Assembly (NCBI GenBank): GCA_903893485.1
Contig: CAITMK010000014.1
Span: 66,144-130,143, forward strand
Direction of reading: 5' to 3'
DNA length: 64,000 nucleotides
From: Candidatus Magasanikiibacteriota bacterium
Lineage (GTDB): Bacteria; Patescibacteriota; Patescibacteriia; Magasanikbacterales; 2-02-FULL-50-9b
The notes below the pieces were generated by a model. That model was not told the DNA's origin. It did not search any database and was given only the letters and a program-made list of their open reading frames with translations. A program made the position numbers and the translations under genes. Positions 1-64,000 of the stretch are shown piece after piece (positions within the stretch are counted from its first letter, which is position 1; the number at the start of each line of letters is the position of its first letter).

Positions 1-2928
1 CTTAGGAATGTTGATGTTCAAAGCACTGAAACGAGCATAAGCTGCTGAAACATCAGTCTGTGATGATACATCACCAGATGTAAGAGCTGCTACAGTACCA
101 ACAGTTGTATCGCCATCCATAAGACGGATGTTCTGAAGTAAACCAGTTGGTGATGTTGCTGCGTTTGACATGCCGAATGCTGTTGCAAGTTCAGATACGT
201 TCACATCTTCAGATTTACCAGCGGTAAGGCTGAATTTGAAGATTGGCTGTGAAGGAGCACCCATAACAACCTGCTGAGCAACTGGGGTGTCTGAGCTAAG
301 TGATGCAGTCAATGAACCTGCTGTTGCAAGGTCAACGTACTGTGCAGTGTTTGGGGTCATTGTTACAGTGCCACTCAAACCGGTAAGTGCGGTCTGGTAT
401 GAAACACCACTAGCAGTAACCTGAATAGCTACAGTTGGAGATGTAAATGCTGATACTGTTGAGAGTACGTCAGCAACTACGTTTACTACTTTCTGTTCAC
501 CTGCGCCCAAGGTAAGACCTGGAGTTGGGTTGATTGTGAAAGAGTAAGTTGAGTTTGGTCCGCCTGCTGCAATATTAGTTGCAAGCAAGTTGCCAGCTGC
601 ATCTGTCAAACGGATGTTTGCAAATGCAGTGTTCAATGCAGTGCCGTTGTCAGCAAGTGCAATTGAAGTAATCTTTGAACCTTCACCAGCGCCGCCAGTC
701 AAGATGAATGAAGCAATTTTTACATTGGTGTCATTCAAAACAGCTGTTGGCTCAGATGGTGAACCGTTTGCTACTGCTGCGTTAACCTGAATACTTGGCT
801 GACCAGTACGCAATGTTAACAAGTTACCAGAAACTGGTGAAACTGCAACAGTTGCGAGTGATACGTTACCCTGAGCTGCACCTGAAGTAATACCAACACG
901 GATAGTTTCCAAGCTGTAAGCGGTTGCATCGTTTAAGTCTGCAACAACTTCAAGTGTGCTTGGAGTACCAGGCTGTACAATAAAACTGTTAGTGAAGCTG
1001 TATAAGTTGTCACCACCATTTGCTGTCAAAGATGGAATAGAGTTACCAACCTGTACGCCATTAAGTAAGAGCTTAACGTTCTTCAAGATGAATGCTGATG
1101 ATGTTGAAACACCGTCAATGTTCAATGAAGATACTTTTACATTTTCACCTGCAGCTGTGAAGTTGAACTTCGCAAGGCTTACATTGGTACCGCCAAGAGC
1201 AGTGTTCAATGTTGCAGTGTCTGATGCAGTTGTAAGTGTCAAGGTACCATGGTTAATGGTTGATGCTGCGAGAGTCTGAACAGCAAACTGAGTTGTGTTC
1301 AATGCATATGTACCAACATACACTTTGTAGTTGAGGTCATAAGCTACAACATCTTCTGTGTTCTGAACGCTGAATGCAAAGTTGCGGTTTGTACCACCAA
1401 CGATGTCACCAACGATGTCAACAAATTTGCTCTGACCAGCCAAAATCTTCAAACCACCGTCTGCATTTGCAGCGCCAGTTGAATCTTTGCTGAAGTCAGC
1501 AACCAAAGTGTTGTCTGAAGACAATGATTTAGTTACGTCATACTGAACGCCACCAATCTGAACTTTCAAATTAGCAAGGTCTGATGAAGCAATTGAACCA
1601 ATTTCTGTGAACTTCATCTTTTTCAAGAGGATGTTCTGATCCTTTGCAACTACCTTAAAGGTACCGAAAGTGTAACCAATTTTACCTGCATCAACGTTAG
1701 TTGGTGTAAGTGGTGAAGAGGTTGCAAATTCAAGGCGACCAAGATCAGTTACAGCAGCAACAGAGAATGTTGCGCCAGCAGCTGAACCGGTAACTGAACC
1801 TGAAGAGTTAGTTGTGATGCCTGAAGCGTCAACAGTCCAGCTCTGGGTTGTACCAGTACCTGCACCTTTGTTTACGTCTTCAAGAACCCAGATTGAAACA
1901 GTCTGACCTGCTGGTACGGTGAAGAGACCTGCAGTGTTAAGGAATGTTGCAACGCCGAGTGAGAATGAGTTGTTCTTAGCGAGAACAGCACCATTAGCAT
2001 CTGCGAGGTACAAGTAGTCAACGTCAGCATCCTTTGAGATACCACCGCGAACTGCCTGAAGTTTTGTAACAACAACGTCAGCACCATTTGCAGTCAAGTT
2101 AACTTTCGTCATGCGAGCCAATTTCTGGCCGCCTTCTGAATCGATAACCATTGAGTTGCCTGCTGATGGTGAGTCTGAAGCCAATGAAACAGTCAATGAA
2201 CCAGTTGAAGCTGGAGCAGTTGTGCCACCTGTGGTCTGACCAGCAGATGAACCCTGTGATACATTAGCTACTTCTGTTGCACCGAGAGCTGCGCCCACAG
2301 TGTTTGAAAGGCTTGCTACAGTGATAGCATAAGCGCTGTTGAGCATGTTGCCCGACATTGCTGCTGCATCAACTGGACGTGCTACACCACCCTGGATGTA
2401 GTAGTATGTTGAGCCGTTCAAAAGAAGTGAACCGTCTGGGTATGAAGCGGTTGTAAGGTCAGCACCAATGCTGTAGTTGGTGAAAAATGCGTCTGACACA
2501 TCGTCAACGCGCTTTGCCCAATCTGCACCATAGAGAGCCTGAGCAACTGATTCACTGGTTACCCAGCGAAGTTTGCCACCTGGTTCAACTGCGTATACTT
2601 TTGGATCAGTTGTAATCTTTACGAGGCGTGTACCTGCGCGGAATACAACGTTACCAGCGAGCTGGTATGTCTGAAGTTCTGAAAGAGGCACGGTCTGAAC
2701 TGTTGAGAAGTTCTTGTACCATGTCTGGTAAGTTTTAAGGTTTGGGAATGTCCAACGCTTGCCACCTTGGTAGTAGTACACTGCGTCAAATTCTTTAGCC
2801 TTGATGAGTGAGCCGTCGGTAGCTGCTGCGTTAGCAGTAAGTGTACCAACAAGCATTGAAGCACCCATTGACCAGAGAATTGTCGAAGTGACAACCACTG
2901 ATGACAGTGTTTTCTTTGCGATATTCAT
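1..2928 (-). CDS. Large secreted surface (S-layer-like) protein, continues past the window start
   Basis: Not in the ORF track. The ATG at 2928 opens MNIAKKTLSSVVVTSTILWSMGASMLVGTLTANAA (signal peptide), then GSLIKAKEFDAVYYYQGGKRWTFPNLKTYQTWYKNFS, a repeat type common in Parcubacteria surface proteins. The rest is Ser/Thr/Gly/Ala-rich with a strong coding-like codon pattern. Confidence 0.85.
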   Translation of the reverse strand, partial: MNIAKKTLSSVVVTSTILWSMGASMLVGTLTANAAATDGSLIKAKEFDAVYYYQGGKRWTFPNLKTYQTWYKNFSTVQTVPLSELQTYQLAGNVVFRAGTRLVKITTDPKVYAVEPGGKLRWVTSESVAQALYGADWAKRVDDVSDAFFTNYSIGADLTTASYPDGSLLLNGSTYYYIQGGVARPVDAAAMSGNMLNSAYAITVASLSNTVGAALGATEVANVSQGSSAGQTTGGTTAPASTGSLTVSLASDSPSAGNSMVIDSEGGQKLARMTKVNLTANGADVVVTKLQAVRGGISKDADVDYLYLADANGAVLAKNNSFSLGVATFLNTAGLFTVPAGQTVSIWVLEDVNKGAGTGTTQSWTVDASGITTNSSGSVTGSAAGATFSVAAVTDLGRLEFATSSPLTPTNVDAGKIGYTFGTFKVVAKDQNILLKKMKFTEIGSIASSDLANLKVQIGGVQYDVTKSLSSDNTLVADFSKDSTGAANADGGLKILAGQSKFVDIVGDIVGGTNRNFAFSVQNTEDVVAYDLNYKVYVGTYALNTTQFAVQTLAASTINHGTLTLTTASDTATLNTALGGTNVSLAKFNFTAAGENVKVSSLNIDGVSTSSAFILKNVKLLLNGVQVGNSIPSLTANGGDNLYSFTNSFIVQPGTPSTLEVVADLNDATAYSLETIRVGITSGAAQGNVSLATVAVSPVSGNLLTLRTGQPSIQVNAAVANGSPSEPTAVLNDTNVKIASFILTGGAGEGSKITSIALADNGTALNTAFANIRLTDAAGNLLATNIAAGGPNSTYSFTINPTPGLTLGAGEQKVVNVVADVLSTVSAFTSPTVAIQVTASGVSYQTALTGLSGTVTMTPNTAQYVDLATAGSLTASLSSDTPVAQQVVMGAPSQPIFKFSLTAGKSEDVNVSELATAFGMSNAATSPTGLLQNIRLMDGDTTVGTVAALTSGDVSSQTDVSAAYARFSALNINIPK

Positions 2929-3027
2929 ATTAAGAATTTCTGTCTTGTATAGTTAGCCCTAATAAAATTTGCATTCTGCGCCGCGGGAACGGCTCGACAT
3001 TTCTATCATCCTGCAAGTATAGGATTT

Positions 3028-3077
3028 TTTGTACCCACTTCGCGCTGCATTAATTGCCGCGCGTTGTGAAGTACAAA
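3028..3077 (-). promoter_or_regulatory. Long imperfect hairpin upstream of the surface protein gene
   Basis: TTTGTAC-TTCAC..CGCGC.GCA / TGC.GCGCG..GTGG-GTACAAA inverted repeat, flanked by smaller hairpins. Confidence 0.5.
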
Positions 3078-3115
3078 TTCCCTCCAGTATCTGTACTCCA
3101 CCTGGTTTTTATTTT

Positions 3116-4120
3116 TTATTGCCAGGCTTCCAAAGTGATTGGTGTTGCGGTATCCACCACATTCGGTGCTAATTCCGGTGGACGTTCCGGAAAGTTTTTT
3201 AAAATTGCATCTTGTTCTGAGGTGGTTGTGGTAACGACGGTTGCGTCTGACGAAACTTTGTTGCCAACATGAGCCGTGGTGGTAGAAAAAGTGGTTGAGG
3301 TGCTCGTAGGCAAAACAACTGGCGTTGAAGTTGCTGTAATCGCAGGAGTGCTTGTTGGCGCAGCGGCAATAGCCGGCGTTGAAGTTGCTGCAACCTGCGC
3401 ATTTGCTGCGTCAGTTTTTAATTGGTTAATTGCAACCAATACATCAGAAGATGCATCGGCTGAAGTAATATGTACCGCAGTAGAAGAAAGGTTTTGTTTC
3501 ATTTCGTCTGCTTTTGTTTCAATCACTTTTGCAACTGCAACCAAATCTGGCACCGATGAATTACTTTTTTGCGCTGCAACCAAACTATCGCTGGTTGATT
3601 GTACTTCGGTTTTTAATTGTTGTACTGCCGCTTCAACGCGCACTGATTTTGCTTTTTCATCGGTGGTTGGAGTTGCAACAATTTTTTGGACTTCTTCAAA
3701 ACGGCGATTGGTAAGTGTTACATGAAATTCTGCAGATGCAGTTTTGCCCTGCAACACGCTCACCACAGCAACTTGTGTTTGCTCTGAGGCAAGTTTAACA
3801 GGATACAAGGTATCGCCTGGCAAACTATTCAGTGATGCTGAAACGGTGGTGATCCAGCCGCCGATACCAACACCAAAACATAAAACGAAAATAACCGCTG
3901 GACGCACCACGGCGTACACGGTTTTTTGTGGCATAATAAAAGAAAGTGCAGTCCACACATGGGTTAAGGTAACGACACGACGTGGTGTTGCAGCATTGGT
4001 CTGTTCAATATGACGAAGCATGCGGCTACGGTTTTCCGCAACCCATTCTGGGCGCGGATTAAAATCCGTTGACGCATTCTTTACTTGGTTCATGAGTTGT
4101 TCGACCTGAATTTTTTTCAT
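3116..4120 (-). CDS. Membrane-anchored anti-sigma factor-like protein (DUF5667-like)
   Basis: Directly follows the ECF sigma gene. Single TM helix followed by the SLPGDTLYPVKLASE motif. Confidence 0.8.
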   Translation of the reverse strand: MKKIQVEQLMNQVKNASTDFNPRPEWVAENRSRMLRHIEQTNAATPRRVVTLTHVWTALSFIMPQKTVYAVVRPAVIFVLCFGVGIGGWITTVSASLNSLPGDTLYPVKLASEQTQVAVVSVLQGKTASAEFHVTLTNRRFEEVQKIVATPTTDEKAKSVRVEAAVQQLKTEVQSTSDSLVAAQKSNSSVPDLVAVAKVIETKADEMKQNLSSTAVHITSADASSDVLVAINQLKTDAANAQVAATSTPAIAAAPTSTPAITATSTPVVLPTSTSTTFSTTTAHVGNKVSSDATVVTTTTSEQDAILKNFPERPPELAPNVVDTATPITLEAWQ

Positions 4121-4122
4121 AC

Positions 4123-4689
4123 TTATTTTTTTTCAAGAAGTCCTGCAAGTGTTTTGGTTGCCCGGTGCAAAAGCACGCGTACATGCACTTGCGTTTTTCC
4201 AATGATCTCCGCGATTTCAGAAACTGACAATTCTTCGATGTAGCGAAGCATGAGCACTTCGCGGTAATCAGCTTTCATTTGCTTCATGGCCGCCATTACT
4301 TCAGCCGCTTCCATTTTCATGTCCACAAGAAGCATTTGCTGGCCGTCGTCTGACCAACCGATGGTGTTTTCGCCGTCGTCTGACTCGATCGCTTCATCCA
4401 GCGAAATATGCATCTTGCGGCTACGGTAATGGTCGATGACCAGGTTACGCGCAATGCGATACACGAGCGATGGGAAACTGACCACGTCTCGACTTTCCAA
4501 AAGGTAGTGCCAGGTACGAAGGAAAACCTCAGAAGTGAGATCTTCGGCTTCTTCCCTGCCATTTACCTTATATGAAATGAACCGGAACACCCCAGCCACG
4601 TGGGCATCATATAGCTCAGCATACGCGGTAGCATCGCGTTTGGTCTGGATTCGATATAGGAGAACTTTTTCCTGTAATTTGCTACTCAT
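4123..4689 (-). CDS. ECF (sigma-24) RNA polymerase sigma factor
   Basis: Region 2 (AEDLTSEVFLRTW, YRIARNLVIDHYR) and region 4 (REVLMLRYIEELSVSEIAEIIG..VRVLLHRA). Confidence 0.95.
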   Translation of the reverse strand: MSSKLQEKVLLYRIQTKRDATAYAELYDAHVAGVFRFISYKVNGREEAEDLTSEVFLRTWHYLLESRDVVSFPSLVYRIARNLVIDHYRSRKMHISLDEAIESDDGENTIGWSDDGQQMLLVDMKMEAAEVMAAMKQMKADYREVLMLRYIEELSVSEIAEIIGKTQVHVRVLLHRATKTLAGLLEKK

Positions 4690-4696
4690 GTAATAA

Positions 4697-4722
4697 GACG
4701 TGGCTAAAGGGAAAGTGTTACA
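4697..4722 (-). promoter_or_regulatory. Putative autoregulatory ECF promoter giving a leaderless mRNA
   Basis: TGTAAC-N16-CGTC, then 7 nt to the sigma ATG. Confidence 0.65.
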
Positions 4723-4734
4723 AAATTAAAGCGA

Positions 4735-4763
4735 AGTATAGCGCAATACCCCCAGAAAGTCAA
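4735..4763 (-). promoter_or_regulatory. Sigma70 promoter upstream of the ECF operon
   Basis: TTGACT-N17-TATACT. Confidence 0.65.
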
Positions 4764-4833
4764 CGCGGTATTTGCTAGATTTGTGGGTAAATATTGACAC
4801 ATTTGTATAGAGTAGTGTAGACTTTTAATCACT

Positions 4834-5205
4834 ATGTCCATGAACGAAGTTATCCGAATTTCTATTTCCGAAACTGCCCGGCTTTTTGGGCTCAACTCCC
4901 AAACCATCCGCCGTGCCATTAAAACCGGCGAATTGCCAGCAATTGTGGTTCAAGGCCGTTATAAGGTTGATTTTGAAACCGCGCTTAAGTGGTCTCAGAT
5001 CCACAGCACCACCAAAAACAAACTTTCTTCGCGTGGCATTGGTCAATTTGTTAACGAATGGCGTCCAACGATTAAACAAGCCGAACTTCCAACTCCAACG
5101 GAGCCAGAAGCGCCTGAAGAACCAACTGCCGAGGCAAAACCGAAAGCACCTCGCCGCAAATTAGGCCCGCGCACGGACATTTCGCAGCAAGCTCTGCCCT
5201 TCTAA
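4834..5205 (+). CDS. Excisionase-like helix-turn-helix (HTH_17) DNA-binding protein
   Basis: ISISETARLFGLNSQTIRRAIKTGELPA motif. TTGACA at 4794 upstream. Confidence 0.8.
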   Translation: MSMNEVIRISISETARLFGLNSQTIRRAIKTGELPAIVVQGRYKVDFETALKWSQIHSTTKNKLSSRGIGQFVNEWRPTIKQAELPTPTEPEAPEEPTAEAKPKAPRRKLGPRTDISQQALPF

Positions 5206-6363
5206 CGAGCCGCACGTTTCAAGCGCCACGAGCGCCACATGATACCGCGCCGCGATTAATTCCCAACGATATTGTTCCTGGATGCGACGTGCATGTGCAA
5301 GCGCCACCGCGCGAACTTCTTCATAGTGCACCACATTACGTTCCAAATCGCGGCTCAGGCGATCTAAATCGCCAACCGTATTGTACACGTGCATCTCACC
5401 AAAAATTTCGCGATGCGCCGGAATGTTCGAAAGCACAAGCGGCACACCAAACGATGCAACTTCCAAAACCGCAAGCGGCATACCTTCTGAATACGAAGGC
5501 TGCGCGGCAACGCGCGCAAAACGCATTAATGTTTTCAGTGGTGCACCGGTTTGTACACCGGTAAAAATAATATCCGTGCGCCCTGCTGCCTGCTCACGCA
5601 AACTTTCAGCGTAATTATCACCGAGCGCCGCTTCACCAACTAATACTAATTTTAATTTTGCAAACTCTGGCTCTGTTCGTTTTTTTAAACGAATGAAACT
5701 TTCAATTAATTCATGCTGCGCCTTGTCTGGCATTAAACGGCCGACACATAAAATATATTCTTCTGGCTGCAAACCAAACGCGGCAAGTGTTTCGTGGCTA
5801 TCAGCTTCGCCTTCGGCAATTTCAAAAACACCGTTTGGCAGATACGTTGCAATGCGCCCCCATACTTCATACGAGTAGTCTTGCAAAAAACGACTCGTCA
5901 CAAAAACTTCATGCGCCGCATGCATGGCAATATATTCGCCAAACCAAAACGCGGCGCGTGCAATAAAATTCCATTTCGAAAGACGACGATCCAAACAGTG
6001 AAACGTTACGAGCACTTGCGTGCGCGGCGCAAAAACGCGCGGCATCCACGCCAAAAGCGCTGGACCAATACCCTGAAAATGAATAATATCCGCGCCAGTC
6101 CACATGGCATGGATCGTTGCAAAAAAAGTATGCGAAATGGTATCCAAATGCTTCGTATGAATCGATGGCACATGGACCAGATCGATACCTTGGTAATTTT
6201 CAACCAGGCCTTTGGTGTACCAGCGGCGACAATAGGCCGTCACGTGGTAACCAGAACGTACCATACGTACTGCCAATTCCTCGGTTGCACGTTCAACGCC
6301 ACCCCAGAGTGCCGGGATGCCTTTTTGGCCAATATAAGCGATTTTTTTGGAGTGTTTCTGCAT
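5161..6363 (-). CDS. Glycosyltransferase family 4
   Basis: GQKGIPALWGGVE N-terminus; GRLMPDK and EGMPLAVLE motifs. Confidence 0.92.
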   Translation of the reverse strand: MQKHSKKIAYIGQKGIPALWGGVERATEELAVRMVRSGYHVTAYCRRWYTKGLVENYQGIDLVHVPSIHTKHLDTISHTFFATIHAMWTGADIIHFQGIGPALLAWMPRVFAPRTQVLVTFHCLDRRLSKWNFIARAAFWFGEYIAMHAAHEVFVTSRFLQDYSYEVWGRIATYLPNGVFEIAEGEADSHETLAAFGLQPEEYILCVGRLMPDKAQHELIESFIRLKKRTEPEFAKLKLVLVGEAALGDNYAESLREQAAGRTDIIFTGVQTGAPLKTLMRFARVAAQPSYSEGMPLAVLEVASFGVPLVLSNIPAHREIFGEMHVYNTVGDLDRLSRDLERNVVHYEEVRAVALAHARRIQEQYRWELIAARYHVALVALETCGSLEGQSLLRNVRARA

Positions 6364-6414
6364 AGGGCGTTCTGGTATCAGAACTGCCTATAATAGCAGA
6401 GATTAGCGATTTTG

Positions 6415-7581
6415 TCAATACTGAGCGCTGAGCACGCTCATAAGCTGTTCATAATACAATTCCGGGTCGCGTGTGGCCAAAACTATGCGACGAGCTTGCG
6501 CGCCAACATGCCGCGGCGGCGTTGCCAAAATTTTACTTAAAATTTCCGCTAATTTTTCTGAATCACCCGATGGGAATAGATAACCCGTTTCACCATTTAT
6601 GATTTGCTCTGGAATTCCACCAATTGCACTTGCCACCACAATCTTCCCGGCTGCCTGAGATTCCAAAACCACAAGAGAATCATTCTCATACCAAATTGAT
6701 GGCACCACAACCGCTGCCGCACCTCGTACGTATTCAATAACATCTTCTGGTGATTTATCACCAACAAACGCAACATTGGGCGGTCCTTTTTTTGGAACCG
6801 GCCCGTCACCAATAATTTGAAATTGCGCGTGTGGTAATTTTTCTGCGGCCGCACACAAAACCGCAATTCCTTTTTCTGGCACCAAGCGACCAATAAATAA
6901 AATATATGATCCATCAGCGGGCGCGGTTAAAATGCTATCCGCATCAACAGGATTTGGAATGTGCACAAATTTTTCTGTGCGCCATCCGCGAGCCACATGT
7001 TTTTCGATTACAAATTTACTTGGCGAAATTATTTGATTGATAAAATTAAATGCGCCGAGCCGACGATGCAATGTCCAACCAAACCATGCGCCAAAACTTT
7101 TGATAAAAGAATTTTGCACGCTGCAACTGATCACATCGTTAAATCCATACAGTGGCGCATTACCGCAAAGTTCATCAATATGATCATGCGAAAATAATTT
7201 CCAGTTCGGACAAATTAATTTATACGCATGCGCGGTAAAAATAATTTTTATATGATGACGACGCAACGTCCACAAAACCGTTGGGCCAAGTGCGTCAAAA
7301 ATGCCGTGAATGTGAACCACATCTGGTTTTGTTTTTTCAATCAGCGCCGATAATGCGCGGTCGACTTCGCGTGACCAAATGGCGCGCACACTTTTTTGTA
7401 AAAATGTTTTTGCATCGCTCACAAAGTATGGTGCAAATTCGGAAAATTTATTTTCTGGCGCGCGCGTTGAAAAATCAATTACGATATGACCGTGCGATTG
7501 TAAAAGTTCGCGCTGTAAAAAAAAGACGCGTTCAACGCCACCAACATCGTGGAAAAAATTATTGATGAGCAAGATGCGCAT
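6415..7581 (-). CDS. Glycosyltransferase family 4
   Basis: MRILLINNF..GGVE, GRLVPEKG, PSIWYEN..LESQAAG. Confidence 0.92.
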   Translation of the reverse strand: MRILLINNFFHDVGGVERVFFLQRELLQSHGHIVIDFSTRAPENKFSEFAPYFVSDAKTFLQKSVRAIWSREVDRALSALIEKTKPDVVHIHGIFDALGPTVLWTLRRHHIKIIFTAHAYKLICPNWKLFSHDHIDELCGNAPLYGFNDVISCSVQNSFIKSFGAWFGWTLHRRLGAFNFINQIISPSKFVIEKHVARGWRTEKFVHIPNPVDADSILTAPADGSYILFIGRLVPEKGIAVLCAAAEKLPHAQFQIIGDGPVPKKGPPNVAFVGDKSPEDVIEYVRGAAAVVVPSIWYENDSLVVLESQAAGKIVVASAIGGIPEQIINGETGYLFPSGDSEKLAEILSKILATPPRHVGAQARRIVLATRDPELYYEQLMSVLSAQY

Positions 7582-8653
7582 ATACCCGTTCATAATCCGC
7601 GACCATCGCGCGAATATCAAAATCTTTTTGCGCTTTCACGCGCGCGGCCGCACCTAATTCACGCGCGGCCGCTTGGTTTTGCCACACGCGACGAATTGCA
7701 ACTTGCAGCGCATCGACATCTTCTACTGGCACCAACATACCGGTTACGCCATCATCAATTAATTCAGGAATACCGCCCACATTACTTGCAATTACCGTGC
7801 GACCCGCGGCCATGGCTTCCATAATTACCAAACCAATTCCCTCCCAACGCGACGACATGACCACTACATCCGACGCGGCCAAATACGGCGCCACATCCAT
7901 GTGCGTGCCCACAAAATGCACGCGATCATGCATGTGATTAATAATTGCCAAATCAACTAAACTATCTTTTGCAGAACCTTCGCCGACCAACGTTAATTCC
8001 CACGGCACATCACGCAAAGTTGATAATGCATTTAATAAAATGTCGTGTCCTTTTTGTGGCTCCAAACGGCCGATCGCTAAAAGTTGCATTACCTCACCAA
8101 AAGGCGCTGGCGGAATTTGCGCAAATCGCCCAGTCTCGACCGCATTGCGAATAACTGTAATTTTATCGGTCGGAAAATTTTCTTCTTCAACTAAAAATTT
8201 TTTTATGCCGTCGGAAGCCGCAACCACCGCGCTTGATCCGTACGACAAAACTTGCTTGATACGATGTTTTAATTCACCAATATCAACATCAGTATTTTGC
8301 TCCGAAAAAACTAAGTGTGGCACGCGATTTAATTTCGATGCGATCTCGCCCCACAAATGCCCGCCAAATAAATGTGTGTGTACAATGTCTGGCTCCAAAC
8401 GATTCAAAAGTGCGATTAATTCCACCAGCATCACGAGCCCCAATTCCGATGTTTTTTTAAGCGGATAATATGGCACGCCAAGTTCGCGAATGTCGGCTTC
8501 AAGCGGGCCGCCATCAACAATCGTAATTACCGCAAAATCAAACGCGTCGCGATTTCCATAGCGCACCAATTCCGTCAAAATGCGTTCCGCGCCGCCGAGC
8601 GCCAGCGTTGGAATAATATGCACTACTTTTAGTTTTCGAGTTGCGGTGTTCAT
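7559..8653 (-). CDS. Glycosyltransferase family 4
   Basis: GGAER, GRLEPQKG, EGIGLVIMEAMAAG. ATGA overlap with the upstream gene. Confidence 0.92.
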   Translation of the reverse strand: MNTATRKLKVVHIIPTLALGGAERILTELVRYGNRDAFDFAVITIVDGGPLEADIRELGVPYYPLKKTSELGLVMLVELIALLNRLEPDIVHTHLFGGHLWGEIASKLNRVPHLVFSEQNTDVDIGELKHRIKQVLSYGSSAVVAASDGIKKFLVEEENFPTDKITVIRNAVETGRFAQIPPAPFGEVMQLLAIGRLEPQKGHDILLNALSTLRDVPWELTLVGEGSAKDSLVDLAIINHMHDRVHFVGTHMDVAPYLAASDVVVMSSRWEGIGLVIMEAMAAGRTVIASNVGGIPELIDDGVTGMLVPVEDVDALQVAIRRVWQNQAAARELGAAARVKAQKDFDIRAMVADYERVYAHLAHQ

Positions 8654-9996
8654 AGAAGAGAGGCCAGACAGAGCCCGACCAGGACCCACACTTTACCATC
8701 AAAATAGCCAGTGTTAAAGAGCTGATAGGCCCACAGAGAAATAAACGTAAAAAACCAAACGGCTTCGAATGCGCTGTGGCGACGCTTCCACAAACGCCAA
8801 CCCAAACTTATGAGCAACGCCAAAAACGCGATTGTGCCAAGCGCGCCGGTTTCTGCCATCACTTTTTGCAAAAATCCGTGCGCATCGAGCGGGTCGCCGT
8901 AATCTAATCGAAACGCGGCGGTCTCGCCAACTAATTGAATAAACGTACCCGGCCCCTGCCCGGTGAGCGGCGCGCGATTAAAATACGTAAGAGCAATGCC
9001 GGTTAAATCTGTACGCGTTGCATTGCTGCTGTCGGCCACGGCGGTGTTTTCGATCCACATGAAAAATAATGCGACCACGGCAACAACCGCCACAATTGCA
9101 ACGCGCCGGCGACCCGTATGTTTTCCAAAAAACCACAGCCAGCCCAAACCTTGCAGCGCCAAAACAATCCATGCAGCGCGCGAAAAAGTTAATGCCGAGA
9201 CAATTGCAATGAGTGCCGCTGCCCCGCCCCAGAAAATTTTTGCCGCGCGCGTTTTTTGTTCACTCGCCCACCACACTGCAAACGGAATGATCGCGGTCAA
9301 ACTTTCAGCGAGCACATTATGATTCGTGCCAAATGGAATGTATCCAAAAATTGCAAATGGTTCTGCGCGCGGAAACCCAATGGAGCTGGTCACAAAAATC
9401 GAAACCGCGCCCATGAGTGCGCCCGCCAAACATGCAATTTCATACGCAACCGCGGCATAAATAATTTCTGCTCGGCGATTTACAAATAATAAAATCGGCA
9501 ACACGAACGCCAGATACGTAAAAAGATATGGCCGAAAAAATGCTTTAAGCGATGTACCAAAATAAATGGGATCACCAAAATATACCGCAGCCGCAACCGC
9601 CGCAAACCAAAGCAAAAACCACGGCAAATGATTTTTGATGTGCGCGGGAAATATTTTTTTGTGATTAATGAAAAAAATTATTGGCGCGGCAACTAACAAA
9701 ATAATGGCGATAAAATCTACCACTGGCGCTTCGATGCCACCAAGATAAGGCACACGCGATAAACTTTGTTCACTTGCAAATGAAATTGCCAGCCCCGAAA
9801 GCGGTGCCGCCGCGGCAAGCGCATACACACCCCATACTGGCCGTGCAACGACCGCAATAAAAATTGCTAACAGCGCAAAAACAATTACCACGCCCGCCCA
9901 TGAAATATAAAAAGAGGCCGCAATGCTAAGCGCAATTGCAATTCCAAACCACGCTACCAATTCCCATGTGGCACGTTCAATGAGCTGCTGTTTCAT
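8650..9996 (-). CDS. O-antigen ligase/polymerase (Wzy_C) family membrane protein
   Basis: Multiple TM helices, TFSRAAW, and PLTGQGPGTF..AHG..AETGALG. Confidence 0.88.
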   Translation of the reverse strand: MKQQLIERATWELVAWFGIAIALSIAASFYISWAGVVIVFALLAIFIAVVARPVWGVYALAAAAPLSGLAISFASEQSLSRVPYLGGIEAPVVDFIAIILLVAAPIIFFINHKKIFPAHIKNHLPWFLLWFAAVAAAVYFGDPIYFGTSLKAFFRPYLFTYLAFVLPILLFVNRRAEIIYAAVAYEIACLAGALMGAVSIFVTSSIGFPRAEPFAIFGYIPFGTNHNVLAESLTAIIPFAVWWASEQKTRAAKIFWGGAAALIAIVSALTFSRAAWIVLALQGLGWLWFFGKHTGRRRVAIVAVVAVVALFFMWIENTAVADSSNATRTDLTGIALTYFNRAPLTGQGPGTFIQLVGETAAFRLDYGDPLDAHGFLQKVMAETGALGTIAFLALLISLGWRLWKRRHSAFEAVWFFTFISLWAYQLFNTGYFDGKVWVLVGLCLASLL

Positions 9997-10025
9997 GCTG
10001 CCCAGTATACCAAAGTTGGGAATAT

Positions 10026-10053
10026 AAAAAAACTCCTTCTGAGGAGTTTTTTT
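10026..10053. terminator. Bidirectional intrinsic terminator (backbone type)
   Basis: A7-CTCCT-TCTG-AGGAG-T7. Confidence 0.75.
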
Positions 10054-10058
10054 ATTGC

Positions 10059-10373
10059 CTACTGTGCAAATCGCAACTCAGCAATTTGTTCGGCGCGTTT
10101 TAAATAGCCGACAATTTCATCGTGAAAATTGAGATTATCGTTGCGAAACAGTTGCATTTCTGTGGTTAGACGCTGCTCAACGTCTGTTAAGCGTAAATCA
10201 ATCGCTTCAATCCGTGCACTCAACCTTACTTCAACATCGTCGATTTTGGCAGTCAAATTAGTTTCAACTTCATCAATCCTTGCCGTTAACCGATCTTCGA
10301 CATCTAAAACCTGCTGCGTGGCTTGCACCGCAACCGCGCCAATCATTTCAATAATATCACCCTCCTTGATCAT
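10059..10373 (-). CDS. Small coiled-coil protein with 11-residue repeats
   Basis: LTARIDEVETN / LTAKIDDVEVR / LSARIEAIDLR. TTGACA-N17-TATAGT upstream; no SD. Confidence 0.7.
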   Translation of the reverse strand: MIKEGDIIEMIGAVAVQATQQVLDVEDRLTARIDEVETNLTAKIDDVEVRLSARIEAIDLRLTDVEQRLTTEMQLFRNDNLNFHDEIVGYLKRAEQIAELRFAQ

Positions 10374-10493
10374 AATAAAAAAATATGAATAATTATTTGC
10401 ACTATACCAAACGAAAAATTTCTGTCAAATAAAAAAACGCCGACAGCTCCCGTGGGGAAACTGCCGGACATGGGGCTTTGCGCGGTCGCGTGA

Positions 10494-10988
10494 TTAGCCG
10501 CCCTGCGCCTCTGCACTGCGCCGGATGAGAACCGCCTCGGTTGGAGGCATCCGCATCTCTTCGAGCAGCCGTTGCAGCGACACGTGGTTGATGCAATTCC
10601 ATGTGCTGTAATGGATCGCCACAATGCCGTAGTCGCGCACGCTCTGCACGACCTCCGCGTTTTCATCGACGACGACATTGACTTCAAGCTCCTGGCACAG
10701 CACCGCCTTCTTGGAATCGTCATCGACCACATGGACATTGATGAGCGACGCGGCGAAACCGTCGAGCCAATACTTGAGCCACTCCTGCAAGAGATCGGCG
10801 TCGAGCTGCTCGCGCCCCGGCTTGGTGACGAAAACAAGGTTAACTTGATGTGAGCGCACGGCCCACATCAGTGTCTCGATCGCTTTTGGAAAAAACGGCA
10901 CTTTGCCGAATCCCCCGCGTTCGAATGCCTCGATTTGCGCGCCGTTAAACAGCGCCAAAGTATTTGCCACACCAAATGCAATTCGCAT
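10494..10988 (-). CDS. Hypothetical protein with a degenerate HAD/5'-nucleotidase-like fold
   Basis: GGAGG SD; TTGACT-N17-TATGCT promoter. MRIAFGVANTL and K..LCQELEVNVVVDE resemble HAD motifs I, III and IV. Confidence 0.65.
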   Translation of the reverse strand: MRIAFGVANTLALFNGAQIEAFERGGFGKVPFFPKAIETLMWAVRSHQVNLVFVTKPGREQLDADLLQEWLKYWLDGFAASLINVHVVDDDSKKAVLCQELEVNVVVDENAEVVQSVRDYGIVAIHYSTWNCINHVSLQRLLEEMRMPPTEAVLIRRSAEAQGG

Positions 10989-11145
10989 GACACCCTCCAT
11001 GAGTTGTGAAACTCGAGAAAAAAGCATACCACAAAATGGCCCGAAAGTCAAGGGTAATAGCTGCTTTTTTGTTCAAAATATAAAAATAAAAACAGGCAGC
11101 AACTTTTTGCAAAGTGCTGCCCGGAGCGAGGACGACGCGATCGCG

Positions 11146-11901
11146 CTAATCGTCATACGCTACAGAAACCTTGGTTGAACTGAACTGCGCCTCGCGCTTC
11201 ATGTCCAGGATAAAGTCCACTGCCTCGCCGTTGCTGCGATACGAAAGCTCGGACTGGTTGCAATCTGCCACCGCGCGCAAACCATTTTGCACGGTCGTGC
11301 GCACCAGCAGGTTGGCATCCTTGGAATACTGGCCGTCGTTGATAACCTTCACACGGACCGTGGCGCCACGCTTGCCAAACACGCGGATCAGCGTTTCCGC
11401 GCCATCGTACGGACCTTTGGTAATTTGCCGCGGGCACATGTAATTGAGCACGTGCGGCGCATTATCCTTCGTCCATTCTGAGCGTGGAATCACCTGCGGA
11501 ATTTGCAACTCCGCAGACTTTTCGGACAAATGGAATGGCGCCCGCTCCGCATATTCCAGAAATTTCTCGAACGCGACATCTTGCGTCGCCGTGTCGGTTG
11601 GCGAGCATGCCATTTGCGCCGCCGTGCCGCCGTTGAACAGCTGCAATTCGCAGTACACGTCGTGGATCTGTTCTGCAGACGAGGCGGCCTCTGGAAGTCC
11701 AACCGCCACGGATGTCACCGCTTCAATTGCAGGCGTCGGGTCCGACGGCACAATGTTCGCGATGAGTTCCTGGCGATACACGATGCACGCAATGAGAACC
11801 GCCAACGCCGCAGAAATAAGCAGCGCGCGATCAACCTGCCGCGCGTTCCAAAACGACCGTCCGATTTCACTTACCGGAATTCCTTTTGGGAATTTTTTCA
11901 T
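11146..11901 (-). CDS. Hypothetical single-TM extracytoplasmic protein
   Basis: GGAGG SD; TTGACA-N17-TATGGT promoter; N-terminal TM helix. Confidence 0.7.
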   Translation of the reverse strand: MKKFPKGIPVSEIGRSFWNARQVDRALLISAALAVLIACIVYRQELIANIVPSDPTPAIEAVTSVAVGLPEAASSAEQIHDVYCELQLFNGGTAAQMACSPTDTATQDVAFEKFLEYAERAPFHLSEKSAELQIPQVIPRSEWTKDNAPHVLNYMCPRQITKGPYDGAETLIRVFGKRGATVRVKVINDGQYSKDANLLVRTTVQNGLRAVADCNQSELSYRSNGEAVDFILDMKREAQFSSTKVSVAYDD

Positions 11902-11929
11902 GAGTCCTCCAACTCGGTGAGGGGGAAAG

Positions 11930-12313
11930 TTACCCGGGCACCATACCGGATTTTGGGGGTTTTGTCAATGGTGAGAGGGCCAAAAACTTTTGCATTTCGA
12001 TACAGACTTTTTCGTAGAGATTTTTTTCTGAGACGCGGATTGCGCAGAGACGCTGCGTGGCCCAAAGACGGAATTGCATGCCACGAACTGCCCGGAAATT
12101 CCGGACAGTTGGATTTCGCTCTAATTCACCCTCTTCGTACAGTTTCTGAACATGTTCAGAAACAGTGCGTTTATCTTTTTGAAAAAGATCGACCATTTGC
12201 ATAAGACTCAAACACACCGTTTCGTCCTGCAAACGCACCTGAACCTGCAGCGATCCATCGGCAGCTTCGTATAAAATAATTTGGTTTTGATGTTCCCCGC
12301 CCTGAGACAACAT
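11930..12313 (-). pseudogene. Internally deleted RhuM (virulence_RhuM) family remnant
   Basis: QIILY..DG..VQVRLQDETVCLSLMQMVDLFQKDKRTVSEH..YEEGEL, RGMQFRLWATQRL and IRVSEKNLYEKV are joined directly, without the segments that normally separate them. Confidence 0.75.
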
Positions 12314-12547
12314 ATTTTTAAAATTAAAATGGCATGCAAAAACTATGCCCGAACAAAAACCGAATGTCAAGAGTGGTTATGCACTTTTTGTGCACAGAAA
12401 ATTCCGTGAAATAAAAAAACACCACACCGCTTGAGCATCCTGGGTAGGATTGCAGCAAGCAATGTGGCGTCACTCAACTCGTTGTGTGAGTGTGACCCTT
12501 TCGGATCATTGCAGAGTCGCCGTTACTGAGGCGCTACTGCGTTGGAA

Positions 12548-14464
12548 CTACTGCGGCGTGAACGTGAACTTCGCGGTGCCCTTCACGTAGCCGTTCAGGT
12601 TCTTCGGGCCAGAGATGCCGTCGAACCAGAGGCGCTGATTGGGCTGACCCGTGCCGCTGAAGCTGATCGCCGTCTGACCGCCTTGCAGGCAATCCGACGC
12701 CGTCATTTCCTTCGGCAAATCCGGCCCGCAATTGACGGTCTGCTGCAGCATCATGAGGATGCTGGTGGAAGGCGAAACCGTCTTGTCCGGCGCAATCGTG
12801 ACCGAGACCTTCACGCTTTGCGGCGCGCTGATCACGTACACTTGCTCCGGGCCAGTCGCGCCCGAAACCGTCATGCCGTCCGCGCACGTCCATTTGTCCA
12901 CCGTTTGCTTTCCGGCGGGCGCAGTGGTCGTGTCGACGTTTTTGCTAATGACGAGCGTGCCGCTGCCCGTGTAAGTAACGTAGACCACGTCGCTGCACAC
13001 ATCGCACGCGCCGCCTTCGTCGATCTGCAAGTTGCAGTTGTCGTCGAAGCCGTTGCAGACCTCCGGCGCATTCGGGTGGACGCTCGCCTTCGAGTCGTCG
13101 CAGTCCGTGTCGTCAAGGATCCACTTGCCCACGGGCGCGCATGCCAGCGTCGTCACGGCCGCGTTGCCGTAGCCGTCGCCATCGCCGTCCCAGTAAAGCG
13201 TCAACTTCACGCCCTCGTCGATCTGCTTGTCGCAGTTGTCGTCGAGGCCGTTGCAAACCTCCTTGGCGCCCGGGTAGATGGCGGCGTTGGTGTCGTCGCA
13301 GTCCGTCGAGTCGCTCACGTAGCCGGCCGGAGCCGAGCACGCTTGCTTGGTGCTGCTGAGGTTGCCGAACTTGTCGCCATCCGTGTCGGCGTAGTAGGTC
13401 GTCTGAACGCCCTCGTCGATCTGCTTGTCGCAGTTGTCGTCGAGGCCGTTGCAAACCTCCTTGGCGCCCGGGTAGATGGCGGCGTTGGTGTCGTCGCAGT
13501 CCGTCTTGCTCGTGACCTTGAAGTTCGCGTCTGCCGAGCACTGGCACGAACCGCTACCGGCGCCGTAAGTGTCACCGTCCACATCAGCGTAGAACCAGGT
13601 GCAGTTGAGCACGTTGCCTGCCGGATCGACGCTGCCATCGCAGTTGTCATCGACGCCCACCGTACTGCAATCGTCCATGATGCCCGGGTGAATCTTGGGA
13701 TCCAGGTCGTTGCAGTCATCGGAACTGGTCACGTAGTTGAGCGGCTCGGTGCAGCCCATCTTCGTGCTCGAGGAAAGGCCATGACCGTCGCCGTCGCCGT
13801 CGAAATAGAACGTCGTCTGGACGCCGTTGTCGATGACGGTGTCGCAGTCATTGTCCTTGCCGTCGCACGTTTCCTTGACCGGCAGACCCTGCGTGCACGT
13901 CGGATTGGGGTCCAGCGTGCCGTCCGGTTTGCATGCCAAAGCGTCGCAGGCGCATTCGCCGACGCCCACTTTGGTGCCCGGAAAGCTCGCCTTCGGCGGC
14001 GTCATGCACAAGAAGCGCGTGATGCCGTCGGTGGTTTCCAGCGGCACGGGAACCGAGTCCACGCACTTGCTGTTGGTCGAGGCCGCCACCGCCGCATCGC
14101 AGCCGCCGGACGAAGTGCTGAACGACGCGTCGTCGAGACCCAGCGGCGAAGCCGAGCAATCGAACGCCATCGCATCGAAGTTGTACGGGCAATCCGGCGC
14201 GAGCACGCACTTCTGGATGCTCTTGTTCCACGCCCACTTGGTGCGGTGAATCGGATCATCGGGCAGCGCGTCGCACAGCGTCTGGCTGATGGCCAGCTTG
14301 GCCGTGAGCGCGAACGATTGCGAGCCGAACGTCGCCGTCGGCGCTTGGGGCGCGGTTTTCACCGCATCGAGCACCGCAGAACCGCTCTGCGGTGCGGTCG
14401 GACCGGCACAGCCGATCAGACTTGCCAGCGCACAAAGCGCCAGCAAAGGGTTGAACTTCTTCAT
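12548..14464 (-). CDS. Cys-rich lipoprotein with MopE-related putative metal-binding repeats
   Basis: Lipobox LIGC; repeated DCDD..A.IYPGA.EVCNG.DDNCD.QIDEG and YxDxDGDGYG motifs; AGGAG SD. Confidence 0.88.
   Translation of the reverse strand: MKKFNPLLALCALASLIGCAGPTAPQSGSAVLDAVKTAPQAPTATFGSQSFALTAKLAISQTLCDALPDDPIHRTKWAWNKSIQKCVLAPDCPYNFDAMAFDCSASPLGLDDASFSTSSGGCDAAVAASTNSKCVDSVPVPLETTDGITRFLCMTPPKASFPGTKVGVGECACDALACKPDGTLDPNPTCTQGLPVKETCDGKDNDCDTVIDNGVQTTFYFDGDGDGHGLSSSTKMGCTEPLNYVTSSDDCNDLDPKIHPGIMDDCSTVGVDDNCDGSVDPAGNVLNCTWFYADVDGDTYGAGSGSCQCSADANFKVTSKTDCDDTNAAIYPGAKEVCNGLDDNCDKQIDEGVQTTYYADTDGDKFGNLSSTKQACSAPAGYVSDSTDCDDTNAAIYPGAKEVCNGLDDNCDKQIDEGVKLTLYWDGDGDGYGNAAVTTLACAPVGKWILDDTDCDDSKASVHPNAPEVCNGFDDNCNLQIDEGGACDVCSDVVYVTYTGSGTLVISKNVDTTTAPAGKQTVDKWTCADGMTVSGATGPEQVYVISAPQSVKVSVTIAPDKTVSPSTSILMMLQQTVNCGPDLPKEMTASDCLQGGQTAISFSGTGQPNQRLWFDGISGPKNLNGYVKGTAKFTFTPQ
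13209..13505. repeat. Exact 99-bp intragenic direct repeat (13209-13307 = 13407-13505)
   Basis: Both copies encode TDCDDTNAAIYPGAKEVCNGLDDNCDKQIDEGV with identical nucleotides, 198 bp apart. Confidence 0.9.
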
Positions 14465-14708
14465 CTTTGAAATCTCCTGTCAAAAAACACGATCGCTCTT
14501 TCGAGCCTCCCTCCCCACCGCGCACTCGCGCAGTAGGTAATTGTCGGCGCCGGGATAAAACGCCTGACGAATTCATCTCCTTATTGATGTCGTCAGGATT
14601 TTCATCTTTTAAAAAATAGGACCCCGGCAGCAGCAGCGTTCTTGCCACTGCTACCGGGTGAATCATTTCTCGTCTGATTCAGACGTTGCGCGGCTCGTTG
14701 GCCTGCGC

Positions 14709-16397
14709 TTACTTCTTGAACTTGGCGCACCAATCCACGACACCGCCTGGACCAAACATGTCCGGCAAAGCGATGTTGCTCTCGATGTCAAAGTCACCGG
14801 GACCCAGATCCACGAGCGGCACCAAAGCGCCGAGCGGATCTTGTACCGTCATGTACGGACCGCCAATCGCGTAGTGATCCTTGCCCTTGTTGAGCATGGA
14901 ATACGCGGTGCCGCCAAATTCGATCGGCGGAGTACCCTTGGCCGCGCCGACGTCGTACGCGTCACAAAACAGCTGCGCCGAGATCTTCACTTCGGGCGAG
15001 ATGCCCGAGATGTAGTTCGGAGCACCCGCCAGCTTGAAGTAGCCCCAGCTATTCCCGATAGTGGTCAGGATCATAGCATACGGCGCCGGCGCGTACAAGC
15101 CCATGATGTCCGAGCTTTCGCCCGTGCTCATCGTGAAAAACAGCGGCGTCCATTCACAGCCAACCTGCGAGTCGCAGGTGTCCAACGTCCAGTACTTCTG
15201 GTCGTTGCACTTGGCGGTGACCGTTGCGAAGGACCACGGAACAAACTGGCAGCCCAGCAGCGGCAGGCACGAATCGTCGGTGCACTTGTCGCCATCATCG
15301 CACGTCACGACCGTACCCTTGCAGGCAGCGGTCTTGTCGCAGATGTCGCCGTCTGTGCACAGATTGCCGTCCGTGCACGACTTGCCCACAATGGGCAGGT
15401 GCTTGAACACGCCGGTCTGCGGATCACACTTGGCGTCCTCCGTGCATTCGTTGCCGTCGTCCTCGAGCTTGGCCTCCGACAAGCACTTGCGCAGATCCGT
15501 ATCGCACGTCACCTGGATGCACAGATTGCCTTTGAATTGCGGCTGCGCGAGGCAGTCCGCATCCGTGTTGCAATCGTACGCCGGCAAACCTTCACAGGTG
15601 CCGGCCGTGCAAACGTCATTCTCCGTCGCCGGATTCCCGTCGTCGCACTTGCTGCCATCCTTCAGCTCCGCGGTCTGGCAGCCCAGCTTGGCGTCGCAGG
15701 AATCGGTCGTGCACGGGTTGCCGTCGTCGCACTTCAGGGTCGAACCTTTGCATGCGCCGACCGCACAAGTATCCGCTGTCGTGCATACGTTCCCGTCATC
15801 ACACGCCGCCGTGTTGTTCGCGTAGACGCAGCCCTTGGCTTTGTCGCACGAGTCATCGGTGCATGCGTTGCCGTCGTTGCAGGGCAACGTCGCGCCTTCG
15901 CACGAACCCGCCTTGCAGCTGTCGCCGGTGGTGCAGGCATCGCCGTCGTCGCACACGATTGCCGTGGCGATTGGTGACGCGACGCACTTGCCGAGCTTGG
16001 CATCACAGCTGCTGACGACGCACGGGTTGCTATTGTCGCAAACCACGGACACGCCCTTGCAGTAGCCAACGCCATCGCAGGCGTCGCCGGTGGTGCACGC
16101 GAGCTTGTCGTCGCACGCCGTGCCTTCCTTGGGATACGTCGCGCCTTTCGGCCGAACGCATTGCCCGGAAACGCACGTGAACTGGACATCGCATGTGGTC
16201 TTGTTCAGCGGCGCGCAATCCGGATTCGTTTCGCACAGCACGATTTGTGCCACAGAAACGTCCGGCGCGGGCGCCTGAACATCGACCTGAACGCTGCCGG
16301 CGTCCTCGGTGGGCGCGCTACCGCCCGAACCAGCTGCCTGCGTACAGCCCGCGACAATCGCGAACGGCACGCAGAGTTTGATCAAACGCGTGAACAT
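14709..16397 (-). CDS. Cys-rich lipoprotein with CDDGNxCTxDxC (Dictyostelium CTDC-like) repeats
   Basis: Lipobox VAGC; about a dozen CDDGNxCTxDxC-type units; GGAGGT SD. Confidence 0.88.
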   Translation of the reverse strand: MFTRLIKLCVPFAIVAGCTQAAGSGGSAPTEDAGSVQVDVQAPAPDVSVAQIVLCETNPDCAPLNKTTCDVQFTCVSGQCVRPKGATYPKEGTACDDKLACTTGDACDGVGYCKGVSVVCDNSNPCVVSSCDAKLGKCVASPIATAIVCDDGDACTTGDSCKAGSCEGATLPCNDGNACTDDSCDKAKGCVYANNTAACDDGNVCTTADTCAVGACKGSTLKCDDGNPCTTDSCDAKLGCQTAELKDGSKCDDGNPATENDVCTAGTCEGLPAYDCNTDADCLAQPQFKGNLCIQVTCDTDLRKCLSEAKLEDDGNECTEDAKCDPQTGVFKHLPIVGKSCTDGNLCTDGDICDKTAACKGTVVTCDDGDKCTDDSCLPLLGCQFVPWSFATVTAKCNDQKYWTLDTCDSQVGCEWTPLFFTMSTGESSDIMGLYAPAPYAMILTTIGNSWGYFKLAGAPNYISGISPEVKISAQLFCDAYDVGAAKGTPPIEFGGTAYSMLNKGKDHYAIGGPYMTVQDPLGALVPLVDLGPGDFDIESNIALPDMFGPGGVVDWCAKFKK

Positions 16398-16679
16398 GAT
16401 AAACCTCCGAAACAAGTTGAGACACTGTTGGCACACAAGAAAAAGAGCCGAGGAGCAACCGCGAGAAATAACCGTGAGGAATCTCCCCGCAGATCAACCC
16501 CCGACGCCAAAGAATTTGGAGAGGGAGCGACATATGAGAGTATCACAATCCCGCAACAATGTCAAGCCTCTAAAATAAAAAAAGACCCCCGAAACCAACC
16601 GCGCGTGATGCGTTGTTGGTCCGGGGAGTCGGTTGTGGTATTGGGCGCCGGTCGGCGATGCAATACGAGGGGGTGACCG

Positions 16680-18032
16680 CTAGAAGAAGCGATCGAGGAT
16701 GCGGTAGGCGTCGCACGTAAGTGTGCCGAACATCGCCGTCTTGCCCGTACCGGCCGGCAACGTACCGTTGCTGATCGTGTACTGGTTCGGGACGATGTAG
16801 TCGACCGTCGTCACGTTGTTCGGGCCCGTGGTAAGGACCTGAAACGCGTGATTCGTGCCGACTTTCTTGGTTGCCGACGTGCAGCTTGAGCCGATGTAGC
16901 CGGGCGAGAAGTCGCCGGCCGCCCACTTGATGTAGAAGCCCGCGCCGTTCGCGCTGCTGTTCACCTTGCTGCACCACTTGTTGCTCACGCCGACCTGGGT
17001 CATGTTGAGCGAGTCGCCGTCCAAGGACCAGATGCCGCCGTACACGAACTCGCCGTTCACGGAAACGATCTGATCATCGGCCTGCACGCACACTTTGTAC
17101 TGGCCGCCGCTTTGCGCCGGCGTTCCGGTGTGCGAACACGTGATCTTGCTGGTGTCCGTGGTGGGCGTGGTCGTGCCGGTGCACTGGTCGAGCGTCGCGG
17201 CGTTGGCGTCATCGCAGAGGAAATCCGCGCTGACGGTGGGGTCAGTGGTCGGCGCGCAGCCGATCTGAATCCCGTTTTGCCACTGGCACATGCCTTTCAG
17301 CATGGCCTGCTTCTGGACGCCTTTCGCGCTGCAGTAGTACGTCGGCGAACCGTCGCACAAGCTGGGATCCGAGCAAGCGAACACGCCATTCAGCGCGTTG
17401 CACGCGCCGGTGAGCGAGTTGCAGACCTGGCCCGCCGGGCAGCTGTTTTGCGTGCAGCTTTGCGGCGCCGTGTTGGGAGTGTTGGTGCACTTGAAGGTGT
17501 TCCAATCCCCCGTGCACGAATCAGTCGTGCTCGGATCGTTGTCGCTGCAGCTGTAGGGCTGCGACGGCTGATTCGAGTCGTACTCGCAGTACTGCCCCGC
17601 GCCCGTGCCGAAGCACATGCCCGTGAAAAAGTACTGCGTGGCCACGCCGGCATCACAATGACGCGACGTCAGCTGACAGGTGACCCCGTCGCAGACGTGC
17701 GCCACTTTGTTGGGATCCACCTGCGGCACCGAGCACACGCCCGTGTCGCAAATCTGGTTCCCGGTGCACGTGCCGCACGAGCCGCCGCAGCCATCGCTGC
17801 CGCAGTCGTGCGTGCCGCACTTGGGCGTGCACGCGTCGGCCGAAGCCGTCGCGTCCGTGCCGTTGCTGGTGTCCGAGTTGCTCGCATCCGCCGCCGCGCA
17901 GCTGGCGCAGTCCGTGGACAAACCCACAATGGGCTGGTCGGCAGGCTGGTCGACCGGGATGGCGCAGCCGGTGAAACCGGTGGCGCAGACCAACGCACAC
18001 GCGATGGCCAGAAACTTCTTGACGTTCAACAT
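16680..18032 (-). CDS. Cys-rich lipoprotein (myxobacteria-type CGxDGCGGSCGTC motif)
   Basis: Lipobox FTGC; CTPKCGTHDCGSDGCGGSCGTC; GAGGAG SD. Confidence 0.85.
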   Translation of the reverse strand: MLNVKKFLAIACALVCATGFTGCAIPVDQPADQPIVGLSTDCASCAAADASNSDTSNGTDATASADACTPKCGTHDCGSDGCGGSCGTCTGNQICDTGVCSVPQVDPNKVAHVCDGVTCQLTSRHCDAGVATQYFFTGMCFGTGAGQYCEYDSNQPSQPYSCSDNDPSTTDSCTGDWNTFKCTNTPNTAPQSCTQNSCPAGQVCNSLTGACNALNGVFACSDPSLCDGSPTYYCSAKGVQKQAMLKGMCQWQNGIQIGCAPTTDPTVSADFLCDDANAATLDQCTGTTTPTTDTSKITCSHTGTPAQSGGQYKVCVQADDQIVSVNGEFVYGGIWSLDGDSLNMTQVGVSNKWCSKVNSSANGAGFYIKWAAGDFSPGYIGSSCTSATKKVGTNHAFQVLTTGPNNVTTVDYIVPNQYTISNGTLPAGTGKTAMFGTLTCDAYRILDRFF

Positions 18033-18131
18033 GACAGACTCCTCAAGCAATAAGGCCGATTAGGCCGTGGGTGAAAAACAAACTGACACTGGAAAGGAAC
18101 GCAGAACTTCTGTGCGACGAATTACGTCGTA

Positions 18132-18227
18132 AACAAAAGCACTGAGTTCGCCTGACAAGCTGCGTGTTATGAAGGAGGGAGCATAACAGCTACTCGTCAG
18201 ACGAACTCAGCGCTCATGGCTTTTGTT
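18132..18227 (-). promoter_or_regulatory. About 95-nt hairpin in the 5' leader of the 16680 lipoprotein gene
   Basis: AACAAAAGC..CTGAGTTCG.CTGAC..TGTTATG / CATAACA..GTCAG.CGAACTCAG..GCTTTTGTT, just downstream of TTGACA-N17-GATAAT. Confidence 0.65.
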
Positions 18228-18363
18228 GTCCGGGATGCTATTATCAGATGCTTTATATTAGTTGTCAAGAAACGTCCTGTGGAAAAAAATCTCCGGGGTG
18301 GTCGACAAGCGTTATTGCTTGCCGACCACCCCTTCGTTGTTGCTCTTGCCGCCGGTTAGGTGA

Positions 18364-19335
18364 CTAGAAGCCGTACTGGATCCCGAACGTGACGCCGAGC
18401 ACCGGATCGAACTTGACGCCGTGGTCCAGGTTGCCCCGGAGGTCAAACGCGAAATTCGACTTGCCCATGAAAATCTCCGCACCCAGCGCCCCGCCGAACC
18501 GGTTTTCCGTCACATTGTGACTGAACCCGTTTTCAGCGATGCTGACCGCGTGGAAGCCGGCGTAGATCGCAAATTCGCGATGAAAATCGATCTTGGCCGC
18601 TGCCAGGTAATCGATCTCCGCGTGATTGTCGCCGCCGAAGGCCATGCGCACATCGAACTTGCCGTCCAGCCACTGGTGGCCGAACGATTCGATGCCGAGG
18701 CCAAAGCCACCGATGCCCGTCTGGTTCACGCCGCCGAAACCGGCGAGGATGAACTTCCACGAGGACGGCACGTTGGCGATCGGATTGACCCGGGGCGCCT
18801 GCGGCACGTACTGCTGCGGTTGCGGCTGCGGCGTGACCAGTTCCTTCCGGAGCTGCTTGAGCCCCGTCCACGCCGCCTGGGCGATGACCAAAGCCTCGCG
18901 AGCTTCGGACGCCGTCTGCAGCGTGTTGACCAGGATGCCGGCCTGCCGCGCCCGCATCAGCCGCAACGCGACGTCGTCGTCGTGATACTTGATCACTTCG
19001 ACGATGCGCGTGGCGGACACCACGCAACGGGGGTTGCGGAGCTGATCGTGAATCTTCTCGAGGGCGCTCACGCGCACGACGAGAGACGTGATCAGCTGCT
19101 GCGACAACCCGTTCGCACTCGCCTGCCCAGCCATCTGCTGGATCGTGGCGTTGCGCTCGGTCTTGGCCATGTCGGTCAACGTATCGACCGCTTTCGCCGC
19201 CTCCGCCCGCATCTCCGGAGAGAGCGGGCGATCGTCCGGCGCAGCGGGCGCCAAATTGACCTGCTGCGCAAACGCAGCCGGGGCCGAGACACAGAACATC
19301 AAGGTCGCCATCGCGACCGTCATCAACTTCTTCAT
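18364..19335 (-). CDS. Secreted protein with a helical N-terminus and a C-terminal outer-membrane beta-barrel-like domain
   Basis: Sec signal ending AFA; alternating amphipathic Gly/aromatic strands; ends GVTFGIQYGF (beta-signal-like); AGGAG SD. Confidence 0.75.
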   Translation of the reverse strand: MKKLMTVAMATLMFCVSAPAAFAQQVNLAPAAPDDRPLSPEMRAEAAKAVDTLTDMAKTERNATIQQMAGQASANGLSQQLITSLVVRVSALEKIHDQLRNPRCVVSATRIVEVIKYHDDDVALRLMRARQAGILVNTLQTASEAREALVIAQAAWTGLKQLRKELVTPQPQPQQYVPQAPRVNPIANVPSSWKFILAGFGGVNQTGIGGFGLGIESFGHQWLDGKFDVRMAFGGDNHAEIDYLAAAKIDFHREFAIYAGFHAVSIAENGFSHNVTENRFGGALGAEIFMGKSNFAFDLRGNLDHGVKFDPVLGVTFGIQYGF

Positions 19336-19588
19336 GACGAACTCCTACACAGTAAAGTGACCGCGAGGGCCACGAAAGAAACTACCAGTGAAAAGGGCGC
19401 GTGCTAAGTATCCGATCGGACACCTACCACTTCTGCTTTTGAGAGCATATCTGTACTGCCTAAAGCAACACGGACATGATCTTAAAATAATCGTCCTGGG
19501 GAGCGAAATCGTGGATTCGGCGGTTGCCTTATCACACTTCTTCGCTCCCCAAGGAGTTTGCGCCCCAGTCACTTAGGGGCATTTGGCG

Positions 19589-20275
19589 CTACGGCTGCCG
19601 CAGGAAGCCGTTCGCGCGCGCCTCGCCGTCGGCCCGCGCGCTCGCATACGCCTGATTCAGCGTGCGCAGCTCGCGGCACTGTGCCGGCGTCGGGTGCGGC
19701 TCGCCGTAGATCTGGCAGTCGCCGTCGCTCCGGGCAGCGCCGCGCTTGTCTTCGGACTTCGTGTGCGCTTTCGGGGCGGCGGGCTCGATCTTGATGACCT
19801 CGCCGTCGTCCTTCTTGTCGCCCGCGTCGTCGGACTTCACGTGTGCCTTGGCCTTGGCTTTCGCCTTGGCCGCCCACTCGCCCTTCCAGTTCTCCGTCGC
19901 GCCCTTGGTGGCGTCGTGGAGGCCCTTGGCGCCCAGGCAGTCCTGGTACGCAGCGCCGCACTTCGCGTTGGCCGCGTTGGCGAGTTCTTGCGCGCGCGCC
20001 TGGCAGATCTTGCCGCTCTCGCCGCAGTTGATGAACTCATGCGCCAAGATGTGCGCGACGAGATTCTTGCAGCTCGTCTGCACCTCCTCGCACGTCGAGG
20101 CCGTCGTCGGCGCCGGCACCGCAACCACCGCCGGCTTCGGCGGATCGTCGGTCGGCACTTTCACCGGGTCGACCTGCTTGGGGCAGTCCTTGCCGCAGGT
20201 CACCGTGGTGGTGCCGCACGCAGCAGCCGTCATCGCGACCAAAACCAGAACGCCAGAAACAAAAAGCTTCTTCAT
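19589..20275 (-). CDS. Hypothetical lipoprotein
   Basis: Lipobox AAAC; paired Cys; GGAGG SD; TTGACT-N17-TATTGT promoter. Confidence 0.8.
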   Translation of the reverse strand: MKKLFVSGVLVLVAMTAAACGTTTVTCGKDCPKQVDPVKVPTDDPPKPAVVAVPAPTTASTCEEVQTSCKNLVAHILAHEFINCGESGKICQARAQELANAANAKCGAAYQDCLGAKGLHDATKGATENWKGEWAAKAKAKAKAHVKSDDAGDKKDDGEVIKIEPAAPKAHTKSEDKRGAARSDGDCQIYGEPHPTPAQCRELRTLNQAYASARADGEARANGFLRQP

Positions 20276-20545
20276 TGCTTGTGCCTCCCCAATCGGTTAC
20301 TACCGTGGGATCAGTTGACCTTCCAACAATACGAACACCCCAGTGGTGACGCACGTTGTCCAGCCAAATTCAGAAAACAAACTATTCTACCAACTAATTG
20401 TACGGAACTGGAACTGTTGCCCCACGAGATAGGCTTGTGGCCGTCTCAATGTGACTTAATACAATATCACACTTTCCTGGAAAAGTCAAGGGGGTGGGGG
20501 CCATTTAGACCCTCACCCCCAAGAAATGCAAAAAATTATTAAAAA

Positions 20546-21148
20546 TTAGCCAAAAATGCCGTGTTTATGGTGCGCCAAACTATAAATAAAGCTAACCGCT
20601 CCACCAAGCAGGAATCCTGCCACTGCAATTGCCAAAAAATTAGGCTTCTGTGGATACTGCGACGCAACTGGCGAATCAATAAGCCGGTAATCTGCCGCAT
20701 TAACCGCAAAGTCATTGCCCGTTCCACCCAGCACACCCGCAACCGTGCTCGCAATCGCAACGGCCTGCGCCTTATTGGTATGATACGCGGTAATTCCTAA
20801 AATGCCGGTATTATAGGTAACACTCGCATCAATGGTCTGAGACCAAAGCTTGCGGCGCTGCAGTTCGTCTGTTGGAAAATACGAAACATCAATCCCCGAC
20901 CCTGGCACGGCAATTACACGAGAAAAAAATTGACTCGTACCAACAACTTCCGCCAAATTTTGTGCGATACGCTCAGCCGCCTTGCTGCTGGTGTAAGGAT
21001 CAACTCCCGGCGTTGCGCGCGGTGTAATAAGTAATCGAGCTTCAGCGCCATACTTAAGTGGAAAAACCACCAACGCCACGAGACATGCAACAACGGCAAC
21101 CGCCAATCCGCTGCCGACTGACGTGTACAAAGAACGAGCGTAATTCAT
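20546..21148 (-). CDS. Wzz/CapA (YveK)-like polysaccharide chain-length determinant
   Basis: Two TM helices flanking a loop; P.KYGAEARLLI N-terminal motif; Pro-rich segment before the C-terminal TM. Confidence 0.75.
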   Translation of the reverse strand: MNYARSLYTSVGSGLAVAVVACLVALVVFPLKYGAEARLLITPRATPGVDPYTSSKAAERIAQNLAEVVGTSQFFSRVIAVPGSGIDVSYFPTDELQRRKLWSQTIDASVTYNTGILGITAYHTNKAQAVAIASTVAGVLGGTGNDFAVNAADYRLIDSPVASQYPQKPNFLAIAVAGFLLGGAVSFIYSLAHHKHGIFG

Positions 21149-21149
21149 A

Positions 21150-22199
21150 TTATTGAAGATGAGAAATTTTTGTAGTGAGTGGAACCGCGAGATCAATTGA
21201 TTTTCCGCCGCGCAGTACCGTAACGTGAAGCGTTCCGTCTGCAACCGCTGCCTGCACCAAAGGAAACAATTCGGTATCACCTTCAATGGATGATCCGCCA
21301 ATTGAGGTAATTATATCATCATCTTTCAAATCTGACGCGCCACGAGTTGGACGAAGTGTTTGAACTAAAAATCCTTGGGTGCTTGTGGTTGACTCAAATA
21401 CAAATGGTGAACGAATTGAATTTGCAACTCGCACCGGCAAACTTGCGCGCGTAATGGTGCCCGCCGTAAACACTGATTGAAAAATTGGTTTAACGGCGCT
21501 CGTTGGAATAATTACCAATCGATTATTTTGTGTTGTTGCAAAACCAACTAGTGTGCCCCGCACGGTGATCACCGGAGCGCCATCAGCACTGTGCGGCACA
21601 ATTGATTCAACCACGGCGCCGGCAAACGAAAGTGTATCCGCATATTCGTACGGGCATTTATCCGCAACACAAAGTGAAGTGTCTTGCAGTGTCACGGGCA
21701 ACGCGGTATCAGGCAACACCACAATCAGGCGTGAACCGCGCGCCATGTCTGCTAAATTTTCTTCGTCTAAAATATGTAAATTTTGCGCGTGCGTTTTAAT
21801 GAATGCCAAATTGGTTGCACCGTCGACGATTGTTTTTTCGATGGGCAAACTACCAACGCCGCGTACTAATAATTTTTTTCCGCGCACCGCACGTGCGTCC
21901 GCAATAAACCAACCGTCTGAGGTAATTGCAGTTGCATATGTTGCATCAGCCGCGCCCACCACCGAAGCCACACTTTGCGTTGCTTCCATTACCCGTGTTT
22001 CATCGATGCCATCAGGAGCCTGCTCAATACGCGTTTCATATTTTGTAGTCGCGGTGCTGCCATAACTGGCATACAATAAACTCGCCACAAAACCACTGAG
22101 CGCGCCAATTAAAATCATGGCAACAAAATAACCCGTTGCTGGATGTAACGTTTGTACATTTGTATCTTCTGAAGGAATATGTGGTGCGGTAGGTGTCAT
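21150..22199 (-). CDS. HtrA/S1C protease-like protein with PDZ domain, catalytic triad degenerate
   Basis: TM anchor; ITSDGWFIAD, DGATNLAFIK, DGAPVITVRGTLVG; C-terminal LKDDDIITSIGG..VTVLRGGK. Confidence 0.7.
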   Translation of the reverse strand: MTPTAPHIPSEDTNVQTLHPATGYFVAMILIGALSGFVASLLYASYGSTATTKYETRIEQAPDGIDETRVMEATQSVASVVGAADATYATAITSDGWFIADARAVRGKKLLVRGVGSLPIEKTIVDGATNLAFIKTHAQNLHILDEENLADMARGSRLIVVLPDTALPVTLQDTSLCVADKCPYEYADTLSFAGAVVESIVPHSADGAPVITVRGTLVGFATTQNNRLVIIPTSAVKPIFQSVFTAGTITRASLPVRVANSIRSPFVFESTTSTQGFLVQTLRPTRGASDLKDDDIITSIGGSSIEGDTELFPLVQAAVADGTLHVTVLRGGKSIDLAVPLTTKISHLQ

Positions 22200-22750
22200 A
22201 GGAACCAACTAAATAATGAAACGCAAAATACAATTACGATTACAAAAATACTTGCGGTAATGATAAGACGTTTTGTGGAGTTGCCCGCGGTAATGCCATG
22301 CACAAGCGTTGCCAAAAAAGCGAACGCTGCCGCGGCCAATGCGCCACGACCAAAAAAACTTGCGGATCCAAACAAAAGAACTAAACACCAGATAGTCCAA
22401 AGCGCACCAAAAACAATTCGGGTGGTAAAATCTTTTTCAAAAAGAAAAATAAATCCGATACAAACAATAGTGGTGATAAGTGCGACTGACCAAACAGGCA
22501 TTAATTGAAGTGCGCTACAGCCATACGCAAGTGAAATCCATTCCCACGCCGCAAAAGAAAAAAGTGCGGTGCGAAGCGTTGGAAATTTTTCGGTGAGTTC
22601 GAGGCGACGCGTGACTTCGTAACCAATTGTTAGTACAAGCGCGGCAACCGCAAGCACCCACACCAATGATGACGCATCAAAAAGAAGCGCGAGCAATGCG
22701 GCGCCGATAATCGTTAAAATTTGTGCATTATATTGTACCCAGAATTTCAT
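22196..22750 (-). CDS. Hypothetical multi-TM membrane protein
   Basis: Hydrophobic ORF translationally coupled within the operon. Confidence 0.7.
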   Translation of the reverse strand: MKFWVQYNAQILTIIGAALLALLFDASSLVWVLAVAALVLTIGYEVTRRLELTEKFPTLRTALFSFAAWEWISLAYGCSALQLMPVWSVALITTIVCIGFIFLFEKDFTTRIVFGALWTIWCLVLLFGSASFFGRGALAAAAFAFLATLVHGITAGNSTKRLIITASIFVIVIVFCVSLFSWFL

Positions 22751-22751
22751 A

Positions 22752-23147
22752 TTAACGAGCGGTATTGAACAGTTGGTAATCTTGCACCGCGGTTGCAGCA
22801 CCAGAAACATCATCTTTATCGAGTGCAATAACCCATGCGAGATGACGATCTTTTAGCACGGCAGGCACATAAAGCGCAAGTGCACGCTTTTTTGCTTCAG
22901 CAGCTGAAATCTGTTTTGCCGCATATGCATTTTCTATGGCAAGCGAGTTTTGAATATAAGAATCGATAAGCGATTTTTGTTTTTCGTATTCCCCTGCAGT
23001 CGGTGAAATTTTTGCAATTTCAGCAGCGCGTGTACTTTGTGGCAAATGATTAAACCAAACTACCATAAGCGCGGCGATCGCGGTAACCGCCAAACCAACT
23101 CCACACAAAACAATTATTGGCGCGTGACTTTTGTGATGAAATTTCAT
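22752..23147 (-). CDS. Hypothetical single-TM protein
   Basis: ATGA overlap with the upstream gene; N-terminal TM helix. Confidence 0.7.
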   Translation of the reverse strand: MKFHHKSHAPIIVLCGVGLAVTAIAALMVVWFNHLPQSTRAAEIAKISPTAGEYEKQKSLIDSYIQNSLAIENAYAAKQISAAEAKKRALALYVPAVLKDRHLAWVIALDKDDVSGAATAVQDYQLFNTAR

Positions 23148-24190
23148 AGCGGTTTTTCTTCGATGATTTCGGTTGCTTTTTCGCCGATAAATGTTTCGCC
23201 AACCGCCATAATAATGCACGCGAGCGGCACACCAAGCAAAACACCGAGCGCACCAAACAAAGTGACACAAACCAAAATCGAAATCATGGACATGATGGAA
23301 TCAACACCCGTTGCACGCTCCATGATTTTTGGAACAATCAAATTATTTTCGAGTTGTTGGATAATGTAATACGCAAGTGCGGTAATAATTGCAGCCAATG
23401 GCGAAACCGTAAGCGCAAAAAATATACCGAACAAACCCGAAAGTGCTGGGCCCACATACGGAATAAATTCGAGCAAAAACGCGAGCGACGCAAGCGCAAA
23501 TGCATATGGCACACCAATCAGCAGCAGCGAAAAATACACCATGACGCCAATCACAAACGACAAAATAATTTGTCCACGTGCCCATCCTCCAAGGCGGCGC
23601 TGAATATTTTGAAACAAACGTGCGGTGGGTGTTGCAAAACGCGGTGGCATGCAAAGTGCGAGCAACTTTTTCATTTTAAAATCATCAACCACCATGTAAA
23701 ACGCAAACACCATGATGAGCACGATTACGCCAACCGCAACAAAAATACCTTGCACCGTTGAAAGCAAGCTGCTGACAGTTAAAAACAAACCGTTTTTTAA
23801 TTCCGCGGCAATCGATGCAATATTTGCCTGAAGCGCATCGCGCAGCATGATACTTTTATCTGGCGGCAACAACACAATCGCTTTGTCCCAAAGCGAAGAA
23901 AAATTTTGCACGATGCTGGTAATTTCACTAAGCAAAACCGGCACCAACAAATACCCAACTCCCGCGAGCAAAATAAGGCCGAAAAAATAGACGCCCAAAA
24001 TAGTAATGGTGCGTGGCAAATAAAATTTCTGCGCCCATTTTGCAATTGGATGCAAAACCGTTGCCAAAATGAATGAAACAAACAAGATAAGAAGCACATT
24101 ACGCGCTTCGTAAATAATGTAACATCCAAGCACCACAAGCACCGCGCGAAGCATGGTTTCGGTGGGGATCGAAAAGGGCTGATTTGCCAT
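23144..24190 (-). CDS. AI-2E (UPF0118/PerM) family transporter
   Basis: FIPYVGP and IQQLENNLIVPKIM motifs. Confidence 0.92.
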   Translation of the reverse strand: MANQPFSIPTETMLRAVLVVLGCYIIYEARNVLLILFVSFILATVLHPIAKWAQKFYLPRTITILGVYFFGLILLAGVGYLLVPVLLSEITSIVQNFSSLWDKAIVLLPPDKSIMLRDALQANIASIAAELKNGLFLTVSSLLSTVQGIFVAVGVIVLIMVFAFYMVVDDFKMKKLLALCMPPRFATPTARLFQNIQRRLGGWARGQIILSFVIGVMVYFSLLLIGVPYAFALASLAFLLEFIPYVGPALSGLFGIFFALTVSPLAAIITALAYYIIQQLENNLIVPKIMERATGVDSIMSMISILVCVTLFGALGVLLGVPLACIIMAVGETFIGEKATEIIEEKPL

Positions 24191-24238
24191 AACCGTTGAA
24201 AAAATATTTGGTTCAAGTATACTAGGTTTATCTAAAGT

Positions 24239-24691
24239 ATGCCAACTCTTGCAGAAAACAAATTTGCGCGCCGTGAATACGACGTTTTAGACGAGGTCGA
24301 AGCCGGTCTCGAATTGTTAGGCGTGGAAGTAAAACCAGTGCGCGCCGGCCAAATGAAGCTCAAAGGTTCGTTTGTAAAAATCGTTGGCGGCAACTTGGTT
24401 TTACTGAATGCGTTTATTCCCAAATATACGAAGGCCACCGGCGGCGTTGCTGAAAAATACGATCCGTACCGCACCCGCGCGCTGCTGGTTCACAAAAAAG
24501 AATTGAAAAAGATTTTTGACATGGTTGAGCAGCGCGGCGGCACCATCATTCCCCTTTCGGTGTATACGCGTGGCCGTTTGATTAAAATTAAAGTTGCCGT
24601 GGCACGTGGCCGCAAAATGCACGAGAAAAAAGAAATCTTAAAACAAAAAGATATTGCGCGCGATGCAGAGCGCGAAGCTAAACGTTATTAA
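24239..24691 (+). CDS. smpB: SsrA-binding protein SmpB
   Basis: AENKFARREY..EAGLELLGVEVK, DPYRTRALL, ARGRKMHEKKE. Confidence 0.96.
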   Translation: MPTLAENKFARREYDVLDEVEAGLELLGVEVKPVRAGQMKLKGSFVKIVGGNLVLLNAFIPKYTKATGGVAEKYDPYRTRALLVHKKELKKIFDMVEQRGGTIIPLSVYTRGRLIKIKVAVARGRKMHEKKEILKQKDIARDAEREAKRY

Positions 24692-24692
24692 T

Positions 24693-25130
24693 ATGACAAA
24701 AAAATGGGATGATACAATCGAGATTACCGGACTCGAGAGCAAACGAATCAAATACGCGTCCGATTACGAAGCACTTATTGACGTGATTAAAAATATTCCA
24801 CAAGTATCCGAAGAAGAAGCGGCCAAATGGAATGAACCCGCATACACCGGCCGTCAAATAGAAATTATGATTATTGAAGTTAAAGAAGGCCGCCGCTCCC
24901 CTAAAAACACGCCGCGCGCATATGGACTTCAAGAAGCGCTTCAAAAATTAGCGTTCATGTATCCAACAACTCAAAGTCATACTCCTAGCGAATTAATCGC
25001 GCGCGAAATTTCAGCCATGGAGCCGACTGTACAAATTCCAAGACCAGATGAACAACGCAAACCAATTCCAAGAAATCCAAGTTTAGCAGCAACCATTGAA
25101 ATTGATCCACGGAACCCTTCGGAAAATTAA
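24693..25130 (+). CDS. Hypothetical protein
   Basis: ORF starting immediately after smpB. Confidence 0.6.
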   Translation: MTKKWDDTIEITGLESKRIKYASDYEALIDVIKNIPQVSEEEAAKWNEPAYTGRQIEIMIIEVKEGRRSPKNTPRAYGLQEALQKLAFMYPTTQSHTPSELIAREISAMEPTVQIPRPDEQRKPIPRNPSLAATIEIDPRNPSEN

Positions 25131-25687
25131 ATTTCGATTATTGCATCTTGATACACGTACACAATTTTCGTATTTAAATATTTTTTTACCAATTCATTTT
25201 CTTTTGGATACGTGTGGCCGTGAAATAAATACCCGGGATTCATCTCTTCAATGTACGTGGCAAGGGCGCGATACCCGGTATGCGCAATATCGGTTTGGTC
25301 GTCATTCACGCCAAGCGGCGGGCAGTGTGCAAGTATTACATCAACGCGAGGAAAATTTTTAAGCAGCGCATCAGCTTCTTCTTGCGTGTACATTTTTGCA
25401 TATGCCGATTCTTTGTAGCGCACACAGCCTTCAAATCCGCCAAAGGTAATTCCCTTGTGAGTGAACGTATTAAGATGCATGTTGGTAATACCGAGACCAT
25501 CAAAATAATTTCCCGAGCAGTGATTTCCGTACACGCCGAGTTTTGGAATGTTTGTGATCATGTCGAGACCGCGCAAATCTTGAGATTCTAGGTCGCCAAG
25601 CGTGACAATAAGGTCAACCGGAGTTTCTGCGATAATGTCGCGAATAAGGCGGCGTGGTGGACGATCGGCGATGGCGAGGATGCGCAT
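25127..25687 (-). CDS. Metallophosphoesterase (calcineurin-like)
   Basis: IAD, LGD, GNH, AHCPP and HGH motifs. Confidence 0.9.
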   Translation of the reverse strand: MRILAIADRPPRRLIRDIIAETPVDLIVTLGDLESQDLRGLDMITNIPKLGVYGNHCSGNYFDGLGITNMHLNTFTHKGITFGGFEGCVRYKESAYAKMYTQEEADALLKNFPRVDVILAHCPPLGVNDDQTDIAHTGYRALATYIEEMNPGYLFHGHTYPKENELVKKYLNTKIVYVYQDAIIEI

Positions 25688-25688
25688 A

Positions 25689-25997
25689 TTATAGGGGGCT
25701 ACGTGCCGGAAATGGCGTGAGGTTTTTTAATTCGTTGGCTTTTGCGGAATTGATGACGCGTTTATCAGCGAGCGTTTCGATAACTTCATCGACCTTTTCA
25801 TCCTCTTTTCTGAGCGAACCGTTCAATTCACCCTTATATTCGCGGTCTTTCTTATCAATGTAATCGCGAAGCTCGCTATTAGATTTAGCAATCATAAGCT
25901 CTGCATCGGCTTTTGTGAGCATGTTTTGCGCAATAAATTGCAACAATTCCGTACTTTCCTGCGTGGTAAATGTTTGGCCTTCGCCCTCCTGCGGCAT
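25689..25997 (-). CDS. Small coiled-coil hypothetical protein
   Basis: Helical charged ORF coupled to the downstream gene. Confidence 0.7.
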   Translation of the reverse strand: MPQEGEGQTFTTQESTELLQFIAQNMLTKADAELMIAKSNSELRDYIDKKDREYKGELNGSLRKEDEKVDEVIETLADKRVINSAKANELKNLTPFPARSPL

Positions 25998-26075
25998 AGG
26001 ATAAAAATTTAAGAATTAATATCTGCGTTATATCAAAAAATATACGTGCTCGAAAGAGGGTGTCAAGGGTTCGAT

Positions 26076-26540
26076 TTAGGCGCCAAAAATCTTCTGCTCC
26101 CAATTCGCAATTTTCGTATCGTGCGAAGCTAGTATTTCAATCATTTTATTTTTTATTTCTTTGTATTCGCTCTGCACCTCATCAATTGTTTTGTTACCAA
26201 CCAAAACGGCAATGTTCGCCTCGATATAAAAATTATATTTGAGTCTGGTCGCAGAAAAATTAATGTCATCAAATACGAGTTCAGACATTAATGATCTTAA
26301 TTTAGCTGCGTCGATTTCTGCGGCCTTATACTGTGCATATGCTTTTTCCCATGCGCTGAAATTTAAATCTTTTTTTAGTGATGCACTCTGATATTCATTT
26401 CGAGCCGCCACCACTGTTTGTGTATCAAAGGCAAGATAATATTTCAGAGCATCTTCATCTTTTTTCTCGATAATTATTACTAACTTTTTTAGAATTAAAA
26501 AAAGAATTACCGTGATGACCAAAAGAAATAAATAAGGCAT
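26076..26540 (-). CDS. Hypothetical single-TM protein
   Basis: AT-rich ORF with an N-terminal TM helix. Confidence 0.65.
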   Translation of the reverse strand: MPYLFLLVITVILFLILKKLVIIIEKKDEDALKYYLAFDTQTVVAARNEYQSASLKKDLNFSAWEKAYAQYKAAEIDAAKLRSLMSELVFDDINFSATRLKYNFYIEANIAVLVGNKTIDEVQSEYKEIKNKMIEILASHDTKIANWEQKIFGA

Positions 26541-26543
26541 ATA

Positions 26544-27281
26544 TTATGTTAGTTGCTCTAAATTTGAAGTTGAAAATGATCCATTTGCCATGCCTGACAA
26601 TTGACGCAGCGCAGAGAGTAATGATTCTTGAAGCGGAGAAATAATTGCAGTGAATTTATTTTGTAGATCTTCACATTGTTGATCTGAATCTTCACCAAGG
26701 TTATAGCGCGCATTCTGTTCCTTACTAAACGTATCTGCTATCTCCTCACGAAGTGATTCTATGTGGGCCACCAATTTCTGCGCTGATTCCGCTTTTTGCT
26801 CAATGCCAAATGCATCACCGAGTGGCGTTTTCGCCTCCAGCGCTCTTTGGATGGCGCGAGCTTCGGTGGCGCCACCTGTAAATTGCTCATGCGCTGACTG
26901 CAACGCACTTGCAAGTGTTGCGAAATTTTCCGCAAGCGAATTAAAGCGAATGTTGCGTTGGTTATTCGCAAGCGCAAGATCTTCTGATTCCGATGCAAGT
27001 TGTTTCACGTAGCCGTAAAAATTTTCAAGCTCGCCTATTTCACGCTCAAGCATTGTCGGTTCTTGCGAACTCATCACGGATTGCGCTTCCAAAGAAGTGC
27101 CCGATTCTACGACAGGTTCTGACATATCAAGCGCATCGAGCCGTTCTTTTAATGCTTCGCTGCGTTCGAACCGCGCTTCAGTGCGAGATAATTCCGGTTG
27201 TACAGGAATACTTTCAACTGCAGCCTCAACAGTTTTTGGTACTCTCTTTTCAAACCGTGGGATAAATTTCGGATCCGACAT
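26544..27281 (-). CDS. Hypothetical coiled-coil protein
   Basis: Long acidic helical ORF; start chosen at MSDPKF. Confidence 0.7.
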   Translation of the reverse strand: MSDPKFIPRFEKRVPKTVEAAVESIPVQPELSRTEARFERSEALKERLDALDMSEPVVESGTSLEAQSVMSSQEPTMLEREIGELENFYGYVKQLASESEDLALANNQRNIRFNSLAENFATLASALQSAHEQFTGGATEARAIQRALEAKTPLGDAFGIEQKAESAQKLVAHIESLREEIADTFSKEQNARYNLGEDSDQQCEDLQNKFTAIISPLQESLLSALRQLSGMANGSFSTSNLEQLT

Positions 27282-27355
27282 AGATTGACAAACGGAGATT
27301 TTTCTGATATTCTGAGTATACGGTTTTTTCTTTGACAATTCAATAATTCTTCTTT

Positions 27356-27755
27356 GGGGATGACAGGCTTCGAGAAGAAAAAGAAGGCTCTAACGGGCGT
27401 GTCGGGAATGTACTGCTTCTCGCAAAACGCAGTACAAATCCAAGTGCAAACATCTTTGCACGTGCAAAAGCGACGATTGCTAACGCATTCGCTCCAACTT
27501 TTGTACCAGCATTCGCTTAATTGCCAATGCCATCGAACCAGACGTTCACGGTCCGGTATTCGGTGTTATTAAACAGTGAAGTAGAAACTCCGAGCGCTGC
27601 AAGTCGCGCGTAGTTCCGAAATCAATACTTGTCTTGTGCATTGGCTTGTTTGTCCAATTGATGGCCGCGCATAAGTAAAAATTAACTGGACTACACACGT
27701 AGGCCGCGAGTATCCTTTTTCTTTGACCCGGGTTCAATTCCCGGCATCTCCACCA
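27356..27755 (+). ncRNA. ssrA: tmRNA; tag ANIFARAKATIANAFAPTFVPAFA (27446-27520)
   Basis: 5' GGGGATG pairs with 3' CATCTCC-ACCA including the G3.U alanine identity pair; T arm CCGGGTTCAATTCCCGG; smpB nearby. Confidence 0.95.
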
Positions 27756-27781
27756 CTGAATTTTATTTTTTTGTTTGTTTC

Positions 27782-27881
27782 GGAGACGTGTCAGTTTGGC
27801 CAGCGCCAAACTGCACTTACTCTCGGCGCGCCATTTTTGCCTTCGGCAAAAAAACCGGCTGGCGCGCCTGCGAGATACTCC
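27782..27881. repeat. Branched palindromic (REP/MITE-like) element downstream of tmRNA
   Basis: CAGTTTGGC/GCCAAACTG, GGCGCGCCA/TGGCGCGCC and TTTTTGCC-TTC-GGCAAAAA, closed by GGAG/CTCC. Confidence 0.6.
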
Positions 27882-27903
27882 TCTACAAACAAAAAAATAA
27901 AAT

Positions 27904-28452
27904 TTGCCTATCCTTATCACCTACTTCGTCCACGGCACCACTTTGGACAATGAACAAGAAATTTCATCCGGCTGGTCAGACGCAGAGCTTTCCGCACTCG
28001 GCATTGAACAATCACACAAATTAAAAAATCTCACCGCCGATAAAACTTTCGACGCAATTTTTTGTTCGGACTTACAGCGCGCTATCGACACGGCACACAT
28101 CGCATTTGGCGATGGCCCCGCGCCCATCATCCACGACGCACGCCTGCGCGAATGCAACTACGGTACCTACAACGGCCAGCCCTCTGAAATCGTGGAACCG
28201 CTCCAAGAAAAAATGATCACCGAAAAATTCCCTGACGGTGAAAGTTACGAAGACGTCGGACATCGCATCTCGGATTTTTTACAATTCCTAAAACAAAACT
28301 ACGAAGGAAAACATATCGCGATCGTCGCGCACAAAGCGCCGCAGCTTGCGCTCGACGTATTACTCACCAGCAAAACCTGGGGCCAAGCATTCACAGAGGA
28401 TTGGCGAAAAATAAAAGCGTGGAAACCCGGTTGGGAATATCAACTTCTGTAA
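27904..28452 (+). CDS. Histidine phosphatase (phosphoglycerate mutase) family protein
   Basis: VHG (RHG variant), SDLQRAIDT, LRECNYG, GESY, IVAH. TTG start. Confidence 0.9.
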   Translation: MPILITYFVHGTTLDNEQEISSGWSDAELSALGIEQSHKLKNLTADKTFDAIFCSDLQRAIDTAHIAFGDGPAPIIHDARLRECNYGTYNGQPSEIVEPLQEKMITEKFPDGESYEDVGHRISDFLQFLKQNYEGKHIAIVAHKAPQLALDVLLTSKTWGQAFTEDWRKIKAWKPGWEYQLL

Positions 28453-28554
28453 AAAATTTGTGGATAAAAAAACACGCCCACCCGCCCCGCCATTACAGCA
28501 AGACAAGGTGAACGTCGTAACATGCGTTTCATTGCTGCATGTCAGAGCACATAG

Positions 28555-29175
28555 CTATAGTGAGGAGCGCCGCCAAAACTGCACCTGACCGCGCTCCTGT
28601 AAGAACCGCATGAATTCATCGCTGTGCGGCTCGTTCGACAACTCGTAACCCAGATCGCCAAAAATCGATGGTCCGCTGGGGCAAACGAGAGGCGCCGGTG
28701 CGTAACCTTTGACGAGGCTCGTGAACGTGTTGAATTCGATTGTTACCAGCCCGTCGCAAACAGCAAATTTCACATTACCGCTCAATCCGCCGGACTCATC
28801 CTTTTGAATTCTGCCCACTTCAAGTTCGGGCGGCCGCAGAGCTACAATCACGTGACGCATGTCACCTGCAGTCATACTAGCGATGACGACTTTCCCGCCG
28901 ACCGACGCGGACCGCAGCGCACGCTGCAGCACGTTGAAGCCGACCACCTCGTTCACGCGCGCCAGTTCAGCGCTTCCCCCGAGTTGCTGAACGGTCCGTA
29001 CGGCCTCTCGCGCAGATCGACGTTCGCGCAGTGTACGCCACAACTTACTTATACCAAGTGGATTTAGAAAATAGTTCTGGAAAAACATCGAGATCGGCGT
29101 CGTGAATTCGATAAACCAAAATCGCAACGCTAGCCGCTGCTCATCACCAAGGATCGTTTTAAGCCATCGCCACAT
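28555..29175 (-). CDS. Hypothetical protein (SD-led unit)
   Basis: AAGGAG SD; TTGACA-N17-TATGTT promoter; long 3' hairpin at 28466-28515. Confidence 0.7.
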   Translation of the reverse strand: MWRWLKTILGDEQRLALRFWFIEFTTPISMFFQNYFLNPLGISKLWRTLRERRSAREAVRTVQQLGGSAELARVNEVVGFNVLQRALRSASVGGKVVIASMTAGDMRHVIVALRPPELEVGRIQKDESGGLSGNVKFAVCDGLVTIEFNTFTSLVKGYAPAPLVCPSGPSIFGDLGYELSNEPHSDEFMRFLQERGQVQFWRRSSL

Positions 29176-29319
29176 GAGATTCTCCTTGCAAATTCAGAAA
29201 AAACATACCATCTTTTTACAAAGATGTCAACCTTGACAAAATCAATTTTCAATGCTTAAATACGAACGGCGTAATCAACGCTCACAACAAACAGACATTC
29301 GCTCTCACAGGAGATCCCA

Positions 29320-29661
29320 ATGGCAAAGAAGAAAGCGCAGGGTCGCAAGCCCTGCATTCCGGTCAACGTCAGCTTTGACCGCAAACTGTCGCTGAAAGAA
29401 TAGGCCGCCATTTTCAGCCTCCCGCACACGCCAACGACCGAAAAGGTGGTGCGTGCGCTGTTCGTTGCCAATGGCGACGGCTACGCGCGCGAAATTCTGG
29501 ACGGCACGTGGAGTCGTGCGATGCAGCTCAACCGGCTGCTCATCAAGCACGGCTTGCCGTACCGCGTGCGGAGCTACCCGCTTTCGGAACTGGAGGCTCG
29601 CAAGCGCTACGACGGCTACGCGATTTCACAAGAAGGGCTCACGCTCGGCATTGTCATGTGA
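29320..29661 (+). pseudogene. SD-led ORF interrupted by one in-frame TAG (29401-29403)
   Basis: AGGAG-N6-ATG, MAKKKAQGRKPCIPVNVSFDRKLSLKE*AAIFSLPH..., continuing in frame into the 29446-29661 ORF. Confidence 0.7.
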
Positions 29662-29689
29662 ATCACCAACAAACCCAATGGAGGGCATC

Positions 29690-30319
29690 ATGCCGAAACT
29701 CGAAAAAATTCTCGGGGCGGCGGTGCCGCTCCTGACACTCGGCGCTTCGGTGCCACTGCTCATTGGCGGATGGCAACATCCGATCGAAATCAATTTGGCC
29801 GCGTACACGCTGTGGATCATGCTGGCAGCAATGCTCGCATACTCTATGTGGGCGCAGCACCAACCAACGTGGCGCATGATGCTTGGCTTTTTGCTCGGCA
29901 ACGTGAGCATGGTGACGCTTGGGCTGGTACGCGGCGGATACACATTCAACCTCGGCACATCTGAACTCATCGTGCTGTTCGGCATGGTACTCACCGTGGT
30001 CGTGTGGCTCACGGCTAGGCAAATCACCAGCTCAAGCAACCCGCGCATCCTGCTTTTGGGCGGAGTCACGATCGACGTGATCACCTACTACCCGCTGTTC
30101 AAGCAGTACCTCATGCAACACGAACCACCAACGGCGTGGATGAAGCTCGGCTGGTGCATGCAACTCACGGGCATAACGATTAACCTGTTCGTCGTGGAAC
30201 GCATTGTGCAAAAAATTCGGTATCACGAAAAGTCTTTGCCGAAGATTCTCGAAGAGTCGGCATTTTCGCTCGAGTGCTGCATTTTCATCTCGATGCTTCT
30301 GTGGCTGATCAACACGTAA
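29690..30319 (+). CDS. Hypothetical multi-TM membrane protein (SD-led)
   Basis: GGAGG SD before MPKLEK; about 7 hydrophobic helices. Confidence 0.75.
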   Translation: MPKLEKILGAAVPLLTLGASVPLLIGGWQHPIEINLAAYTLWIMLAAMLAYSMWAQHQPTWRMMLGFLLGNVSMVTLGLVRGGYTFNLGTSELIVLFGMVLTVVVWLTARQITSSSNPRILLLGGVTIDVITYYPLFKQYLMQHEPPTAWMKLGWCMQLTGITINLFVVERIVQKIRYHEKSLPKILEESAFSLECCIFISMLLWLINT

Positions 30320-30463
30320 CAACCGCGTGCGGCGCACCGCAACAAACCCAATCTCACGGCTCGCAAAGCGTGGGGGCGGGTCTTTTTTTATAAAAAAATC
30401 CCGCACCGCGAGTCACCAATTTCTGTGACATCCAAGCGGTGCGGGATTAAAATTTCTAACGAC

Positions 30464-30865
30464 CTACGAAACCAATGCGCACGGATGCAGCGTGAACCAA
30501 AACGTCAAATCCTTTTTCAGGTTCGCCACGAACTCCACGATGAATGCTTCCAGAAAAGCGTAATTCCGCGGCGTCCGCTCCTTTGGCAACGCCTGCTCAA
30601 ACCGCTCGCTCAGCATGCAAATCAGCACGAACTTTGCCGTGTCCATGTTCGGCTGTACGAGCACCAACGGGTAGTTGAAGCCCTGTTCAACGTAACTCAT
30701 CAGGGTTTCCGTGTCCAAATCCTTCGGGCGCTCGATAGCATATACCTCCATCTGCCGTTCAAGCGCCTGGGGCACGGACGAGTACGCATGTGCCAGCGTC
30801 AACACTTCCTTCAAATAACCTTCCAGTTCCGCTTCGATCACTCGAGCCGTATCTGCGTGTGACAT
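30464..30865 (-). CDS. Hypothetical protein (SD-led unit)
   Basis: GAGGT SD; TTGCTA-N17-TAAGAT promoter; 3' hairpin at 30392-30448. Confidence 0.65.
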   Translation of the reverse strand: MSHADTARVIEAELEGYLKEVLTLAHAYSSVPQALERQMEVYAIERPKDLDTETLMSYVEQGFNYPLVLVQPNMDTAKFVLICMLSERFEQALPKERTPRNYAFLEAFIVEFVANLKKDLTFWFTLHPCALVS

Positions 30866-31014
30866 AAATCCTACCTCGCGTGCCGGTCCGTTGGCTCGCA
30901 GCCACAATCTTATTTCAAAAAATCAGATTTAGCAAAAAATGTCAATATAAAAATAGGCAGCAGATGAGTCGCATCTACTGCCCAGATTGTCCTCCCGCGT
31001 TCGCGATTAGGCAA

Positions 31015-31860
31015 TCACTTTCCAAGCCACCGAATCCAATCGCGCAGCTTGCCTGTTGGTTTCACGCTCATAAGTCGCGTGCCATTGTTCCACGGCCATG
31101 CATGCACCACGCATGCCAGCGCTTCGCGATGAAAAGCACCCGGCCCACGCCCCAGTTGATGCTCTGCCAGCCCACTGACCGTGAGCAAATGCGCAACCGC
31201 CGTGTTTGGAACCACGCGAAGCGCCCGATCAAGCAGTTCGCGCGACGCATAATAGCAACCCATGGCATCTTGCATGCCCACGAGTCGCTCTTCATACATC
31301 GTTGGCTGAAGCCGCTGCCGCCGCCATTCGCGCACCAAGTTTTTGTGGTGAAGCAGATACGGTTCGGCATGCGGACCTAGGCGTGTTTGCCACAGCGGCT
31401 CCGCCATGATTTCGGCATGCGTCAGCGGCGTACCACTAAACGCCAAATCGCTGCGCCGCCACACTGCCTGCAAATCCAACACGGTCACCTTGCCGTAAAA
31501 GCCGTTTTCCAAGCGATGAAAATCCGCCGCCGAAATACGACCTCCGTACGTACGACCATGTGTGCACGTGCGATCGTGTGAATACGTCTCCAAAATTCCG
31601 GCGTACGTTGCAAGCGGGCCCACGCCATGCGCCACAATTACAATGGGGTTGCCCGCACGACTCAGTCCAACGTACTCCGCGGACAGCGTCGTGCAAAATC
31701 GTTCCCAAAAATCGTGACCCAGATTTGTGTGCAGCCGTGCGTCGATCACATCTGACACCGTAGCAATATGTCCTTGAGGTCCGCCACGCGTTTCTGCCTC
31801 CAAAAAAACTCGATCAAACTTTTCGCCATCGAAATGGAGTCCAAATTGATTTGCGCTCAT
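31015..31860 (-). CDS. Hypothetical protein (SD-led unit)
   Basis: GGAGG SD; TAGACA-N17-TAGGCT promoter; 3' hairpin at 30949-30983. Confidence 0.75.
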   Translation of the reverse strand: MSANQFGLHFDGEKFDRVFLEAETRGGPQGHIATVSDVIDARLHTNLGHDFWERFCTTLSAEYVGLSRAGNPIVIVAHGVGPLATYAGILETYSHDRTCTHGRTYGGRISAADFHRLENGFYGKVTVLDLQAVWRRSDLAFSGTPLTHAEIMAEPLWQTRLGPHAEPYLLHHKNLVREWRRQRLQPTMYEERLVGMQDAMGCYYASRELLDRALRVVPNTAVAHLLTVSGLAEHQLGRGPGAFHREALACVVHAWPWNNGTRLMSVKPTGKLRDWIRWLGK

Positions 31861-31954
31861 GTTCCCCTCCGAGATGAATGCCTTTTGCAAGCCTAACAAA
31901 ATGGCACGTGCTTGTCTAGCGTTTTTTATATATAATGAATCGAATTCAAAATAT

Positions 31955-32875
31955 ATGCCATGGTTTCTTGTTGTAATGCTTGCGGCGCTTTGTTGGAGTA
32001 TCGCTGTTCACACTGATAAATTTGTTTTGTCGCGATACTTTAAAGCAAGTGGGCCTGGTGGCTACATGCTATTTTCCACACTCGTACAACTGTGTGCAGT
32101 TGCAGCAATCATCGCAACACACCCAACTTTTTTTAATGTACCGCGCGCGCACATCGCAGGACTCGCGATAAGCGGCATCACCTACATCATCGCGATGCTC
32201 ATCTATTTGTGGGCCATGACCAAAGAAGAAGCAACGCGTGTCTCAATTATTTTTCAGACAATCCCCGTATTTTCATTCGTGCTCGAATATTTTTTTCTGC
32301 ACACTATTTTTTCGCGCAATCAAATCATTGGCGGCATTATTATTTTATGTGGTGCACTTCTTATCTCCATCGATAGCGCACATTCAAGCGCAAAAAAAAT
32401 TCACATTAAATATTCCGTGCTTGGTGCGATGCTTGGCGCATCAATTTTACTTGCCATTCAATGGATCGTATTCAAACAAAGCGCAATCGCTGGTGAATAT
32501 TGGCTCAGCGTTGGCTGGCAATATATGGGTTGTTTATTTGCCGGTGCATGTCTTTTTATTTTTGTTCGTCCATTTCGCAAAGATTTTTTTCATGTATTCA
32601 AAGCAAATGGTCCCGCGGTGCTCGCGCTGAATGTTGCAAACGATATTATTAATGAATCCGGTAATCGCTTGATGAGTTATGCGGTAATGTTTACTCCCGT
32701 CACTCTCGCGCAGCTCGCCAACGGTTTTCAAGCGGTGTTTGTTTTTCTTATCGGTATATCTCTTACAAAATTTTTTCCATCGATCTCGAAGGAGTCAATG
32801 ACCAAAAAAGATCTTATTCAAAAAATTACTGCGATCTCGATTATGCTTTTTGGTGCGTGGGTACTGGGTTGGTAA
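31955..32875 (+). CDS. EamA/DMT family transporter
   Basis: About 10 TM helices in two repeats; EATRVSIIFQTIPVF. Confidence 0.85.
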   Translation: MPWFLVVMLAALCWSIAVHTDKFVLSRYFKASGPGGYMLFSTLVQLCAVAAIIATHPTFFNVPRAHIAGLAISGITYIIAMLIYLWAMTKEEATRVSIIFQTIPVFSFVLEYFFLHTIFSRNQIIGGIIILCGALLISIDSAHSSAKKIHIKYSVLGAMLGASILLAIQWIVFKQSAIAGEYWLSVGWQYMGCLFAGACLFIFVRPFRKDFFHVFKANGPAVLALNVANDIINESGNRLMSYAVMFTPVTLAQLANGFQAVFVFLIGISLTKFFPSISKESMTKKDLIQKITAISIMLFGAWVLGW

Positions 32876-34735
32876 TTATTTTTTAACTCGCCGAAATAAT
32901 CTCGCGGAATTTAGCAGTGGGAAAAAATCTGTCGCGAAATTATAAAACGCCGCAAGCGCCGGACCAACAAACCCCGTAAATACCAACGCGAATCCAAAAA
33001 TATTTGAGACGGCCCAGATGATAACATCAAGATGAATCACGGACATTGTTTTCCGACTCAGTGCAATAATTTCTGGCACGCGCGCTAAATTATCCGTTAA
33101 AATCACTACGTCCGCCGCTTCAACGGCAACGGCAGTGCCTCCGGTACCCATGGCAATACCAATTGCCGCGCGCGAAAGCGCTGGTGCATCGTTCACTCCA
33201 TCACCGATCATTGCAACCGTTGATCCGTCAGCACCAAACGCAGCGACCTCACGCATTTTATCTTCTGGTTTCATGTTGGCATGTACGCTGGTAATCCCAA
33301 GCGCTTTTGCAATTCGATTTGCAGAAACTTCGTTGTCACCGGTGAGCATGGCAATTTCAGAAATACCAAGGGCGCGCAGCGCTGTGATACTTTTGTGCGC
33401 TTCAGCACGTGGGACATCTGCCAAAAATCCATAGCCGTAAAATTTACCATCTTCAAAAACCAAAAAAACACTGTTCCCTTCTTTTTCTTGGGCCGCAGCA
33501 ATATCCGCAGAAATTTTCGTGGGCACTGTCACGTGCGCTGCCAATGCAGCATCAGTATTTCCCACCACAATTTTTTTTCCTTCATACATGCAAGTAACTC
33601 CCGCGCCTTTCAAAATTTCAAATTTTTCAGGTTCACCAAATTGTTTTACATGTAGCGCCGCTTCAGCAACCAATGCGCGCCCCGCAGGATGCTCAGAATA
33701 TTTTTCAGCTGCACCAACAGCGCGCCAAAATTTTTCTAAAGAAATCTCTGGCATAATGACGGCGCATTTCACCGACAAATGTCCGTGTGTTAATGTGCCC
33801 GTCTTGTCGATTACTATTTTTTGCACGCGGCTGAGCGCCACAATGCGCTGGCCACCCTTGATAATCACACCACGCTGCGCGGCGCGACCAATGGCGCCAG
33901 CCATGGCAAGCGGAATCGCAACCGCCATGTCATCAGCGCAGGCCACCAAAAAAATTGCCGTGGTCATGGTTGCACTGCGCGTAAAATAATATGTGCCCGC
34001 ACCAATTGCCAAAACAATCGGCAAAAAAATCGTTGCAAATTTATCCGCAATTTTTTCCGTTTCAGATTTATTTGCAGCTGCATCAGTAATGAGCGCGGCA
34101 ATGCGTTCAAAAGTTGAATCTTTTGAAATATGCAGTGCACGAATTTTTATAACCCCCGCTTCATTAACCGTACCACTTGAAACCAATGAATGAATTTCCT
34201 TTTTTACCAACGCAGATTCACCGGTCACCGCGGCTTCATTAATATGCGCTTCACCAAAAATTACCACGCCATCAACCGGGATACGATCGCCGCTACGCAC
34301 CACCACGGTATCGCCCACCACCACATCCGTTACTGAAATTTTTGTTTCGACGCCCGCCGCACCACGTTCCACCGACGCAATTAATGGTTTTTGTTTTAAT
34401 AATAATTCGACGGCACGATGCGCGCGCGATTCGGTACTCCAATCAAGTAAATCCGCACAGGTAAACATGAGCACAATAAATGCCGCGGATTGCGGATCTC
34501 CCAAAAAAAATGCAGCGGCAAGTGCAAACGTATTAAATGTATCAATGGTAATTTTTCTTTTAATCGTTGCCTGAAATGTGCGCGCCAAAAGTGGTAATGA
34601 TCCTGCGGCAGAAATCGTGAGTAACATGAGTCCCGCCGCGGGCATAAAAAAATGTACAACCAAAGCCGCGGCCAGAGCGCTGATAATAATCCATTCACGG
34701 CGTGGCGAAGAAAAAAAGGTGCGAAGGTGCTTCAT
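32876..34735 (-). CDS. Heavy-metal translocating P1B-type ATPase
   Basis: TGES, DKTGT, SEHP and GDGVNDAPAL motifs; CADD in place of CPC. Confidence 0.93.
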   Translation of the reverse strand: MKHLRTFFSSPRREWIIISALAAALVVHFFMPAAGLMLLTISAAGSLPLLARTFQATIKRKITIDTFNTFALAAAFFLGDPQSAAFIVLMFTCADLLDWSTESRAHRAVELLLKQKPLIASVERGAAGVETKISVTDVVVGDTVVVRSGDRIPVDGVVIFGEAHINEAAVTGESALVKKEIHSLVSSGTVNEAGVIKIRALHISKDSTFERIAALITDAAANKSETEKIADKFATIFLPIVLAIGAGTYYFTRSATMTTAIFLVACADDMAVAIPLAMAGAIGRAAQRGVIIKGGQRIVALSRVQKIVIDKTGTLTHGHLSVKCAVIMPEISLEKFWRAVGAAEKYSEHPAGRALVAEAALHVKQFGEPEKFEILKGAGVTCMYEGKKIVVGNTDAALAAHVTVPTKISADIAAAQEKEGNSVFLVFEDGKFYGYGFLADVPRAEAHKSITALRALGISEIAMLTGDNEVSANRIAKALGITSVHANMKPEDKMREVAAFGADGSTVAMIGDGVNDAPALSRAAIGIAMGTGGTAVAVEAADVVILTDNLARVPEIIALSRKTMSVIHLDVIIWAVSNIFGFALVFTGFVGPALAAFYNFATDFFPLLNSARLFRRVKK

Positions 34736-34895
34736 ACGAAGCATAGTATACCGTGAGACGCAAAAAAATGCAGCTGTTCGTAAATAATATCTATATTTTA
34801 TGTATCAAACGCAACTGATGGCGGTTTTTTCGCTAAAATTATACGTTTATTATAAATTTGAACCAAATTGACAATACCTTGCGTATATATAATAT

Positions 34896-35672
34896 ATGAA
34901 AAAACTCTCAATTATCACCACAAGCTCAGTAGTTGTTGCGTCAATTTTAGGCGCCGTGCCAGCATTTGCTGCAACCAACCCAGCACATGGCCGCCCCACT
35001 ATGCAACCACACAAAATTCAAATGAAAAAAACGGACACTAAAAATCAAAATCACCCTTTTTTTGGTAAAGTCACGGCCGTTTCAGGCACCTCTATTACTA
35101 TGACCACACTTAGCCCAACATCAACCGCATATACTATCGATGCCAGCCGTGCAAAATTCATGAAAAATGAAAAAACTGCTGGCGCAATCACTGATATTGC
35201 TGTTGGTAATTTAATTGGCGTGCAAGGCACCTCATCGGGTACTAACATTGCAGCAAACGCAATTATGATTAATGGTGGTGGTCCTGAAAATACGAACGGC
35301 GCTGTTGGTCGTGGCATTGCCGGCAAAGTAACCTCGATTTCTGGAAATACCTTTACCATCGATTCAACTCCATTTCATGGTCGTGGAATGCGCGGCGCCG
35401 CAACATCAACACCAGTAACACCGCCAGCCCCAGTCTCATATACGGTAACTGCTGATGCAAATACGGTATACACTAAAGATGGTCAGCCAGCTACCATCAA
35501 TGACGTAACCACCACATCATTGATCATGGTTCGTGGCACCACTGATCCGGTTGCACACACAATTGCCGCAACAAATGTGATGATCAACACACACATTCCA
35601 ACCGCATCATCTGCACCGCTCGCAAAAAAATCTTTGCTCGGCCGGGTACTCGGCTTTTTCCACAAAAAATAA
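34896..35672 (+). CDS. Secreted DUF5666-like repeat protein
   Basis: Signal peptide ending AFA; two GKVT..SG..IT..YT.D..I.VG..V.G repeats. Confidence 0.8.
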   Translation: MKKLSIITTSSVVVASILGAVPAFAATNPAHGRPTMQPHKIQMKKTDTKNQNHPFFGKVTAVSGTSITMTTLSPTSTAYTIDASRAKFMKNEKTAGAITDIAVGNLIGVQGTSSGTNIAANAIMINGGGPENTNGAVGRGIAGKVTSISGNTFTIDSTPFHGRGMRGAATSTPVTPPAPVSYTVTADANTVYTKDGQPATINDVTTTSLIMVRGTTDPVAHTIAATNVMINTHIPTASSAPLAKKSLLGRVLGFFHKK

Positions 35673-35685
35673 TTTGTTGGAACAT

Positions 35686-35716
35686 AAAAAATCCCCGCTT
35701 CGCGCGGGGATTTTTT
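35686..35716. terminator. Bidirectional intrinsic terminator
   Basis: A-tract-TCCCCGC-TTCGC-GCGGGGA-T-tract between convergent genes. Confidence 0.8.
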
Positions 35717-36521
35717 ATTTCTTCAAATTAATTGCTTCGATGCACATGAACAACGGAATTTCCAAACGCGCTTTATTTTCCGCGCCAGCACGTGGACCAC
35801 TTGTTGCAGGACGATGTGATACCCATTCTTCGAGTCGCGTCACTGCAAAACCAGCCTTGCCCAAATGTTTAAAATATAATTGCAATGGACGATGAAACGA
35901 AACCGTTTGCACCGACGGATCGCTGCCCGGATGCATATCAATTTGATTTTTGCGTTCCGTTAAATACGCGTCAACGCGGCGATACTGCACATGTTTTTTT
36001 TCATCCCATTCCCAACTCGAAAATTTTGGCACGCGAAATGTGGGATGATTTAATACAAATAAAATTCTGCCGCCCGGCGCAAGCACGCGTGCTGCCTCGG
36101 CCATAACTGGCGAGACACGTTCGATATTTTGCAACGCCAATACAATTGTCACCACATCAACTGAGTTATCCGGCACAAATGAACAATCGTCCGCGGGCGA
36201 TACATGATATACAATTTCAGGCACAGAATTTTTCTTTGCAATTGCAATTAATTCTGGCGCGATATCTGATGCAATAATCTGCGCACCAGCGGCCGCAAAT
36301 CGGCGCGAAAAATATCCTTGCCCGCATGCTAAATCTAAAATTTTCATTCCTGGTTTTGGCGCGACCAATCGTTCCAAGTTTGGTGCCAATACTTTTTCCT
36401 GAAAGGTATCTGGATTATTTTCTAAAAGTTCATCGTACCAAGGCGCAACCGCACCCCACGATGTCGATTTTTCGTGCGCCGGTTTTTTTACCACTTTGCG
36501 CGGATTAAATGCTGGTCTCAT
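35715..36521 (-). CDS. Class I SAM-dependent methyltransferase
   Basis: ILDLACGQG; [12 protein letters not shown]. Confidence 0.9.
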
Positions 36522-37456
36522 ACGACTTTTTTAAAATACGCAATTGTTTTAACCAAGCCTTCGTCAACCATCACCTTTGGTTCCCATCCCAGCATTTTTT
36601 TAGCAACCGAAATATCTGGCTTGCGACGTTTTGGATCATCACCCGGCAACGCGCGAAATGTAATCGCTGATTTTGAACTCGTCAGCTTCACCACTTTTTC
36701 CGCAAGCTGTTTCATGGTGAATTCATTTGGATTGCCCATATTCACCGGCCCTGTAACGCGCGCCTTTTCCATAAACAACATCATGCCGCGCACCAAATCA
36801 TCAACGTATTGAAAGCTGCGCGTTTGATCGCCCGCACCATAAATGGTAATTGGCGCGCCGCGAAGCGCTTGCACGATAAAATTCGAAACCACGCGACCGT
36901 CATTCACGGCCATGCGTGGGCCATAGGTATTAAAAATTCGCACCACGCGAATCTCAACTTTTTTTTCGCGATGATAATCAAAACATAATGTTTCTGCGGC
37001 GCGTTTGCCTTCATCGTAACATGCGCGAATGCCAATTGGATTTACATTTCCCCAATACGTTTCGCGTTGTGGATGTTCAAGTGGATCACCATAAATTTCT
37101 GACGTGCTTGCCTGCAATACGCGCGCACCAGTTTTTTGTGCCAACTTTAACATGTTATGCATTCCTAAAAAACTCGTTTCAATGGTTGCCACCGGATCTT
37201 TTTGATAATTCACAGGCGACGCCGGACATGCCAAATTATAAATGCGTGTAAATTTTATTTTTGTAACAAATGGTTCACGCACATCGTGTTTAATGAAAGT
37301 AAAATTTTTATTTTTCAAACACGTTACAATATTTTTTTTACTTCCACAAAATAAATTATCAACGCACACGACGGTGTGGCCCGCGGTGAGCAGCGCCTCG
37401 CACAAATGCGAACCGATAAATCCCGCACCACCAGTTACTAAAATTGTTTGTTTCAT
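36518..37456 (-). CDS. UDP-glucuronate decarboxylase (UDP-xylose synthase) family
   Basis: [34 protein letters not shown]. Confidence 0.93.
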
Positions 37457-38088
37457 ACTTTGTTAGAAAAAACTTTTTTGATTCCCGCAATAAGGAGTGC
37501 GCGATCATTTTTGTCGCGAAGAACGTGAATCACCCCTGGTAAAAATGATAAAACTAAAATTGCCAAAACAATTCTGCCGATATATGTTTCAATTCCCGGA
37601 ATCGATGCGCCGGCCCAGTAGCCAATATATGGAAGACCAACCGCCCAAATCGCCGCGCCCAAAATATTATATGCTAAAAATTTTCGATACTTCATGTGGC
37701 CCACACCCGCAATAGTTGGTGCAAACGTACGCACCACCGGCAAAAAGCGCGCCAAAGTAACGGCCTTGCCACCATGCTTCACATAAAAATTATGTGCGCG
37801 ATCCGCATGGCGTTTGTTAAAAAACAAAGATTTTTCGCGATTAAAAATTTTAGGGCCAATTTGGCGACCCAAACTGTATCCAACTGAATCCCCCGCAACC
37901 GCAGCGATAAAAACAAGTACTGCGAGCAAATGTATATTAATGTACCCTTGCGATGCCAAAAAGCCCGCGGTGAATAATAAACTATCGCCCGGCAAAAAGA
38001 ATCCCACCAAAAGGCCGGATTCAGCGAACACAATTCCCGCGACACCAATATAGCCCGCGGTTTTGATAAATGAAGTGACGTCAAACAT
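37453..38088 (-). CDS. DedA/VTT family membrane protein
   Basis: [19 protein letters not shown]; [10 protein letters not shown]. Confidence 0.93.
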
Positions 38089-38143
38089 GCTGACATGGTA
38101 ACGGATTTTTTGAGTTTATACAAGTATAAACAAGGTGATTTTG

Positions 38144-39505
38144 TCAACCTCGATCCGTTGCTTCAAAATATTTTTCAATAACTGATTCGGCGACAGATAA
38201 AAATCGTTCAGCGCCTTGCATCGCGACTGGATCACGGCGCGTAATTTTTTGCGAATCAAATAAAGCATTGCGCGCTCGTCCGCCGTTTGCAATTCTATTT
38301 TTTTGTTTCCAACTTTTCAGCGCCGCGGTTGGATCACCTCCTTCGTAATACACAATTTTCGACGGTCGCAGTTCAGGGTGCTGCGCAAAATACTGCTCCC
38401 AATATTCGCGCGACGAAATAGTTTTATCAGCAAGCAACAATTCGCCGTCATTCATTTCGGGATTTTTTTCTGCATCGACCAAATATCGAGAGCCGGTATG
38501 CGGATCAACCCGCGCGTCTGCCGGAATAAAAACCACACCAGCATCTACATTAATCCCGCGATTTTCCTGATCCCACACCCACAGATCATTCCAATAACCA
38601 CCACCAGAATCGGCAAGACCGCCCGAATGATGATACGCGGTTGCAATAAACATGGCCGGAAATACAAAAAATATTTCATTGCCCTGCTCCGCGCCATAAT
38701 AGCTATCCGCAACTTCGTTTGCAGCAAAATGCACCGAATTGATATCAGAATATACACCCGGCTTTCCTTGTCCTTCTGGATTCACCACGTTTTGCACCCA
38801 GCTAAACGCGGCCTCTTTTGTTGTCAATCCAATATCTTTTATTTCTGAAACAATCGCCGCCTCTTTCATTTCTTGAGTTACCGCTCTACCAACCACCGAT
38901 TGCAGACGACCCGCCCGCATTGTTTGTTCAAACCCATTATAAAATCCACCGGCCCCACTGTGATGCGAAATTCTGTCGCGCACACCCTGACGCGTCACAT
39001 GCGTCACGAGCTCACCCGGAAACCGGCGCAGCAGCAGCGCGTAATCTTCAATAGAAAGTTTAGCAAGATATTCTTCGGAAAAATATTTTTTAATGTCTGC
39101 CTCAGCATAAGGCGTTAATTCCCAACGCTCCATCACCGCGGCTTCATGCTGTGCAAACTGCTCATCAACATGCTCTCGAACTTCTTTTATATAGGTTGCA
39201 ATTTGTTCATCAAGCAATTCCAATGCTGAAGCATCATATCCATGCATCTCAACCAAAAAATCATATTCATCGGATAGCCCCTGAATTCCTTCCATTTTTC
39301 CAGTCAATTCTTTCATCCGCATTTCTCGTTCACGCATTTTTTGCGTTACATCGGCTCGCTCTTCAATTGCCCGCCGCTTACCATGAAGCGCAAGTCGTAC
39401 AGCCTCAGCATCTTTAATTCTATGAACATGTCGCGGTTTCCCTTGTTCGGTTTGACCCAAATACGGATCGGTTTCGGTTATAAAATTTGGCCAAACCTTT
39501 TTCAT
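38144..39505 (-). CDS. Hypothetical protein
   Basis: 453-aa ORF; TATACT 6 nt before the ATG (leaderless). Confidence 0.8.
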   Translation of the reverse strand: MKKVWPNFITETDPYLGQTEQGKPRHVHRIKDAEAVRLALHGKRRAIEERADVTQKMREREMRMKELTGKMEGIQGLSDEYDFLVEMHGYDASALELLDEQIATYIKEVREHVDEQFAQHEAAVMERWELTPYAEADIKKYFSEEYLAKLSIEDYALLLRRFPGELVTHVTRQGVRDRISHHSGAGGFYNGFEQTMRAGRLQSVVGRAVTQEMKEAAIVSEIKDIGLTTKEAAFSWVQNVVNPEGQGKPGVYSDINSVHFAANEVADSYYGAEQGNEIFFVFPAMFIATAYHHSGGLADSGGGYWNDLWVWDQENRGINVDAGVVFIPADARVDPHTGSRYLVDAEKNPEMNDGELLLADKTISSREYWEQYFAQHPELRPSKIVYYEGGDPTAALKSWKQKNRIANGGRARNALFDSQKITRRDPVAMQGAERFLSVAESVIEKYFEATDRG

Positions 39506-39570
39506 AGAAACAGTATATCACGCGTCAAACCTTGCAATATATGCGCGAATACATTATACTCTCCCCATCT

Positions 39571-40119
39571 ATGCGTATTGCTCGAAAGCGCTTCAAACCA
39601 GAAGTACAAAAAATCAAAATTCGTTACAACGAAGGTATTCGCGTACCCATGGTTCGCGTTATCGATGAAGCCGGCGCTCACGTGGGCACCATGACCACCC
39701 AGGAAGCAACTGCTCTGGCTTTGGAACGCGGCCTTGATTTAATCGAAATCAACCCAAACGCCGATCCACCGGTGGTAAAAATCACGGAATACGGCCAGTT
39801 TAAATATCAGAAAGACAAAGAAGAACGCCTCCAGAAAAAGAAACAGAAAGAATCGGAAGTCAAAGGCGTGCGTCTTTCCCTGCGTATCGGCGAGCATGAT
39901 CGCGAAATGCGCATGAATCAAGCTAAAAAGTTCCTTGAAGATGGCAATAAGGTTAAGGTGGAAATCATTCTCCGCGGCCGTGAACGCCAGTTTGTAACCG
40001 GCGCGTTTGCCGTCATGGACAAGTTTATTAACGAAATGCGCGCCGCAATGCCGGTACGTGTGGAACAGCCGGTCAGCAAGCAGGAAAACAAGGTTACGGT
40101 ACTGCTGGTTAAGGAATAA
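39571..40119 (+). CDS. infC: Translation initiation factor IF-3
   Basis: NEGIR..VRVID, LDLIEINPNADPPVVKI, LRGRE. Start set at the ATG after TTGCAA-N17-TATACT. Confidence 0.96.
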   Translation: MRIARKRFKPEVQKIKIRYNEGIRVPMVRVIDEAGAHVGTMTTQEATALALERGLDLIEINPNADPPVVKITEYGQFKYQKDKEERLQKKKQKESEVKGVRLSLRIGEHDREMRMNQAKKFLEDGNKVKVEIILRGRERQFVTGAFAVMDKFINEMRAAMPVRVEQPVSKQENKVTVLLVKE

Positions 40120-40192
40120 GCAGTAATACACAGGCCGCCCTTGACGAAAATACGCATAAACTGTTATAATCTGCACACTTAAATTTGGCACT

Positions 40193-40387
40193 ATGGGGAA
40201 GCTCAAAACGAAAAAATCTATTGCGAAACGCTTCCGCGTGACACGCAACGACAAAGTGATTCACCGTGCAAGCGGCCAGGGTCATTTCAATGGTCGCGAA
40301 TCTGGCAATACCACCCGTGAAAAACGCACGGACAAGGTTTTAGCTAAGACGCACACAAAATTAATCATCCGTAGCATCAGTAAATAA
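40193..40387 (+). CDS. rpmI: 50S ribosomal protein L35
   Basis: KLKTKKSIAKRFRVT; synteny with infC and rplT. Confidence 0.95.
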   Translation: MGKLKTKKSIAKRFRVTRNDKVIHRASGQGHFNGRESGNTTREKRTDKVLAKTHTKLIIRSISK

Positions 40388-40388
40388 T

Positions 40389-40805
40389 ATGGCACGCGTA
40401 AAACGAGGTACAATTCGCGCAAAAAAGCGCTCAGCCATTTTGAAAAACACCAAGGGTTACATGTGGGGTCGCAAAAACCGCATCCGCATGGCTAAAGAAG
40501 CTATCTTGCACTCAGGTGTGCAGTCTTTTCAGGCTCGCCGCAAGAAAAAGGGTGTTGCACGCGCAGCATGGCACATCCAAATCAATGCAGCCGTACGTCC
40601 ATTTGGCACCAACTATTCCAAGTTCATGGATGCTTTGAAAAAGGCAAACATCACCTTGAACCGCAAAATGCTTGCTGAATTGGGTATTAACCACCCAGAT
40701 GTATTTGCAGCAATCGTAAAGAAAGTTGTGGTTCCAACAGAACCAAAAGCCCCTAAAGCTGCAAAAGCTCCAAAGGCAAAAAAAGTAGCGAAAGCAAAAG
40801 CATAA
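40389..40805 (+). CDS. rplT: 50S ribosomal protein L20 with a Lys/Ala-rich tail
   Basis: MARVKRG, QINAAVR, LNRKMLAEL. Confidence 0.96.
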   Translation: MARVKRGTIRAKKRSAILKNTKGYMWGRKNRIRMAKEAILHSGVQSFQARRKKKGVARAAWHIQINAAVRPFGTNYSKFMDALKKANITLNRKMLAELGINHPDVFAAIVKKVVVPTEPKAPKAAKAPKAKKVAKAKA

Positions 40806-40842
40806 TCTCAACCGAGGTGGCGCGCGCTGGCCACCTCGATAT

Positions 40843-40919
40843 GGACTGGTAGCTCAGCTGGTTAGAGCGTCCGCCTGTCACGCGGAAGGTCGAGGGTCCG
40901 AGTCCCTTCCAGTCCGCCA
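40843..40919 (+). tRNA. tRNA-Asp(GTC)
   Basis: GGACTGG/CCAGTCC acceptor stem, anticodon loop CTGTCAC, encoded CCA. Confidence 0.96.
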
Positions 40920-40920
40920 T

Positions 40921-40952
40921 AAAAAATACCACCTCATGAGGTGGTATTTTTT
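40921..40952. terminator. Intrinsic terminator after tRNA-Asp
   Basis: A6-TACCACCTC-AT-GAGGTGGTA-T6. Confidence 0.8.
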
Positions 40953-41221
40953 ATGTCTGATTCGAAGTAAGGGACTCGGAGGGCGAGCACGCAACCGAGC
41001 GTGCGCAGGTTGCATCGTGCGAGCCCAGGCCCGAAGGAGCGACATGGTTCGCGACTGAGGCGAGTCCCGCCACCACTCTCACAACTACCATATAAAATGT
41101 TTAACATTTTAATTTCAAATTGTTACACATTTTTTCTGCAATAAAAAAACACCCATCTCTCACCGCGAAATTCTGCGGATAAAGAGACGGGTGGTGGAAT
41201 ACGCTCACGCGCAAACCACTG

Positions 41222-41821
41222 TTATTCGGGGATGTTTTCCAAGTGCCAGTCGATGCTGCCATCATCAACTTCTTCCCCACCCGGAATCAGCATGGTGTAA
41301 TGGTAGTCCTGAGTGCTGACGAATCCATGCTCAACCACATTGTCAGGAATGAAAATCGGAGTGAGGCGAACGCGCACATCACACTGATCCGCATTGCAAA
41401 CCACAAGCAGCAGCGCGGCGTGCGTGCGATCGTTGCGATTGATCCATCGTTGCACTGGGGTGAGCACGTCACCATCCTGGTACAACCACGTCCTGCCGTC
41501 CTCGCTGGTTGTGCCGTGAGCAAACAAAACACCGATGCCCGAACGCTGCGTGCGTTCACCCCGAAGACGGACGTACTCCAAAAACTTTGGATCGATCTTC
41601 CGAACAAACATCTGGTGAATGTCTCGATCCAAGTAATCTTCAACGCTCTGTGATCGCTCAGTCGGCGAAGACTCTTTGCCAAGCATTTTCTGCACCGCTC
41701 CCACAAACTGCAGATCCTGCGGGCGCGGTGGCGTCGCAATTTCAAGCCGGCGCTCTGCTTCAATATCGCTGCTCACATGAACAAAAAACCCGGGGAATTC
41801 CTTACTTTCAACAACACGCAT
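41222..41821 (-). CDS. Hypothetical protein (SD-led unit)
   Basis: AGGAGG SD; TTGACA-N17-TAGATT promoter; 3' hairpin at 41143-41193. Confidence 0.72.
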   Translation of the reverse strand: MRVVESKEFPGFFVHVSSDIEAERRLEIATPPRPQDLQFVGAVQKMLGKESSPTERSQSVEDYLDRDIHQMFVRKIDPKFLEYVRLRGERTQRSGIGVLFAHGTTSEDGRTWLYQDGDVLTPVQRWINRNDRTHAALLLVVCNADQCDVRVRLTPIFIPDNVVEHGFVSTQDYHYTMLIPGGEEVDDGSIDWHLENIPE

Positions 41822-42011
41822 GTGCCCTCCTGTGTTAAACGTTGTCAGAGCGAGAGTTGATTGAAATTCAATCTAGCAAAAAGACGGACTTTTGTCAACC
41901 GTGGTATTCAACAAATACGCCGTCTTCTCTTCAATAAAAAAATCGCACCCACCCCTCACATCGTCATTAAGTTCATGATGGAAAGAGGGATGGGCACCGC
42001 GTCGCTTGCGA

Positions 42012-42785
42012 TCACGGGTAGGCTTGGACAAATTCAGCGATCAATTGGTCCAAGTGCGGAAGTAGTACGGCTCGCACCTCCTGATCCGCGCATTCTTCGT
42101 ACTTCGCAATCTGCACAGCAAGTTCAGTGAGCTTTTCGAGTCGCTGCACTTCAAAGGTCTGATCAATCAGCGCCTCTTCGCGCGCAGCGATTGCCGCCTG
42201 ACGTGCCACGACGATCTCCAGCGACGCAGACAGCGTCGACTTGCGATCATCGAACGCACGCTGCAGCTCGGCCGTGAGCTCCTCTGGCAAGCCAGAGATG
42301 TTGCGCTCATGCGACGCGGACAGCTCAATCAGCTGAGTCTGCAGACGGGCCTGCTTCGACTGCAGAGCCGCTGACTCATTCCGGAGGCTCGCGAGCTCGA
42401 CACTGCGCCGCTTTGCACGCCCTGCGGTGTCGCTAAGATGCGCGACCACCTCCTTGTGTGCAGGCGCGCGGCGCATGAAGTACAACCGAGCACGCGAAAG
42501 GCTGTCTGTCGCCCACGCGACCAGCCCCAAAGTAAGCGCCACCAAAGTAAAGGCGCTAAACAGACCGCCAATCCAGTGGGTCTCGGTCCCGTTGCACACG
42601 TCATTCCCTGAATGATAGTTCTGATAGCAATCAGGCACCTCATCCAGAAACATGTGCTTGATCACGTCCCACGCGTATGGTTGGATCCACACCATGGCCA
42701 AAAGAGCTGCGATAGCCCCAGTGACGATCCACACACCTTTGAGTGGGAACCAAACAACTGCTTTCTCGCGAATTTTAAGGTACAT
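42012..42785 (-). CDS. Two-TM plus coiled-coil hypothetical protein (SD-led unit)
   Basis: AGGAG SD; TTGACA-N17-TATATT promoter; 3' hairpin at 41936-41997. Confidence 0.75.
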   Translation of the reverse strand: MYLKIREKAVVWFPLKGVWIVTGAIAALLAMVWIQPYAWDVIKHMFLDEVPDCYQNYHSGNDVCNGTETHWIGGLFSAFTLVALTLGLVAWATDSLSRARLYFMRRAPAHKEVVAHLSDTAGRAKRRSVELASLRNESAALQSKQARLQTQLIELSASHERNISGLPEELTAELQRAFDDRKSTLSASLEIVVARQAAIAAREEALIDQTFEVQRLEKLTELAVQIAKYEECADQEVRAVLLPHLDQLIAEFVQAYP

Positions 42786-43008
42786 TTGCAACTCCTACAA
42801 AAATCGACTCAGTCAGAAGTGCGACGCGTCGTGCGCCCCCTCTCTCGCAATTACCCGTTCAGTGGGCTCGACTGGATGTGCTTTTTTAGCACAACAAAGC
42901 AATATAACACAAAAAACAAGATTTGTCAATCCTATATCAATCGCTATCTGACCGAAACGTATTGGTACAACGCCATTCACCCGTGCTACAATTACACAAT
43001 AATACGTT

Positions 43009-43467
43009 ATGTATTTTTACAATTTGTTAGACTTCGTTGGTCTGTTTTTGTTCTTAAGTGGCTTTGTGATCGGCCTCGGCGCAGTAACCGTTATTGATAT
43101 CCATGGTTTTTTAGGACGCACATCTTCATACTGGACGGAAGCAACGACGCGAACTCATAAAGTAACCAAGCCGCTCATCTGGGTTGGTATTATCCTTGCT
43201 ACTATTGGCGGTCTTATTTTTTATCGCACCGCATCATTCAATGGTATCCCGCGCATTCACGCATTTCTTGCACTCGTACTCATCTGCAACGGATATTTCC
43301 TTTCGTTTAAAGTCAGTCCATATATGCTCGAGCGCGAACAGCGAGGCGACGCTGGCAAACTACTTCCTGCATCATGGCAACGTAAGATTGTGGTTAGTCT
43401 TATTGTATCTGACATTGGCTGGTGGGGTGGACTTGCACTGCTTGTTATGTACCTCATCCGACGATAA
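43009..43467 (+). CDS. Hypothetical 4-TM membrane protein
   Basis: Hydrophobic ORF; GFVIGLGAVTVID. Confidence 0.75.
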   Translation: MYFYNLLDFVGLFLFLSGFVIGLGAVTVIDIHGFLGRTSSYWTEATTRTHKVTKPLIWVGIILATIGGLIFYRTASFNGIPRIHAFLALVLICNGYFLSFKVSPYMLEREQRGDAGKLLPASWQRKIVVSLIVSDIGWWGGLALLVMYLIRR

Positions 43468-43472
43468 GATTA

Positions 43473-43997
43473 ATGAAGCGTATGAAAAAAATCGTAATCG
43501 TTAACGACAAAATGCAGCGCGGGTATCGATACGAACTCACCGCGCCCATTGGTAAACAATTTGATCCAGCCTTTAAACCGAAGCTTACACCAAAACAAAT
43601 GCTTGCGCTCGGTATCTTTGGGGGTGTATACATGCGCGACTGCATCAAAGAATTTCCAAAAGATTGGTTTCCCCGTGCAAAATTTCAGAAAAAAGAATTG
43701 CACATACCTGACGCACACATTAATTATTTTCAGGTGAACGCAAGCCAGCCGCTGTCTGTATGGAAAAAGAAAGGTTGGATATACCGCGATGACCCACGAG
43801 GATGGTTCCAGTGGTACTGCCGTTATTACATGGGTCGACGCTTACCTCTTGAAGACTTGCGCCAAATCAAACGGTGGAAAGCTATTGTGCGTCATGTTGC
43901 GCAGCTCAAAAAACATTGCGCCATAGGTGACAGAGCATGCCGACCAGTTCAACGCCAAGCGCTCTTGCACTGGGCATACGACAGCAGAAAATTATAA
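43473..43997 (+). CDS. Conserved hypothetical protein
   Basis: LTPKQMLALGIFGGVY, DPRGWFQWYCRYYMGRR, RQALLHWAYD, recognised as a widespread uncharacterised family. Confidence 0.8.
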   Translation: MKRMKKIVIVNDKMQRGYRYELTAPIGKQFDPAFKPKLTPKQMLALGIFGGVYMRDCIKEFPKDWFPRAKFQKKELHIPDAHINYFQVNASQPLSVWKKKGWIYRDDPRGWFQWYCRYYMGRRLPLEDLRQIKRWKAIVRHVAQLKKHCAIGDRACRPVQRQALLHWAYDSRKL

Positions 43998-44122
43998 ACT
44001 AACTAAACTACAAACTTATTTCTTCCAATAGCATGTTGGTTTTTTTATCGAACTGCATGCACCAATCCGCGTTATTCCTTCGTATACTATACAAGTTATA
44101 TATTAATTTTATACATACTAAT

Positions 44123-44548
44123 ATGAAGGTCAAATCCTTTATTGCATTATCGGTCATCGCACCAACCTTACTCATGTCAACAGTTGCATTTGCCGCCACT
44201 ACCCCAACGTCTGCTCCAAGCGCAAAACATGAGCGTGCAGAAACGGCAGCCACCAAAAAAACAGAAAATACCACATTAAACGCAGCGATTGCTGCGGCAA
44301 AGGCTACCTATAAATCTTCAATTACTGCAGCTGATCAAGCATATGCTGCCGCAACAACAGATGCAAAAACTACCTATACAGCCGCAACAAAGTCTGCAAA
44401 TAAAGACAAGGCAGCAATTGCTGCAGCTAAAGCAGCTCGCACGGCAACACTCACCCAGGCTAAAGCTACCCGTAAAGCTGCGCACGATGCGGCTACTGCA
44501 GCTCTTAAGCAAGCTAAGGCTGCTGCAAAAACAGCATCAGCTCAGTAA
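44123..44548 (+). CDS. Secreted Ala/Lys-rich helical protein
   Basis: Signal peptide ending AFA; AAKA repeats; terminator at 44567-44595. Confidence 0.8.
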   Translation: MKVKSFIALSVIAPTLLMSTVAFAATTPTSAPSAKHERAETAATKKTENTTLNAAIAAAKATYKSSITAADQAYAAATTDAKTTYTAATKSANKDKAAIAAAKAARTATLTQAKATRKAAHDAATAALKQAKAAAKTASAQ

Positions 44549-44608
44549 ATTTAATTAAATAAGTTTTAAAAATACCCCGTCACTGGGGTATTTTTAAATT
44601 CTTTGAAT

Positions 44609-44730
44609 AAAAAAATCGCACCCACCCTGTTGCCGTTACAGCATTGGATTGGGTGCGGCGCATTCACTCGAATGTACCACCTTCCTGCAATTGTTAAGTT
44701 GGGTGCCCAGAAACCCGATTTTCTGCTGGA
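44609..44730 (-). ncRNA. Candidate small RNA or empty cassette unit
   Basis: TTGATA-N17-TATCTT promoter (44737-44765), about 120 nt with no convincing ORF, ending in a cassette-type hairpin plus T7. Confidence 0.45.
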
Positions 44731-44839
44731 CCAAACAAGATACCATAAAAAATGGCGTGTATCAATCATGTCGACGTTATTAAAATAAATTAAAAAATCC
44801 ACCCTTCCGAGTGGATTTTTGAAATACTGCCCTGAATTT

Positions 44840-47800
44840 TCACTTCTTGGTAGCGTTTATGACTTTTCGAGTATAGTCATAGAAGTTCCTAGTTCCTTTT
44901 TTCAATTTCAGTGGCTTCAAAATAAGCGCTGCGTTTGCTTCCTGAAATTTCGTGATCGCTTTAGCAGTTGCCTGACTAAAACGCGTCGTCTCATTTCCTG
45001 GCGACCCAGGACCAGACTTTGCCACAACAAATCCATTTGTGTTCAAGAATTTTTGCAGCTCTTTTACATCAGCACCTGTTGCACCAATTTTCAGATTACG
45101 CGTAAATACATACGTATTTTTTATTGATTGAGCTTCAGAAACCGCGGTTTTGTCGAGTAACGATTTTACATCAAGCACCGCATTATTCTGCTTTAAATCA
45201 GTAAGTGCAATCGAAATGTCTGGGATTTTATCGTTATCAAGGTCAACTGAAACCAACTTCGCAAGTTTGAGTGTAAAAATTTGCGGAGTAGATTCAACAC
45301 GAATTGTTACCGTACCAGCTGCATAATCGATTGACACAATCGTAATGTGATGCGTTTGATCTGTGTATGTCTGACTCACGGGCGCGATAACCGTAGTCTG
45401 TACGCTCGCCGCGCCAGCTACAACTGCCGGAGGTGCGCCCGCCGCATCAACATGAACTAATGATTGCGTTTCGCCCGCCGCAACAGGGGCTGCAGGAGGA
45501 GGAGTTACTGATTGGACTGGCGGCTGAACTGGCGGAAGAGTCGTCGCTGGTGTTTGTACCGGAGTATCAGAATGTGAATCATTAGAATGCTCAGCCGGAG
45601 TTGGAGTTGGGCTTGGAGTACTAATTGCATTCCCACTGCCCCCACTACTGCTACCGCCGCCACCAACCTGACAAGGATTAGTTGTAACCGTTTGATCTCC
45701 ACTATAAACCGTACCTCCCAAATAAGTTGCGCGAGCACGATAATGATAAAGCGTATTACACTGAAGCCCTGTTAATGTCGTCGAAAACGAATTAGAGGAA
45801 AATCCATCTTCTTTTGTTTCATTTGTAGTCATTCCGTAACTATCCGTTAAACCATAGTCAAAACCGCGAGCCGTTGCGAGCGAATCATCAAGAGGATTGA
45901 AATTACCCACAACAACCACGTAACCATTCCAAACGCCGGGAGAACTCGATGCGGTAACGGTCGCGCTAAGCGAATTCGTAATTACCAGTTGCAGCAAATC
46001 AGTATTAAGGGAATGATGAATGCCTTGCGGCGCATTCACATACGTACCCCAATTAATTGCACGAGTATTATAAGTGCTCTGATATGCATTATGATCCGCA
46101 TCAGTTGGATAATTTTCAGTTTCTGTGTGATACGGATATTGCGTCATCTCGTTAAACGGTAATGGCGCTATCGTATCACCCGTTGGGTTGTGATATGACT
46201 TGTGGAAATCCCATGTTTTGTACAAGAAGTCTCGGGTTGTGCCTGGTGCTTGTACTGGCACATGATATTTGAGTGCTAATTCGTCACCCTGCGTTGCAAT
46301 AACAAATTTGTTATCAACATCCGTCACCAATGGCAACACATCACCATAACGCGTTGCATTTCCCGAAACCGGATTACCACCACCAACTGTTTTTGCGAGG
46401 CGGTCGTACACCGGCTGTGAAATTTGCATAAGCGGATCTTCAGGATCAGCACTTGTTAGTTCTGAAACACCGCGAAAATGCAAATCGGCATAATATGGCG
46501 CAAGGTTTGTTACCGTAACTGCCTGATCAGGACTCGTATCAACCGCCATCCAATTAATTACCCAGCGAAGCAAATTATTTGATGACCAAATACGAATTTC
46601 GTTGTCCTTGATATTCAGGCCAGACAAATCAATAACCTTTGTATCCATGCCATACGTGTTGGAATAGTTACGCGTACTTGTTGCCGTTCCGATACGCGTA
46701 CTATTAAACGGATCGTATTGCGCAGGAACATTCACAAAGACACCGCTTGAGTTTTTGTACTGTAATTTGTCTGAGCCGGTCCCACCACTTTGCGGACCTT
46801 CTTTGCCGCGTTTAATGACTAATTTCAAATGCGCTGGTGTTGATGTTGCATTTGATAATTTAATCGTTACATACGTTGGAATTTCTGTTTTTGAACTATG
46901 CCACGACAAATGATCATCATTTGCAATAAGCGATGTCACATCGATTCCATCTTGGTCTACAACTCTTACTGGCGCAGGAGCAGTCTTACTAATCGTATGA
47001 ATCTGTCGGTTGTTTCGATAATCTGGAAATACATCAACACTCGGATCATGATCAATTACCTGCAGTGCGGCCTGATCATAGTAGTTGACTTCATTCAACT
47101 CGAACGAAGTTTTGACATCATAATATGTTTCATCGCCTATAGTACGAGGTATGAGTTCACCGTGCGGAATTTTTACGTATGATTCAGGATTTGGAAATGC
47201 CATGGCCTTATAAAACGGCGTCGCTTTCCATTGATTTAAGTCACCACCAGAACCAAGCGTCGATGCACTCGAGGCATCAATGATGAAATTATATTTTGAC
47301 CCGTCATATGTCCACACAAACGGACATGAAGATGACAAGCCGTAGAGCATGCTATATTCATCGCTTGTGGTAATATTTCCTTCAGCATTAATTGAACGTA
47401 CACGATAATACCAACGAGAGCCCGATGTATCCTCGAACGTTGCACCAGCGTCCGCAGAGGCCCAGATATCCCCACCCCATGCGCCGATCAGTAATGTGCT
47501 ACCATCAGACGATGCAGCGGTCGACATCCAACATCCACTCAGCGTTGAATGCAATACCCATGTGACACCACCATCAGTTGAGGTATACATATTACCACAA
47601 TCCACACCCACGATAATTTTTTGGCCATCCGCAGAAACTGAAACGGTTTGCCAACCTGAATACCCAGGACCCGATTGCGCGATCCATGTAGCCCCGCCAT
47701 CGGTAGAAATATTTACAGTGTTAATATTCGAACCTACGGTAACCAATACATTTCCAGTTGCATCTGACGAAATAGCTTGCCAGTTTCCATAGCCCGATGC

Positions 47801-50668
47801 ATTGCCTTGCGTTGACCAATCCGTACCACCATTTGAGGTTGTGTAGACATATCCATTGTCCATGGTAGCAGCGACCTTATTTCCAGCAGCATTCATAGCG
47901 ATGCCTGTCCAATACTGTGTACCTGCGTTATCCTGACGCGTCCATACCCACGCACCATCTGTTTTGGTAGCAAGCCATATATAGCCGTAATCAGAGGCCG
48001 CAGCAATTTTTGTGCCATCACTATTCATTGTGATGCCCTGCCATCCAGCCGTACCTGGATCGGTTTGCTGCGTCCATACCCATGAGCCATCAATCAAATC
48101 CCCAGTCCAAATTGAGCTATTTGTTGCAGCAGCTACCACGTGATCGCCAGCGGTATCTTCGGCAACCGCACGCCAACAATTGCTGCCAGGATCATTTTGT
48201 AGTGTCCATGTCCACACACCATCGGTCTTAACACCAAGATACAAACTGTTACACCAATTTGCAGCAATTGCACGGTCACCTGCACCGTCAACTGCTAATC
48301 CATACCACAGCTTTCCGTTTGTATTATTCAGCGCTGGAGTAAGTGCATGCTGAGTTTCCATGTTGCTATCTGCAAGATGGTTTGCGTAATCATCCCAACT
48401 CGCATGCGAGATTGTGTCATACGCAATCATACTTGTTGATGAAGCATCGGTTGTCCACTGAATTGGAAGCAAGCCGCCATTTGCACCAACATTGGTAATC
48501 GTTACCGGACTGAAACTACTATCCGCCTGCGCTAATACCCACGAAGCTCCATCACCATCCTTGTACTGCGTGCCAGTCTTGTCTCCCGATAGCGTACAAT
48601 CCGTACCGCAATGCGCGGATCCAAGATGTTCCCACGCTGATGACAAAAAATTCCAAATCGAAATTGAAACTTGCTTGCCGTCTGGCACCGCACCATGACC
48701 CTGCCAATTAACCGTAAACTTTGGCTGGGTAATTCCCGTAAAATCCGTCGTAAATTTAAATACCTGAGAATCGAAACCGTTATCAATCTGAGAAAGTGCC
48801 GTGGTTAAATACGAACCATCGTGTGCGAGAATTGGATCGAATGAGCCAAACGCACTTCCTGGTTCTTCCGGTGTGGTACTCGCATTTGCGCTTTCATACG
48901 CAGCCACTGCGTTTGAGGTTATATTTGTTGGCGCATACGAAAAATTTAGAATTGCACTACCGTTATTTTCATAATATTCAACTGTAATAGTATGATCGCC
49001 CGCAGATAATGTTTCAACTTGAGTATCTGGACTCCATGGCGCATCACCACGATTTTGCCAACCATCCATTATGAGTGCCCCGTCAAGATACACTTTTGCA
49101 CCGTCATCGCTATCATCCTGAAACAAATAATCACCCGCATCAAAATGCGTCGTCTTACTAAATCGAGCAAGAAAGCCGTCGTTATTAATACCATTGCCCG
49201 GCGAACCATTTGCCCAATTAAATGCAATCACACGAGAGTTTGCGATATATGTCGGTGCAGTGGTTGGAAACTGAGGTCTGCTTGATGCGCCAGTTGGCAC
49301 ATTCCAATATTCAGCCAAATAGGAATCAGAATTCCCCCTCTCAAGTGGCCATAGATACGCAACATATGAATCATCAACGCCGCTAAAATAATAAATTTGA
49401 TCAACAGACGAAAAATATGTTTCCCCATCTAGATAACCGGGTTTTGTAAAATTAAATGCGATATTTGATCCATCAGAGCAGGAAGCAGCGTCGGGCGGCA
49501 TACCCACAACTTGCCCGTTTACATCCGTGGTGCCAAACTCTGTCCACGAACCATTGCAAAGCACTTTTACGTCCGCGCCGGAAATTGGTGTGCTGGTTGA
49601 GCTCAGCAAATTAAATTGCACATGGCCAAGCGCTGGACCGGAATTGTTTGCGTTCCATGTGGCGCCAGCATCGGAAGAGTTATAAAAATCGCCATATCTT
49701 TTCGCCGCAAGCCACATGTCACCATTTGTGTTAACCGCAACCGCGCCCCAATCAGCTGAGCCAGATGCATTATCATGGCTCGACCACGTTGCTCCACCAT
49801 TTTCTGATGTATACACATAACCACTATCGCCGGTCGAGAATCCATCGACAATATATTTATTTCCAGCGGAATTCACCGCAACAGAATTCCAATAGTGTGC
49901 CCCCAGATCAGTCATCGGTGTCCAATTCTGCCCCGCATCAGACGAAAGAAAAACATAGCCATATCCATACTCATCAGCTATCAAATTATTTCCACTCGCA
50001 TCAGATGCGATATTTTCCCAATTATGCGTGGTGTTCGTACCACTATTATTTGTCCAGGTGGCGCCATAATCTAATGAGGTATACACGTATCCATTATTTT
50101 GGTCAGTGGCAAATAATTTATCACCGAGGGCGTTTGAAGCAACTGAATACCAATAATGAATACCTACGGTCTTACGATCAGTCCATGTAGCACCATAGTC
50201 TGTCGAGGTCCATAAATCGCCAAGATTTTCTGACACAATAAGTTTGTCGCCCGCAGCATTTGAGGCGATCATATGTGCATTATGCGATCCTGTTATTGTT
50301 TGTCTTGTCCAGGTAAGGCCCGAGTCCGCGGAGACAAATACATGCCCTGATCCCTGTTCCAAAGCTGCAAAATGTGTGCCATCCCCAGATGATGCAATTG
50401 AAATCCAGCATCGATAACCCGCATTCGTACGTGCGGTCCATGTCGCACCACTATCGGTCGAGGTATAAAGATATCCACACCATGAACCCGCAATTACTTT
50501 AGTTCCGTCTGCTGAAGCCGCAAAGGTATTCCAGCTGTATGCTGCACCCGATGCAAGTACACGAGGGGTGTGCGAAAATAAAAAAACTGTAATTGCGAGC
50601 GCACATACTCCAATTACAGAAACCGCACAGAATAAAATTTTTTGTTTAAGGGTTTGCGGATGGGACAT
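44840..50668 (-). CDS. 1942-aa multidomain surface protein: BNR beta-propellers, PA14, Fn3-like, ASPIC/UnbV-associated-like domain, peptidoglycan-binding C-terminus
   Basis: SxDxGxTW repeats; SDDGAKVYLDG..HTITVEYYE; SCPFVWTYDG..PLPFNEMTQYPY; FTRNLKIGATGADVKELQKFLN. Confidence 0.88.
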   Translation of the reverse strand: MSHPQTLKQKILFCAVSVIGVCALAITVFLFSHTPRVLASGAAYSWNTFAASADGTKVIAGSWCGYLYTSTDSGATWTARTNAGYRCWISIASSGDGTHFAALEQGSGHVFVSADSGLTWTRQTITGSHNAHMIASNAAGDKLIVSENLGDLWTSTDYGATWTDRKTVGIHYWYSVASNALGDKLFATDQNNGYVYTSLDYGATWTNNSGTNTTHNWENIASDASGNNLIADEYGYGYVFLSSDAGQNWTPMTDLGAHYWNSVAVNSAGNKYIVDGFSTGDSGYVYTSENGGATWSSHDNASGSADWGAVAVNTNGDMWLAAKRYGDFYNSSDAGATWNANNSGPALGHVQFNLLSSTSTPISGADVKVLCNGSWTEFGTTDVNGQVVGMPPDAASCSDGSNIAFNFTKPGYLDGETYFSSVDQIYYFSGVDDSYVAYLWPLERGNSDSYLAEYWNVPTGASSRPQFPTTAPTYIANSRVIAFNWANGSPGNGINNDGFLARFSKTTHFDAGDYLFQDDSDDGAKVYLDGALIMDGWQNRGDAPWSPDTQVETLSAGDHTITVEYYENNGSAILNFSYAPTNITSNAVAAYESANASTTPEEPGSAFGSFDPILAHDGSYLTTALSQIDNGFDSQVFKFTTDFTGITQPKFTVNWQGHGAVPDGKQVSISIWNFLSSAWEHLGSAHCGTDCTLSGDKTGTQYKDGDGASWVLAQADSSFSPVTITNVGANGGLLPIQWTTDASSTSMIAYDTISHASWDDYANHLADSNMETQHALTPALNNTNGKLWYGLAVDGAGDRAIAANWCNSLYLGVKTDGVWTWTLQNDPGSNCWRAVAEDTAGDHVVAAATNSSIWTGDLIDGSWVWTQQTDPGTAGWQGITMNSDGTKIAAASDYGYIWLATKTDGAWVWTRQDNAGTQYWTGIAMNAAGNKVAATMDNGYVYTTSNGGTDWSTQGNASGYGNWQAISSDATGNVLVTVGSNINTVNISTDGGATWIAQSGPGYSGWQTVSVSADGQKIIVGVDCGNMYTSTDGGVTWVLHSTLSGCWMSTAASSDGSTLLIGAWGGDIWASADAGATFEDTSGSRWYYRVRSINAEGNITTSDEYSMLYGLSSSCPFVWTYDGSKYNFIIDASSASTLGSGGDLNQWKATPFYKAMAFPNPESYVKIPHGELIPRTIGDETYYDVKTSFELNEVNYYDQAALQVIDHDPSVDVFPDYRNNRQIHTISKTAPAPVRVVDQDGIDVTSLIANDDHLSWHSSKTEIPTYVTIKLSNATSTPAHLKLVIKRGKEGPQSGGTGSDKLQYKNSSGVFVNVPAQYDPFNSTRIGTATSTRNYSNTYGMDTKVIDLSGLNIKDNEIRIWSSNNLLRWVINWMAVDTSPDQAVTVTNLAPYYADLHFRGVSELTSADPEDPLMQISQPVYDRLAKTVGGGNPVSGNATRYGDVLPLVTDVDNKFVIATQGDELALKYHVPVQAPGTTRDFLYKTWDFHKSYHNPTGDTIAPLPFNEMTQYPYHTETENYPTDADHNAYQSTYNTRAINWGTYVNAPQGIHHSLNTDLLQLVITNSLSATVTASSSPGVWNGYVVVVGNFNPLDDSLATARGFDYGLTDSYGMTTNETKEDGFSSNSFSTTLTGLQCNTLYHYRARATYLGGTVYSGDQTVTTNPCQVGGGGSSSGGSGNAISTPSPTPTPAEHSNDSHSDTPVQTPATTLPPVQPPVQSVTPPPAAPVAAGETQSLVHVDAAGAPPAVVAGAASVQTTVIAPVSQTYTDQTHHITIVSIDYAAGTVTIRVESTPQIFTLKLAKLVSVDLDNDKIPDISIALTDLKQNNAVLDVKSLLDKTAVSEAQSIKNTYVFTRNLKIGATGADVKELQKFLNTNGFVVAKSGPGSPGNETTRFSQATAKAITKFQEANAALILKPLKLKKGTRNFYDYTRKVINATKK

Positions 50669-50782
50669 AGGATAGGTACGAAGTAAAACTTAATTGCCAA
50701 TTATTATATCAAAAAAAATGCTCGTCGCCTATGACGAGCGCAAAACTCTTAATAAAAAGAAGATCTAAAATTTGCAACAGCT

Positions 50783-51079
50783 CTATTTAATCAAAAATTT
50801 CTTGCCATACAAAGACATCGCGTCAATGATTTTAGCTAATTTAGAGCCTTGTTTTGTAATACGATAAAATGAGTCTTTTTTTAAAAGAATACCTTCTGCT
50901 TCCAAATTCTTAAGTTTGCTCGTTAACGTGCGTGTACTGATACCGGACAACGAAGATTCGAGCTCAGTAAAACGCATTTTGCCGCGTAGCAAGTCGCGAA
51001 TAATAAGCATGGTCCACCGATCGGACAATAAACTGGCAACACGCGCCACGGGACATTCTGATGGTTCATGAGATGACAT
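50783..51079 (-). CDS. HxlR-family winged-helix regulator
   Basis: CPVARVASLLSDRWTMLIIRDL..RFTEL..ISTRTLTSKLK. Confidence 0.92.
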   Translation of the reverse strand: MSSHEPSECPVARVASLLSDRWTMLIIRDLLRGKMRFTELESSLSGISTRTLTSKLKNLEAEGILLKKDSFYRITKQGSKLAKIIDAMSLYGKKFLIK

Positions 51080-51100
51080 GACAAAAGCATAGCATTTTGG

Positions 51101-51131
51101 CTTTACTTTGTAAAGGCTTTACAAAGTAAAG
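51101..51131. promoter_or_regulatory. Perfect 15-1-15 palindrome, probable HxlR operator
   Basis: CTTTACTTTGTAAAG-G-CTTTACAAAGTAAAG between the divergent HxlR-family and YceI genes. Confidence 0.75.
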
Positions 51132-51175
51132 TAACTACGCTACACTGTTTCTATTCACTCAATAACTTCTCTTCT

Positions 51176-51700
51176 ATGAGCACATGGACCATTGACGGCG
51201 CACATTCAGAAATCGCCTTTAAAATCAAGCATCTCGTAATTTCAACGGTACGCGGCACGTTCAAAAAATTTAGCGGCGTCGGTATTGCCGCAGATGACAC
51301 CTTTGAAAATGCGGCAATCAACTTTACCGCCGAAACTGCGAGTATTGAAACAAATAACGAAGGTCGTGATGAGCATTTACGTGGCGCTGATTTTTTTGAT
51401 TCCGCAATCCACCCTACCATTAATTTTGTTTCAACTTCATTTACAAAAAAAGATGGAAATCTTTTTGAACTAGTTGGTGATCTGACCATGAAGGGTGTTA
51501 CCAAATCAGTTTCACTCACAACTGAATTTAATGGCATCGGCAAAAATATGGGTGGCCAACGTTTTGCAAGTTTTAATCTTTCTGGAACTCTTAATCGTAA
51601 CGATTTTGGACTTACCTGGAATTCAATTCTTGAAATGGGCGGCCTTGCGCTCAGCGAGGAGCTTGTTTTGGAAATGACCATCGAAGCAATCGAAGAATAA
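51176..51700 (+). CDS. yceI: YceI family polyisoprenoid-binding protein
   Basis: WTIDGAHSEIAFKIKH, RDEHLRGADFFD, GDLTMKGVTK. Confidence 0.93.
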   Translation: MSTWTIDGAHSEIAFKIKHLVISTVRGTFKKFSGVGIAADDTFENAAINFTAETASIETNNEGRDEHLRGADFFDSAIHPTINFVSTSFTKKDGNLFELVGDLTMKGVTKSVSLTTEFNGIGKNMGGQRFASFNLSGTLNRNDFGLTWNSILEMGGLALSEELVLEMTIEAIEE

Positions 51701-51740
51701 AAATCAGAAAATAAAAAAACCTCCCAATCGGGAGGTTTTT

Positions 51741-51869
51741 TTATTTTCGTTTTTTCTTTTGTCCTCCACGAACCTGCGGCTCATGTGGCTGCGGAATATT
51801 TTGCACTAACACTTTTTTAGTTGCCAACCGTCCGCTCGGTCGACCAATAATTTTTTTACCTGCGCTCAT
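51741..51869 (-). CDS. 42-aa basic small protein
   Basis: Manual translation: MSAGKKIIGRPSGRLATKKVLVQNIPQPHEPQVRGGQKKKRK. The stop abuts the bidirectional terminator at 51713-51742. Confidence 0.55.
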   Translation of the reverse strand: MSAGKKIIGRPSGRLATKKVLVQNIPQPHEPQVRGGQKKKRK

Positions 51870-51914
51870 ATAATAATTTTATACGGTCATCATAGCTTGA
51901 CATGAATCTACATG

Positions 51915-52172
51915 TCAATCATTGGTGATGTCTTTTCCATTTTCATTTACGACCTGGATAATTCCTACTGGGCAACATTGCGCGGCATATTTATTATCTT
52001 CAATTTCGATGTCCGCAATCTCGGCAACAAATACATCATTTTTTTGCACGGCGCGTTTTAAACACGCTTTGCCGTCTTCTGCATTCATTTCCCAGTTCCC
52101 TGGCGATGTTTCAACGCATGATCCGCATCCAATACATGCATCACGAAAATGAATTATTTTGCATTTGCTCAT
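51915..52172 (-). CDS. Ferredoxin
   Basis: CIGCGSC...CPVGII. Confidence 0.9.
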   Translation of the reverse strand: MSKCKIIHFRDACIGCGSCVETSPGNWEMNAEDGKACLKRAVQKNDVFVAEIADIEIEDNKYAAQCCPVGIIQVVNENGKDITND

Positions 52173-53410
52173 ACAATGCGTTCGCGAATCACAAACAACT
52201 TATCGTTCACACGCACGCGCTCCGGCAATAAAATAGAAATCACATCTCCTTTTTTTGCAATCTGTGCCGGCTTATCATTTACAAATAAACTTTCGAGTTT
52301 TAGTTTTACCATGCCCGTGTTATCTCCGACAATTAATAGTTCTTCACCAACTTGCAAATCTCCCGAATCCAAAATAAATTCACCAACACTTTTTTGTGAG
52401 AAAAAATTAGTCACACGTCCAATCTGTACATTGTGCGTCTGCGTGTGCGAGCCGTATTCACCACTCCATTCACCCAATTCTTTTCCTAAATAATATCCGC
52501 CGTGCCAAAACCCGCGGTTATATACCGTCTCCAATTCCTTCACCCAGGCATCACATTTTTCTTTGGTATAAGTTCCCTGCTCAACCGCATCAGCGGCCTC
52601 ACGATAACATTTCGTTACCGTGTACACATAATCAACGGAACGGCCGCGGCCTTCAAGTTTTAAAACGCTCACACCTGCATCAAGCAACTGATCTACAAAT
52701 TGAATCGTACACAAATCTTTTGGCGACATCACATATTTATTATCGATCACCAATTCTTCGTTTGTTTCTTCATCAATCACGCGATAGGCGCGGCGGCAAT
52801 TTTGTGTGCACGCGCCACGATTTGCCGATGCATTATTTGTTGCCAAACTCATGTAGCACTTACCAGAAATCGCAACACACAGTGCGCCGTGCGCAAAAAT
52901 TTCGATTTGTACGAGCTGGCCATTTGGCCCCACTACTTTATCGCGCGCAATACCATCAACAATCGCTTTAATTTGTTTCAACGTTAACTCACGCGCCAAA
53001 ACAACCACGTCCGCAAACTTTGCAAAAAATTTAACTGCTTCCAAATTACTAACATTTTGCTGTGTTGAAATATGAATCTCCATGCCAATTGACGATGCAT
53101 ATTGCAGCGCTGCAATATCACACGCAATAATCGCCGTTACCCCTGCAGATTTTGCGGTGTCACAAATTTTCTTCATGAGCGTAATGTCATGATCGTACAA
53201 AATGGTGTTCACTGTAAGATACGATTTCACGCCCGCGGCTTTTGCAATTTCCACGATTTTTGGCAAATCAGTAACCTTAAAATTATTGGTGGAGCGCGCA
53301 CGCATATTAAGCTGCTCCACGCCAAAATATACGGAGTTCGCTCCAGCTTTAATGGCGGTTTGTAACGCGGCAAACGAGCCGGCTGGTGACATGATTTCGA
53401 TCTTGCTCAT
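52169..53410 (-). CDS. U32 family protein (probable Fe-S RNA hydroxylase, TrhP/RlhA-like)
   Basis: EIMSPAG, HGALCVAISGKC, NRGACTQNCR, SPKDL, KLEGR. Confidence 0.92.
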   Translation of the reverse strand: MSKIEIMSPAGSFAALQTAIKAGANSVYFGVEQLNMRARSTNNFKVTDLPKIVEIAKAAGVKSYLTVNTILYDHDITLMKKICDTAKSAGVTAIIACDIAALQYASSIGMEIHISTQQNVSNLEAVKFFAKFADVVVLARELTLKQIKAIVDGIARDKVVGPNGQLVQIEIFAHGALCVAISGKCYMSLATNNASANRGACTQNCRRAYRVIDEETNEELVIDNKYVMSPKDLCTIQFVDQLLDAGVSVLKLEGRGRSVDYVYTVTKCYREAADAVEQGTYTKEKCDAWVKELETVYNRGFWHGGYYLGKELGEWSGEYGSHTQTHNVQIGRVTNFFSQKSVGEFILDSGDLQVGEELLIVGDNTGMVKLKLESLFVNDKPAQIAKKGDVISILLPERVRVNDKLFVIRERIV

Positions 53411-53510
53411 GGCCAAAAGATTAGTCCTTTTTTTGAAAATTGTCAATGAATAAAAACGGCGCGCAAACCCTGTGCCGTCTGGCATTGAGTTTGCGCGCGT
53501 AACAGCCTGC

Positions 53511-54119
53511 TTAGGGGCGAAGACAAACGCCCAAGATCGCGAACGCTGCCGCCGAAACGATCATGGTCGCCACGTTAACCCGGTCGAGCCACGGCCCATT
53601 TTGGTACCAAGGCAACTTCAGGAGCCGCAAGGGATGCGAGCCCAGAAAGATTACGAGCCACAGTCCGCTGCCCATGAGCACCAAATCGTGCACGGACCGG
53701 CCAGACGTTGCCGACGAGTAGAAAAGCAGCACCACCGTGATCACCGCACCCATGAACAGTGCGTGCATCCAGCCCGACAACGTTACGCGATGGTGCATGA
53801 CGTGCGCTTCGAACGCAGGGCTTTTGGCATACCACAACTGCGCAATCAAGCCGAGTGTGATTCCTGCCGTACCTGCGCGCCAGATGTTGTAGTTACTCCA
53901 CTGAGCATGGTACGTCCCGATGATGTACCCCATGAGCGGCGAGATGACGAGTAGGTCGCCCCACATTGCCAAATGTGCGTTCCACGGAATGCTGCGCGCC
54001 ACGTGATGGCGGTCCAACATTTGCCGCCACGAGAATGTACCTTCGATGTAAGAAAACAACCCGCCCCACATACACACCACAAAGAAACCGACTGCCCACA
54101 AAATTCCAACACTGTTCAT
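53511..54119 (-). CDS. Hypothetical multi-TM protein (SD-led unit)
   Basis: GGAGG SD; TTGACA upstream; 3' hairpin at 53452-53500. Confidence 0.72.
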   Translation of the reverse strand: MNSVGILWAVGFFVVCMWGGLFSYIEGTFSWRQMLDRHHVARSIPWNAHLAMWGDLLVISPLMGYIIGTYHAQWSNYNIWRAGTAGITLGLIAQLWYAKSPAFEAHVMHHRVTLSGWMHALFMGAVITVVLLFYSSATSGRSVHDLVLMGSGLWLVIFLGSHPLRLLKLPWYQNGPWLDRVNVATMIVSAAAFAILGVCLRP

Positions 54120-54286
54120 GATCCCCTCCCTGCAGCTATTCGCCGCGACATTGTAATTATGTTGGCAGAAAAACCTGAAAATGTCAACACCAAACTAGAC
54201 CAATCGTATAAAGTTATCCCCTAAAATAATACTAAAGATAGCGATGCCTGCTATACTCAACTTACTTAATTTTGTACCTTAAAAAT

Positions 54287-55870
54287 ATGCAGGGATTCAA
54301 TAGAATCTTGGGAAGCGCCACGACACTTTTATTCGTGTTAAGCTTTGCAGGACCCACAACCTTATTCGCCGCAAATCCACCACCACTCGGATATTCGATT
54401 ACCTATGGTATTCTTGCGAACACTTATACCAACACCACACTTGGAACAACAGTGGCTGGCGATATTGGTTACACAACTGCTCCAGCAATTGTGGCGGCTG
54501 GCGTTCACAACAATCTTGGCTCCGAAGCGCCGTATGCTGCGGCTGGAGCAGATCAAGGCACTGCATTAGCAAATTTAAATTCACAACCCTGTACTTTCAC
54601 TTTTGCACCAGGAGCAATTGATCTTTCAACAGATACAACTCACGGAACAATTGCCACATATGGCCCGGGTGTATATTGCAGTACCGGCGCAATGGATGTT
54701 GGCGGCCCTATTTCACTTAACGGCGCTGGCACCTATATTTTTAGACCAAGCGGCGCACTTACTTCAACAACCGGTTCTGTAATTTCATTATCTGGCGCGT
54801 CTGCTTGTAATGTATTTTGGACACCAGGAGGCGCAACATCATTGGCAACAAATACTACTTTTGTTGGTACTGATATTGATGTCGCTGGCATAACCGTTGG
54901 ATCAACTGTAACTTGGGTTGGCCAAGCATTAGCATTTGGAGGAACCATTAGCACTGACGCAGATACCATCAGCGTTCCAAACTGTACAGTTGTACCAAAA
55001 GCACCGATCGTTGGACAAGGTGGAGGTTACACAACACCAACCGCAGCCGTTGTACCACCACTTATTCATATTACAAAAATTCCAGACCCACTTTTATTAA
55101 CCGCTGGACCTGGATTAGTAACATACAATTACACGGTAACCAATGTTGGTCTTGTGCCAATGAGTAATATTACCGTCATCGACAATAAATGCAGCGCGGT
55201 TACCCTGTTATCTGGCGATTCAAATCTTGATTCAAAACTTGATGTTGGAGAAATTTGGAAATATCGTTGTGCCATGACGCTTTCCGAAACAACAACGAAT
55301 ACAGTTACCGCAACGGGGCAAGCAAGCGGTCTAACTGCAACCGATATCGCAGAATCAACGGTTGCTGTGAGCGCACCACTTCCTCCACCACTTATTGACC
55401 TTATCAAAATTCCAGACCCACTGGTACTTCCATCGACTGGTGGTGTAGTAAAATATACCTACACCGTTACCAATCCTGGCGTCACACCACTTAGCAACGT
55501 TTCGGTGGTTGATGATAAATGTATTCCCGTAAGCGGACCAAGTGGTGACACAAACAATAATAATTTGTTAGACATGAACGAGACGTGGACATATACGTGC
55601 AGCTCAGTGTTACACGAAACCACCGCTAACGTCGGCACTGCTACCGGGAGCGCCAATGGTATGTCAGCTCAGCATTCTTCAATTGCGCTCGTTGTTGTAA
55701 ATGCACCCGCACTAACAATAAAAACGCCAACCTCAACAGTTCCAAAATTACCAAACACGGGTGTTAACCAAAACAATAATTTCTTGCAAATTTGTTTTGG
55801 CCTTGTGGGATTATTTGCACTTTTAGCAGCGTTCTTTAAAGGCAAAGAAATTCTTGCATCGCGCCGCTAA
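54287..55870 (+). CDS. DUF3494 ice-binding-like protein with two Ig-like repeats and an LPNTG sorting signal
   Basis: Signal peptide; PGVYC..YIFR..ACNVFW..FVGT; two TYxYTVTNxG repeats; LPNTG-TM-basic tail. Confidence 0.88.
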   Translation: MQGFNRILGSATTLLFVLSFAGPTTLFAANPPPLGYSITYGILANTYTNTTLGTTVAGDIGYTTAPAIVAAGVHNNLGSEAPYAAAGADQGTALANLNSQPCTFTFAPGAIDLSTDTTHGTIATYGPGVYCSTGAMDVGGPISLNGAGTYIFRPSGALTSTTGSVISLSGASACNVFWTPGGATSLATNTTFVGTDIDVAGITVGSTVTWVGQALAFGGTISTDADTISVPNCTVVPKAPIVGQGGGYTTPTAAVVPPLIHITKIPDPLLLTAGPGLVTYNYTVTNVGLVPMSNITVIDNKCSAVTLLSGDSNLDSKLDVGEIWKYRCAMTLSETTTNTVTATGQASGLTATDIAESTVAVSAPLPPPLIDLIKIPDPLVLPSTGGVVKYTYTVTNPGVTPLSNVSVVDDKCIPVSGPSGDTNNNNLLDMNETWTYTCSSVLHETTANVGTATGSANGMSAQHSSIALVVVNAPALTIKTPTSTVPKLPNTGVNQNNNFLQICFGLVGLFALLAAFFKGKEILASRR

Positions 55871-55882
55871 TCGAAAAACATT

Positions 55883-56479
55883 TTGTCCGCAAAAATTCTA
55901 AAATTTGGAATTCTTGGAGTAATCGTAGTTGGTTCTGTAGGCATGTATTTTCAAAATGCCTATGGCACCTCTTCGTATTCAATCGAATTCGCACCCTCGC
56001 TAGAAAATAATGCTGCCCTACCCGCCATTCATATTGGTGCGCCACAACGAATCCAAATTCCAGAAATTGCGCTTGATGCGGTAATCGAAAGCGTTGCTTT
56101 AACAGCAGACGGATCAATGGACGTACCAAAAGATCCTCTCAATGCCGGCTGGTATTCGCTTGGACCCCGACCAGGAGAAATCGGAAGTGCAGTTATCGAT
56201 GGTCATGTAAACTGGATACACAACAGTGTCGCTGTTTTTACAGATCTTCACAAAATAATATCAGGAGACACCATAATCATATCTGACGATACTGGCGCAC
56301 AAACAAAATTTAGCGTTCGCAAAACAGAACTCTACAACGCCGCAGAAAATGCAGCGGATATTTTTACATCAACAGATAATAAATCTCATTTAAATTTGAT
56401 CACCTGCGACGGAGAATGGGATAAAGTTGCGCGCCAATATAAACAAAGATTTATTGTCTTTGCAGACAAAGTTGATTAA
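55883..56479 (+). CDS. Class F sortase
   Basis: GWYSLGPRPGEIGSAVIDGH, LNLITC, YKQRFIV. Confidence 0.92.
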   Translation: MSAKILKFGILGVIVVGSVGMYFQNAYGTSSYSIEFAPSLENNAALPAIHIGAPQRIQIPEIALDAVIESVALTADGSMDVPKDPLNAGWYSLGPRPGEIGSAVIDGHVNWIHNSVAVFTDLHKIISGDTIIISDDTGAQTKFSVRKTELYNAAENAADIFTSTDNKSHLNLITCDGEWDKVARQYKQRFIVFADKVD

Positions 56480-56487
56480 ATAGCGCG

Positions 56488-56790
56488 TTAAAATGTTTTG
56501 TCTAAAAGCTCAGCAAGTTTCTTTTTGGCGCTAATTGTAAACACAATTTTTTCTTCATCGCTACGCGCAGCCATCACTTGATTTATCTTTTCAAGATCGC
56601 CAGCCTGCATTGCCACGGCTAATTCTTTTGCATTTTCATCGCCTATCGTTTTCACGTATTCGCTCAAGCCAAATAACACAGCCAATTCAAAAGCGCCCAT
56701 GAGATACTTTTCAGTTTCTTCTTCGCTAATTCCCTGCGCTAATAATTTTTCGCGACCTTCCGCCAACTGATGTACAAAAATAGTAAGCAT
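56488..56790 (-). CDS. Hypothetical protein
   Basis: Helical ORF coupled to the upstream gene. Confidence 0.65.
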   Translation of the reverse strand: MLTIFVHQLAEGREKLLAQGISEEETEKYLMGAFELAVLFGLSEYVKTIGDENAKELAVAMQAGDLEKINQVMAARSDEEKIVFTISAKKKLAELLDKTF

Positions 56791-56795
56791 ATAAA

Positions 56796-57164
56796 TTAGG
56801 AAATTCCTTCATCACGTGGCAAGCTCGGAATGTGTGTATTTTTGATACCCCGCACAGCATCACGGATTTTTTCAACGCCGTCTTTTACCGTTGTGATCAA
56901 AAAACCCGACGACATGGCCGCAACAAACCCAACCAAGGCTGCCGCATACGGCGCATCGTAGTAAGCTAAACCACCCGCAATAGCGGGCAAGGCAAGTCCT
57001 TCAACGATATGGTGCATGCCTTTATACATCTGCGCCGCAGTTTCGTTATGAATTAAAAGCTCTCTTTTTTCATCTTCCATTTCTCGATTCATTCTACGCA
57101 TTGGCGATTCGCGATGCAATTCTCGAGGCAATGGTAAGTCTTTTGGCAATGCAAGTTCGGCCAT
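56796..57164 (-). CDS. Hypothetical membrane protein
   Basis: Two hydrophobic segments. Confidence 0.65.
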   Translation of the reverse strand: MAELALPKDLPLPRELHRESPMRRMNREMEDEKRELLIHNETAAQMYKGMHHIVEGLALPAIAGGLAYYDAPYAAALVGFVAAMSSGFLITTVKDGVEKIRDAVRGIKNTHIPSLPRDEGIS

Positions 57165-57252
57165 ATAAAAATATTATGGAATTAGTATATCACACCGTGC
57201 GGGCATGGCTCTGGCACAGCACGCCCATTTACTGCTAAAATAGCCCTGCTCT

Positions 57253-58629
57253 ATGCACGAATATTCTGCGGCGGCAGAGATAGATTTTATTACTTCGACC
57301 CAGATACAGCGTCTTTTAAAATTTCAAAAAAAAATAGCGTCCTTGCACATTCCACTTGATACAAAAAACCTCGTGCAGGCGCAAACAAAAAATTTATTGG
57401 CGCTGTGTAAAAATGCAACACCTGACGCAGCTCGGACTTTGCAGGGCCAAGTCGCTGCGCTACTCGCCAGTGTTGATTGGCAATCCCCTTCTTTTTTGCA
57501 TTCAACGTATGCCGAAGCAGGTACCCAAGAAGGCCGAATCGTGGGCACGGTTAATGATTACAAGCGCGATCAACATTTTGACGCGGTTGATTATGAATCA
57601 GCATTTCGATCTCAATATATTGACGCCCCGCTACGCCTGCCGCCCGCGGTTTTTTTAACCAATAGCGGCATGGCCGCATTTTCGACGATTATTTCGTGTC
57701 TGCATATGGACGGCGCCGCAAACGGGCCAATCCTGGCGGGCAACGCCTGCTACTTTCAGGAAAAGCGAGTGCTTGAAAATTTTTTTCCAAAAACACTTCA
57801 CTTTGCTGACGAAACAAATAGTGAAAATTTTTTAGCCGCGGTTGAAAAATTGCAACCCGCGGTGATTTTTCTAGATACACTCTGCAATACCGAAAACATT
57901 GAGATGCCTGATTTAAAAAAATTAATTCCTGCAATTGCAAAAATAATTACGCGCACTACAACACTCGTGCTCGATAATACCGGACTCGGGCCCACCTATC
58001 AGCCGCTTGCCGATATGCCCGCGATTCCCGGCAAATTACGTCTTGTGGTATACGAAAGCTTACTGAAATATCATCAATTTGGTTTCGATCGCATCTCAGC
58101 GGGCATCATGTGGACACCAGGATTAACACCGATAAAATTATTTGCGCGTCGCATGGATTTAGGCACCAATATTTCAGATACTGCGGCGCTTTCACTCCCA
58201 GTTCCAAATCGCAAACTGCTCGAAGCTCGGATGATACAAATTGGCAGTAACGCCCGTTTCTTGGCGCATGAATTAGAAAATTTTATAAGCACGCGTAAAA
58301 CAAAATTTACTGGCGTTTCCTACCCAGGACTTACACCAGCTCAAGAAAAAACTTTTTACGGTGGATGTCTCGTGCTTCGCGGTGCGGCAAAAAAACCAGA
58401 CGTCGCCTTGTATAATCGATTCATTGCCACCGTTATTACCGAAGCAAAAAAGCAACATATCCCCCTTATTGCCGGCTCCAGTTTTGGATTCAACACTACC
58501 CGAATTTACCTCACCGCGCTGCGTGCAGACACCATAACACGCCCATTCTTACGCATTTCTGCCGGAACTGAGTCGCCAACACAAATCAAAGCGCTTGCAG
58601 AAATCTTCAAAAAAGCACTTGGCCATTGA
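57253..58629 (+). CDS. PLP-dependent Cys/Met metabolism family enzyme
   Basis: NSGMAA, LVLDNT, ESLLKY, LRISAGTE. Confidence 0.85.
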   Translation: MHEYSAAAEIDFITSTQIQRLLKFQKKIASLHIPLDTKNLVQAQTKNLLALCKNATPDAARTLQGQVAALLASVDWQSPSFLHSTYAEAGTQEGRIVGTVNDYKRDQHFDAVDYESAFRSQYIDAPLRLPPAVFLTNSGMAAFSTIISCLHMDGAANGPILAGNACYFQEKRVLENFFPKTLHFADETNSENFLAAVEKLQPAVIFLDTLCNTENIEMPDLKKLIPAIAKIITRTTTLVLDNTGLGPTYQPLADMPAIPGKLRLVVYESLLKYHQFGFDRISAGIMWTPGLTPIKLFARRMDLGTNISDTAALSLPVPNRKLLEARMIQIGSNARFLAHELENFISTRKTKFTGVSYPGLTPAQEKTFYGGCLVLRGAAKKPDVALYNRFIATVITEAKKQHIPLIAGSSFGFNTTRIYLTALRADTITRPFLRISAGTESPTQIKALAEIFKKALGH

Positions 58630-58698
58630 CAGAAAAGCGAAATTCTGCTACACTAGGCATCAATACGGTCGACTCTCAATCAAAACAAGCTTTCCAAT

Positions 58699-58902
58699 AT
58701 GACAGGTTCTATCAAGTCCCTTCCACCAGGCAAAGAGTTCGGCTTCATCAGCCAATCAAACGGCGACAAAGACGTGTTTTTCCACACATCTGAAGTTGTT
58801 GCTCCACTCGCATTCGCAGACCTCAAAATCGGCGATACAGTGACTTTTGAGCTTCAGGATTCTCCAAAGGGTCCTAAGGCAACTCAGGTTGCTCGCGCAT
58901 AA
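58699..58902 (+). CDS. Cold shock protein
   Basis: FGFI and DVFFH RNP motifs; KGPKATQV. Confidence 0.93.
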   Translation: MTGSIKSLPPGKEFGFISQSNGDKDVFFHTSEVVAPLAFADLKIGDTVTFELQDSPKGPKATQVARA

Positions 58903-59037
58903 TTGCACGACATCCCAAACAGCCGCCCTTCGGGGCGGTTTTTTGTTTGCATCAAAATTGACTAATGGCAGTAAATAGCGTAAAAAAGGTAAAGGGCAGC
59001 CGCCCACATATCCGAAAACCCAGCAAGGAGATCTTTG

Positions 59038-59814
59038 ATGAAATCGCACAATATTCTGCCCACGGGCTATCAGAGCCTACGGGAATTTTGGCGCGCGAGC
59101 GCCCTTCATACGGCAACGTGTGGTGCTCTTACCGATTTCGAAATCTGGAGCGTCAAGCGCCATCTGGACAACCACCAGACGTGCGTGGACTTTCAATGCC
59201 CGGTCATGAAAATCGATAAGTGGCTACTGCTACTTGATGCGTTCATTTTTGTTGGCTGCTCCGCGATTGGATTCGTAATCATTTCAGGATGGCTCCTGAT
59301 CGGATTGCCGATTGCAGGGATCAGCTTTTACGTCAGGGGGAAACTGATTCAAAGCCAACTGGCATACCATCGTAGTCAAGAAGCAGCACCACCCGGCAAC
59401 ATGGATACGATCCGCGCGCGAGGATTCGTGCAATGGGATATCCAGCAGATGCAAACCCACTGGGCATCAGTGCAAGCGTGGCACCGCGATGTGGAGCAAG
59501 ACCCGCTCAATCAGGCCAAGCTGCTAACGCATTCTGAGGACTTTACGGGGGTCGTAGAGGCCTATTTGAACCATCAGCGCGGTAAAGCCATTGCAGCCGA
59601 CTTCAACAGCCTGTACGAGCTGCACCTGGCTACCGTGAATTTGTACCAAAAATACACCACGGCCGCAGATCAGGCCGTGGCGAGCCGACAAAAGCTGGGC
59701 GAATTGGCTCCCGGTATTCATCTGAAAATGGTTGCGGTGCAAGTGGGCGCCATGCGTACAACACTGCGTCAGATGCGAGCAATCGCAAATCTGCCAATCA
59801 ACACATCCTTGTAA
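59038..59814 (+). CDS. Two-TM plus helical hypothetical protein (SD-led unit)
   Basis: AAGGAG SD; TTGACT upstream; 3' hairpin at 59819-59864. Confidence 0.7.
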   Translation: MKSHNILPTGYQSLREFWRASALHTATCGALTDFEIWSVKRHLDNHQTCVDFQCPVMKIDKWLLLLDAFIFVGCSAIGFVIISGWLLIGLPIAGISFYVRGKLIQSQLAYHRSQEAAPPGNMDTIRARGFVQWDIQQMQTHWASVQAWHRDVEQDPLNQAKLLTHSEDFTGVVEAYLNHQRGKAIAADFNSLYELHLATVNLYQKYTTAADQAVASRQKLGELAPGIHLKMVAVQVGAMRTTLRQMRAIANLPINTSL

Positions 59815-59934
59815 CAATATTCTCGGGGTTTGGTCAAAAGCCGAGCTCCGAGGATTTATTTTTTTAAGCCACAAAGACCTCTTGCGTAATTAGAAATAAT
59901 TTGATACAATTTGGCGGTAAAATTGAATAGGCGT

Positions 59935-60024
59935 GGAGAGGTGGCCGAGTGGTTTAAGGCAACGGTCTTGAAAACCGTCATAGGTGAAAGCTTATCGAGA
60001 GTTCGAATCTCTCCCTCTCCGCCA
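59935..60024 (+). tRNA. tRNA-Ser(TGA)
   Basis: GGAGAGG/CCTCTCC acceptor stem, anticodon loop CTTGAAA, long variable arm, encoded CCA. Confidence 0.96.
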
Positions 60025-60195
60025 GGACAATTTCTTATCGAGCGACTCACTTTCTTGGCTAAAATTAGCCAAATAATTGAGCCATCAATGAGGCCTTGTC
60101 CGAGCAATATAAAACGACCCCATTTGGGGTCGTTTTATATTTACAACATCCTAACGCGAGAACGAATACTGTGCACGTTTAGTAATGTACACCGA

Positions 60196-63100
60196 TTACG
60201 CCCCAAGCGTATCCAAAGGCTTCCGTGGTGCTGAACGCAGATGCCGTGCCTGAGCACGAAGCACCTCGAGTTTCAAATTATCATCTGAAATAATATCTCC
60301 TCGAATTGTCGTGAATTTACCAGGCTCGCCCGCAAACTCCTTGCTTGCCATTTTTGCAAACGCCTCCACCATATCTTCGGGAGGTTTGTTACCCTGATTC
60401 AGGTATTTCTTTGAAAGAATAAAAACTCGATGAGTATTCGTACCAAGTTTTTTAAACATTTTCTTTGCTCGCTGAAGATCTTCTTTTGTGTCTATGATAA
60501 CCGCGCCTTCTGGTAATCCAAGCTTTTTTTCGCGAGAATCATCATTTGGCGGACCACTTTCACCCCCTTTCGGTGGGCGTGGCTCTGATGATGGAGTTTC
60601 CATTGCACCACGCGCCCATTCAGGTGTTACCAAAATCGGATCAATCCAGCCCGCGCCCGCGCCATTCAGATTTTTTACAACTGTTGTTGTATCTTCAATC
60701 GCGTGAATAATCGCGCCACCCGGACCATGACCAACACCTGTTGCAAGCGTATCATATCCTGCGGTACCACCACGTCGAAACACCGCTTCTGCAGCAAATT
60801 TAAGTTTACCGGCTTTGTTAATTAAAATATCGTGCAATGGATCTGACTTATCGATGACTAATTCTCCATGCTCATCTAATGGGATATCTACGCCCATAAC
60901 ATGCACCTTGAAGTTGCTTGCAACATCTTTTAGATTGCCGCCTCTTACCGCAGCGCGCAAATCTGCAAATTTATTATCATGCGTTCCGTCCGTATTTTTT
61001 GCACCATGCTTCATCATTTGTTGAAGCATTTTCTTCATAGAAAGCACGGTTTTACCAACACGATGTCTCAATTCAAGCTGCTGCTCCTTACCATCAAATT
61101 TAAACGTTTCATTGTTATGGTAATCGGCTCGAGCTCCTGGCGCATGTCCAAAACGATTTTCCATGTATGCTTTTATGCCCGCGTTATTCAGATGATGTGT
61201 AACAACTGCGTGATCCACAACTGTTTGAACCGCGTCTACTTTTACAATGCCGGCGTGAACAAGCGCTGCGTGCAATGCGCCCACATCATGACCCTGAAAA
61301 ACTTTGGAAAGCGGAAGACCCCAATTGTCAACAAGCATCCCCATCCCCTTATCGTTTGTTATAAACTGAACGTGATCTGGGAGCTGCACATGCGATCCAT
61401 CTGGAAGAGTAATGTTGTGAATTTGAGAAGTTATTTCGCTGCCACCCAAAAATGTTTTCACAATATGTTCTGACCCACTGTGAATCCAGTTTGAAAGAGA
61501 ATTCATTGAGCCACTGAGTCCATCATTATACAAACTACTGCCGGCATTAATCACCGAGCGCATCAGCACACCACCCGCGATACCAATAACAGAGCCGCCA
61601 ACAACTGCCTTTACCGTTTCCCAACGTTTGAAGCTTTTAAATTCATCATCTTGTTTTGCGACAGCTGCGAGTGTACCCTCTTCCATATGTCGCATATCTT
61701 CCGCGAAGATCTCTGCATTACCCGCTTCGGCTTGAATACGTTTTAATTCCGCACGAATTTTATTAAGCGAAAAAAGTTTTGTATTTCTTGCACCTTCTTC
61801 TGCATCAACCGCAAACATATCGATATGATTTGTGCGTTCGATTTTTTCTTTTGCCATGATTTGGCTTATGTTTGTGCGCTGCTCAGGTGTTAGCCGTGCG
61901 CCATTACACGTTTGCAAATATGCAATTACTTCACCGGCCTGCATGATCTCATCTCGATATCCAAGGCTGCGAATTTTTTCGGCGCGGTCACCACCTGCAT
62001 GTTTACCCAGTGCTTCTCGGCGCATTTCAAGACCGCGATCGCGTCTTAATTCTGCTGAACGGCGTGCACCGGCAAAACCACCGCCCATAAGTGCAGCGGC
62101 TGCTACTGGCGCTCCCGCCAACAATGATGAGCCTCTGACGCCCACACCAATACCCATTCTCACAGCAAAATTGGCAAGCGCACTAGTTGCAGCACCCGCA
62201 AAAATAGGACTCGTTAACCGTCCAAGAATTGGAAGCGACTGAATACGGTTTACAACATTATCTACAAACGATTTTGATCCATCAGGAAATCGATTTGCGA
62301 TATCACGTTCCTTTCGACCAAGCTGCACATCAACTGCCATGGTGCCACGAACAAACTTTGCGATAGCTTCTTTATTTTCTGCTCCATGTTCGGCAGCAGC
62401 TTCTTGAATTGAACGCTGAATTTCTGACTTATATTCTTCTGCGTATTTAAAAAGATTTGTTGCGTACAGTGCACCCTGATCATTTGCCGCCACAGGTCCC
62501 TTCGAAAATGTGCGGCCCTTAAGATAAGTTTGCACGATACGTACATCAACTTCTCTGTCGAATTCAGCACGCGTTCGAATCTCTCCTTGTGCGTAGCGCA
62601 TCATAATCGATGCAACTTCTTGGTTGATTTGTTCATTGTTTTCAATTTTTTCGCCTTTTTCGTGTTCTTGAACAAGACCCTGATCGTACGCTTTAAATAC
62701 TTCATCTAAATACTTTTCCGAGTCACCCAAACTTCCAGGCGTAATTACAACATCACTTTTGTGGATCAAGTGCGCTTCAATGGTTGCCATCAAATTACGA
62801 TTCTGAATAATTGCGGATTTTGCTTCCTGAAAAAATTTCTCTCGCTGACCACTTCCACCCGCACGTGCCAAGAACCGCTTAAAAAAACCATTCTTTTTAG
62901 TATCATTCAAATATTCATTCTCTTTTTCTTCAGCAACACGCTGCGCAAGCTGATTCACAAGCGGCGTCACATCATTCACACCCATTTCAAATTTCATGGA
63001 TGGAAGACGAGCGGGGCGTTTTACGTCATCAGTCACCTCGTTCAAGTTTTTTACACGCATGTAATCTTCAAGCGTAAACCGCGGATCCTCTTTATATGAC

Positions 63101-63216
63101 ACATGAAGCGCGTCACGAATTCGCGCTGATAATTCCGCGTCAGTTTCGTCAGATGCAGCATCACGACCATAGGTGGCGTCGGTGATTTCAAATTTTTTGA
63201 AAGGTTCTTTTGGCAT
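60196..63216 (-). CDS. Large hypothetical protein with Gly/Ala-rich hydrophobic segments
   Basis: 1006-aa ORF; helical N-terminus and two glycine-zipper-like hydrophobic regions. Confidence 0.8.
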   Translation of the reverse strand: MPKEPFKKFEITDATYGRDAASDETDAELSARIRDALHVSYKEDPRFTLEDYMRVKNLNEVTDDVKRPARLPSMKFEMGVNDVTPLVNQLAQRVAEEKENEYLNDTKKNGFFKRFLARAGGSGQREKFFQEAKSAIIQNRNLMATIEAHLIHKSDVVITPGSLGDSEKYLDEVFKAYDQGLVQEHEKGEKIENNEQINQEVASIMMRYAQGEIRTRAEFDREVDVRIVQTYLKGRTFSKGPVAANDQGALYATNLFKYAEEYKSEIQRSIQEAAAEHGAENKEAIAKFVRGTMAVDVQLGRKERDIANRFPDGSKSFVDNVVNRIQSLPILGRLTSPIFAGAATSALANFAVRMGIGVGVRGSSLLAGAPVAAAALMGGGFAGARRSAELRRDRGLEMRREALGKHAGGDRAEKIRSLGYRDEIMQAGEVIAYLQTCNGARLTPEQRTNISQIMAKEKIERTNHIDMFAVDAEEGARNTKLFSLNKIRAELKRIQAEAGNAEIFAEDMRHMEEGTLAAVAKQDDEFKSFKRWETVKAVVGGSVIGIAGGVLMRSVINAGSSLYNDGLSGSMNSLSNWIHSGSEHIVKTFLGGSEITSQIHNITLPDGSHVQLPDHVQFITNDKGMGMLVDNWGLPLSKVFQGHDVGALHAALVHAGIVKVDAVQTVVDHAVVTHHLNNAGIKAYMENRFGHAPGARADYHNNETFKFDGKEQQLELRHRVGKTVLSMKKMLQQMMKHGAKNTDGTHDNKFADLRAAVRGGNLKDVASNFKVHVMGVDIPLDEHGELVIDKSDPLHDILINKAGKLKFAAEAVFRRGGTAGYDTLATGVGHGPGGAIIHAIEDTTTVVKNLNGAGAGWIDPILVTPEWARGAMETPSSEPRPPKGGESGPPNDDSREKKLGLPEGAVIIDTKEDLQRAKKMFKKLGTNTHRVFILSKKYLNQGNKPPEDMVEAFAKMASKEFAGEPGKFTTIRGDIISDDNLKLEVLRAQARHLRSAPRKPLDTLGA

Positions 63217-63220
63217 ACTA

Positions 63221-63565
63221 CTAAGCTAAACTTGATAAAAATGTATCCTTGAAATCGAGGAGCGATTGCGCTACCACATCCGAGCTATTCAATACAGCGC
63301 CCTGCAAAAAAAGCGAGATCTGGCTCTCTGGCGCACCCGATGTAGCCAGCTGTTCGAATTCTGCCAATCTTTCGTCCGACAACTTTGCGAGCAAGTCAAG
63401 AAAAATTTGATGTTGAACGCGACCAAACAATTCCGTGATCATTGAAGTGCGCAGCTCAGCATTTGTCGGCTGAATCCCAGCTTCGATAAGCAAGCGTTCG
63501 AGATACAAACGCACATCGTCTGGAATGAGAACGCCATTTTCATCTGTCATGGCAGTAACTGTCAT
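63221..63565 (-). CDS. Small acidic helical hypothetical protein
   Basis: ORF directly upstream of the 1006-aa gene. Confidence 0.7.
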   Translation of the reverse strand: MTVTAMTDENGVLIPDDVRLYLERLLIEAGIQPTNAELRTSMITELFGRVQHQIFLDLLAKLSDERLAEFEQLATSGAPESQISLFLQGAVLNSSDVVAQSLLDFKDTFLSSLA

Positions 63566-63656
63566 AGGTAAAGAAAATAAATTGTATGTAGTATACACCA
63601 AAAATCAAAAATCTCAAAAAGAATCCACTTATTTTTTTGATAATTCTTTAACCATT

Positions 63657-64000
63657 CTACAAACGCTCAGTGTAATTACGAATTGCCCCCATAAAAAGTT
63701 CCCCAAATTGAGAAAGCTTTAAATTACCAACGCCATTAATTTGCAAAAAAGCAGCCGGCGTTTGCGGCAATTGCGCAGCCATCTCCTGAAGCGCTTTGTC
63801 GCCAAACACAATATATGGTGGAACGCCAAGTCGTGAAGCTTCGCTCGTTCGAATAGCACGAAGTTCCTCAAACAACATCTTATCAAAAGCAACAGCCCCC
63901 ACCGAAGCAGCTATTTTTTTTGCTTTTGAAATCACTTTAATTTCAAGTGGTGCATGCGGCGCGCACACATCACAATTTCCACAATTCACCACATCCGAAT
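63657..64000 (-). CDS. recQ: RecQ helicase C-terminus (Zn-binding Cys and HRDC domain), 5' partial
   Basis: NCGNCDVC then LFEELRAIR..VPPYIVFGDKALQEMA..INGVG. Confidence 0.85.
   Translation of the reverse strand, partial: SDVVNCGNCDVCAPHAPLEIKVISKAKKIAASVGAVAFDKMLFEELRAIRTSEASRLGVPPYIVFGDKALQEMAAQLPQTPAAFLQINGVGNLKLSQFGELFMGAIRNYTERL

Follow-up and report, generated by a model that had tools for sequence, protein, structure and literature searches.

Why should a long, bulged hairpin stand behind most genes of one class in a bacterial chromosome, and does it do more there than stop transcription? The question is raised by a 64,000-nt stretch of the genome of a Candidatus Magasanikiibacteriota bacterium (G000; contig CAITMK010000014.1), here called the window, in which stand-alone, SD-led, GC-rich genes end in imperfect hairpins followed by a T-tract. 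The genome carrying this hairpin class is that of a tiny-genome Patescibacteria bacterium. Patescibacteria are rich in orphan genes that turn over fast, and few mobility enzymes are visible in them.

The original prediction was that the hairpins may do more than terminate, acting as an RNA recognition, export or stability tag or as a folded recombination site analogous to attC. On comparison with relatives, among them G002, G003, G006 and G023, it is partly supported overall. The best reading is that the hairpins are terminators that probably double as short recombination joints, like the PeSL cassettes of T4 phages, via RecA and competence.

A hairpin specific to one gene class

The hairpins are real and class-wide, and they do not form one sequence family. 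The class comprises stand-alone SD-led GC-rich genes (GC3 of at least 0.53, gap of at least 45 nt), and hairpins were counted at −12 kcal/mol or below when accompanied by a T-tract. Gene and hairpin calls are the analysis's own and genome-wide, with the hairpin search confined to sequence outside strongly coding stretches, so that hairpins deep in called genes would be missed. In G000, a long imperfect hairpin with its T-tract follows 73 of the 83 class genes, and such a 3' end was counted for 37 of 227 core genes (Fisher p = 7e-32), an excess over the backbone, as predicted, rather than an equal frequency. The further claim that such hairpins close every SD-led unit stands for most units, about 88% by the automated call. 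G003 repeats the bias (64 of 75 class genes versus 40 of 246 core genes), and evidence from beyond the family of G000 comes from 400 of the 931 kb of G023.

Compared with the core terminators of G000, the class hairpins have longer stems (median 14 versus 9 bp) with more G.U pairs (mean 1.77 versus 0.57). The GC-rich stem lies a median of 20 nt past the stop codon and is followed by a U-tract. Perfect stems are rare (3/78, 0/60 and 0/31 class hairpins, with a median stem length of 14–16 bp), and the longest perfect Watson–Crick run is 3–7 bp in 58 of 78 stems.

Of 95 class genes, 53 are preceded by a TTGAC-17-TAnnnT promoter and a leader, and in 18 of 44 tandem cases the T-tract lies at most 20 nt from the next promoter motif. 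The share of G-ending Lys, Glu and Gln codons is 0.58 in the class versus 0.23 in the most conserved core genes; the third-position bias reduces A and T alike, not A alone. Only 18 of 112 class ORFs have reciprocal matches in G003 (median 39%), versus 339 of 563 core genes (63%). SD sites are mostly absent from the core genes of G000, and the 3' hairpin offers a handle on why the class stays GC-rich and SD-led where the core mostly does without SD. The class-specific 3' end is also a marker for locating more genes of this kind.

All 16 hairpins predicted in the window lie where the prediction had placed them, 14 on the minus strand and those at 30346 and 59819 on the plus strand (Table 1). Fifteen fold better than dinucleotide shuffles (z of −2.1 or below), the exception being 30346 (z −0.75). 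The automated caller missed five real ones (14611, 18283, 19484, 53452 and 28466, the last through a mis-called gene). The four backbone terminators are short and near-perfect, as had been described, with an A-tract on their 5' side. Within the window, only a tmRNA and two tRNAs matched Rfam at gathering score, and no hairpin did. A literature search, with most subscription journals outside its reach, found no paper on these hairpins.

Table 1. Hairpin-closed units of the window and a backbone terminator for contrast (window positions).
Feature	Position	Strand	Details
Contrast: short perfect two-way backbone terminator	10026..10056	.	others near 35686, 40921, 51713
Unit	10431..11051	-	promoter 11023-11051, GGAGG SD, 164-aa orphan ORF 10494-10988, hairpin 10440-10467; T-tract continues into TTGACA of next promoter
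Unit	11080..11968	-	promoter 11940-11968, SD, 251-aa orphan ORF 11146-11901, hairpin 11093-11123 + T-tract
Unit	12411..14464	-	638-aa Cys-rich ORF 12548-14464 (PF11617), terminal hairpin 12420-12469 + T-tract; small hairpins in 3' UTR; promoter pattern found none
Unit	14609..16565	-	promoter 16537-16565, SD, 562-aa Cys-rich ORF 14709-16397 (PF00526), hairpin ~14623-14659 + T-tract
Unit	16574..18268	-	promoter 18238-18268, SD, 450-aa ORF 16680-18032, hairpin 16584-16630 + T-tract
Unit	18280..19335	-	323-aa ORF 18364-19335, hairpin ~18295-18332 (z -7.7)
Unit	19482..20489	-	promoter 20461-20489, SD, 228-aa ORF 19589-20275, long bulged hairpin within 19484-19555, weak T-tract
Unit	28464..29230	-	promoter 29202-29230, SD, 206-aa ORF 28555-29175, G.U-rich family-X hairpin ~28473-28515 + T-tract
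Unit end	29690..30392	+	209-aa ORF 29690-30319, weak hairpin 30346-30381
Unit end	30390..30865	-	133-aa ORF 30464-30865, hairpin 30399-30446 + T-tract
Unit end	30944..31860	-	281-aa ORF 31015-31860, hairpin 30954-30984, T-tract adjoins TTGACA
Unit beside tRNA-Asp	41140..41898	-	promoter 41870-41898, SD, 199-aa ORF 41222-41821, hairpin 41150-41193
Unit	41933..42929	-	promoter 42901-42929, SD, 257-aa ORF 42012-42785, hairpin 41945-41997
ORF-less unit	44606..44765	-	promoter 44737-44765, ~100-nt leader, SD-like AGGAAGG, family-X hairpin 44617-44657 + T-tract
Unit end	53449..54119	-	202-aa membrane-type ORF 53511-54119, family-X hairpin ~53459-53499; T-tract adjoins TTGACA of U32 peptidase gene
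Unit end	59038..59866	+	258-aa ORF 59038-59814, hairpin 59819-59855 + T-tract, upstream of tRNA-Ser

A probable role in transcription termination

One-way Rho-independent terminators have a GC-rich stem and then a U-tract, with G.U pairs on the transcript strand and compensatory changes. The class hairpins have two features of intrinsic terminators, a stable GC-rich stem directly before the U-tract, 3' of the gene, and structure selected on the RNA strand. They are very probably one-way intrinsic terminators of the stand-alone GC-rich genes, because they behave like RNA in their transcript-strand folding, G.U pairs and compensatory changes, and because the genome search gave no Rho_N match. 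They differ from ordinary intrinsic terminators in being longer, almost never perfect, tied to one gene class and copied behind unrelated ORFs.

Folded as RNA, 58 of 78 hairpins do better on the transcript strand and 13 on the opposite one (medians −24.1 versus −19.2), while folding the same strands as DNA gives medians of −11.6 versus −10.9. The 28466 stem illustrates this, with −25.2 on the transcript strand versus −9.0 on the other; its G.U pairs, which the original prediction put at about eight and confined to the transcript strand, number seven. Among 16 homologous hairpin pairs, chosen by likeness and folding so that the counts are inflated, 40 of the 61 base pairs that changed can still form, as can 16 of the 22 in which both bases differ. 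One five-member family has two-sided changes at four pairs. Convergent class units retain two separate hairpins in all five pairs, including 29690..30392 and 30390..30865 in the window. The hairpin would also guard the mRNA 3' end from PNPase, which matches at its cut-off; RNase R/II is found in none of nine genomes.

Possible RNA tags and export

The hairpin, joined in some lineages by an A/C-only tract upstream of it, could instead be a 3' tag for special transcript handling: protein binding, storage, or export into a host with ribosomes that translate SD-led, GC-rich mRNA. This is improbable. The class is unlike the core at both ends, in its promoter and leader and in its codon use; in G023, 14 of the 21 GC-rich genes have an A/C-only tract after them, versus 13 of 334 others, and a VirB4-like ATPase occurs in nine of nine genomes. 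Against the recognition or export tag that had been proposed, no common loop, stem sequence or bulge exists in G000 and G003. The A/C tract, strong in G023, is weak in G000 (7 observed versus 3.6 expected) and matches equally well read backwards, as expected of an unstructured spacer. The cell retains its own anti-SD, Lgt and LspA, there is no ProQ in nine genomes, and the Saccharibacteria T4SS is described, in the available part of one report, as lacking recognisable coupling and relaxase proteins (PMC10633639).

Two possible signs of foreign expression were rejected: missing lipoprotein processing, since Lgt and LspA are present, and a different stop-to-stem distance as the mark of another expression machine, since that distance is the same as in core terminators (p = 0.70). 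A bolder version, in which about a tenth of the genes form a second transcriptome for a GC-rich host, stabilised by the hairpin and A/C tract and routed via the VirB4-type machine, with cargo acquiring a resident hairpin copy as integrase-free cassettes, is more improbable still.

Twin hairpins and gene turnover

Because near-identical copies flank unrelated genes, the hairpins are likely also joints: on balance, near-identical hairpins would double as short stretches of homology for adding or swapping genes. In G000, 5 of 26 near same-strand pairs reach a hairpin score of at least 40, while none of 19 near opposite-strand pairs, 91 pairs at 3–15 kb or 3,869 far pairs does. Four of these five neighbour twins sit behind unrelated ORFs, bearing out the expectation of more than generic terminators. 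In three twins, the hairpins are 90–97% identical, and identity falls to background in the 15 nt upstream (0.33–0.53) and past the T-tract (0.30–0.43). PurA (PF00709) has its stop, spacer and hairpin in common with a neighbour of 485 aa to which it is unrelated. Tandem twins are present in G002 and G023 too.

Comparison between relatives also supports the predicted gain and loss of whole units, broken at the hairpin or its T-tract. Two slots hold two units in G000 and one in G003, with the junction at the T-tract/−35 box in one and within the −35 region in the other. One gene has different terminal hairpins in G000 and a relative, and ORF and hairpin are exchanged independently. In G002, it is the orthologue of the 638-aa gene that ends in a homologue of the 10431-unit hairpin. 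The G003 copy of the 41140 unit matches from the −10 box through the stop codon, but its terminal hairpin is of the 44609 type. Relatives of the 41945–41997 hairpin in G003 and G002 sit after ORFs unmatched to the 257-aa ORF. The tail TTTTTTCCACAG of the 18280 unit recurs at the matching slot in G002 and G006, and no hairpin of the 53459–53499 kind was found upstream of the U32 gene in G003.

The hairpins might, on the other hand, be ordinary terminators with no role in gene movement, their twins being relics of tandem duplication with ORF divergence and a constrained stem, and their long G.U-rich stems mirroring the GC-rich make-up of the class. We regard this alternative as doubtful. Class ORFs evolve very fast, as their few G003 matches show, and some ORFs that match in length (305/306 aa and 213/213 aa) and have related hairpins and promoters cannot be aligned, so that divergence is able to mimic swapping. 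Paralogous ORFs are near 34% in two twin pairs. Of the five G000 twins, one has paralogous ORFs and two reach into the spacer, so that plain tandem duplication suffices there; in the holA-polA slot, duplication took in the −35 region as well as the hairpin. Bulges and loops are not shared, the stem lies as far from the stop codon as in core terminators, and an AT-rich gene is also flanked by a twinned short backbone-type terminator, so that duplication is not special to long hairpins. What this account explains poorly is the 3' end common to PurA and its non-homologous neighbour, and three unlinked G003 copies of the 44606-unit hairpin, 94–98% alike from stem foot to T-tract behind unrelated ORFs of 200, 105 and 131 aa. 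Nor does it fit that unpaired positions are conserved about as well as paired ones (130/181 versus 195/256 aligned pairs), or that the two C12 copies of G000 resemble each other more than either resembles its counterpart in G003.

A shared hairpin is absent in 21 of the 26 neighbouring pairs, including the tested neighbours of the 10–20 kb array (scores 10–14.5); G003 has one in 16 near pairs, and that pair is paralogous. An alignable hairpin is kept in 4 of 33 slots versus G003 and 0 of 16 versus G002. Within the window, 44609/53452 is the sole pair exceeding the 95% null maximum. The predicted apex UGCUG-UAA-YGGC is indeed common to 28466 and 44609, and 53452 groups with both. The 22 nt said to be identical at 41933 and 44606 match letter for letter and are found nowhere else in the genome; the A/T tract makes up ten of them, and the stem-only score of 22 is matched by 0.9% of shuffled pairs, so about one is expected among 120 pairs. 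The likeness claimed for 11088 and 30949 falls outside the top ten window pairs, at chance level.

A covariance model of family X, run on 61 genomes, scored strongly only on its six training copies (next best E 1e-5), which makes the family local to G000 and G003. An exact 19-nt hairpin pattern had 20 matches in genome contigs, none titled Patescibacteria, taken as chance. Neither the hairpin patterns nor the 199-aa protein (41222–41821) was found in metagenome and viral contigs, and from the protein's lack of a match no phage vector is seen. Lake contigs aligned to 10101–30100 gave 46 joints; the 15 listed are all in Cys-rich repeats, none at a hairpin and none a mini-circle or excision, and such contigs drop rare variants.

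In the joint reading, hairpin homology would let whole promoter–gene–hairpin units be duplicated, gained, lost or exchanged by RecA acting on DNA imported through ComEC, with no dedicated recombinase. One end would be anchored in a conserved flank or hairpin and the other would be illegitimate or micro-homologous, and gene conversion would keep neighbouring copies alike. RecA is present in the genome and ComEC in nine of nine genomes; about 40 nt is short for RecA. If the hairpins are joints, they give accessory genes of a cellular genome a concrete means of turning over, as for T4 PeSLs, and predict testable breakpoints and circles.

PeSL cassettes and competence

The promoter-early stem-loop (PeSL) of T4-type phages is described in the available text of two papers as an intergenic terminator hairpin with a strong sigma-70 promoter and SD, a motif of roughly 100 bp repeated about 50 times. 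Orphan ORFs lie beside it at variable positions between conserved genes, relatives differ in having one-copy or two-copy topologies, and there is no dedicated integrase mentioned in that text (PMC2839356, PMC4122927). Here too the stem-loop adjoins a sigma-70 promoter and SD beside orphan ORFs in variable regions, and in two slots an ORF lies between two copies in G000 where G003 has a single copy. However, these hairpins are on a cellular chromosome, and likeness is limited to a hairpin of ~40–50 nt in local twins or small families. The promoter spacers of twins are mostly unrelated, with promoter regions unalignable or alike only at −35, and no ~100-bp motif repeated genome-wide was seen, as the distant pairs attest.

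Homology-facilitated illegitimate recombination is described for competent bacteria (PMC3240628). A homologous anchor together with an illegitimate joint can add a gene and leave a duplicated terminator. RecA and ComEC would serve it here; unless they came from the core genes alongside, the anchors would be very short.

Possible folded DNA sites

REP/RAYT systems pair a single family of dispersed palindromes with a Y1 transposase, and integron attC sites carry R''/R' boxes of consensus RYYYAAC ... GTTRRRY. Folded single-stranded sites of either kind, at which a dedicated but unrecognised recombinase or nuclease inserts genes and duplicates the hairpin, are improbable here. They would suit repeats precisely delimited by the hairpin and the dispersed near-identical copies in G003. 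The enzymes are wanting, however: the genome has no integron integrase, one tyrosine recombinase of housekeeping type only, no Y1 transposase and, at 98.85% completeness, no Cas1. R boxes occur in 1 of 88 3' regions on each strand, perfect runs are short as given above, and no extrahelical bulge is fixed, the first interruption being scattered over 2–18 pairs and absent in 36 of 138.

The attC site is described, in the available part of one source, as an imperfect palindrome, long and variable in sequence, that lies on the 3' side of the cassette ORF and whose bottom strand is the substrate (PMC2727003). The present hairpins are likewise long imperfect palindromes of variable sequence behind single orphan ORFs in tandem arrays, but each unit has its own promoter and a U-tract after the stem, where attC cassettes are promoterless. 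The suggested attC analogy fails on R boxes, bulge and recombinase, and also in that the transcript (top) strand is the better folder and the strand asymmetry is far larger as RNA than as DNA. Other candidates were also rejected: REP/RAYT elements, for which there is no single dispersed palindrome family; CRISPR-type repeat duplication, with Cas1 missing; a Xer-like class protein without recognisable catalytic motifs (0 of 60 relatives); and copying by a DGR-type RT, as the genome's only RT looks truncated and the class bias reduces both A and T.

The ORF-less shell at 44606–44765 is a further point for a folded-site reading. The 44609 hairpin had been taken as the closer of an SD-led unit and does end a unit, but one without an ORF, so that it is not an SD-led gene; this unit is an empty shell or a small RNA.

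Hairpins at the 3' Ends of SD-Led Genes

All 16 hairpins originally predicted in the window are present, 14 on the minus and two on the plus strand, always on the transcript strand of their own unit (promoter, gene and hairpin), and 15 of them fold with z ≤ -2.1 relative to shuffled sequences. The window corresponds to C14:66144-130143 of the genome (948 kb, 98.85% complete; 915 genes by our own gene caller). About one tenth of the genes form a class that is SD-led, with GC-rich third codon positions. The SD is absent from most core genes, and the anti-SD is retained in the 16S rRNA. A TTGAC-17-TAnnnT promoter precedes 53 of 95 class genes, and none of these 53 starts less than 12 nt from the -10 box. 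Pfam matches were obtained for 11 of 77 class proteins scanned, from a class of 113, and for 2 of the 15 in the window. Among the tRNAs called are Arg(GCG) and Ile(TAT), with a single species each for Pro and Lys.

Genome-wide, a hairpin with a T-tract ends 73/83 stand-alone class genes versus 37/227 core genes; the figures for the relative G003 are 64/75 and 40/246 (802 kb of about 1 Mb covered). Class stems are longer than core stems (14 versus 9 bp), richer in G.U pairs and poorer in 5' A's. Perfect stems are found in 3/78 class hairpins here, 0/60 in G003 and 0/31 in the relative G002, compared with 15/40 for core genes of this genome. The commonest loop is GAAC or GAACT (11 of 138 in this genome and G003).

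Reuse of Hairpins Across Unrelated Genes

Near-identical hairpins are reused behind unrelated genes. An all-against-all comparison yielded 22 pairs with a score of at least 32, versus one among pair-shuffled stems. In this genome, scores of at least 40 were reached by 5 of the 26 pairs lying on one strand less than 3 kb apart, but by 0/19 opposite-strand pairs, 0/91 pairs at 3–15 kb and 0/3,869 far pairs, the pairs counted being non-independent. The ORFs are unalignable in four of these five twin pairs, and in three twin pairs the hairpins are 90–97% identical with both flanks at background. PurA and an unrelated 485-aa orphan have stop codon, spacer and hairpin in common, and tandem twins with dissimilar ORFs also occur in G002 and in G023, from another family of the order. 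Among the likenesses first proposed, that between the 28466 and 44609 hairpins extends to a small family including 53452; a 22-nt shared stretch is exactly identical, but marginal once its A/T tract is set aside, and the resemblance of 11088 to 30949 is no better than chance.

Several observations speak against the hairpins as joints. Neighbours do not share a hairpin in 21/26 pairs here and 15/16 in G003, nor do the tested neighbours in the 10–20 kb array of the window. In the comparison with G003, 4 of the 33 scored slots retain an alignable hairpin (four further slots stopped at contig edges), and in that with G002, 0/16 do. No joint between lake contigs and the window lies at a hairpin among the 15 listed of 46. 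A short two-way backbone terminator is also twinned (97%), around an AT-rich gene whose slot holds a GC-rich unit in G003. Tandem duplication followed by ORF divergence accounts for part of the pattern, since class ORFs diverge fast (median identity to G003 39%, versus 63% for core) and same-length partners are already unalignable.

Possible Gain and Exchange of Units

Two slots hold a single unit in G003 but two units with twin hairpins in the genome under study. The expectation that units come and go with breakpoints at the hairpin or T-tract is supported by one slot, where the G003 T-tract runs directly into a core gene's TTGACA and the additional units sit at that junction; in the other, the G003 promoter resembles a hybrid of the two promoters found here.

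The window's 199-aa gene is 84% identical to G003 (core genes roughly 70%); the match runs from the -10 box as far as the stop codon, after which the G003 copy ends in a different hairpin, that of the 44609 type. In G003 this hairpin occurs three times (94–98%), following ORFs of 200, 105 and 131 aa, and the likeness of the copies is confined to the stretch between stem foot and T-tract. The window's copy lies at the end of a unit that has a promoter and a leader with an SD-like site, but no ORF. The closeness of this gene and of a U32 peptidase gene suggests recent exchange between the two lineages. The 10431-type hairpin lies 3' of the G002 orthologue of the window's 638-aa gene.

Locations of individual features (C, contig; G004 and G006 are further relatives)
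Location	Feature	Observation
Window 41225-41883	199-aa gene	
Window 52126-53446	U32 peptidase gene	80% to G003 (core ~70%)
Window 11930-12397	AT-richer remnant inside unit array, may resemble RhuM/Fic-type N-terminus	42% over 157 aa to longer G003 gene; short matching stretches in G002, G004, G006
Window 27790-27870	Structured repeat	3' of tmRNA
Window 40955-41075	Structured repeat	3' of tRNA-Asp; matches several tRNA-linked sites in relatives
Window 28456-28464 and 18279-18290	T-tracts continuing into TTATCCACA or TTTTCCACAG, which may resemble a DnaA box	Second retained in G002 and G006
C8:13583-16539 and C3:25375-26260	Adenylosuccinate synthetase, nucleoside phosphorylase	Purine enzymes within the class
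C12:20761-22391	AT-rich 496-aa gene	After rpoC-like gene
C4:42100-43600	GC-rich 215-aa target gene	3' end repeated, template-like, before N-terminally truncated reverse transcriptase; likely DGR remnant
C2:22254-23298	SD-led Xer-like orphan of the class	Integrase N-terminal domain, no recognisable catalytic motifs
G023 C1, e.g. genes at 111859, 187009, 249726, 312195	A/C-only tract after gene	

RNA Terminator or Recombination Site

In 58/78 hairpins the transcript strand is the more stable one when folded as RNA (medians -24.1 versus -19.2 kcal/mol); folded as DNA, the strand gap nearly disappears (-11.6 versus -10.9) and perfect runs are short. Homologous hairpins, compared in 16 pairs, show changes at 61 base pairs, of which 40 still pair, including 16 of 22 double changes, counts that are inflated because the hairpin pairs were picked by likeness. 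One five-member family shows four two-sided changes and a covariation score reached by 1/500 shuffles, with relatedness uncontrolled. Convergent class units retain two hairpins in 5/5 pairs, and Rho_N had no match in the genome.

The proposed analogy to attC, the integron recombination site, was rejected. R boxes occur in just 1 of 88 3' regions, no fixed bulge is found among 138 stems, and the strand that folds better is the opposite one. Apart from the R-box consensus, the attC features compared are those described in PMC2727003.

The catalytic-domain model finds one tyrosine recombinase, Xer-like and adjoining a galU-like gene; neither Cas1 nor a Y1 transposase was found in this 98.85% complete genome. 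Its one reverse transcriptase resembles a truncated DGR enzyme. The Xer-like orphan, for which neither 60 genomes nor the protein database yielded a relative, is possibly a DNA-binding decoy.

Proposed Mechanism

In the favoured reading, the hairpins most likely serve as one-way intrinsic terminators and would shield the mRNA end from PNPase, and duplicated hairpins would provide short homology joints for RecA on DNA imported via ComEC. RecA and ComEC are present, PNPase is a weak match and RNase R/II was not found in the genome. Natural competence is described for Saccharibacteria in PMC10633639. The closest described system is the promoter-early stem-loop (PeSL) cassette of T4-type phages (PMC2839356, PMC4122927). 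The units work like PeSL cassettes in topology but are not PeSL: the genome lacks a genome-wide 100-bp motif of the kind those cassettes carry, and no excised circle appears among the 15 listed of 46 lake-contig joints.

Another reading takes the hairpin, with an A/C-only tract, as an export tag for class transcripts. Class codon use differs from that of the most conserved core genes and a VirB4-like ATPase is present, but the genome also encodes Lgt and LspA and retains the anti-SD, and a search of it for ProQ was negative; export is an improbable reading. In G023 the tract follows the stop codon in 14/21 GC-rich genes versus 13/334 others (400 of 931 kb covered), in most cases immediately 5' of the hairpin; it is weak in G003 and the genome under study. 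Among 81 genomes searched, G023 and G050 are rich in a 12-letter A/C-type pattern (10 each), and as it is equally frequent read backwards in G023, an unstructured spacer fits better than a motif. On contig C1 of G023, the stop codon of most GC-rich genes is separated from the hairpin by a tract of 12–25 nt, and the U-tract is often weak.

Follow-up and report, generated by a model that had tools for sequence, protein, structure and literature searches.

Shine–Dalgarno-led single-gene units are dispersed through a Patescibacteria genome, persist in relatives that have lost the anti-Shine–Dalgarno sequence, and may be intended for host ribosomes

Why would a genome whose backbone genes lack Shine–Dalgarno (SD) sequences keep, scattered among them, a class of genes that carry a strong one? 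We followed this question from a window of 64,000 nucleotides (the whole stretch of DNA analysed) of a Candidatus Magasanikiibacteriota bacterium, which is tiny and likely host-dependent. Gene calling at 10431-59864 gave 53 genes, of which 16 belonged to a high-GC3 class and 37 to the backbone. The original prediction had placed an SD 4–9 nt upstream of the ATG of all 16 class genes and none at the backbone starts it inspected; the SD was confirmed at 16/16 sites, and a 5-mer SD preceded 0/37 backbone genes, nearby alternative starts included. The infC-rpmI-rplT genes (39571..40805, + strand), with a -10 box before the infC start and no SD, illustrate the contrast. That the 16 genes are GC-richer was borne out for the 15 intact ones (GC3 0.57–0.90 versus about 0.40 in the backbone), the remaining one, at 29320, being a broken ORF. 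The assertion that most have their own promoter stood only with looser matches, as a strict promoter (TTGAC-N17-19-TAnnnT, at most 300 nt away) was present in 7/16. A terminator-like hairpin (<= -14 kcal/mol, before a T-run) was found at 11/16 units; these hairpins, previously described as distinctive, resemble ordinary intrinsic terminators. No repeat family common to the unit flanks occurred among the 20 largest direct-repeat families listed for 10000-32000.

On the minus strand, the first units are 10494..10988 (164 aa, GC3 0.70, promoter 34 nt upstream, terminator of -22 kcal/mol), whose product had no sequence match in Pfam, NCBIfam, PHROG or PDB, and 11146..11901 (251 aa with a hydrophobic N-terminal segment, GC3 0.67, terminator, promoter 38 nt upstream). 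They are followed on the same strand by genes for predicted lipoproteins at 12548..14464 (638 aa, Cys-rich PF11617 repeats, GC3 0.85, without a strict promoter of its own), 14709..16397 (562 aa, PF00526 repeats, GC3 0.79, promoter 139 nt upstream; its C-terminal domain had no homolog among the candidates scored), 16680..18032 (450 aa, Cys-rich, GC3 0.88, terminator of -30 kcal/mol) and 19589..20275 (228 aa, GC3 0.90, promoter 185 nt upstream). Between the last two lies 18364..19335 (minus strand, 323 aa, GC3 0.86), which encodes a signal peptide, a helical stalk and a C-terminal predicted outer-membrane beta-barrel. The genes from 12548 to 20275 may be partly co-transcribed, as may 29320 and 29690. 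Further units are 28555..29175 (minus, 206 aa, GC3 0.61, promoter 26 nt upstream, terminator -25), the broken ORF 29320..29661 (plus; 27 codons, an in-frame TAG, the frame then open to 29661), 29690..30319 (plus, membrane protein of 209 aa, GC3 0.73, predicted PQ-loop/SWEET, cystinosin-like fold), 30464..30865 (minus, 133 aa, GC3 0.71, terminator -32) and 31015..31860 (minus, 281 aa, GC3 0.57, variant promoter, terminator -20). The others are 41222..41821 after tRNA-Asp (minus, 199 aa, GC3 0.58, promoter 48 nt upstream, terminator -27), 42012..42785 (minus, 257 aa, GC3 0.66, membrane segments and a coiled coil, promoter 115 nt upstream), 53511..54119 (minus, membrane protein of 202 aa, GC3 0.73, terminator -29) and 59038..59814 before tRNA-Ser (plus, 258 aa, GC3 0.61, terminator -24). 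The 53511 gene found nothing as a query in a genome-collection scan; distant homologs were present in 2/200 genomes of the taxonomic class, both with a strict promoter and raised GC3.

The same split extended over the whole genome. With genes assigned to a class by codon usage alone and start codons picked without regard to the SD, the codon score was bimodal and SDs were concentrated in the high-GC3 class, the outcome by which the original prediction was to be checked. The class comprised 135/914 called genes, and a 5-mer SD preceded 63/135 of them versus 6/779 backbone genes, the chance rate at internal ATGs being 9/515 and 34/4657. A few miscalls, such as rpmG and short shadow ORFs, sit in the high class and dilute the contrast rather than create it. 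The class genes formed 93 clusters, 65 of them single genes, spread over 15/15 contigs. Strict promoters, of plain sigma70 type in the class, preceded 68/135 class genes (leaders mostly 25–60 nt) versus 91/779 backbone genes (mode 4–10 nt, leaderless-like), and a hairpin of <= -16 kcal/mol followed 96/135 versus 102/779; by these strict criteria the class has the moron-like traits of an own promoter and an own terminator. At fourfold sites it favours G (0.41) and C (0.32), the opposite of the preference of the genome's own r-protein genes (T 0.45, G 0.07), and we therefore rejected the idea that its codons are the genome's own optimal ones. The leaders shared no strong motif; a boxA-like one (11/139 versus 1.7 expected elsewhere, 1/27 in this genome) was too weak to retain. 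Among 80-kb samples of 10 genomes, G023 showed the split clearly and G008 weakly; in G030 it was driven by a prophage, and it was not seen in the remaining 7 or in 4/5 further genomes. Such samples under-detect units, because G025 holds 22 strict units genome-wide.

Whether the bacterium itself could read these SDs depends on its 16S rRNA, the 3' end of which, checked as the original prediction proposed, retains CCUCCU. Thus, this genome cannot decide the matter alone, as its own ribosomes could read the class SDs, and any host-ribosome reading of it is carried over from relatives. Using only directly read 16S ends for anti-SD calls, we found many of 25 ends with TACCTCC or other variants and 6 clearly without an anti-SD. 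In a set of 41 Patescibacteria genomes centred on G178, the anti-SD was absent from 23/23 recovered 16S 3' ends, in agreement with PMC9297842, which, in the part considered here, reports an anti-SD in only 48% of Parcubacteria and assumes that SD helices do not form in the subgroup without it. That part does not mention SD-led genes in the subgroup, whereas here an SD-led class persists: strict promoter-RGGAG-ATG units were present in 39/41 genomes and totalled 307, whereas the reversed pattern gave 5 and the use of RGCGG instead of RGGAG gave 18. The 23 genomes with a verified anti-SD-less 16S contained 154 units versus 7 in the control. On contig C3 of G518, 13/14 of that genome's units lie together with a 16S end that lacks the anti-SD and an rpsU that lacks an SD, and contig C6 of G178 combines such a 16S end and such an rpsU with 2 units, which argues against misbinning. 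AGGAGG was kept in AT-rich leaders of AT-rich genomes of this set, and in one slot shared by two same-genus genomes of the anti-SD-less clade the promoter and SD were conserved while the ORF after the ATG differed. Anti-SD-less genomes with only 0-1 strict units also occur (G384, G396, G440, G489, G503 and G528), and G440 had no genome-wide AGGAGG excess (55 vs 52). These are genome-wide stand-alone units that Patescibacteria keep even after anti-SD loss, and in the anti-SD-less clade their expression signals are unreadable to their owner.

The gene at 29690 allowed us to follow one unit family across this loss. Its product had no Pfam match and a Foldseek E of only 0.04, but the model (pLDDT 91.6) aligned with 7zk1 over 205 residues (Z 14.6, rmsd 3.6; next unrelated entry Z 7.9), which predicts a seven-helix PQ-loop/SWEET fold like that of cystinosin, the KDEL receptor and SWEET. 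Members of the family came solely from Patescibacteria-labelled or unlabelled genomes. AGGAGG or GGAGGT preceded the homologs in G529, G530, G531 and G533, all anti-SD-less at the 16S end, even though their mutual identity is only 37-52%. A 5-mer SD was present in 19/34 distinct homologs; two clades have turned leaderless, and there the GC3 excess dropped from 0.14 to 0.04 (17 vs 9 genes; p = 0.005, although related genes are not independent). The family is long resident and under purifying selection, with dN/dS of 0.06-0.25 in unsaturated pairs. Its GC3 follows that of the genome in which it resides (rho 0.67, slope 0.77, n = 30), indicating that base composition is mostly endogenous, a point against the host reading.

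What the units encode bears on where they would act. For 18364, the one gene covered by our structure check of barrel cargo, the single-sequence fold was uninformative (pLDDT 39), and a low-confidence Atlas model (pLDDT 0.55) reached TM 0.70-0.78 to PF13505-type clusters. A signal peptide, an amphipathic barrel and a C-terminal aromatic beta-signal are present, and the single full-length homolog, at 28% identity, has the same barrel and beta-signal pattern; the product is thus a predicted outer-membrane beta-barrel. BamA was found in 0/41 related genomes, and a unit of anti-SD-less G508 carries a T9SS sorting domain. We counted both for host reading, as such cargo needs machinery not found here. 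The predicted lipoproteins, in turn, need no host because Lgt and LspA are present, and we rejected them as proof of host processing. Nucleotide-metabolism cargo among the units includes purA, PNP, thymidine kinase and PRPP synthetase, while some SD-led genes look self-serving, such as an HU-like gene in anti-SD-bearing G083 and rpsU.

Could the bacterium's own ribosomes use the SDs as a second route, with leadered accessory genes initiated through SD–anti-SD pairing, for which bS21 may act as the gate as it does in Flavobacterium, and core genes leaderless or coupled? The anti-SD is intact here and in all same-class sampled genomes with a 16S end, and the plain sigma70 promoters suit this explanation. 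It also draws on rpsU, where an extended SD, described as a hallmark of autoregulation in the portions of PMC9976891 and PMC7797042 consulted, was present as an SD-like block at 21/21 readable loci of the anti-SD-bearing order. The SD-blind ribosomes of Bacteroidota, as those portions describe them, likewise combine SD-less core genes with a retained anti-SD and an extended rpsU SD, here seen in relatives. There, however, the SD marks one or a few r-protein genes, whereas here it marks about 15% of genes, and even where the anti-SD is gone. This genome's own rpsU is reduced to GGTGA, and rpsU lacked an SD in 5/5 anti-SD-less genomes; we took this contrast with the 21/21 loci as an internal control in favour of the host reading, although the comparison spans two different clades. 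Moreover, class SDs are mostly 4-6 nt, while bS21 loss, according to the same part of PMC9976891, affects only strong or extended SDs. As this explanation also leaves the 307 units of the anti-SD-less clade, the GC3 shift and a barrel without BamA unaccounted for, we consider it rather unlikely. The chance that assembly or binning produced the pattern, which a metagenome-assembled genome of 15 contigs invites, is negligible and largely refuted: single genes interleave on every contig, contamination is 0.01%, and the single-contig relative G023 has the same two classes. The chimeric assembly that would have undone the original prediction was not borne out either, as contigs assembled from runs X1 and X2 (one study, X1 possibly the source) cross backbone-unit junctions at 10287-13238, 10016-11469 and 18300-22254.

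Slightly less probable than own-ribosome use, in our view, is that the signals are relics, with moron-like genes arriving continually by transformation from SD users, mostly other Patescibacteria, and their SD and GC not yet decayed. Turnover is indeed high, since, of 307 genes sampled from a same-genus genome, the majority of those led by an SD had no match here; neighbours of 29690-type homologs differ from genome to genome, the unit at 29320 is broken, donors may be unsampled, and 109/131 transfers into Patescibacteria originate in Patescibacteria (PMC12455944, in the part considered). On the other hand, no close donors were found for the three window genes searched, so that the recent acquisition suggested earlier is not supported for them: two lacked a close homolog outside this population, and the deep homologs of the third were Patescibacteria-only. 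We also rejected a phage or plasmid origin, as PHROG matches were 0/65 and neither IMG/VR (two families) nor plasmids (one family) gave a match; the units adjoin housekeeping genes and do not lie in a prophage. Relics would hardly explain AGGAGG in AT-rich leaders, a promoter-SD that outlasts its cargo, or purifying selection. Finally, the reader of AGGAGG within the small cell might not be the 16S tail but a ribosomal or regulatory protein or a CCUCC adaptor RNA. This would make delivery unnecessary and would fit both the persistence of the motif without an anti-SD and its fixed 4-9 nt spacing, which suits a start-blocking or start-recruiting factor. CsrA is a known GGA reader, and we rejected it because it was found in 0/5 genomes; we know of no CCUCC-bearing adaptor RNA. 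With motif extensions (AAGGAGGTGA) that fit the canonical 16S tail, and rpsU lacking the motif in anti-SD-less genomes, such a reader seems very improbable.

We lean slightly towards the reading that the 16 genes are promoter-SD-ORF-terminator cassettes translated by host ribosomes after delivery of mRNA or DNA. The original suggestion that they are kept for another cell's ribosomes draws its support from the relatives, where units and the 29690 family persist without an anti-SD, and not from the window; that they are mobile cassettes fits the differing neighbours and the change of cargo behind a conserved promoter-SD, but no recombination site common to the units turned up in 10000-32000, and the genome has one PF00589 recombinase. 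The bacterium itself would translate the backbone without SDs, by leaderless or coupled initiation with T at -1, while the SD and GC-shifted codons of the units would suit a foreign ribosome. The units might then form a dispersed host-manipulation payload of envelope proteins, predicted solute facilitators and enzymes acting on nucleotides and amino acids, whose mRNA or DNA would pass into the host cell for translation there. We infer such delivery; as to its channel, there is only a candidate, a TraG/VirB4-like ATPase, with a P-loop TraG-type ATPase (PF19044) present in 5/5 genomes. No delivery signal was found in the flank repeats of 10000-32000, in the leader motifs or as PF03135 (0/5 genomes).

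Agrobacterium T-DNA consists of bacterial-genome genes that bear another cell's expression signals and turn host metabolism to feed the donor. The units would likewise be stored with another cell's signals; in contrast to T-DNA, they are single and chromosome-wide, with no border repeat found in 10000-32000, and their recipient would be a prokaryote and their transfer presumed. Phage morons and takeover modules are likewise self-contained promoter-SD-ORF-terminator units whose functions are for the most part unknown and which carry nucleotide-metabolism cargo, but the units here lie outside prophages, are GC-richer than the backbone, and belong to families that are old and Patescibacteria-restricted where tested. 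Integron cassettes, too, are single-gene units that vary among relatives. An integron array consists of promoterless cassettes in tandem flanked by attC sites, whereas these units have own promoters and are placed singly in both orientations; no attC-type array or attC-like shared repeat was found in 10000-32000.

Taken more broadly, we would give even chances to the proposal that Patescibacteria hold a dispersed second genome for export, with dozens to >100 cassettes that would reach a prokaryotic host as mRNA or DNA and be translated in it, and with SD-free self-translation, and then anti-SD loss, silencing the payload in the parasite. Nutrient extraction from hosts and the role of the essential T4SS in Patescibacteria are named as open questions in the portion of PMC11665869 considered. 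Among the papers covered, which included few subscription papers and no supplements, none described a class of SD-led genes in Patescibacteria or the translation of such genes on the host's side. The rule of promoter, SD, terminator and raised GC3 picks candidate host-directed genes and makes the reading testable. If it is true, the SD would mark host-directed effectors in any such genome, part of the large unknown-gene content would be explained and host prediction may gain; T-DNA or phage takeover would have a counterpart between two bacteria, and there would be a reason why a clade could drop its anti-SD. Whether or not delivery proves wrong, SD motifs retained without an anti-SD call for a new mechanism.

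The genome of the window (948 kb; completeness 98.85%, contamination 0.01%) probably belongs to Patescibacteria/CPR, judging by its size, the failure to find BamA and the labels of genomes that bear homologs. It was called throughout with a two-class codon model, in which start choice was blind to the SD. The original prediction had proposed a genome-wide test for bimodality; the codon score distribution over the 914 genes was bimodal, and 135/914 genes fell into a class of high GC3 (the high class), grouped as 93 clusters and present on 15/15 contigs. A 5-mer SD preceded 63/135 high-class versus 6/779 genes of the remaining backbone, or 75/135 versus 12/779 when alternative starts within 60 nt were allowed; in the chance control, 9/515 and 34/4657 internal ATGs, respectively, had such an SD. 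On re-inspection, all 16 ATG starts claimed to carry an SD in the window were real, although one of the ORFs is broken. A chimeric assembly was not borne out, as contigs of two runs from one study span the backbone–unit junctions.

Strict sigma70-type promoters with leaders of 25–60 nt were found for 68/135 high-class genes, and strong terminators for 96/135. The backbone is densely packed (median intergenic gap, 12 nt), and its −10 boxes peak 6–9 nt ahead of the ATG. Only 11/107 leaderless-type backbone promoters contain TTGAC, and their −10 boxes are nearer TATAAT/TATACT than those of the units (stand-alone promoter–SD–ORF–terminator genes). Genome-wide, the −1 base is T for 76% of backbone starts, possibly an SD-independent start signature, and C for 45% of high-class genes. 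Among 139 unit leaders of relatives, 11 matched a boxA-like GTTCTTT, and in 10 of these it lay 6–22 nt past the −10 box. Within the window, a predicted surface protein of 1942 aa (44840–50668) is of backbone type and has no SD, and an ORF of backbone composition (11930–12313), which we take to resemble the beginning of a RhuM-like protein, perhaps as a fragment, is sandwiched by two units.

The suggestion that the units were recently acquired was not supported by the genes tested. Gene 18364 (18364..19335, minus strand) had a single full-length homolog, at 28% identity, and the C-terminal domain of gene 14709 (14709..16397, minus strand) had none among the scored candidates. For gene 29690 (29690..30319, plus strand), 17 homologs were recovered, not one of them functionally named. 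When 185,579 genomes were scanned by alignment, 15 loci emerged, of which 12 are labeled as Patescibacteria lineages and 3 only as "bacterium"; viral contigs and plasmids yielded no homolog. In a set of 34 distinct homologs, a 5-mer SD was present in 19, a promoter match in 21 and a terminator in 20; the neighbors differed at every locus. Their GC3 tracks the resident genome, yet exceeds its level in 27/30. The family dN/dS was 0.06–0.25 in unsaturated comparisons, and a leaderless form arose in two clades, where most of the GC3 excess is gone. Other unit families retained the architecture in homologs at 24–35% identity, including one in an AT-rich genome. A same-genus genome has the high class with mostly different cargo, presumably including pyrimidine-synthesis-like genes. 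The strict unit pattern occurred in 195/251 phylum genomes, with 23 units in the genome of the window and 0–2 per genome in the reversed control. Judged by these comparisons, the tested units are old residents rather than fresh imports, and we regard relic transfer as improbable. Separately, L082 (G030 C1:150001–170000) holds a prophage-like block of SD-led genes with GC3 of 0.8–0.87.

Translation of the units by the bacterium's own ribosomes was favored by two observations: the 16S rRNA of this genome retains its anti-SD at the 3′ end, where the original prediction had asked for a check, and an extended SD precedes rpsU (bS21) in its order. In relatives (L135–L156), this GAGGTGA-type block was present at 21/21 readable rpsU loci (one locus unparsed, one false match removed), often within a short hairpin, the remaining backbone being SD-less; in the rpsU of the genome itself (C9:34697–34921, minus strand), just GGTGA remains. 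The block resembles the extended SD of the autoregulated Flavobacterium rpsU, as described in excerpts of PMC9976891 and PMC7797042, and by analogy suggests similar autoregulation. Part of Parcubacteria has lost the anti-SD, according to the excerpted text of PMC9297842, and it can therefore be tested whose ribosome is concerned. In 41 genomes centered on G178, chosen once 16S ends had been read, the end was recovered in 23, and the anti-SD was missing from 23/23. Nevertheless, 39/41 carried strict promoter–RGGAG–ATG units, 307 in total, against 5 for the reversed pattern and 18 for RGCGG. The same contigs carry units, anti-SD-less 16S and SD-less rpsU, and sampled units exceeded their SD-less neighbors in GC3 in 26/30 cases. 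In genomes with SD-led 29690 homologs, the anti-SD was absent from 4/4 recovered 16S ends (five genomes tested). As counter-evidence, units are few in some of the genomes that lack the anti-SD, and AGGAGG is not in excess in G440. Conversely, sampled genomes of families f13, f14 and f86 had 0 strict units, though several retain the anti-SD. By these counts, anti-SD state and unit presence are decoupled. The own-ribosome route seems to us doubtful. Variant 16S tails (CACTTCT, CGCCTCC, ACCGCC, CACCCCT, ATCTCC) occur in several Patescibacteria families (L240–L259, L194–L206).

We lean, if only slightly, towards units that would pass into the host as mRNA or DNA and be translated by host ribosomes, the backbone being read by the bacterium itself without SD. 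Delivery as mRNA would go with strong 3′ hairpins and no translation at home, and delivery as DNA with universal promoters and terminators. A reader of the SD motif other than rRNA appears very improbable. A TraG-type ATPase is present, and the PF03135 profile had no match in the genomes searched; the T4SS role is stated as unknown in the excerpted part of PMC11665869. A literature search, with subscription papers mostly outside its coverage, found no published description of the SD-led unit class.

Codon choice of the high class departs from the ribosomal protein optimum, and ATA makes up 2% of its Ile codons versus 8% in the backbone. A tRNA-Ile with anticodon TAT, rare among bacteria, lies at C12:77044–77117. 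A Pfam scan of 100 further class genes (23 others left out) gave 17 matches, including purA, PNP, NUDIX, GNAT, HrcA and Cys-rich repeats, and one of 38 G178-clade units gave seven: aspartokinase, PRPP synthetase, thymidine kinase, EamA, NYN, a LAGLIDADG domain and a T9SS sorting domain. The T9SS domain (PF18962) is C-terminal in an SD-led unit with a signal peptide at L272:1588–2931 in anti-SD-less G508. A XerD-like class gene (L009:3255–4295, C2) scored far under the cut-off; its product, in which we take the catalytic motifs to be missing, is possibly a decoy. L005:16259–16717 encodes a protein with only a CHC2 zinc finger. In a single example from two genomes of one genus (L328, G495 C38; L276, G525 C35), whose own 16S was not recovered but whose clade is anti-SD-less, the terminator–promoter–leader–SD slot is conserved and the ORF after the ATG differs, which suggests cargo exchange at the start codon. 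The gene 18364 product has a predicted C-terminal outer-membrane barrel, and BamA was found in 0/41 genomes of the lineage bearing it; another class protein (L022:9210–10853, C8) has a C-terminal beta-signal-like pattern. The predicted fold of the gene 29690 product resembles cystinosin/SWEET, and such a facilitator, placed in the host membrane, would leak solutes. The presence of units may follow host type.

Follow-up and report, generated by a model that had tools for sequence, protein, structure and literature searches.

Lipoproteins carrying PF11617 (Cu-binding_MopE) or PF00526 (Dicty_CTDC) repeats are described from Myxococcota-type and Bacteroidota genomes, and are built alike, with a lipobox, a low-complexity linker and a stalk of Cys repeats. 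The array presented in this work, which lies in a 64,000-nucleotide stretch of a CPR chromosome (the whole stretch being the window analysed), shares their repeats above the curated cut-off and this build. Its proteins differ from the known ones in being shorter and few per genome (as opposed to up to 142-150 matches), and their terminal domains are unrelated; no Omp85 was detected in the cell, where they occupy a fixed slot and form part of a gene class set apart from the core. As to the build of the unit, phage morons are self-contained, have their own promoter, Shine-Dalgarno (SD) sequence and terminator, and are of atypical composition. The available text on genomic islands in Patescibacteria describes likewise self-contained units with these elements and atypical composition (PMC12455944). 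In contrast to both, no mobility genes are seen in the array, which is orthologous across families and has not ameliorated in composition.

TraA/TraB outer-membrane exchange, in the parts of its description drawn on here, resembles the array in setting a Cys-rich repeat surface protein, whose repeat PF00526 resembles, beside a partner envelope protein, and in its role in cell contact, which is what we propose below (PMC3325183). However, its hallmarks (the TIGR04201 repeat and MYXO-CTERM of NCBIfam, the PA14 and OmpA domains of Pfam) gave no match in the array, which uses a lipobox anchor and whose protein D has a coiled coil ahead of a predicted barrel. Within the CPR, Ca. Peribacter riflensis encodes, in a strain-variable cluster accompanied by lgt and a disulfide gene, secreted Cys-rich proteins that weakly resemble Myxococcus repeat proteins and for which attachment was proposed (PMC4736985). 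Its proteins are far larger and belong to another CPR class, and a split in GC3, SD or lipobox, a barrel and an RNA all go unmentioned in the sections of that account at hand (PMC4736985); the accessible part of the CysRRep preprint (10.64898/2026.06.07.730663) holds nothing bearing on CPR.

The array also includes a hairpin RNA, and here the closest known molecules are the Cuckoo and RSs0680 (CcsR) sRNAs of Alphaproteobacteria and the UCCC-loop RNAIII, which have an anti-SD-like hairpin loop too; as far as the excerpted source goes, Cuckoo-type sRNAs also share the variable covarying stem and the postulated pairing to ribosome-binding sites (PMC4615179). A Cuckoo sRNA, as characterised there, is a row of 2-4 hairpins, 24-50 nt in length, in each of which CCUCCUCCC occurs (PMC4615179). 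The RNA reported here is not a Cuckoo sRNA, being one 77-nt hairpin (27-31 bp) with another loop and no Rfam match. It further differs in being usually single-copy, under its own sigma70 promoter, in genomes whose core genes lack SD.

Results

The array consists of five co-oriented genes, A to E, and the hairpin RNA (Table 1), with a GC3 of 0.79-0.90 in the genes compared to 0.39 in the core. The initial annotation had reported four GC-rich lipobox genes on the minus strand, and these (A, B, C and E) are there, with a GC of 62-68% and a type II signal peptide with lipobox Cys, as judged by pattern match and SD-led start; gene D and the RNA had escaped it. The three motifs it named were likewise recovered, one per gene. 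Protein A is a member of the MopE-related family by the Pfam HMM for PF11617 (E 6e-43, 145 bits vs. a gathering cut-off of 27), and has a non-repeat C-terminal domain behind the Cys/Asp repeats. Protein B, with 54 Cys, is a member of PF00526 (five stretches, E 6e-25, 87 bits vs. a cut-off of 27) and has CDDGNxCTxDxC once exactly and seven times in looser copies. Protein C has a single copy of CGxDGCGGSCGTC and no Pfam match; five other proteins are partial relatives, each matching 8-17% of it, a related-locus search with it found none, and an Atlas search gave a weak carbohydrate-binding-module lead only (0.82).

Table 1. Features of the array and its flanks (positions within the window)
Feature	Position	Strand	Description
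Gene A	12548..14464	-	638-aa lipoprotein, lipobox LIGC, five PF11617 stretches, SD AGGAG, GC3 0.85
Gene B	14709..16397	-	562-aa lipoprotein, lipobox VAGC, PF00526 CDDGNxCT-type repeats, SD GGAGG, GC3 0.79
Gene C	16680..18032	-	450-aa Cys-rich lipoprotein, lipobox FTGC, SD AGGAG, GC3 0.88
Gene D	18364..19335	-	323 aa, without lipobox, SD AGGAG, GC3 0.86
Gene E	19589..20275	-	228-aa Ala/Lys-rich lipoprotein, lipobox AAAC, SD GGAGG, GC3 0.90
Hairpin RNA	18138..18214	-	77 nt, stem of about 31 bp, 10-nt loop at 18172-18181, then U-tract
Promoter of gene E	20461..20489	-	sigma70-type, TTGACA-type; same position in G002 and G006
Promoter ahead of hairpin RNA	18240..18268	-	sigma70, near-consensus (11/12); kept in four homologous loci
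Promoter of gene B	16539..16565 (approximate ends)	-	sigma70-type; counterparts upstream of B in G002 and G006
Hairpin 3' of gene B	14623..14658	-	intrinsic-terminator-like
Hairpin 3' of gene D	18295..18332	-	intrinsic-terminator-like
Upstream flank	20546..21148	-	SD-less core gene, Wzz-like chain-length determinant (matches below cut-off)
Downstream flank	8650..9996	-	SD-less core membrane protein, O-antigen-ligase-like reading; then glycosyltransferases

Gene D is predicted to encode an outer-membrane-type beta-barrel protein, with a cleavable signal peptide, a helical coiled-coil part and a barrel at about residues 190-323 that ends in Tyr-Gly-Phe. Signal peptide, amphipathic Gly/aromatic-rich strands and terminal aromatic are all barrel-like traits. 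Its hydrophobic alternation has a z of 3.1 (at least 1.7 in 11 of 14 D-like proteins), a C-terminal Phe ends 10 of the 12 complete positional D-like proteins (genome copies) vs. 28 of 817 genome genes, and the Atlas structure search places D at TM 0.58-0.67, normalised by the shorter barrel rows, from OMP_b-brl clusters. AlphaFold models from the single sequence and from eight sequences were of low confidence and uninformative (pLDDT 36 and 41), fold and PDB sequence searches of D came back empty, and only one of 12 D-like proteins touched the OMP_b-brl profile, below cut-off. The seven closest metagenomic homologues (P0124-P0127, P0129, L170 and L171) end in a short tail with no terminal aromatic. 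BamA/Omp85 was found in none of six genomes, two of them single-contig, by a search that was positive in 7 of 14 known genomes. The processing genes which such lipoproteins had been held to need are present, as Lgt, LspA, VKOR and three DsbA-like proteins; DsbB was not found in the genome, and VKOR would fill its role. Lgt and LspA are thus available in the cell and would lipidate A, B, C and E, with putative acceptance of their boxes, none of which is of the G-x-G-C type.

The array is placed within an envelope-polysaccharide locus, with a sharp GC step at its edges; the Wzz-like flank gene is kept in 5 of 5 relatives, and the ligase-like flank protein has no NCBIfam match. A scan for TTGACA-type promoters between 10 and 21.5 kb saw 12 sites vs. 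4.1 expected. Earlier reading of the spacers as AT-rich and of the promoters as backbone-like stands in part: promoters of this type precede E, the RNA and B, and none of its own was found for D and A, nor any between the RNA and the start of C, whilst the spacers have less GC than the genes but, at 46-53%, are not AT-rich compared to the 43% median of core intergenic DNA.

The assembly is sound, and synteny in relatives supports it independently. In public runs of a single study, which may be the source sample, contigs span both 10287-13238 and 18300-22254. Depth along the long contigs of run X1 is 7-14 within the array as well as outside it, which speaks against misassembly at its edges. In the same lake runs, other organisms carry the same repeat cores, as short matches only.

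The array appears to be old and vertically inherited, with conserved gene order and slot. The same order between the same flanks is found in G002 and G006, at protein identities of 16-41%, and in the metagenome loci L170 and L172; the slot is occupied in five of the seven family genomes, the contigs of the other two stopping just past the Wzz-like gene. Positional orthologues of A are 29% and 33% identical in G002 and G006, and in G003 and G005 the ends of A-type genes adjoin the ligase gene. Those of B are 38-45% identical, in a graded orthology that reaches 58% between G002 and L172. Related arrays exist in three further families and in other orders. Gene number and gene E differ between genomes: E, the first gene of the slot, is the least conserved, and SD-led genes unrelated or barely related to it take its position in G002, G006 and L170.

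In composition, the array stands at the far end of a second gene class, about 11% of the genes called here, with SD, promoters and terminators of its own and a lipobox dialect that is not the resident one. An SD precedes 76 of the 93 genes with a GC3 of at least 0.6 vs. 13 of the 682 with a GC3 below 0.5 (controls 5.5% and 2.7%), and the same split is seen in samples of G002 and G006. The stereotyped G-x-G-C box of core lipoproteins (11 in G000, 12 in the G006 sample and 3 in the G002 sample) never occurs in the SD-led lipoproteins of these three genomes; one exception was found in G012. Array GC3 (0.49-0.94) exceeds that of the flanks in 17 of 17 genomes, by 0.02-0.55 and hardly at all in G600 and G650, and is weakly tied to it (r 0.44, p 0.07, n=17, kin not being independent). 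Between array orthologues, 48-73% of the fourfold sites differ. Ordinary amelioration would not leave so lasting a dialect, which in codons, SD and lipobox is not that of the resident genes.

The loop of the hairpin RNA is a copy of the 16S anti-SD core, of the YYCCCUCCUU type within this order. Folding of the RNA-bearing leader has a z of -6.1, and in 24 sequences the stem covaries, with double changes at 25 of 27 pairs (0.81 vs. 0.31 when shuffled). The RNA was found in 132 of 150 genomes of the order. Among regions picked from RNA matches, related arrays surround it in 12 of 20 (families f3, f7 and f9, and three genomes of other orders); elsewhere in the order it sits behind infC-rplT, outside any array, in 16 of 21 first matches. 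Loop pairing of -6 kcal/mol or lower is reached by 89% of 88 GC3-rich starts vs. 7% of 665 core starts, the pairing with SD-led starts being partly true by definition. SD-class starts do not pair better with the loop than with the 16S tail (median -9.05 vs. -9.3 kcal/mol, respectively), and the anti-SD motif is not a feature of all SD-class leaders (4 of 62). A search of viral contigs did not reveal the hairpin core, and the RNA model had no match in 31 genomes around a Myxococcales-titled MAG. Two weak RNA class matches (L276 and L277) have no loop, and a match to R1 in G035 (E 0.017), also without it, was left out of the RNA set. With its own promoter, terminal U-tract, covarying stem and invariant single-stranded anti-SD loop, the RNA has the traits of a trans-acting anti-SD sRNA and putatively works like one.

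Discussion

The interpretation that we favour, with a probability of roughly 45%, is that the CPR cell itself makes the array, for contact with a host, and that the RNA gates it. The contact partner is likely a high-GC Gram-negative host, probably a Myxococcota-like one, and the RNA likely keeps the array silent until contact. It would do so by masking the SD-led mRNAs as one class, while the core translation of the cell would need no SD. Upon release, the proteins would be made on the CPR's own ribosomes, lipidated by Lgt/LspA and oxidised by DsbA/VKOR; the variable tips on their Cys-repeat stalks may bind or mimic the host surface, and the coiled-coil-plus-barrel protein D may be directed at the host outer membrane. 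For Peribacteria, too, attachment by Cys-rich proteins has been proposed (PMC4736985). The anti-SD of the CPR 16S tail is intact, so the cell is able to read SD-led mRNA, and its loss cannot be invoked as proof of translation by a host. The earlier proposal of mimicry of, or action on, a high-GC diderm host still reads best, and the repeat likeness suggests a pointer to the host lineage, though the repeats are typical of Myxococcota for B only: among the matches listed, 43 of the 77 best loci of its repeat family are titled Myxococcales/Myxococcota, 10 Deltaproteobacteria and none CPR. The MopE repeat is not Myxococcota-specific, since 11 of the 18 taxon-named entries among the best 120 matches of A are Bacteroidota (four being Myxococcota) and PF11617 is present in 37 of 401 CPR genomes. 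In the papers searched, no host was reported for this CPR group.

On this interpretation the array supplies candidate Cys-repeat adhesins, together with a barrel for whose insertion the cell seems to lack the means. The RNA, present in 88% of the sampled genomes of the order, could switch a whole gene class through one 10-nt loop; even conservatively read, its anti-SD in a genome that lacks SD shows a known type of RNA in a new use. What weakens it is that the GC-ending codons of the array are left unexplained, that the SD-led lipoproteins avoid the core G-x-G-C box, that the barrel retains its terminal Phe although no Omp85 was found, and that the RNA so often lies behind infC-rplT rather than in the array.

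It is doubtful, but worth considering, that the SD-led class is translated by host machinery once mRNA or DNA has crossed by way of a cytoplasmic bridge or through a secretion system. The lipoproteins and the barrel would then reach the host envelope by means of host Sec, Lgt/LspA/Lnt, Lol and BAM, and within the CPR cell the mRNAs would stay masked by the anti-SD RNA. We hold it just as doubtful that in ABY1-type CPR such a set of lipoproteins, BAM-dependent barrel and cytoplasmic orphans, delivered as messages in codons adapted to a diderm host, remodels the host from inside. A single cause would thereby account for four departures (SD, GC-ending codons, non-resident lipoboxes and terminal Phe). 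The codon use of the array, loosely tied to genome GC, is nearest to that of Myxococcota-type repeat genes with the same GC3 (distance 0.056 vs. 0.29 to the core) and unlike that of the ribosomal-protein genes, whose two clusters have a GC3 of 0.30-0.49 and opposite preferences; we therefore reject, for this genome, that the array is written in the high-expression dialect of the cell. Host reading also agrees with the failure to find Omp85 in the six genomes or a Lnt-family gene in G000, with a VirB4/TraG-type ATPase in 7 of 7 family genomes, and with a Hanks-type kinase in the G608 array. Yet the CPR retains its anti-SD, Lgt, LspA and Dsb enzymes, the nearest metagenomic homologues of D lack its terminal aromatic, the barrel fold is unconfirmed by the AlphaFold models and the profile, and the arrays of G600 and G650 barely exceed their flanks in GC3. 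Moreover, we know of no precedent for host-read genes between two bacteria. CPR type IV systems, in the published account as available, are mostly without relaxase, which also speaks against it (PMC12102498). Host reading, if true, would add a novel kind of parasitism by bacteria and allow hosts to be predicted from sequence only, as the codon and sorting dialect of the set would name the host for each uncultured lineage.

Less probable by far is a slot in which the control elements are inherited and the coding parts repeatedly overwritten by DNA of high-GC neighbours, keeping GC3 high. Such replacement would fit the variation in gene E and in gene number, the repeat cores shared, over short matches only, with other organisms of the same lake runs, and the identity of B to Myxococcota-type repeat proteins (39-41% for the best matches), compared to 30-39% to its CPR orthologues in the same search. 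Against it, the fine codon accent of the array, its NCG preference, matches the CPR core and not Myxococcota-type genes (GCG share 0.66 vs. 0.69 and 0.46; CCG share 0.75 vs. 0.71 and 0.55, respectively), the orthology of B is graded, D has just 9 relatives in 1.84 billion representatives, no donor was detected for the non-repeat part of C, and both flank-bearing metagenome contigs show a CPR array context.

Recent horizontal transfer of an island from Myxococcota, or chimerism of the assembly, the former having been suggested at first and both in keeping with the sharp GC step and with the mostly Myxococcota best loci of B among the matches listed, is very improbable: searches with D and with the non-repeat part of C detected no close donor, the RNA model has no match in the genomes around the Myxococcales-titled MAG, turnover is seen at silent sites, the array has the codon accent of the CPR, independent contigs cross the edges at even depth, and different genera and families keep the slot, the gene order, the promoter and the RNA, the array occupying this very site in relatives.

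Results

The array is real, old and stranger than an imported set of genes. It lies in a genome of 948 kb (98.85% complete, 45-47% GC) whose core genes, mostly lacking a Shine-Dalgarno (SD) sequence, have a GC3 of 0.39. The initial annotation had placed four lipoprotein genes here; they exist, but with gene D included the count is five, and the lipoboxes it read are present in the other four. Its AT-rich spacers did not hold up: they have 46-53% GC, and the core intergenic median is 43%.

Features of the array and its surroundings (window positions)
Feature	Position	Strand	Length	GC3	Remarks
Array, genes A-E	12548-20275	minus			
Gene A		minus	638 aa	0.85	lipobox; PF11617
Gene B		minus	562 aa	0.79	lipobox; PF00526
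Gene C		minus	450 aa	0.88	lipobox; no significant Pfam/NCBIfam family
Gene D		minus	323 aa	0.86	no significant Pfam/NCBIfam family
Gene E		minus	228 aa	0.90	lipobox; no significant Pfam/NCBIfam family
Hairpin RNA	between D and C	coding strand	77 nt		10-nt loop copying the 16S anti-SD core, then U residues
Leader of D	~19400-19540	minus			terminator-like stem, second hairpin
Leader of A	~14480-14620	minus			terminator-like stem, second hairpin
SD-led orphans	10494-11012; 11146-11901	minus		0.67	between gene A and ligase gene; each with own promoter and downstream terminator-like hairpin
Short ORF	11930-12370	minus			matches RhuM weakly (E 0.07); probably a remnant

The array is inherited. All five relatives searched have the upstream Wzz-like gene, and in three of them the downstream ligase-like gene was found as well. 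In G002 (same genus) five genes stand in identical order, and G006 (another genus) keeps that order across a contig break, with protein identities (G002/G006) of 25/16% for D, 32/30% for C, 38/41% for B and 29/33% for A, the first slot gene (E position) being barely comparable. Directly next to the ligase gene, G003 and G005 show a gene end of GC3 0.90-0.94, contigs of G001, G003 and G004 break off just past the Wzz-like gene, and two metagenome loci read Wzz-E-D (L170) and D-C-B (L172). Neither G002 nor G006 has genes at the position of the orphans. Within the order 21 of 41 genomes encode PF11617, and within the phylum 37 of 401 do.

Twelve of 20 hand-picked regions around RNA hits hold arrays whose genes are SD-led, GC3-rich and encode secreted proteins (from families f3, f7 and f9 and from three genomes of other orders); the remaining eight lie behind rplT. 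Beyond family f1, flanks were identified by eye, and in G012, G028, G014 and G046 they differ, within the stretch fetched, from the Wzz/ligase pair. Array GC3 exceeds flank GC3 in 17/17 genomes, by 0.02-0.55 (0.86 vs 0.38 in G023, 0.72 vs 0.21 in G028, 0.49 vs 0.47 in G600). A non-resident grammar persists: between orthologues 48-73% of fourfold sites differ, yet GC there is 0.56-0.87.

The same grammar marks a second gene class. By our own gene caller, an SD precedes 76/93 genes of GC3 at least 0.6 and 13/682 of GC3 below 0.5 (internal-ATG controls, 5.5% of 272 and 2.7% of 2682), and promoter-like sites precede 68% and 28%, respectively; the 16S tail has its anti-SD intact. The commonest distance from -10 box to ATG in strong-promoter core genes is 9 nt, which suggests leaderless core starts. 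The 34 genes of two ribosomal-protein clusters have GC3 0.30-0.49; of the 31 that were scored one has an SD, and their codon preferences run counter to those of the array. The split recurs more weakly in G002 (median GC3 0.59 vs 0.49; 358 kb, 271 genes sampled) and G006 (0.54 vs 0.42; 397 kb, 310 genes). Lipoboxes divide likewise: G-x-G-C occurs in SD-less lipoproteins (11 of 17 core pattern matches here, the other six mostly looking false; three in G002, 12 in G006), never in the SD-led ones of these genomes, and in one (G012) of 13 readable lipoprotein starts of more distant arrays and L172. SD-led, GC3-rich genes outside the array include C8:15154-16539, C3:25376-26260 and C8:58459-59340, which by eye we take to be adenylosuccinate synthetase, purine nucleoside phosphorylase and a metallo-beta-lactamase-fold hydrolase; two others (C13:21059, C14:108155) share a similar leader of ~115 nt.

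The RNA, assigned to its strand because of G-U pairs, follows a promoter matching at 11/12, its leader folds with z -6.1, and it is able to pair with the SD-led class. Four array copies carry 5 double changes in 29 pairs, and 24 sequences aligned without the search model give 95.8% paired cells and a covariation of 0.81 (0.31 shuffled, 0.13-0.20 slid). A first model found it in 24/150 genomes of the order and a second in 132/150, with 20/150 in a class sample (four of this order), 6/150 in a phylum sample (four of this order, two weak) and 0/31 around a Myxococcales-titled MAG; the four family genomes without a match are those whose array is not assembled. Loop, promoter and U-tract recur in 17/17 order loci (L242-L258), 15 of them outside the training set. 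Among the first matches 16/21 lie behind infC-rplT and 4/21 beside GC3-rich genes, G012 and G038 having both. Behind rplT is the RNA's usual site elsewhere in the order; here rplT is directly followed by tRNA-Asp (regions of C14:107365 and C12:90265; window ~41000-42800), and therefore the RNA has moved or the array copy alone was kept. G019 has three tandem copies behind rplT (L305 3980-4240). There is no Rfam match, and the loop resembles that of Cuckoo RNAs, whose defining structure (PMC4615179) this hairpin lacks. No sigma70 promoter was found in the leaders of D and A; the D layout, alike in G002 and L170, suggests attenuation or processing.

In gene D a cleavable signal is followed by a helical region and by 135 Gly/aromatic-rich C-terminal residues whose hydrophobic alternation reaches z 3.1 (at least 1.7 in 11/14 D-like proteins), and residues 190-323 align with OMP_b-brl clusters (Atlas model). 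A terminal aromatic residue is a mark of BAM substrates. Of 12 complete positional D-like proteins, 10 have a terminal Phe and one a terminal Tyr (Phe in 28/817 genes of the genome). Against a barrel count seven metagenomic homologues finishing in a tail, poor AlphaFold models and the lack of PDB matches. Searches for Omp85 in five further array-bearing genomes, two of them single-contig, came up empty, and neither Omp85 nor DsbB nor an Lnt-family gene was found in this genome. The lipidation and disulfide genes that such lipoproteins had been said to require are there (Lgt, LspA, three DsbA-like proteins, also VKOR), as is a VirB4/TraG-type ATPase.

Discussion

Our best reading, at a probability of about 0.45, is an RNA-gated, SD-led array made by a host-dependent (CPR) cell for contact with a high-GC diderm. 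The RNA would gate SD-led messages, and at host contact the cell would make, lipidate and oxidise variable Cys-repeat adhesins together with a barrel, both directed at that diderm, which is probably Myxococcota-like. This reading does not account for the codon bias, the lipobox dialect or the terminal Phe. All three would be explained together if the array genes were read by host machinery, an idea we hold to be rather unlikely; we know of no precedent, which counts against it, and there is no known delivery route, since most CPR type IV systems lack a relaxase (PMC12102498).

Repeated replacement from high-GC DNA, which we find improbable, fits B and does not fit D. Judged by its homologues, the myxobacterial style claimed for these repeats does hold for B, whose 77 best loci listed comprise Myxococcales/Myxococcota 43, Enterobacteriaceae or Klebsiella 16, Deltaproteobacteria 10, Pseudomonadota 3, unnamed bacterium 3, Planctomycetota 1 and Lacihabitans 1. 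The enterobacterial-titled records (L056, L059 and 14 similar loci) show 59-72% GC in the surroundings of their matches; the two that were checked have 142-149 PF11617 matches, as in Myxococcales genomes, and are probably Myxococcota-type MAGs with a wrong title. The claim fails for the repeats of A, where taxon-named best matches, all to the repeat part only, are Bacteroidota in 11/18 and Myxococcota in 4/18. D has nine relatives among 1.84 billion representatives and C five short motif matches, and homologue searches found no donor for the array. Its overall codon use is close to that of Myxococcota-type repeat genes of equal GC3 (distance 0.056); its NCG-over-NCC preference is the CPR's own. 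A recent island or misassembly is contradicted and highly improbable, and both edges are bridged at even depth by public contigs (10287-13238, 18300-22254) from four lake runs of one study, possibly the source sample.

A literature survey, mostly of abstracts but also covering text of PMC4736985, PMC3325183, PMC4615179, PMC12102498, PMC12455944, PMC13059738 and PMC12625730, gave no account of the array, the SD/GC3/lipobox split or the RNA in CPR, the nearest report there being a Cys-rich cluster of Peribacteria (PMC4736985). New here are the lipobox dialects, a barrel terminus without BAM, and the finding that array, SD-led class and RNA are linked at one class-wide locus. The array is made of known parts in a new combination, and that it amounts to a categorically new kind of parasitism seems doubtful.

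Further GC3-rich Cys-repeat lipoprotein genes lie at C3:42119-45185, C4:22280-22945, C12:133000-134667 and C15:35659-36666; counterparts of the C3 pair adjoin shared core genes in G001, G003 and G005, and small MopE lipoproteins resembling the C4 gene are found throughout the family. The polysaccharide region that contains the array has a second slot, flanked by homologues of C14:65394 and C14:63409; G001, G003, G004 and G005 (L206, L208, L211, L213) carry a Cys-repeat gene there, and this genome does not. In another order (G608), an array includes an SD-led Hanks-type protein kinase of GC3 0.71 (L306 7054-8826).

Follow-up and report, generated by a model that had tools for sequence, protein, structure and literature searches.

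Among known proteins, P0002, the product of the gene discussed here, comes closest to the eight-stranded β-barrels of Gram-negative outer membranes (OMP_b-brl, PF13505; the membrane domain of OmpA, OmpX, PagP, NspA). The β-signal of such proteins is read by BamA from the periplasmic side. P0002 resembles them in its predicted fold, its signal peptide and its Y-x-F end, but its barrel is C-terminal and stands behind a helical stalk of 125 residues; it scores below every Pfam cut-off and is not filed here as a member of the PF13505 class, and it stems from a lineage without detectable BAM. Another point of comparison is OmpM of Veillonella and SlpA of Deinococcus, whose barrels are large porins with more strands than the roughly eight of P0002. 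There, as set out in PMC10628300, a periplasmic stalk followed by a C-terminal barrel ties the membrane to the wall. A wall-binding-like domain is also present in one protein (family f3) from the corresponding position in a relative; unlike OmpM and SlpA, P0002 has no SLH domain, its barrel region comprises 131 residues and its owner lacks outer-membrane markers. The TraAB pair of myxobacterial outer-membrane exchange is similar in layout, that is, a barrel with a Cys-rich partner, but TraB, according to PMC6372800, consists of an N-terminal barrel, thrombospondin-3 repeats and a C-terminal OmpA domain, whereas P0002 has the reverse order and lacks the OmpA domain. The neighbors of P0002 carry PF11617 and PF00526 repeats and no PA14-like or MYXO-CTERM match; this comparison is one of architecture, with no sequence link seen. 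Trimeric autotransporter adhesins have a YadA-type anchor of four strands per chain, whereas P0002 has no such Pfam match and is modeled with eight strands in about 130 residues. Lambda encodes the eight-stranded barrel Lom and the lipoprotein Bor, envelope genes of lysogenic conversion. They too are a parasite-encoded barrel and lipoprotein making use of the export and BAM machineries of the host; unlike them, the P0002 gene occupies a slot in a cellular chromosome, with core flanks and synteny, and no relative of P0002 was found in the viral contigs searched. P0002 would work like a barrel of the OmpA/OmpX class on an OmpM-like stalk, but lacks defining features of each of these systems and is assigned to none. 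Its owner, a Magasanikbacterium, belongs to the Patescibacteria, which are treated as monoderm in PMC12102498 and PMC8871954, and within the open-access literature no paper on outer-membrane barrels in this group was found.

The window, that is, the whole stretch of 64,000 nucleotides analyzed, is part of the 948-kb genome of a presumably host-dependent bacterium, with a completeness of 98.85% and a contamination of 0.01%. An exact minus-strand ORF for 323 aa (Table 1) confirmed what the preliminary description had seen in the barrel gene, namely a signal peptide, a helical linker, about eight strands and, in the translation, the terminus GVTFGIQYGF. The barrel region has eight alternating strands over its 131 residues (193–323; strands counted by eye), with a strand-alternation score no better than chance (69 of 1000 shuffles scored as high). 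The Sec signal peptide and the C-terminal aromatic β-signal were both assigned by eye, the latter by the consensus of such signals; the RVSALE of the stalk is presumably a coiled-coil trimer motif, that being the meaning of motifs of the RhxxhE type.

Table 1. The barrel gene, its parts and its surroundings (positions in the window)
Feature	Position	Strand	Basis or remark
Gene for stalked β-barrel protein P0002, 323 aa, GC3 0.86	18364..19335	-	exact ORF
Shine-Dalgarno AGGAG, ATG 6 nt downstream	19342..19346	-	
Cleavable Sec signal peptide, residues 1-23, AFA/Q	19267..19335	-	read by eye
Helical stalk, residues 41-165	18841..19215	-	inferred from sequence
RVSALE, RhxxhE-type coiled-coil trimer motif (presumed), in stalk	19057..19074	-	unchanged in P0013
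Pro/Gln-rich linker, residues 166-192	18760..18840	-	
Predicted 8-stranded OMP-type barrel, residues 193-323, Y-x-F end	18367..18759	-	Atlas model; PF13505 score of homolog
Intrinsic-terminator-like hairpin, 16 pairs, 3' of barrel gene	18295..18332	-	
Orphan lipoprotein, 228 aa, GC3 0.90 (upstream cassette gene)	19589..20275	-	
Cys-rich orphan lipoprotein, 450 aa	16680..18032	-	served by a separate TTGACA-17-GATAAT site, 18268-18240
Dicty_CTDC (PF00526) repeat lipoprotein, 562 aa	14709..16397	-	
MopE-like (PF11617) repeat lipoprotein, 638 aa	12548..14464	-	
Upstream core flank: Wzz-like gene, adjoins PDZ-domain gene	20546..21301	-	weak GNVR match
Downstream core flank: membrane protein, presumably O-antigen-ligase-like	8650..9996	-	synteny anchor

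Structure models make it very probable that the C-terminal domain of P0002 folds as a barrel of the outer-membrane type. The ESM Atlas model of residues 186–323 matched predicted OMP-barrel models at TM 0.74–0.85 in 10 of the 10 matches listed, with predictions standing on both sides; six of these ten carry PF13505, one PF13568 alone and three no family. The named feature neighbors of the Atlas model are OMP barrels as well (0.93–0.95), with OMP_b-brl, PagP, PagL and opacity clusters among the names. The best model is thus an OMP-type barrel and not the soluble β-sandwich which the preliminary description had named as the alternative, while the route by AlphaFold and Foldseek that it had proposed was of less help: the two AlphaFold2 models, of which one was computed without an alignment and the other from 12 aligned rows, partly mis-registered and picked from 60 subsets tried, are of low confidence (pLDDT 37 and 47), and Foldseek returned nothing at E ≤ 0.001, porins and PagP being among the non-significant rows. 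A Pfam scan of P0002 gave no match to a barrel family. A search of 1.84 billion representatives yielded P0013 (E 1e-6, 28% identity) as its sole full-length homolog. This protein retains the RVSALE motif as well as the signal peptide, ends in F like P0002, and matches PF13505 with an E of 0.0022 and 18.7 bits, which is under the cut-off of 28.7 bits. The homolog search recovered P0002 itself alone among 4065 candidates; none was found in the metagenome, genome and viral contigs searched, 201 genomes of the order gave two weak matches, both unrelated, the PDB sequences gave noise only, and a two-row alignment led to one weak match, confined to the stalk. P0012 was considered as a homolog and dropped, the match being one of low complexity to a large unrelated protein.

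The preliminary description missed that the barrel gene is part of an order-wide cassette of barrel and lipoprotein genes. It lies within 8 kb of DNA with a GC content of about 62%, compared to 45% for the window, and a promoter-like site (TTGACT-17-TATTGT at 20489–20461, minus strand) may drive the gene of the 228-aa lipoprotein together with the barrel gene. Both borders between cassette and core are bridged by contigs from four public runs of one study, which possibly include the source, the first across 18300–22254 with one differing letter, the second across 10287–13238; none of the contigs covers the whole cassette. In a congener (G009) the order of genes is Wzz-like, first cassette gene, a signal-stalk-barrel protein of 332 aa, Cys-rich, Dicty_CTDC-like, MopE-like and ligase-like flank, and a member of another genus (G018) has the same order, spread over two contigs. 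The flanks are 48–64% identical to those of the two relatives, yet P0002 fails to detect their barrels. The barrel gene is resident and inherited, not a contamination or a stray import. Short pieces of the Cys-repeat DNA at 15700–15960 are shared by contigs of other GC-rich sequences in the same lake runs; organisms with such repeat genes therefore co-occur.

Of 240 genomes of the order, 107 yielded a match to the gene of the downstream flank. Forty of the regions upstream of it were fetched, picked for spread and expected length; 29 of these were at least 12 kb long, six were contig ends of 1.4–3.9 kb and were excluded, and five more short ones were analyzed outside the count of 29. At least one barrel-like gene, called with a glycine/aromatic filter and judgement by eye, is located next to Cys-rich lipoprotein genes in 18 of the 29 long loci; five have in its place a stalk protein with a Gly/Ala-rich hydrophobic tail, three (family f7) a lipoprotein only, and another three little or no cassette. 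That hydrophobic tails replace barrels suggests that the membrane anchors of the slot are interchangeable. Signal-stalk proteins with such a tail at the barrel position were noted in L070, L074, L085, L095 and L097. The same slot is also held by L055, which bears the label Gammaproteobacteria, and by L057, which bears the label Peribacteraceae; these may be mis-binned or indicate a wider spread.

Counting G009, G018 and G111, the slot barrels amount to 26 from five families, all with intact frames; 20 of them end in F, W or Y, and six are without a terminal aromatic residue. The RhxxhE-type motif occurs in 19 of the 26 as opposed to 24 of 510 proteins encoded by the genome under study, with a pattern loosened to admit N and a background not matched for coiled coils. 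As there is no sequence link to P0002, the slot barrels are a family by position and architecture: all profiles meant to tie P0002 to them, or to the small-barrel family described below, failed, many slot barrels also miss one another in leave-one-out profiles, and against the PDB the slot-barrel profile had OmpX in its top row without significance (E 0.24). Of the four family-f3 barrels scanned, one matched PF00691 below cut-off (E 5.8e-4), which points to an OmpA-like domain at its N-terminus. In the f3 proteins (L063, L065, L066, L067) the OmpA-like part is N-terminal, which is the reverse of the order in OmpA, and L063 also shows thrombospondin-3-like repeats by eye. The same architecture was found once outside the order, in another order of the class (one such match among 401 genomes), and P0006, the best homolog of a slot barrel, likewise comes from the slot. 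Comparisons within two genera gave identities of 84–89% for the flanks and 30–34% for the barrels; one close pair (78% identity, dN 0.17, dS 1.19) is under purifying selection, while dN/dS values for pairs below 45% identity are unreliable and give rough rates only. Three of the six PF13505 matches in the order were dropped, L008 and L009 because they look like foreign contigs and L011 as an antisense artefact.

The cassette differs from the core of the genome in how its genes are started and spelled. Among 893 genes, predicted with a gene caller made for this analysis, a Shine-Dalgarno (SD) match of at least 5 precedes 67 of 100 genes with a GC3 of at least 0.6 and 60 of 728 with a GC3 below 0.5. 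A −10 box immediately upstream of the start is present in 139 of 715 core genes and in none of 77 SD-class genes, whereas a −35/−10 pair precedes 36 of the 77 and 135 of the 715. The five cassette genes prefer CCG (0.72), ACG (0.59), GCG (0.55), CTG (0.41), CGG (0.36) and GAG (0.60); in 21 genes of the ribosomal cluster the respective values are 0.05, 0.07, 0.11, 0.03, 0.00 and 0.09. High GC3 as the cell's own code for high expression fails on this account, since the ribosomal genes avoid the codons of the cassette. Among the 42 tRNAs found, some others possibly being unassembled, there is a single anticodon each for Pro and Lys, both starting with U, which by wobble can read G. The set includes Ile with UAU and Arg with GCG anticodons; Arg-UCG, Pro-CGG/GGG and Lys-CUU were not found among the 42. 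At four-fold degenerate sites a pair of cassette lipoprotein genes differs in 54% and still has a GC4 of 0.88 in both members, compared to 0.44 and 0.39 in the flank, and the spacers of the cassette have about 0.50 GC. A GAGC lipobox is present in 9 of 13 low-GC3 and 0 of 10 high-GC3 lipoproteins of this genome and in none of 43 SD-led lipoproteins in the loci of relatives; examined over 400 kb each, G019 shows the contrast again (GxGC in six of six core lipoproteins) and G115 shows it weakly (one of four). Genome-wide and in L101-L140, two lipobox dialects are apparent, with G-A/x-G-C in core lipoproteins but not in those of the SD class. The slot barrels diverge far faster than their flanks yet stay SD-led and rich in GC3. 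Composition alone would equally fit DNA from a GC-rich donor; a passive origin of that kind is disfavored because the slot is conserved and donors are lacking. Adenylosuccinate synthetase (L005:9215-10540, plus strand) is a member of the SD-led, GC3-rich class (0.64), and other nucleotide enzymes seem to be so too, which is reminiscent of auxiliary genes of phages.

No machinery for building an outer membrane was detected in the owner of P0002. The search for bamA, lol and lpt genes advised by the preliminary description found no BamA, Lpt, Lol or Lpx marker: Omp85 was not found in any of the 151 genomes of the order searched, this one included (the control matched in 7 of 14), and LptD, LpxC, POTRA and LolA in none of five genomes each, two of them single-contig (the controls matched in diderm genomes). 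None of the eight proteins with an RG[YF] motif is a BamA-like candidate. Because the owner has no detectable machine for barrel insertion, the outer membrane of a host is the likely destination, and we put the probability at roughly 0.5 that P0002 is inserted by the BAM of a Gram-negative host into the host's outer membrane, to serve there as an anchor with a stalk or for docking and not as a pore. The host-directed role which the preliminary description had suggested is partly and indirectly supported by codon choice, by the lipobox dialect and by the slot being kept across five families; of the functions it had offered, the docking receptor, in the form of a stalked anchor, fits better. Eight-stranded barrels usually have a closed lumen, which makes the pore unlikely. 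The host BAM would insert the barrel of the secreted protein, and this small barrel would anchor, on the periplasmic side of the host's outer membrane, a stalk that may be trimeric and that in one family appears to bear an OmpA-like wall-binding domain. Together with the neighboring Cys-rich lipoproteins the barrel might form a variable surface contact patch, through which the parasite could hold on to the host or draw host membrane; the rapid divergence of the barrels fits such an interface.

How the protein would get there is less certain. If it is directed to a host, its translation there, from nucleic acid that the parasite delivers, is preferred and somewhat likelier than delivery of the finished protein to the periplasm of the host, since the cassette departs from the cell's own style in promoter, ribosome-binding site, codon use and lipobox alike. 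In full, this would mean that DNA or mRNA of SD-led, host-coded genes is delivered, from which ribosomes, Sec, Lgt/Lol and BAM of the host build a patch for docking and membrane transfer, a scheme we advance only tentatively and consider rather doubtful; delivery of the finished protein to the periplasm is unlikely. Against a host route counts that the cell has its own capacity for expression: its 16S tail retains CCTCC (the anti-SD), RpoD its C-terminal region, and Lgt, found in 98 of 101 genomes, is present together with LspA, so that expression of the cassette and processing of its products would be within the cell's own means. A lack of Lgt and LspA as proof of processing in the host therefore fails, as both genes are there. 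The type IV secretion system also counts against it, being without relaxase in most Patescibacteria according to PMC12102498, and so do two ABY1 families of another order, whose cells, in PMC9166423, were imaged either unattached or on lake snow.

It is quite unlikely that Magasanikbacteria instead own a cryptic outer membrane, perhaps of scavenged host lipid, which the stalked barrels tether to the wall and for which the insertase is too divergent to be detected. Such a membrane would suit the resemblance of stalk and barrel to outer-membrane tethers such as OmpM (PMC10628300), the OmpA-like domain in the f3 slot barrel (below cut-off), the several barrel types in the order and the presence of anti-SD, Lgt and LspA; moreover, Pfam misses the slot barrels and could likewise miss a BamA that evolves at their pace. 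However, Omp85, POTRA, LptD, LpxC and LolA were not found in the genomes searched and neither was a candidate among the RG[YF] proteins, genes of the cell's own envelope would be expected in the leaderless, AT3-rich, GAGC style, and the slot barrel is missing in 11 of the 29 long loci.

Of distinctly low probability, too, is a barrel that anchors itself without BAM in the one membrane of the cell and displays a stalk, which together with the lipoproteins would make up a variable patch of adhesins under a separate SD-led program. Small barrels can fold unaided in thin bilayers in vitro; the replacement of the barrel by a hydrophobic tail of the helical type in five loci, the location of the cassette in a region for surface polysaccharides and the expression and lipoprotein machinery of the cell would also agree with it. 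It offers no known use for the terminal aromatic residue (20 of 26), which is read by BAM, would require an unusual topology of the stalk, given a cleaved signal peptide and both ends of the barrel on one side, and leaves unexplained why the codons are opposite to those of the cell's highly expressed genes.

The slot might also be a landing site repeatedly refilled with genes captured from GC-rich Gram-negative neighbors, the barrel having no adapted role. The composition (GC3 0.86 with spacers of about 0.50) does resemble that of a genome of 62% GC, PF11617 and PF00526 repeats are common in Myxococcota, and the barrels of congeners are without detectable similarity; still, this is decidedly improbable, for the gene order is the same in five families, searches of 5.8 billion proteins, of 1.84 billion representatives and of genomes, metagenomes and viral contigs brought up no donor-like homolog except for one unplaced protein, the top homolog of a slot barrel (P0006) is a slot gene, and selection is purifying in the one close pair, with frames intact in 26 of 26. 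That the domain is a soluble β-protein, or the GC-rich stretch a mis-assembly, is very unlikely: the low AlphaFold confidence, the abrupt jump in GC from 0.45 to 0.62 and the origin of the checked runs (four from one study, possibly including the source sample) would speak for it, but the structure and feature matches in the Atlas are OMP barrels, single contigs cover 18300–22254 and 10287–13238 at even depth, and, with synteny in independent genomes and 0.01% contamination, the mis-assembly is already largely refuted.

Known biology of the Patescibacteria does not explain the barrel cassette. An order-wide, fast-evolving cassette of this kind would point either to an unrecognized second membrane or to a parasite that furnishes the outer membrane of its host, both of which would be surprising. 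If inserted by the host as preferred here, and if made there, the barrel would mean that Magasanikbacteria run part of their genome on host machinery in the manner of a virus. The codon and signal style of the cassette predicts a GC-rich Gram-negative host for the class, for which, to our knowledge, there is no cultured pair of host and parasite.

Other barrel-like genes exist in this genome and in the order. A second one here (L005:3208-4854, minus strand, corresponding to G000:C8:9207-10853) is SD-led with a GC3 of 0.70; its product has a membrane-bound N-terminal part, an internal stretch like a signal peptide and then about 270 residues that by eye resemble OprO/P porins, and it ends in VRIQFVF, with no support from Pfam. 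A family of small barrels (L023-L045, 160–195 aa) occurs in 23 of 240 genomes of the order, belonging to four families; its profile finds none in the genome of P0002 (G000). The genes are mostly SD-led with a GC3 of 0.47–0.84 and often stand beside polA, holA, rmuC or a TrmB-like regulator (labels by eye). In G121, two different barrel-like genes (L021:4816-5445 and 7869-8387) have a near-identical leader and start, and both adjoin a regulator-like gene.
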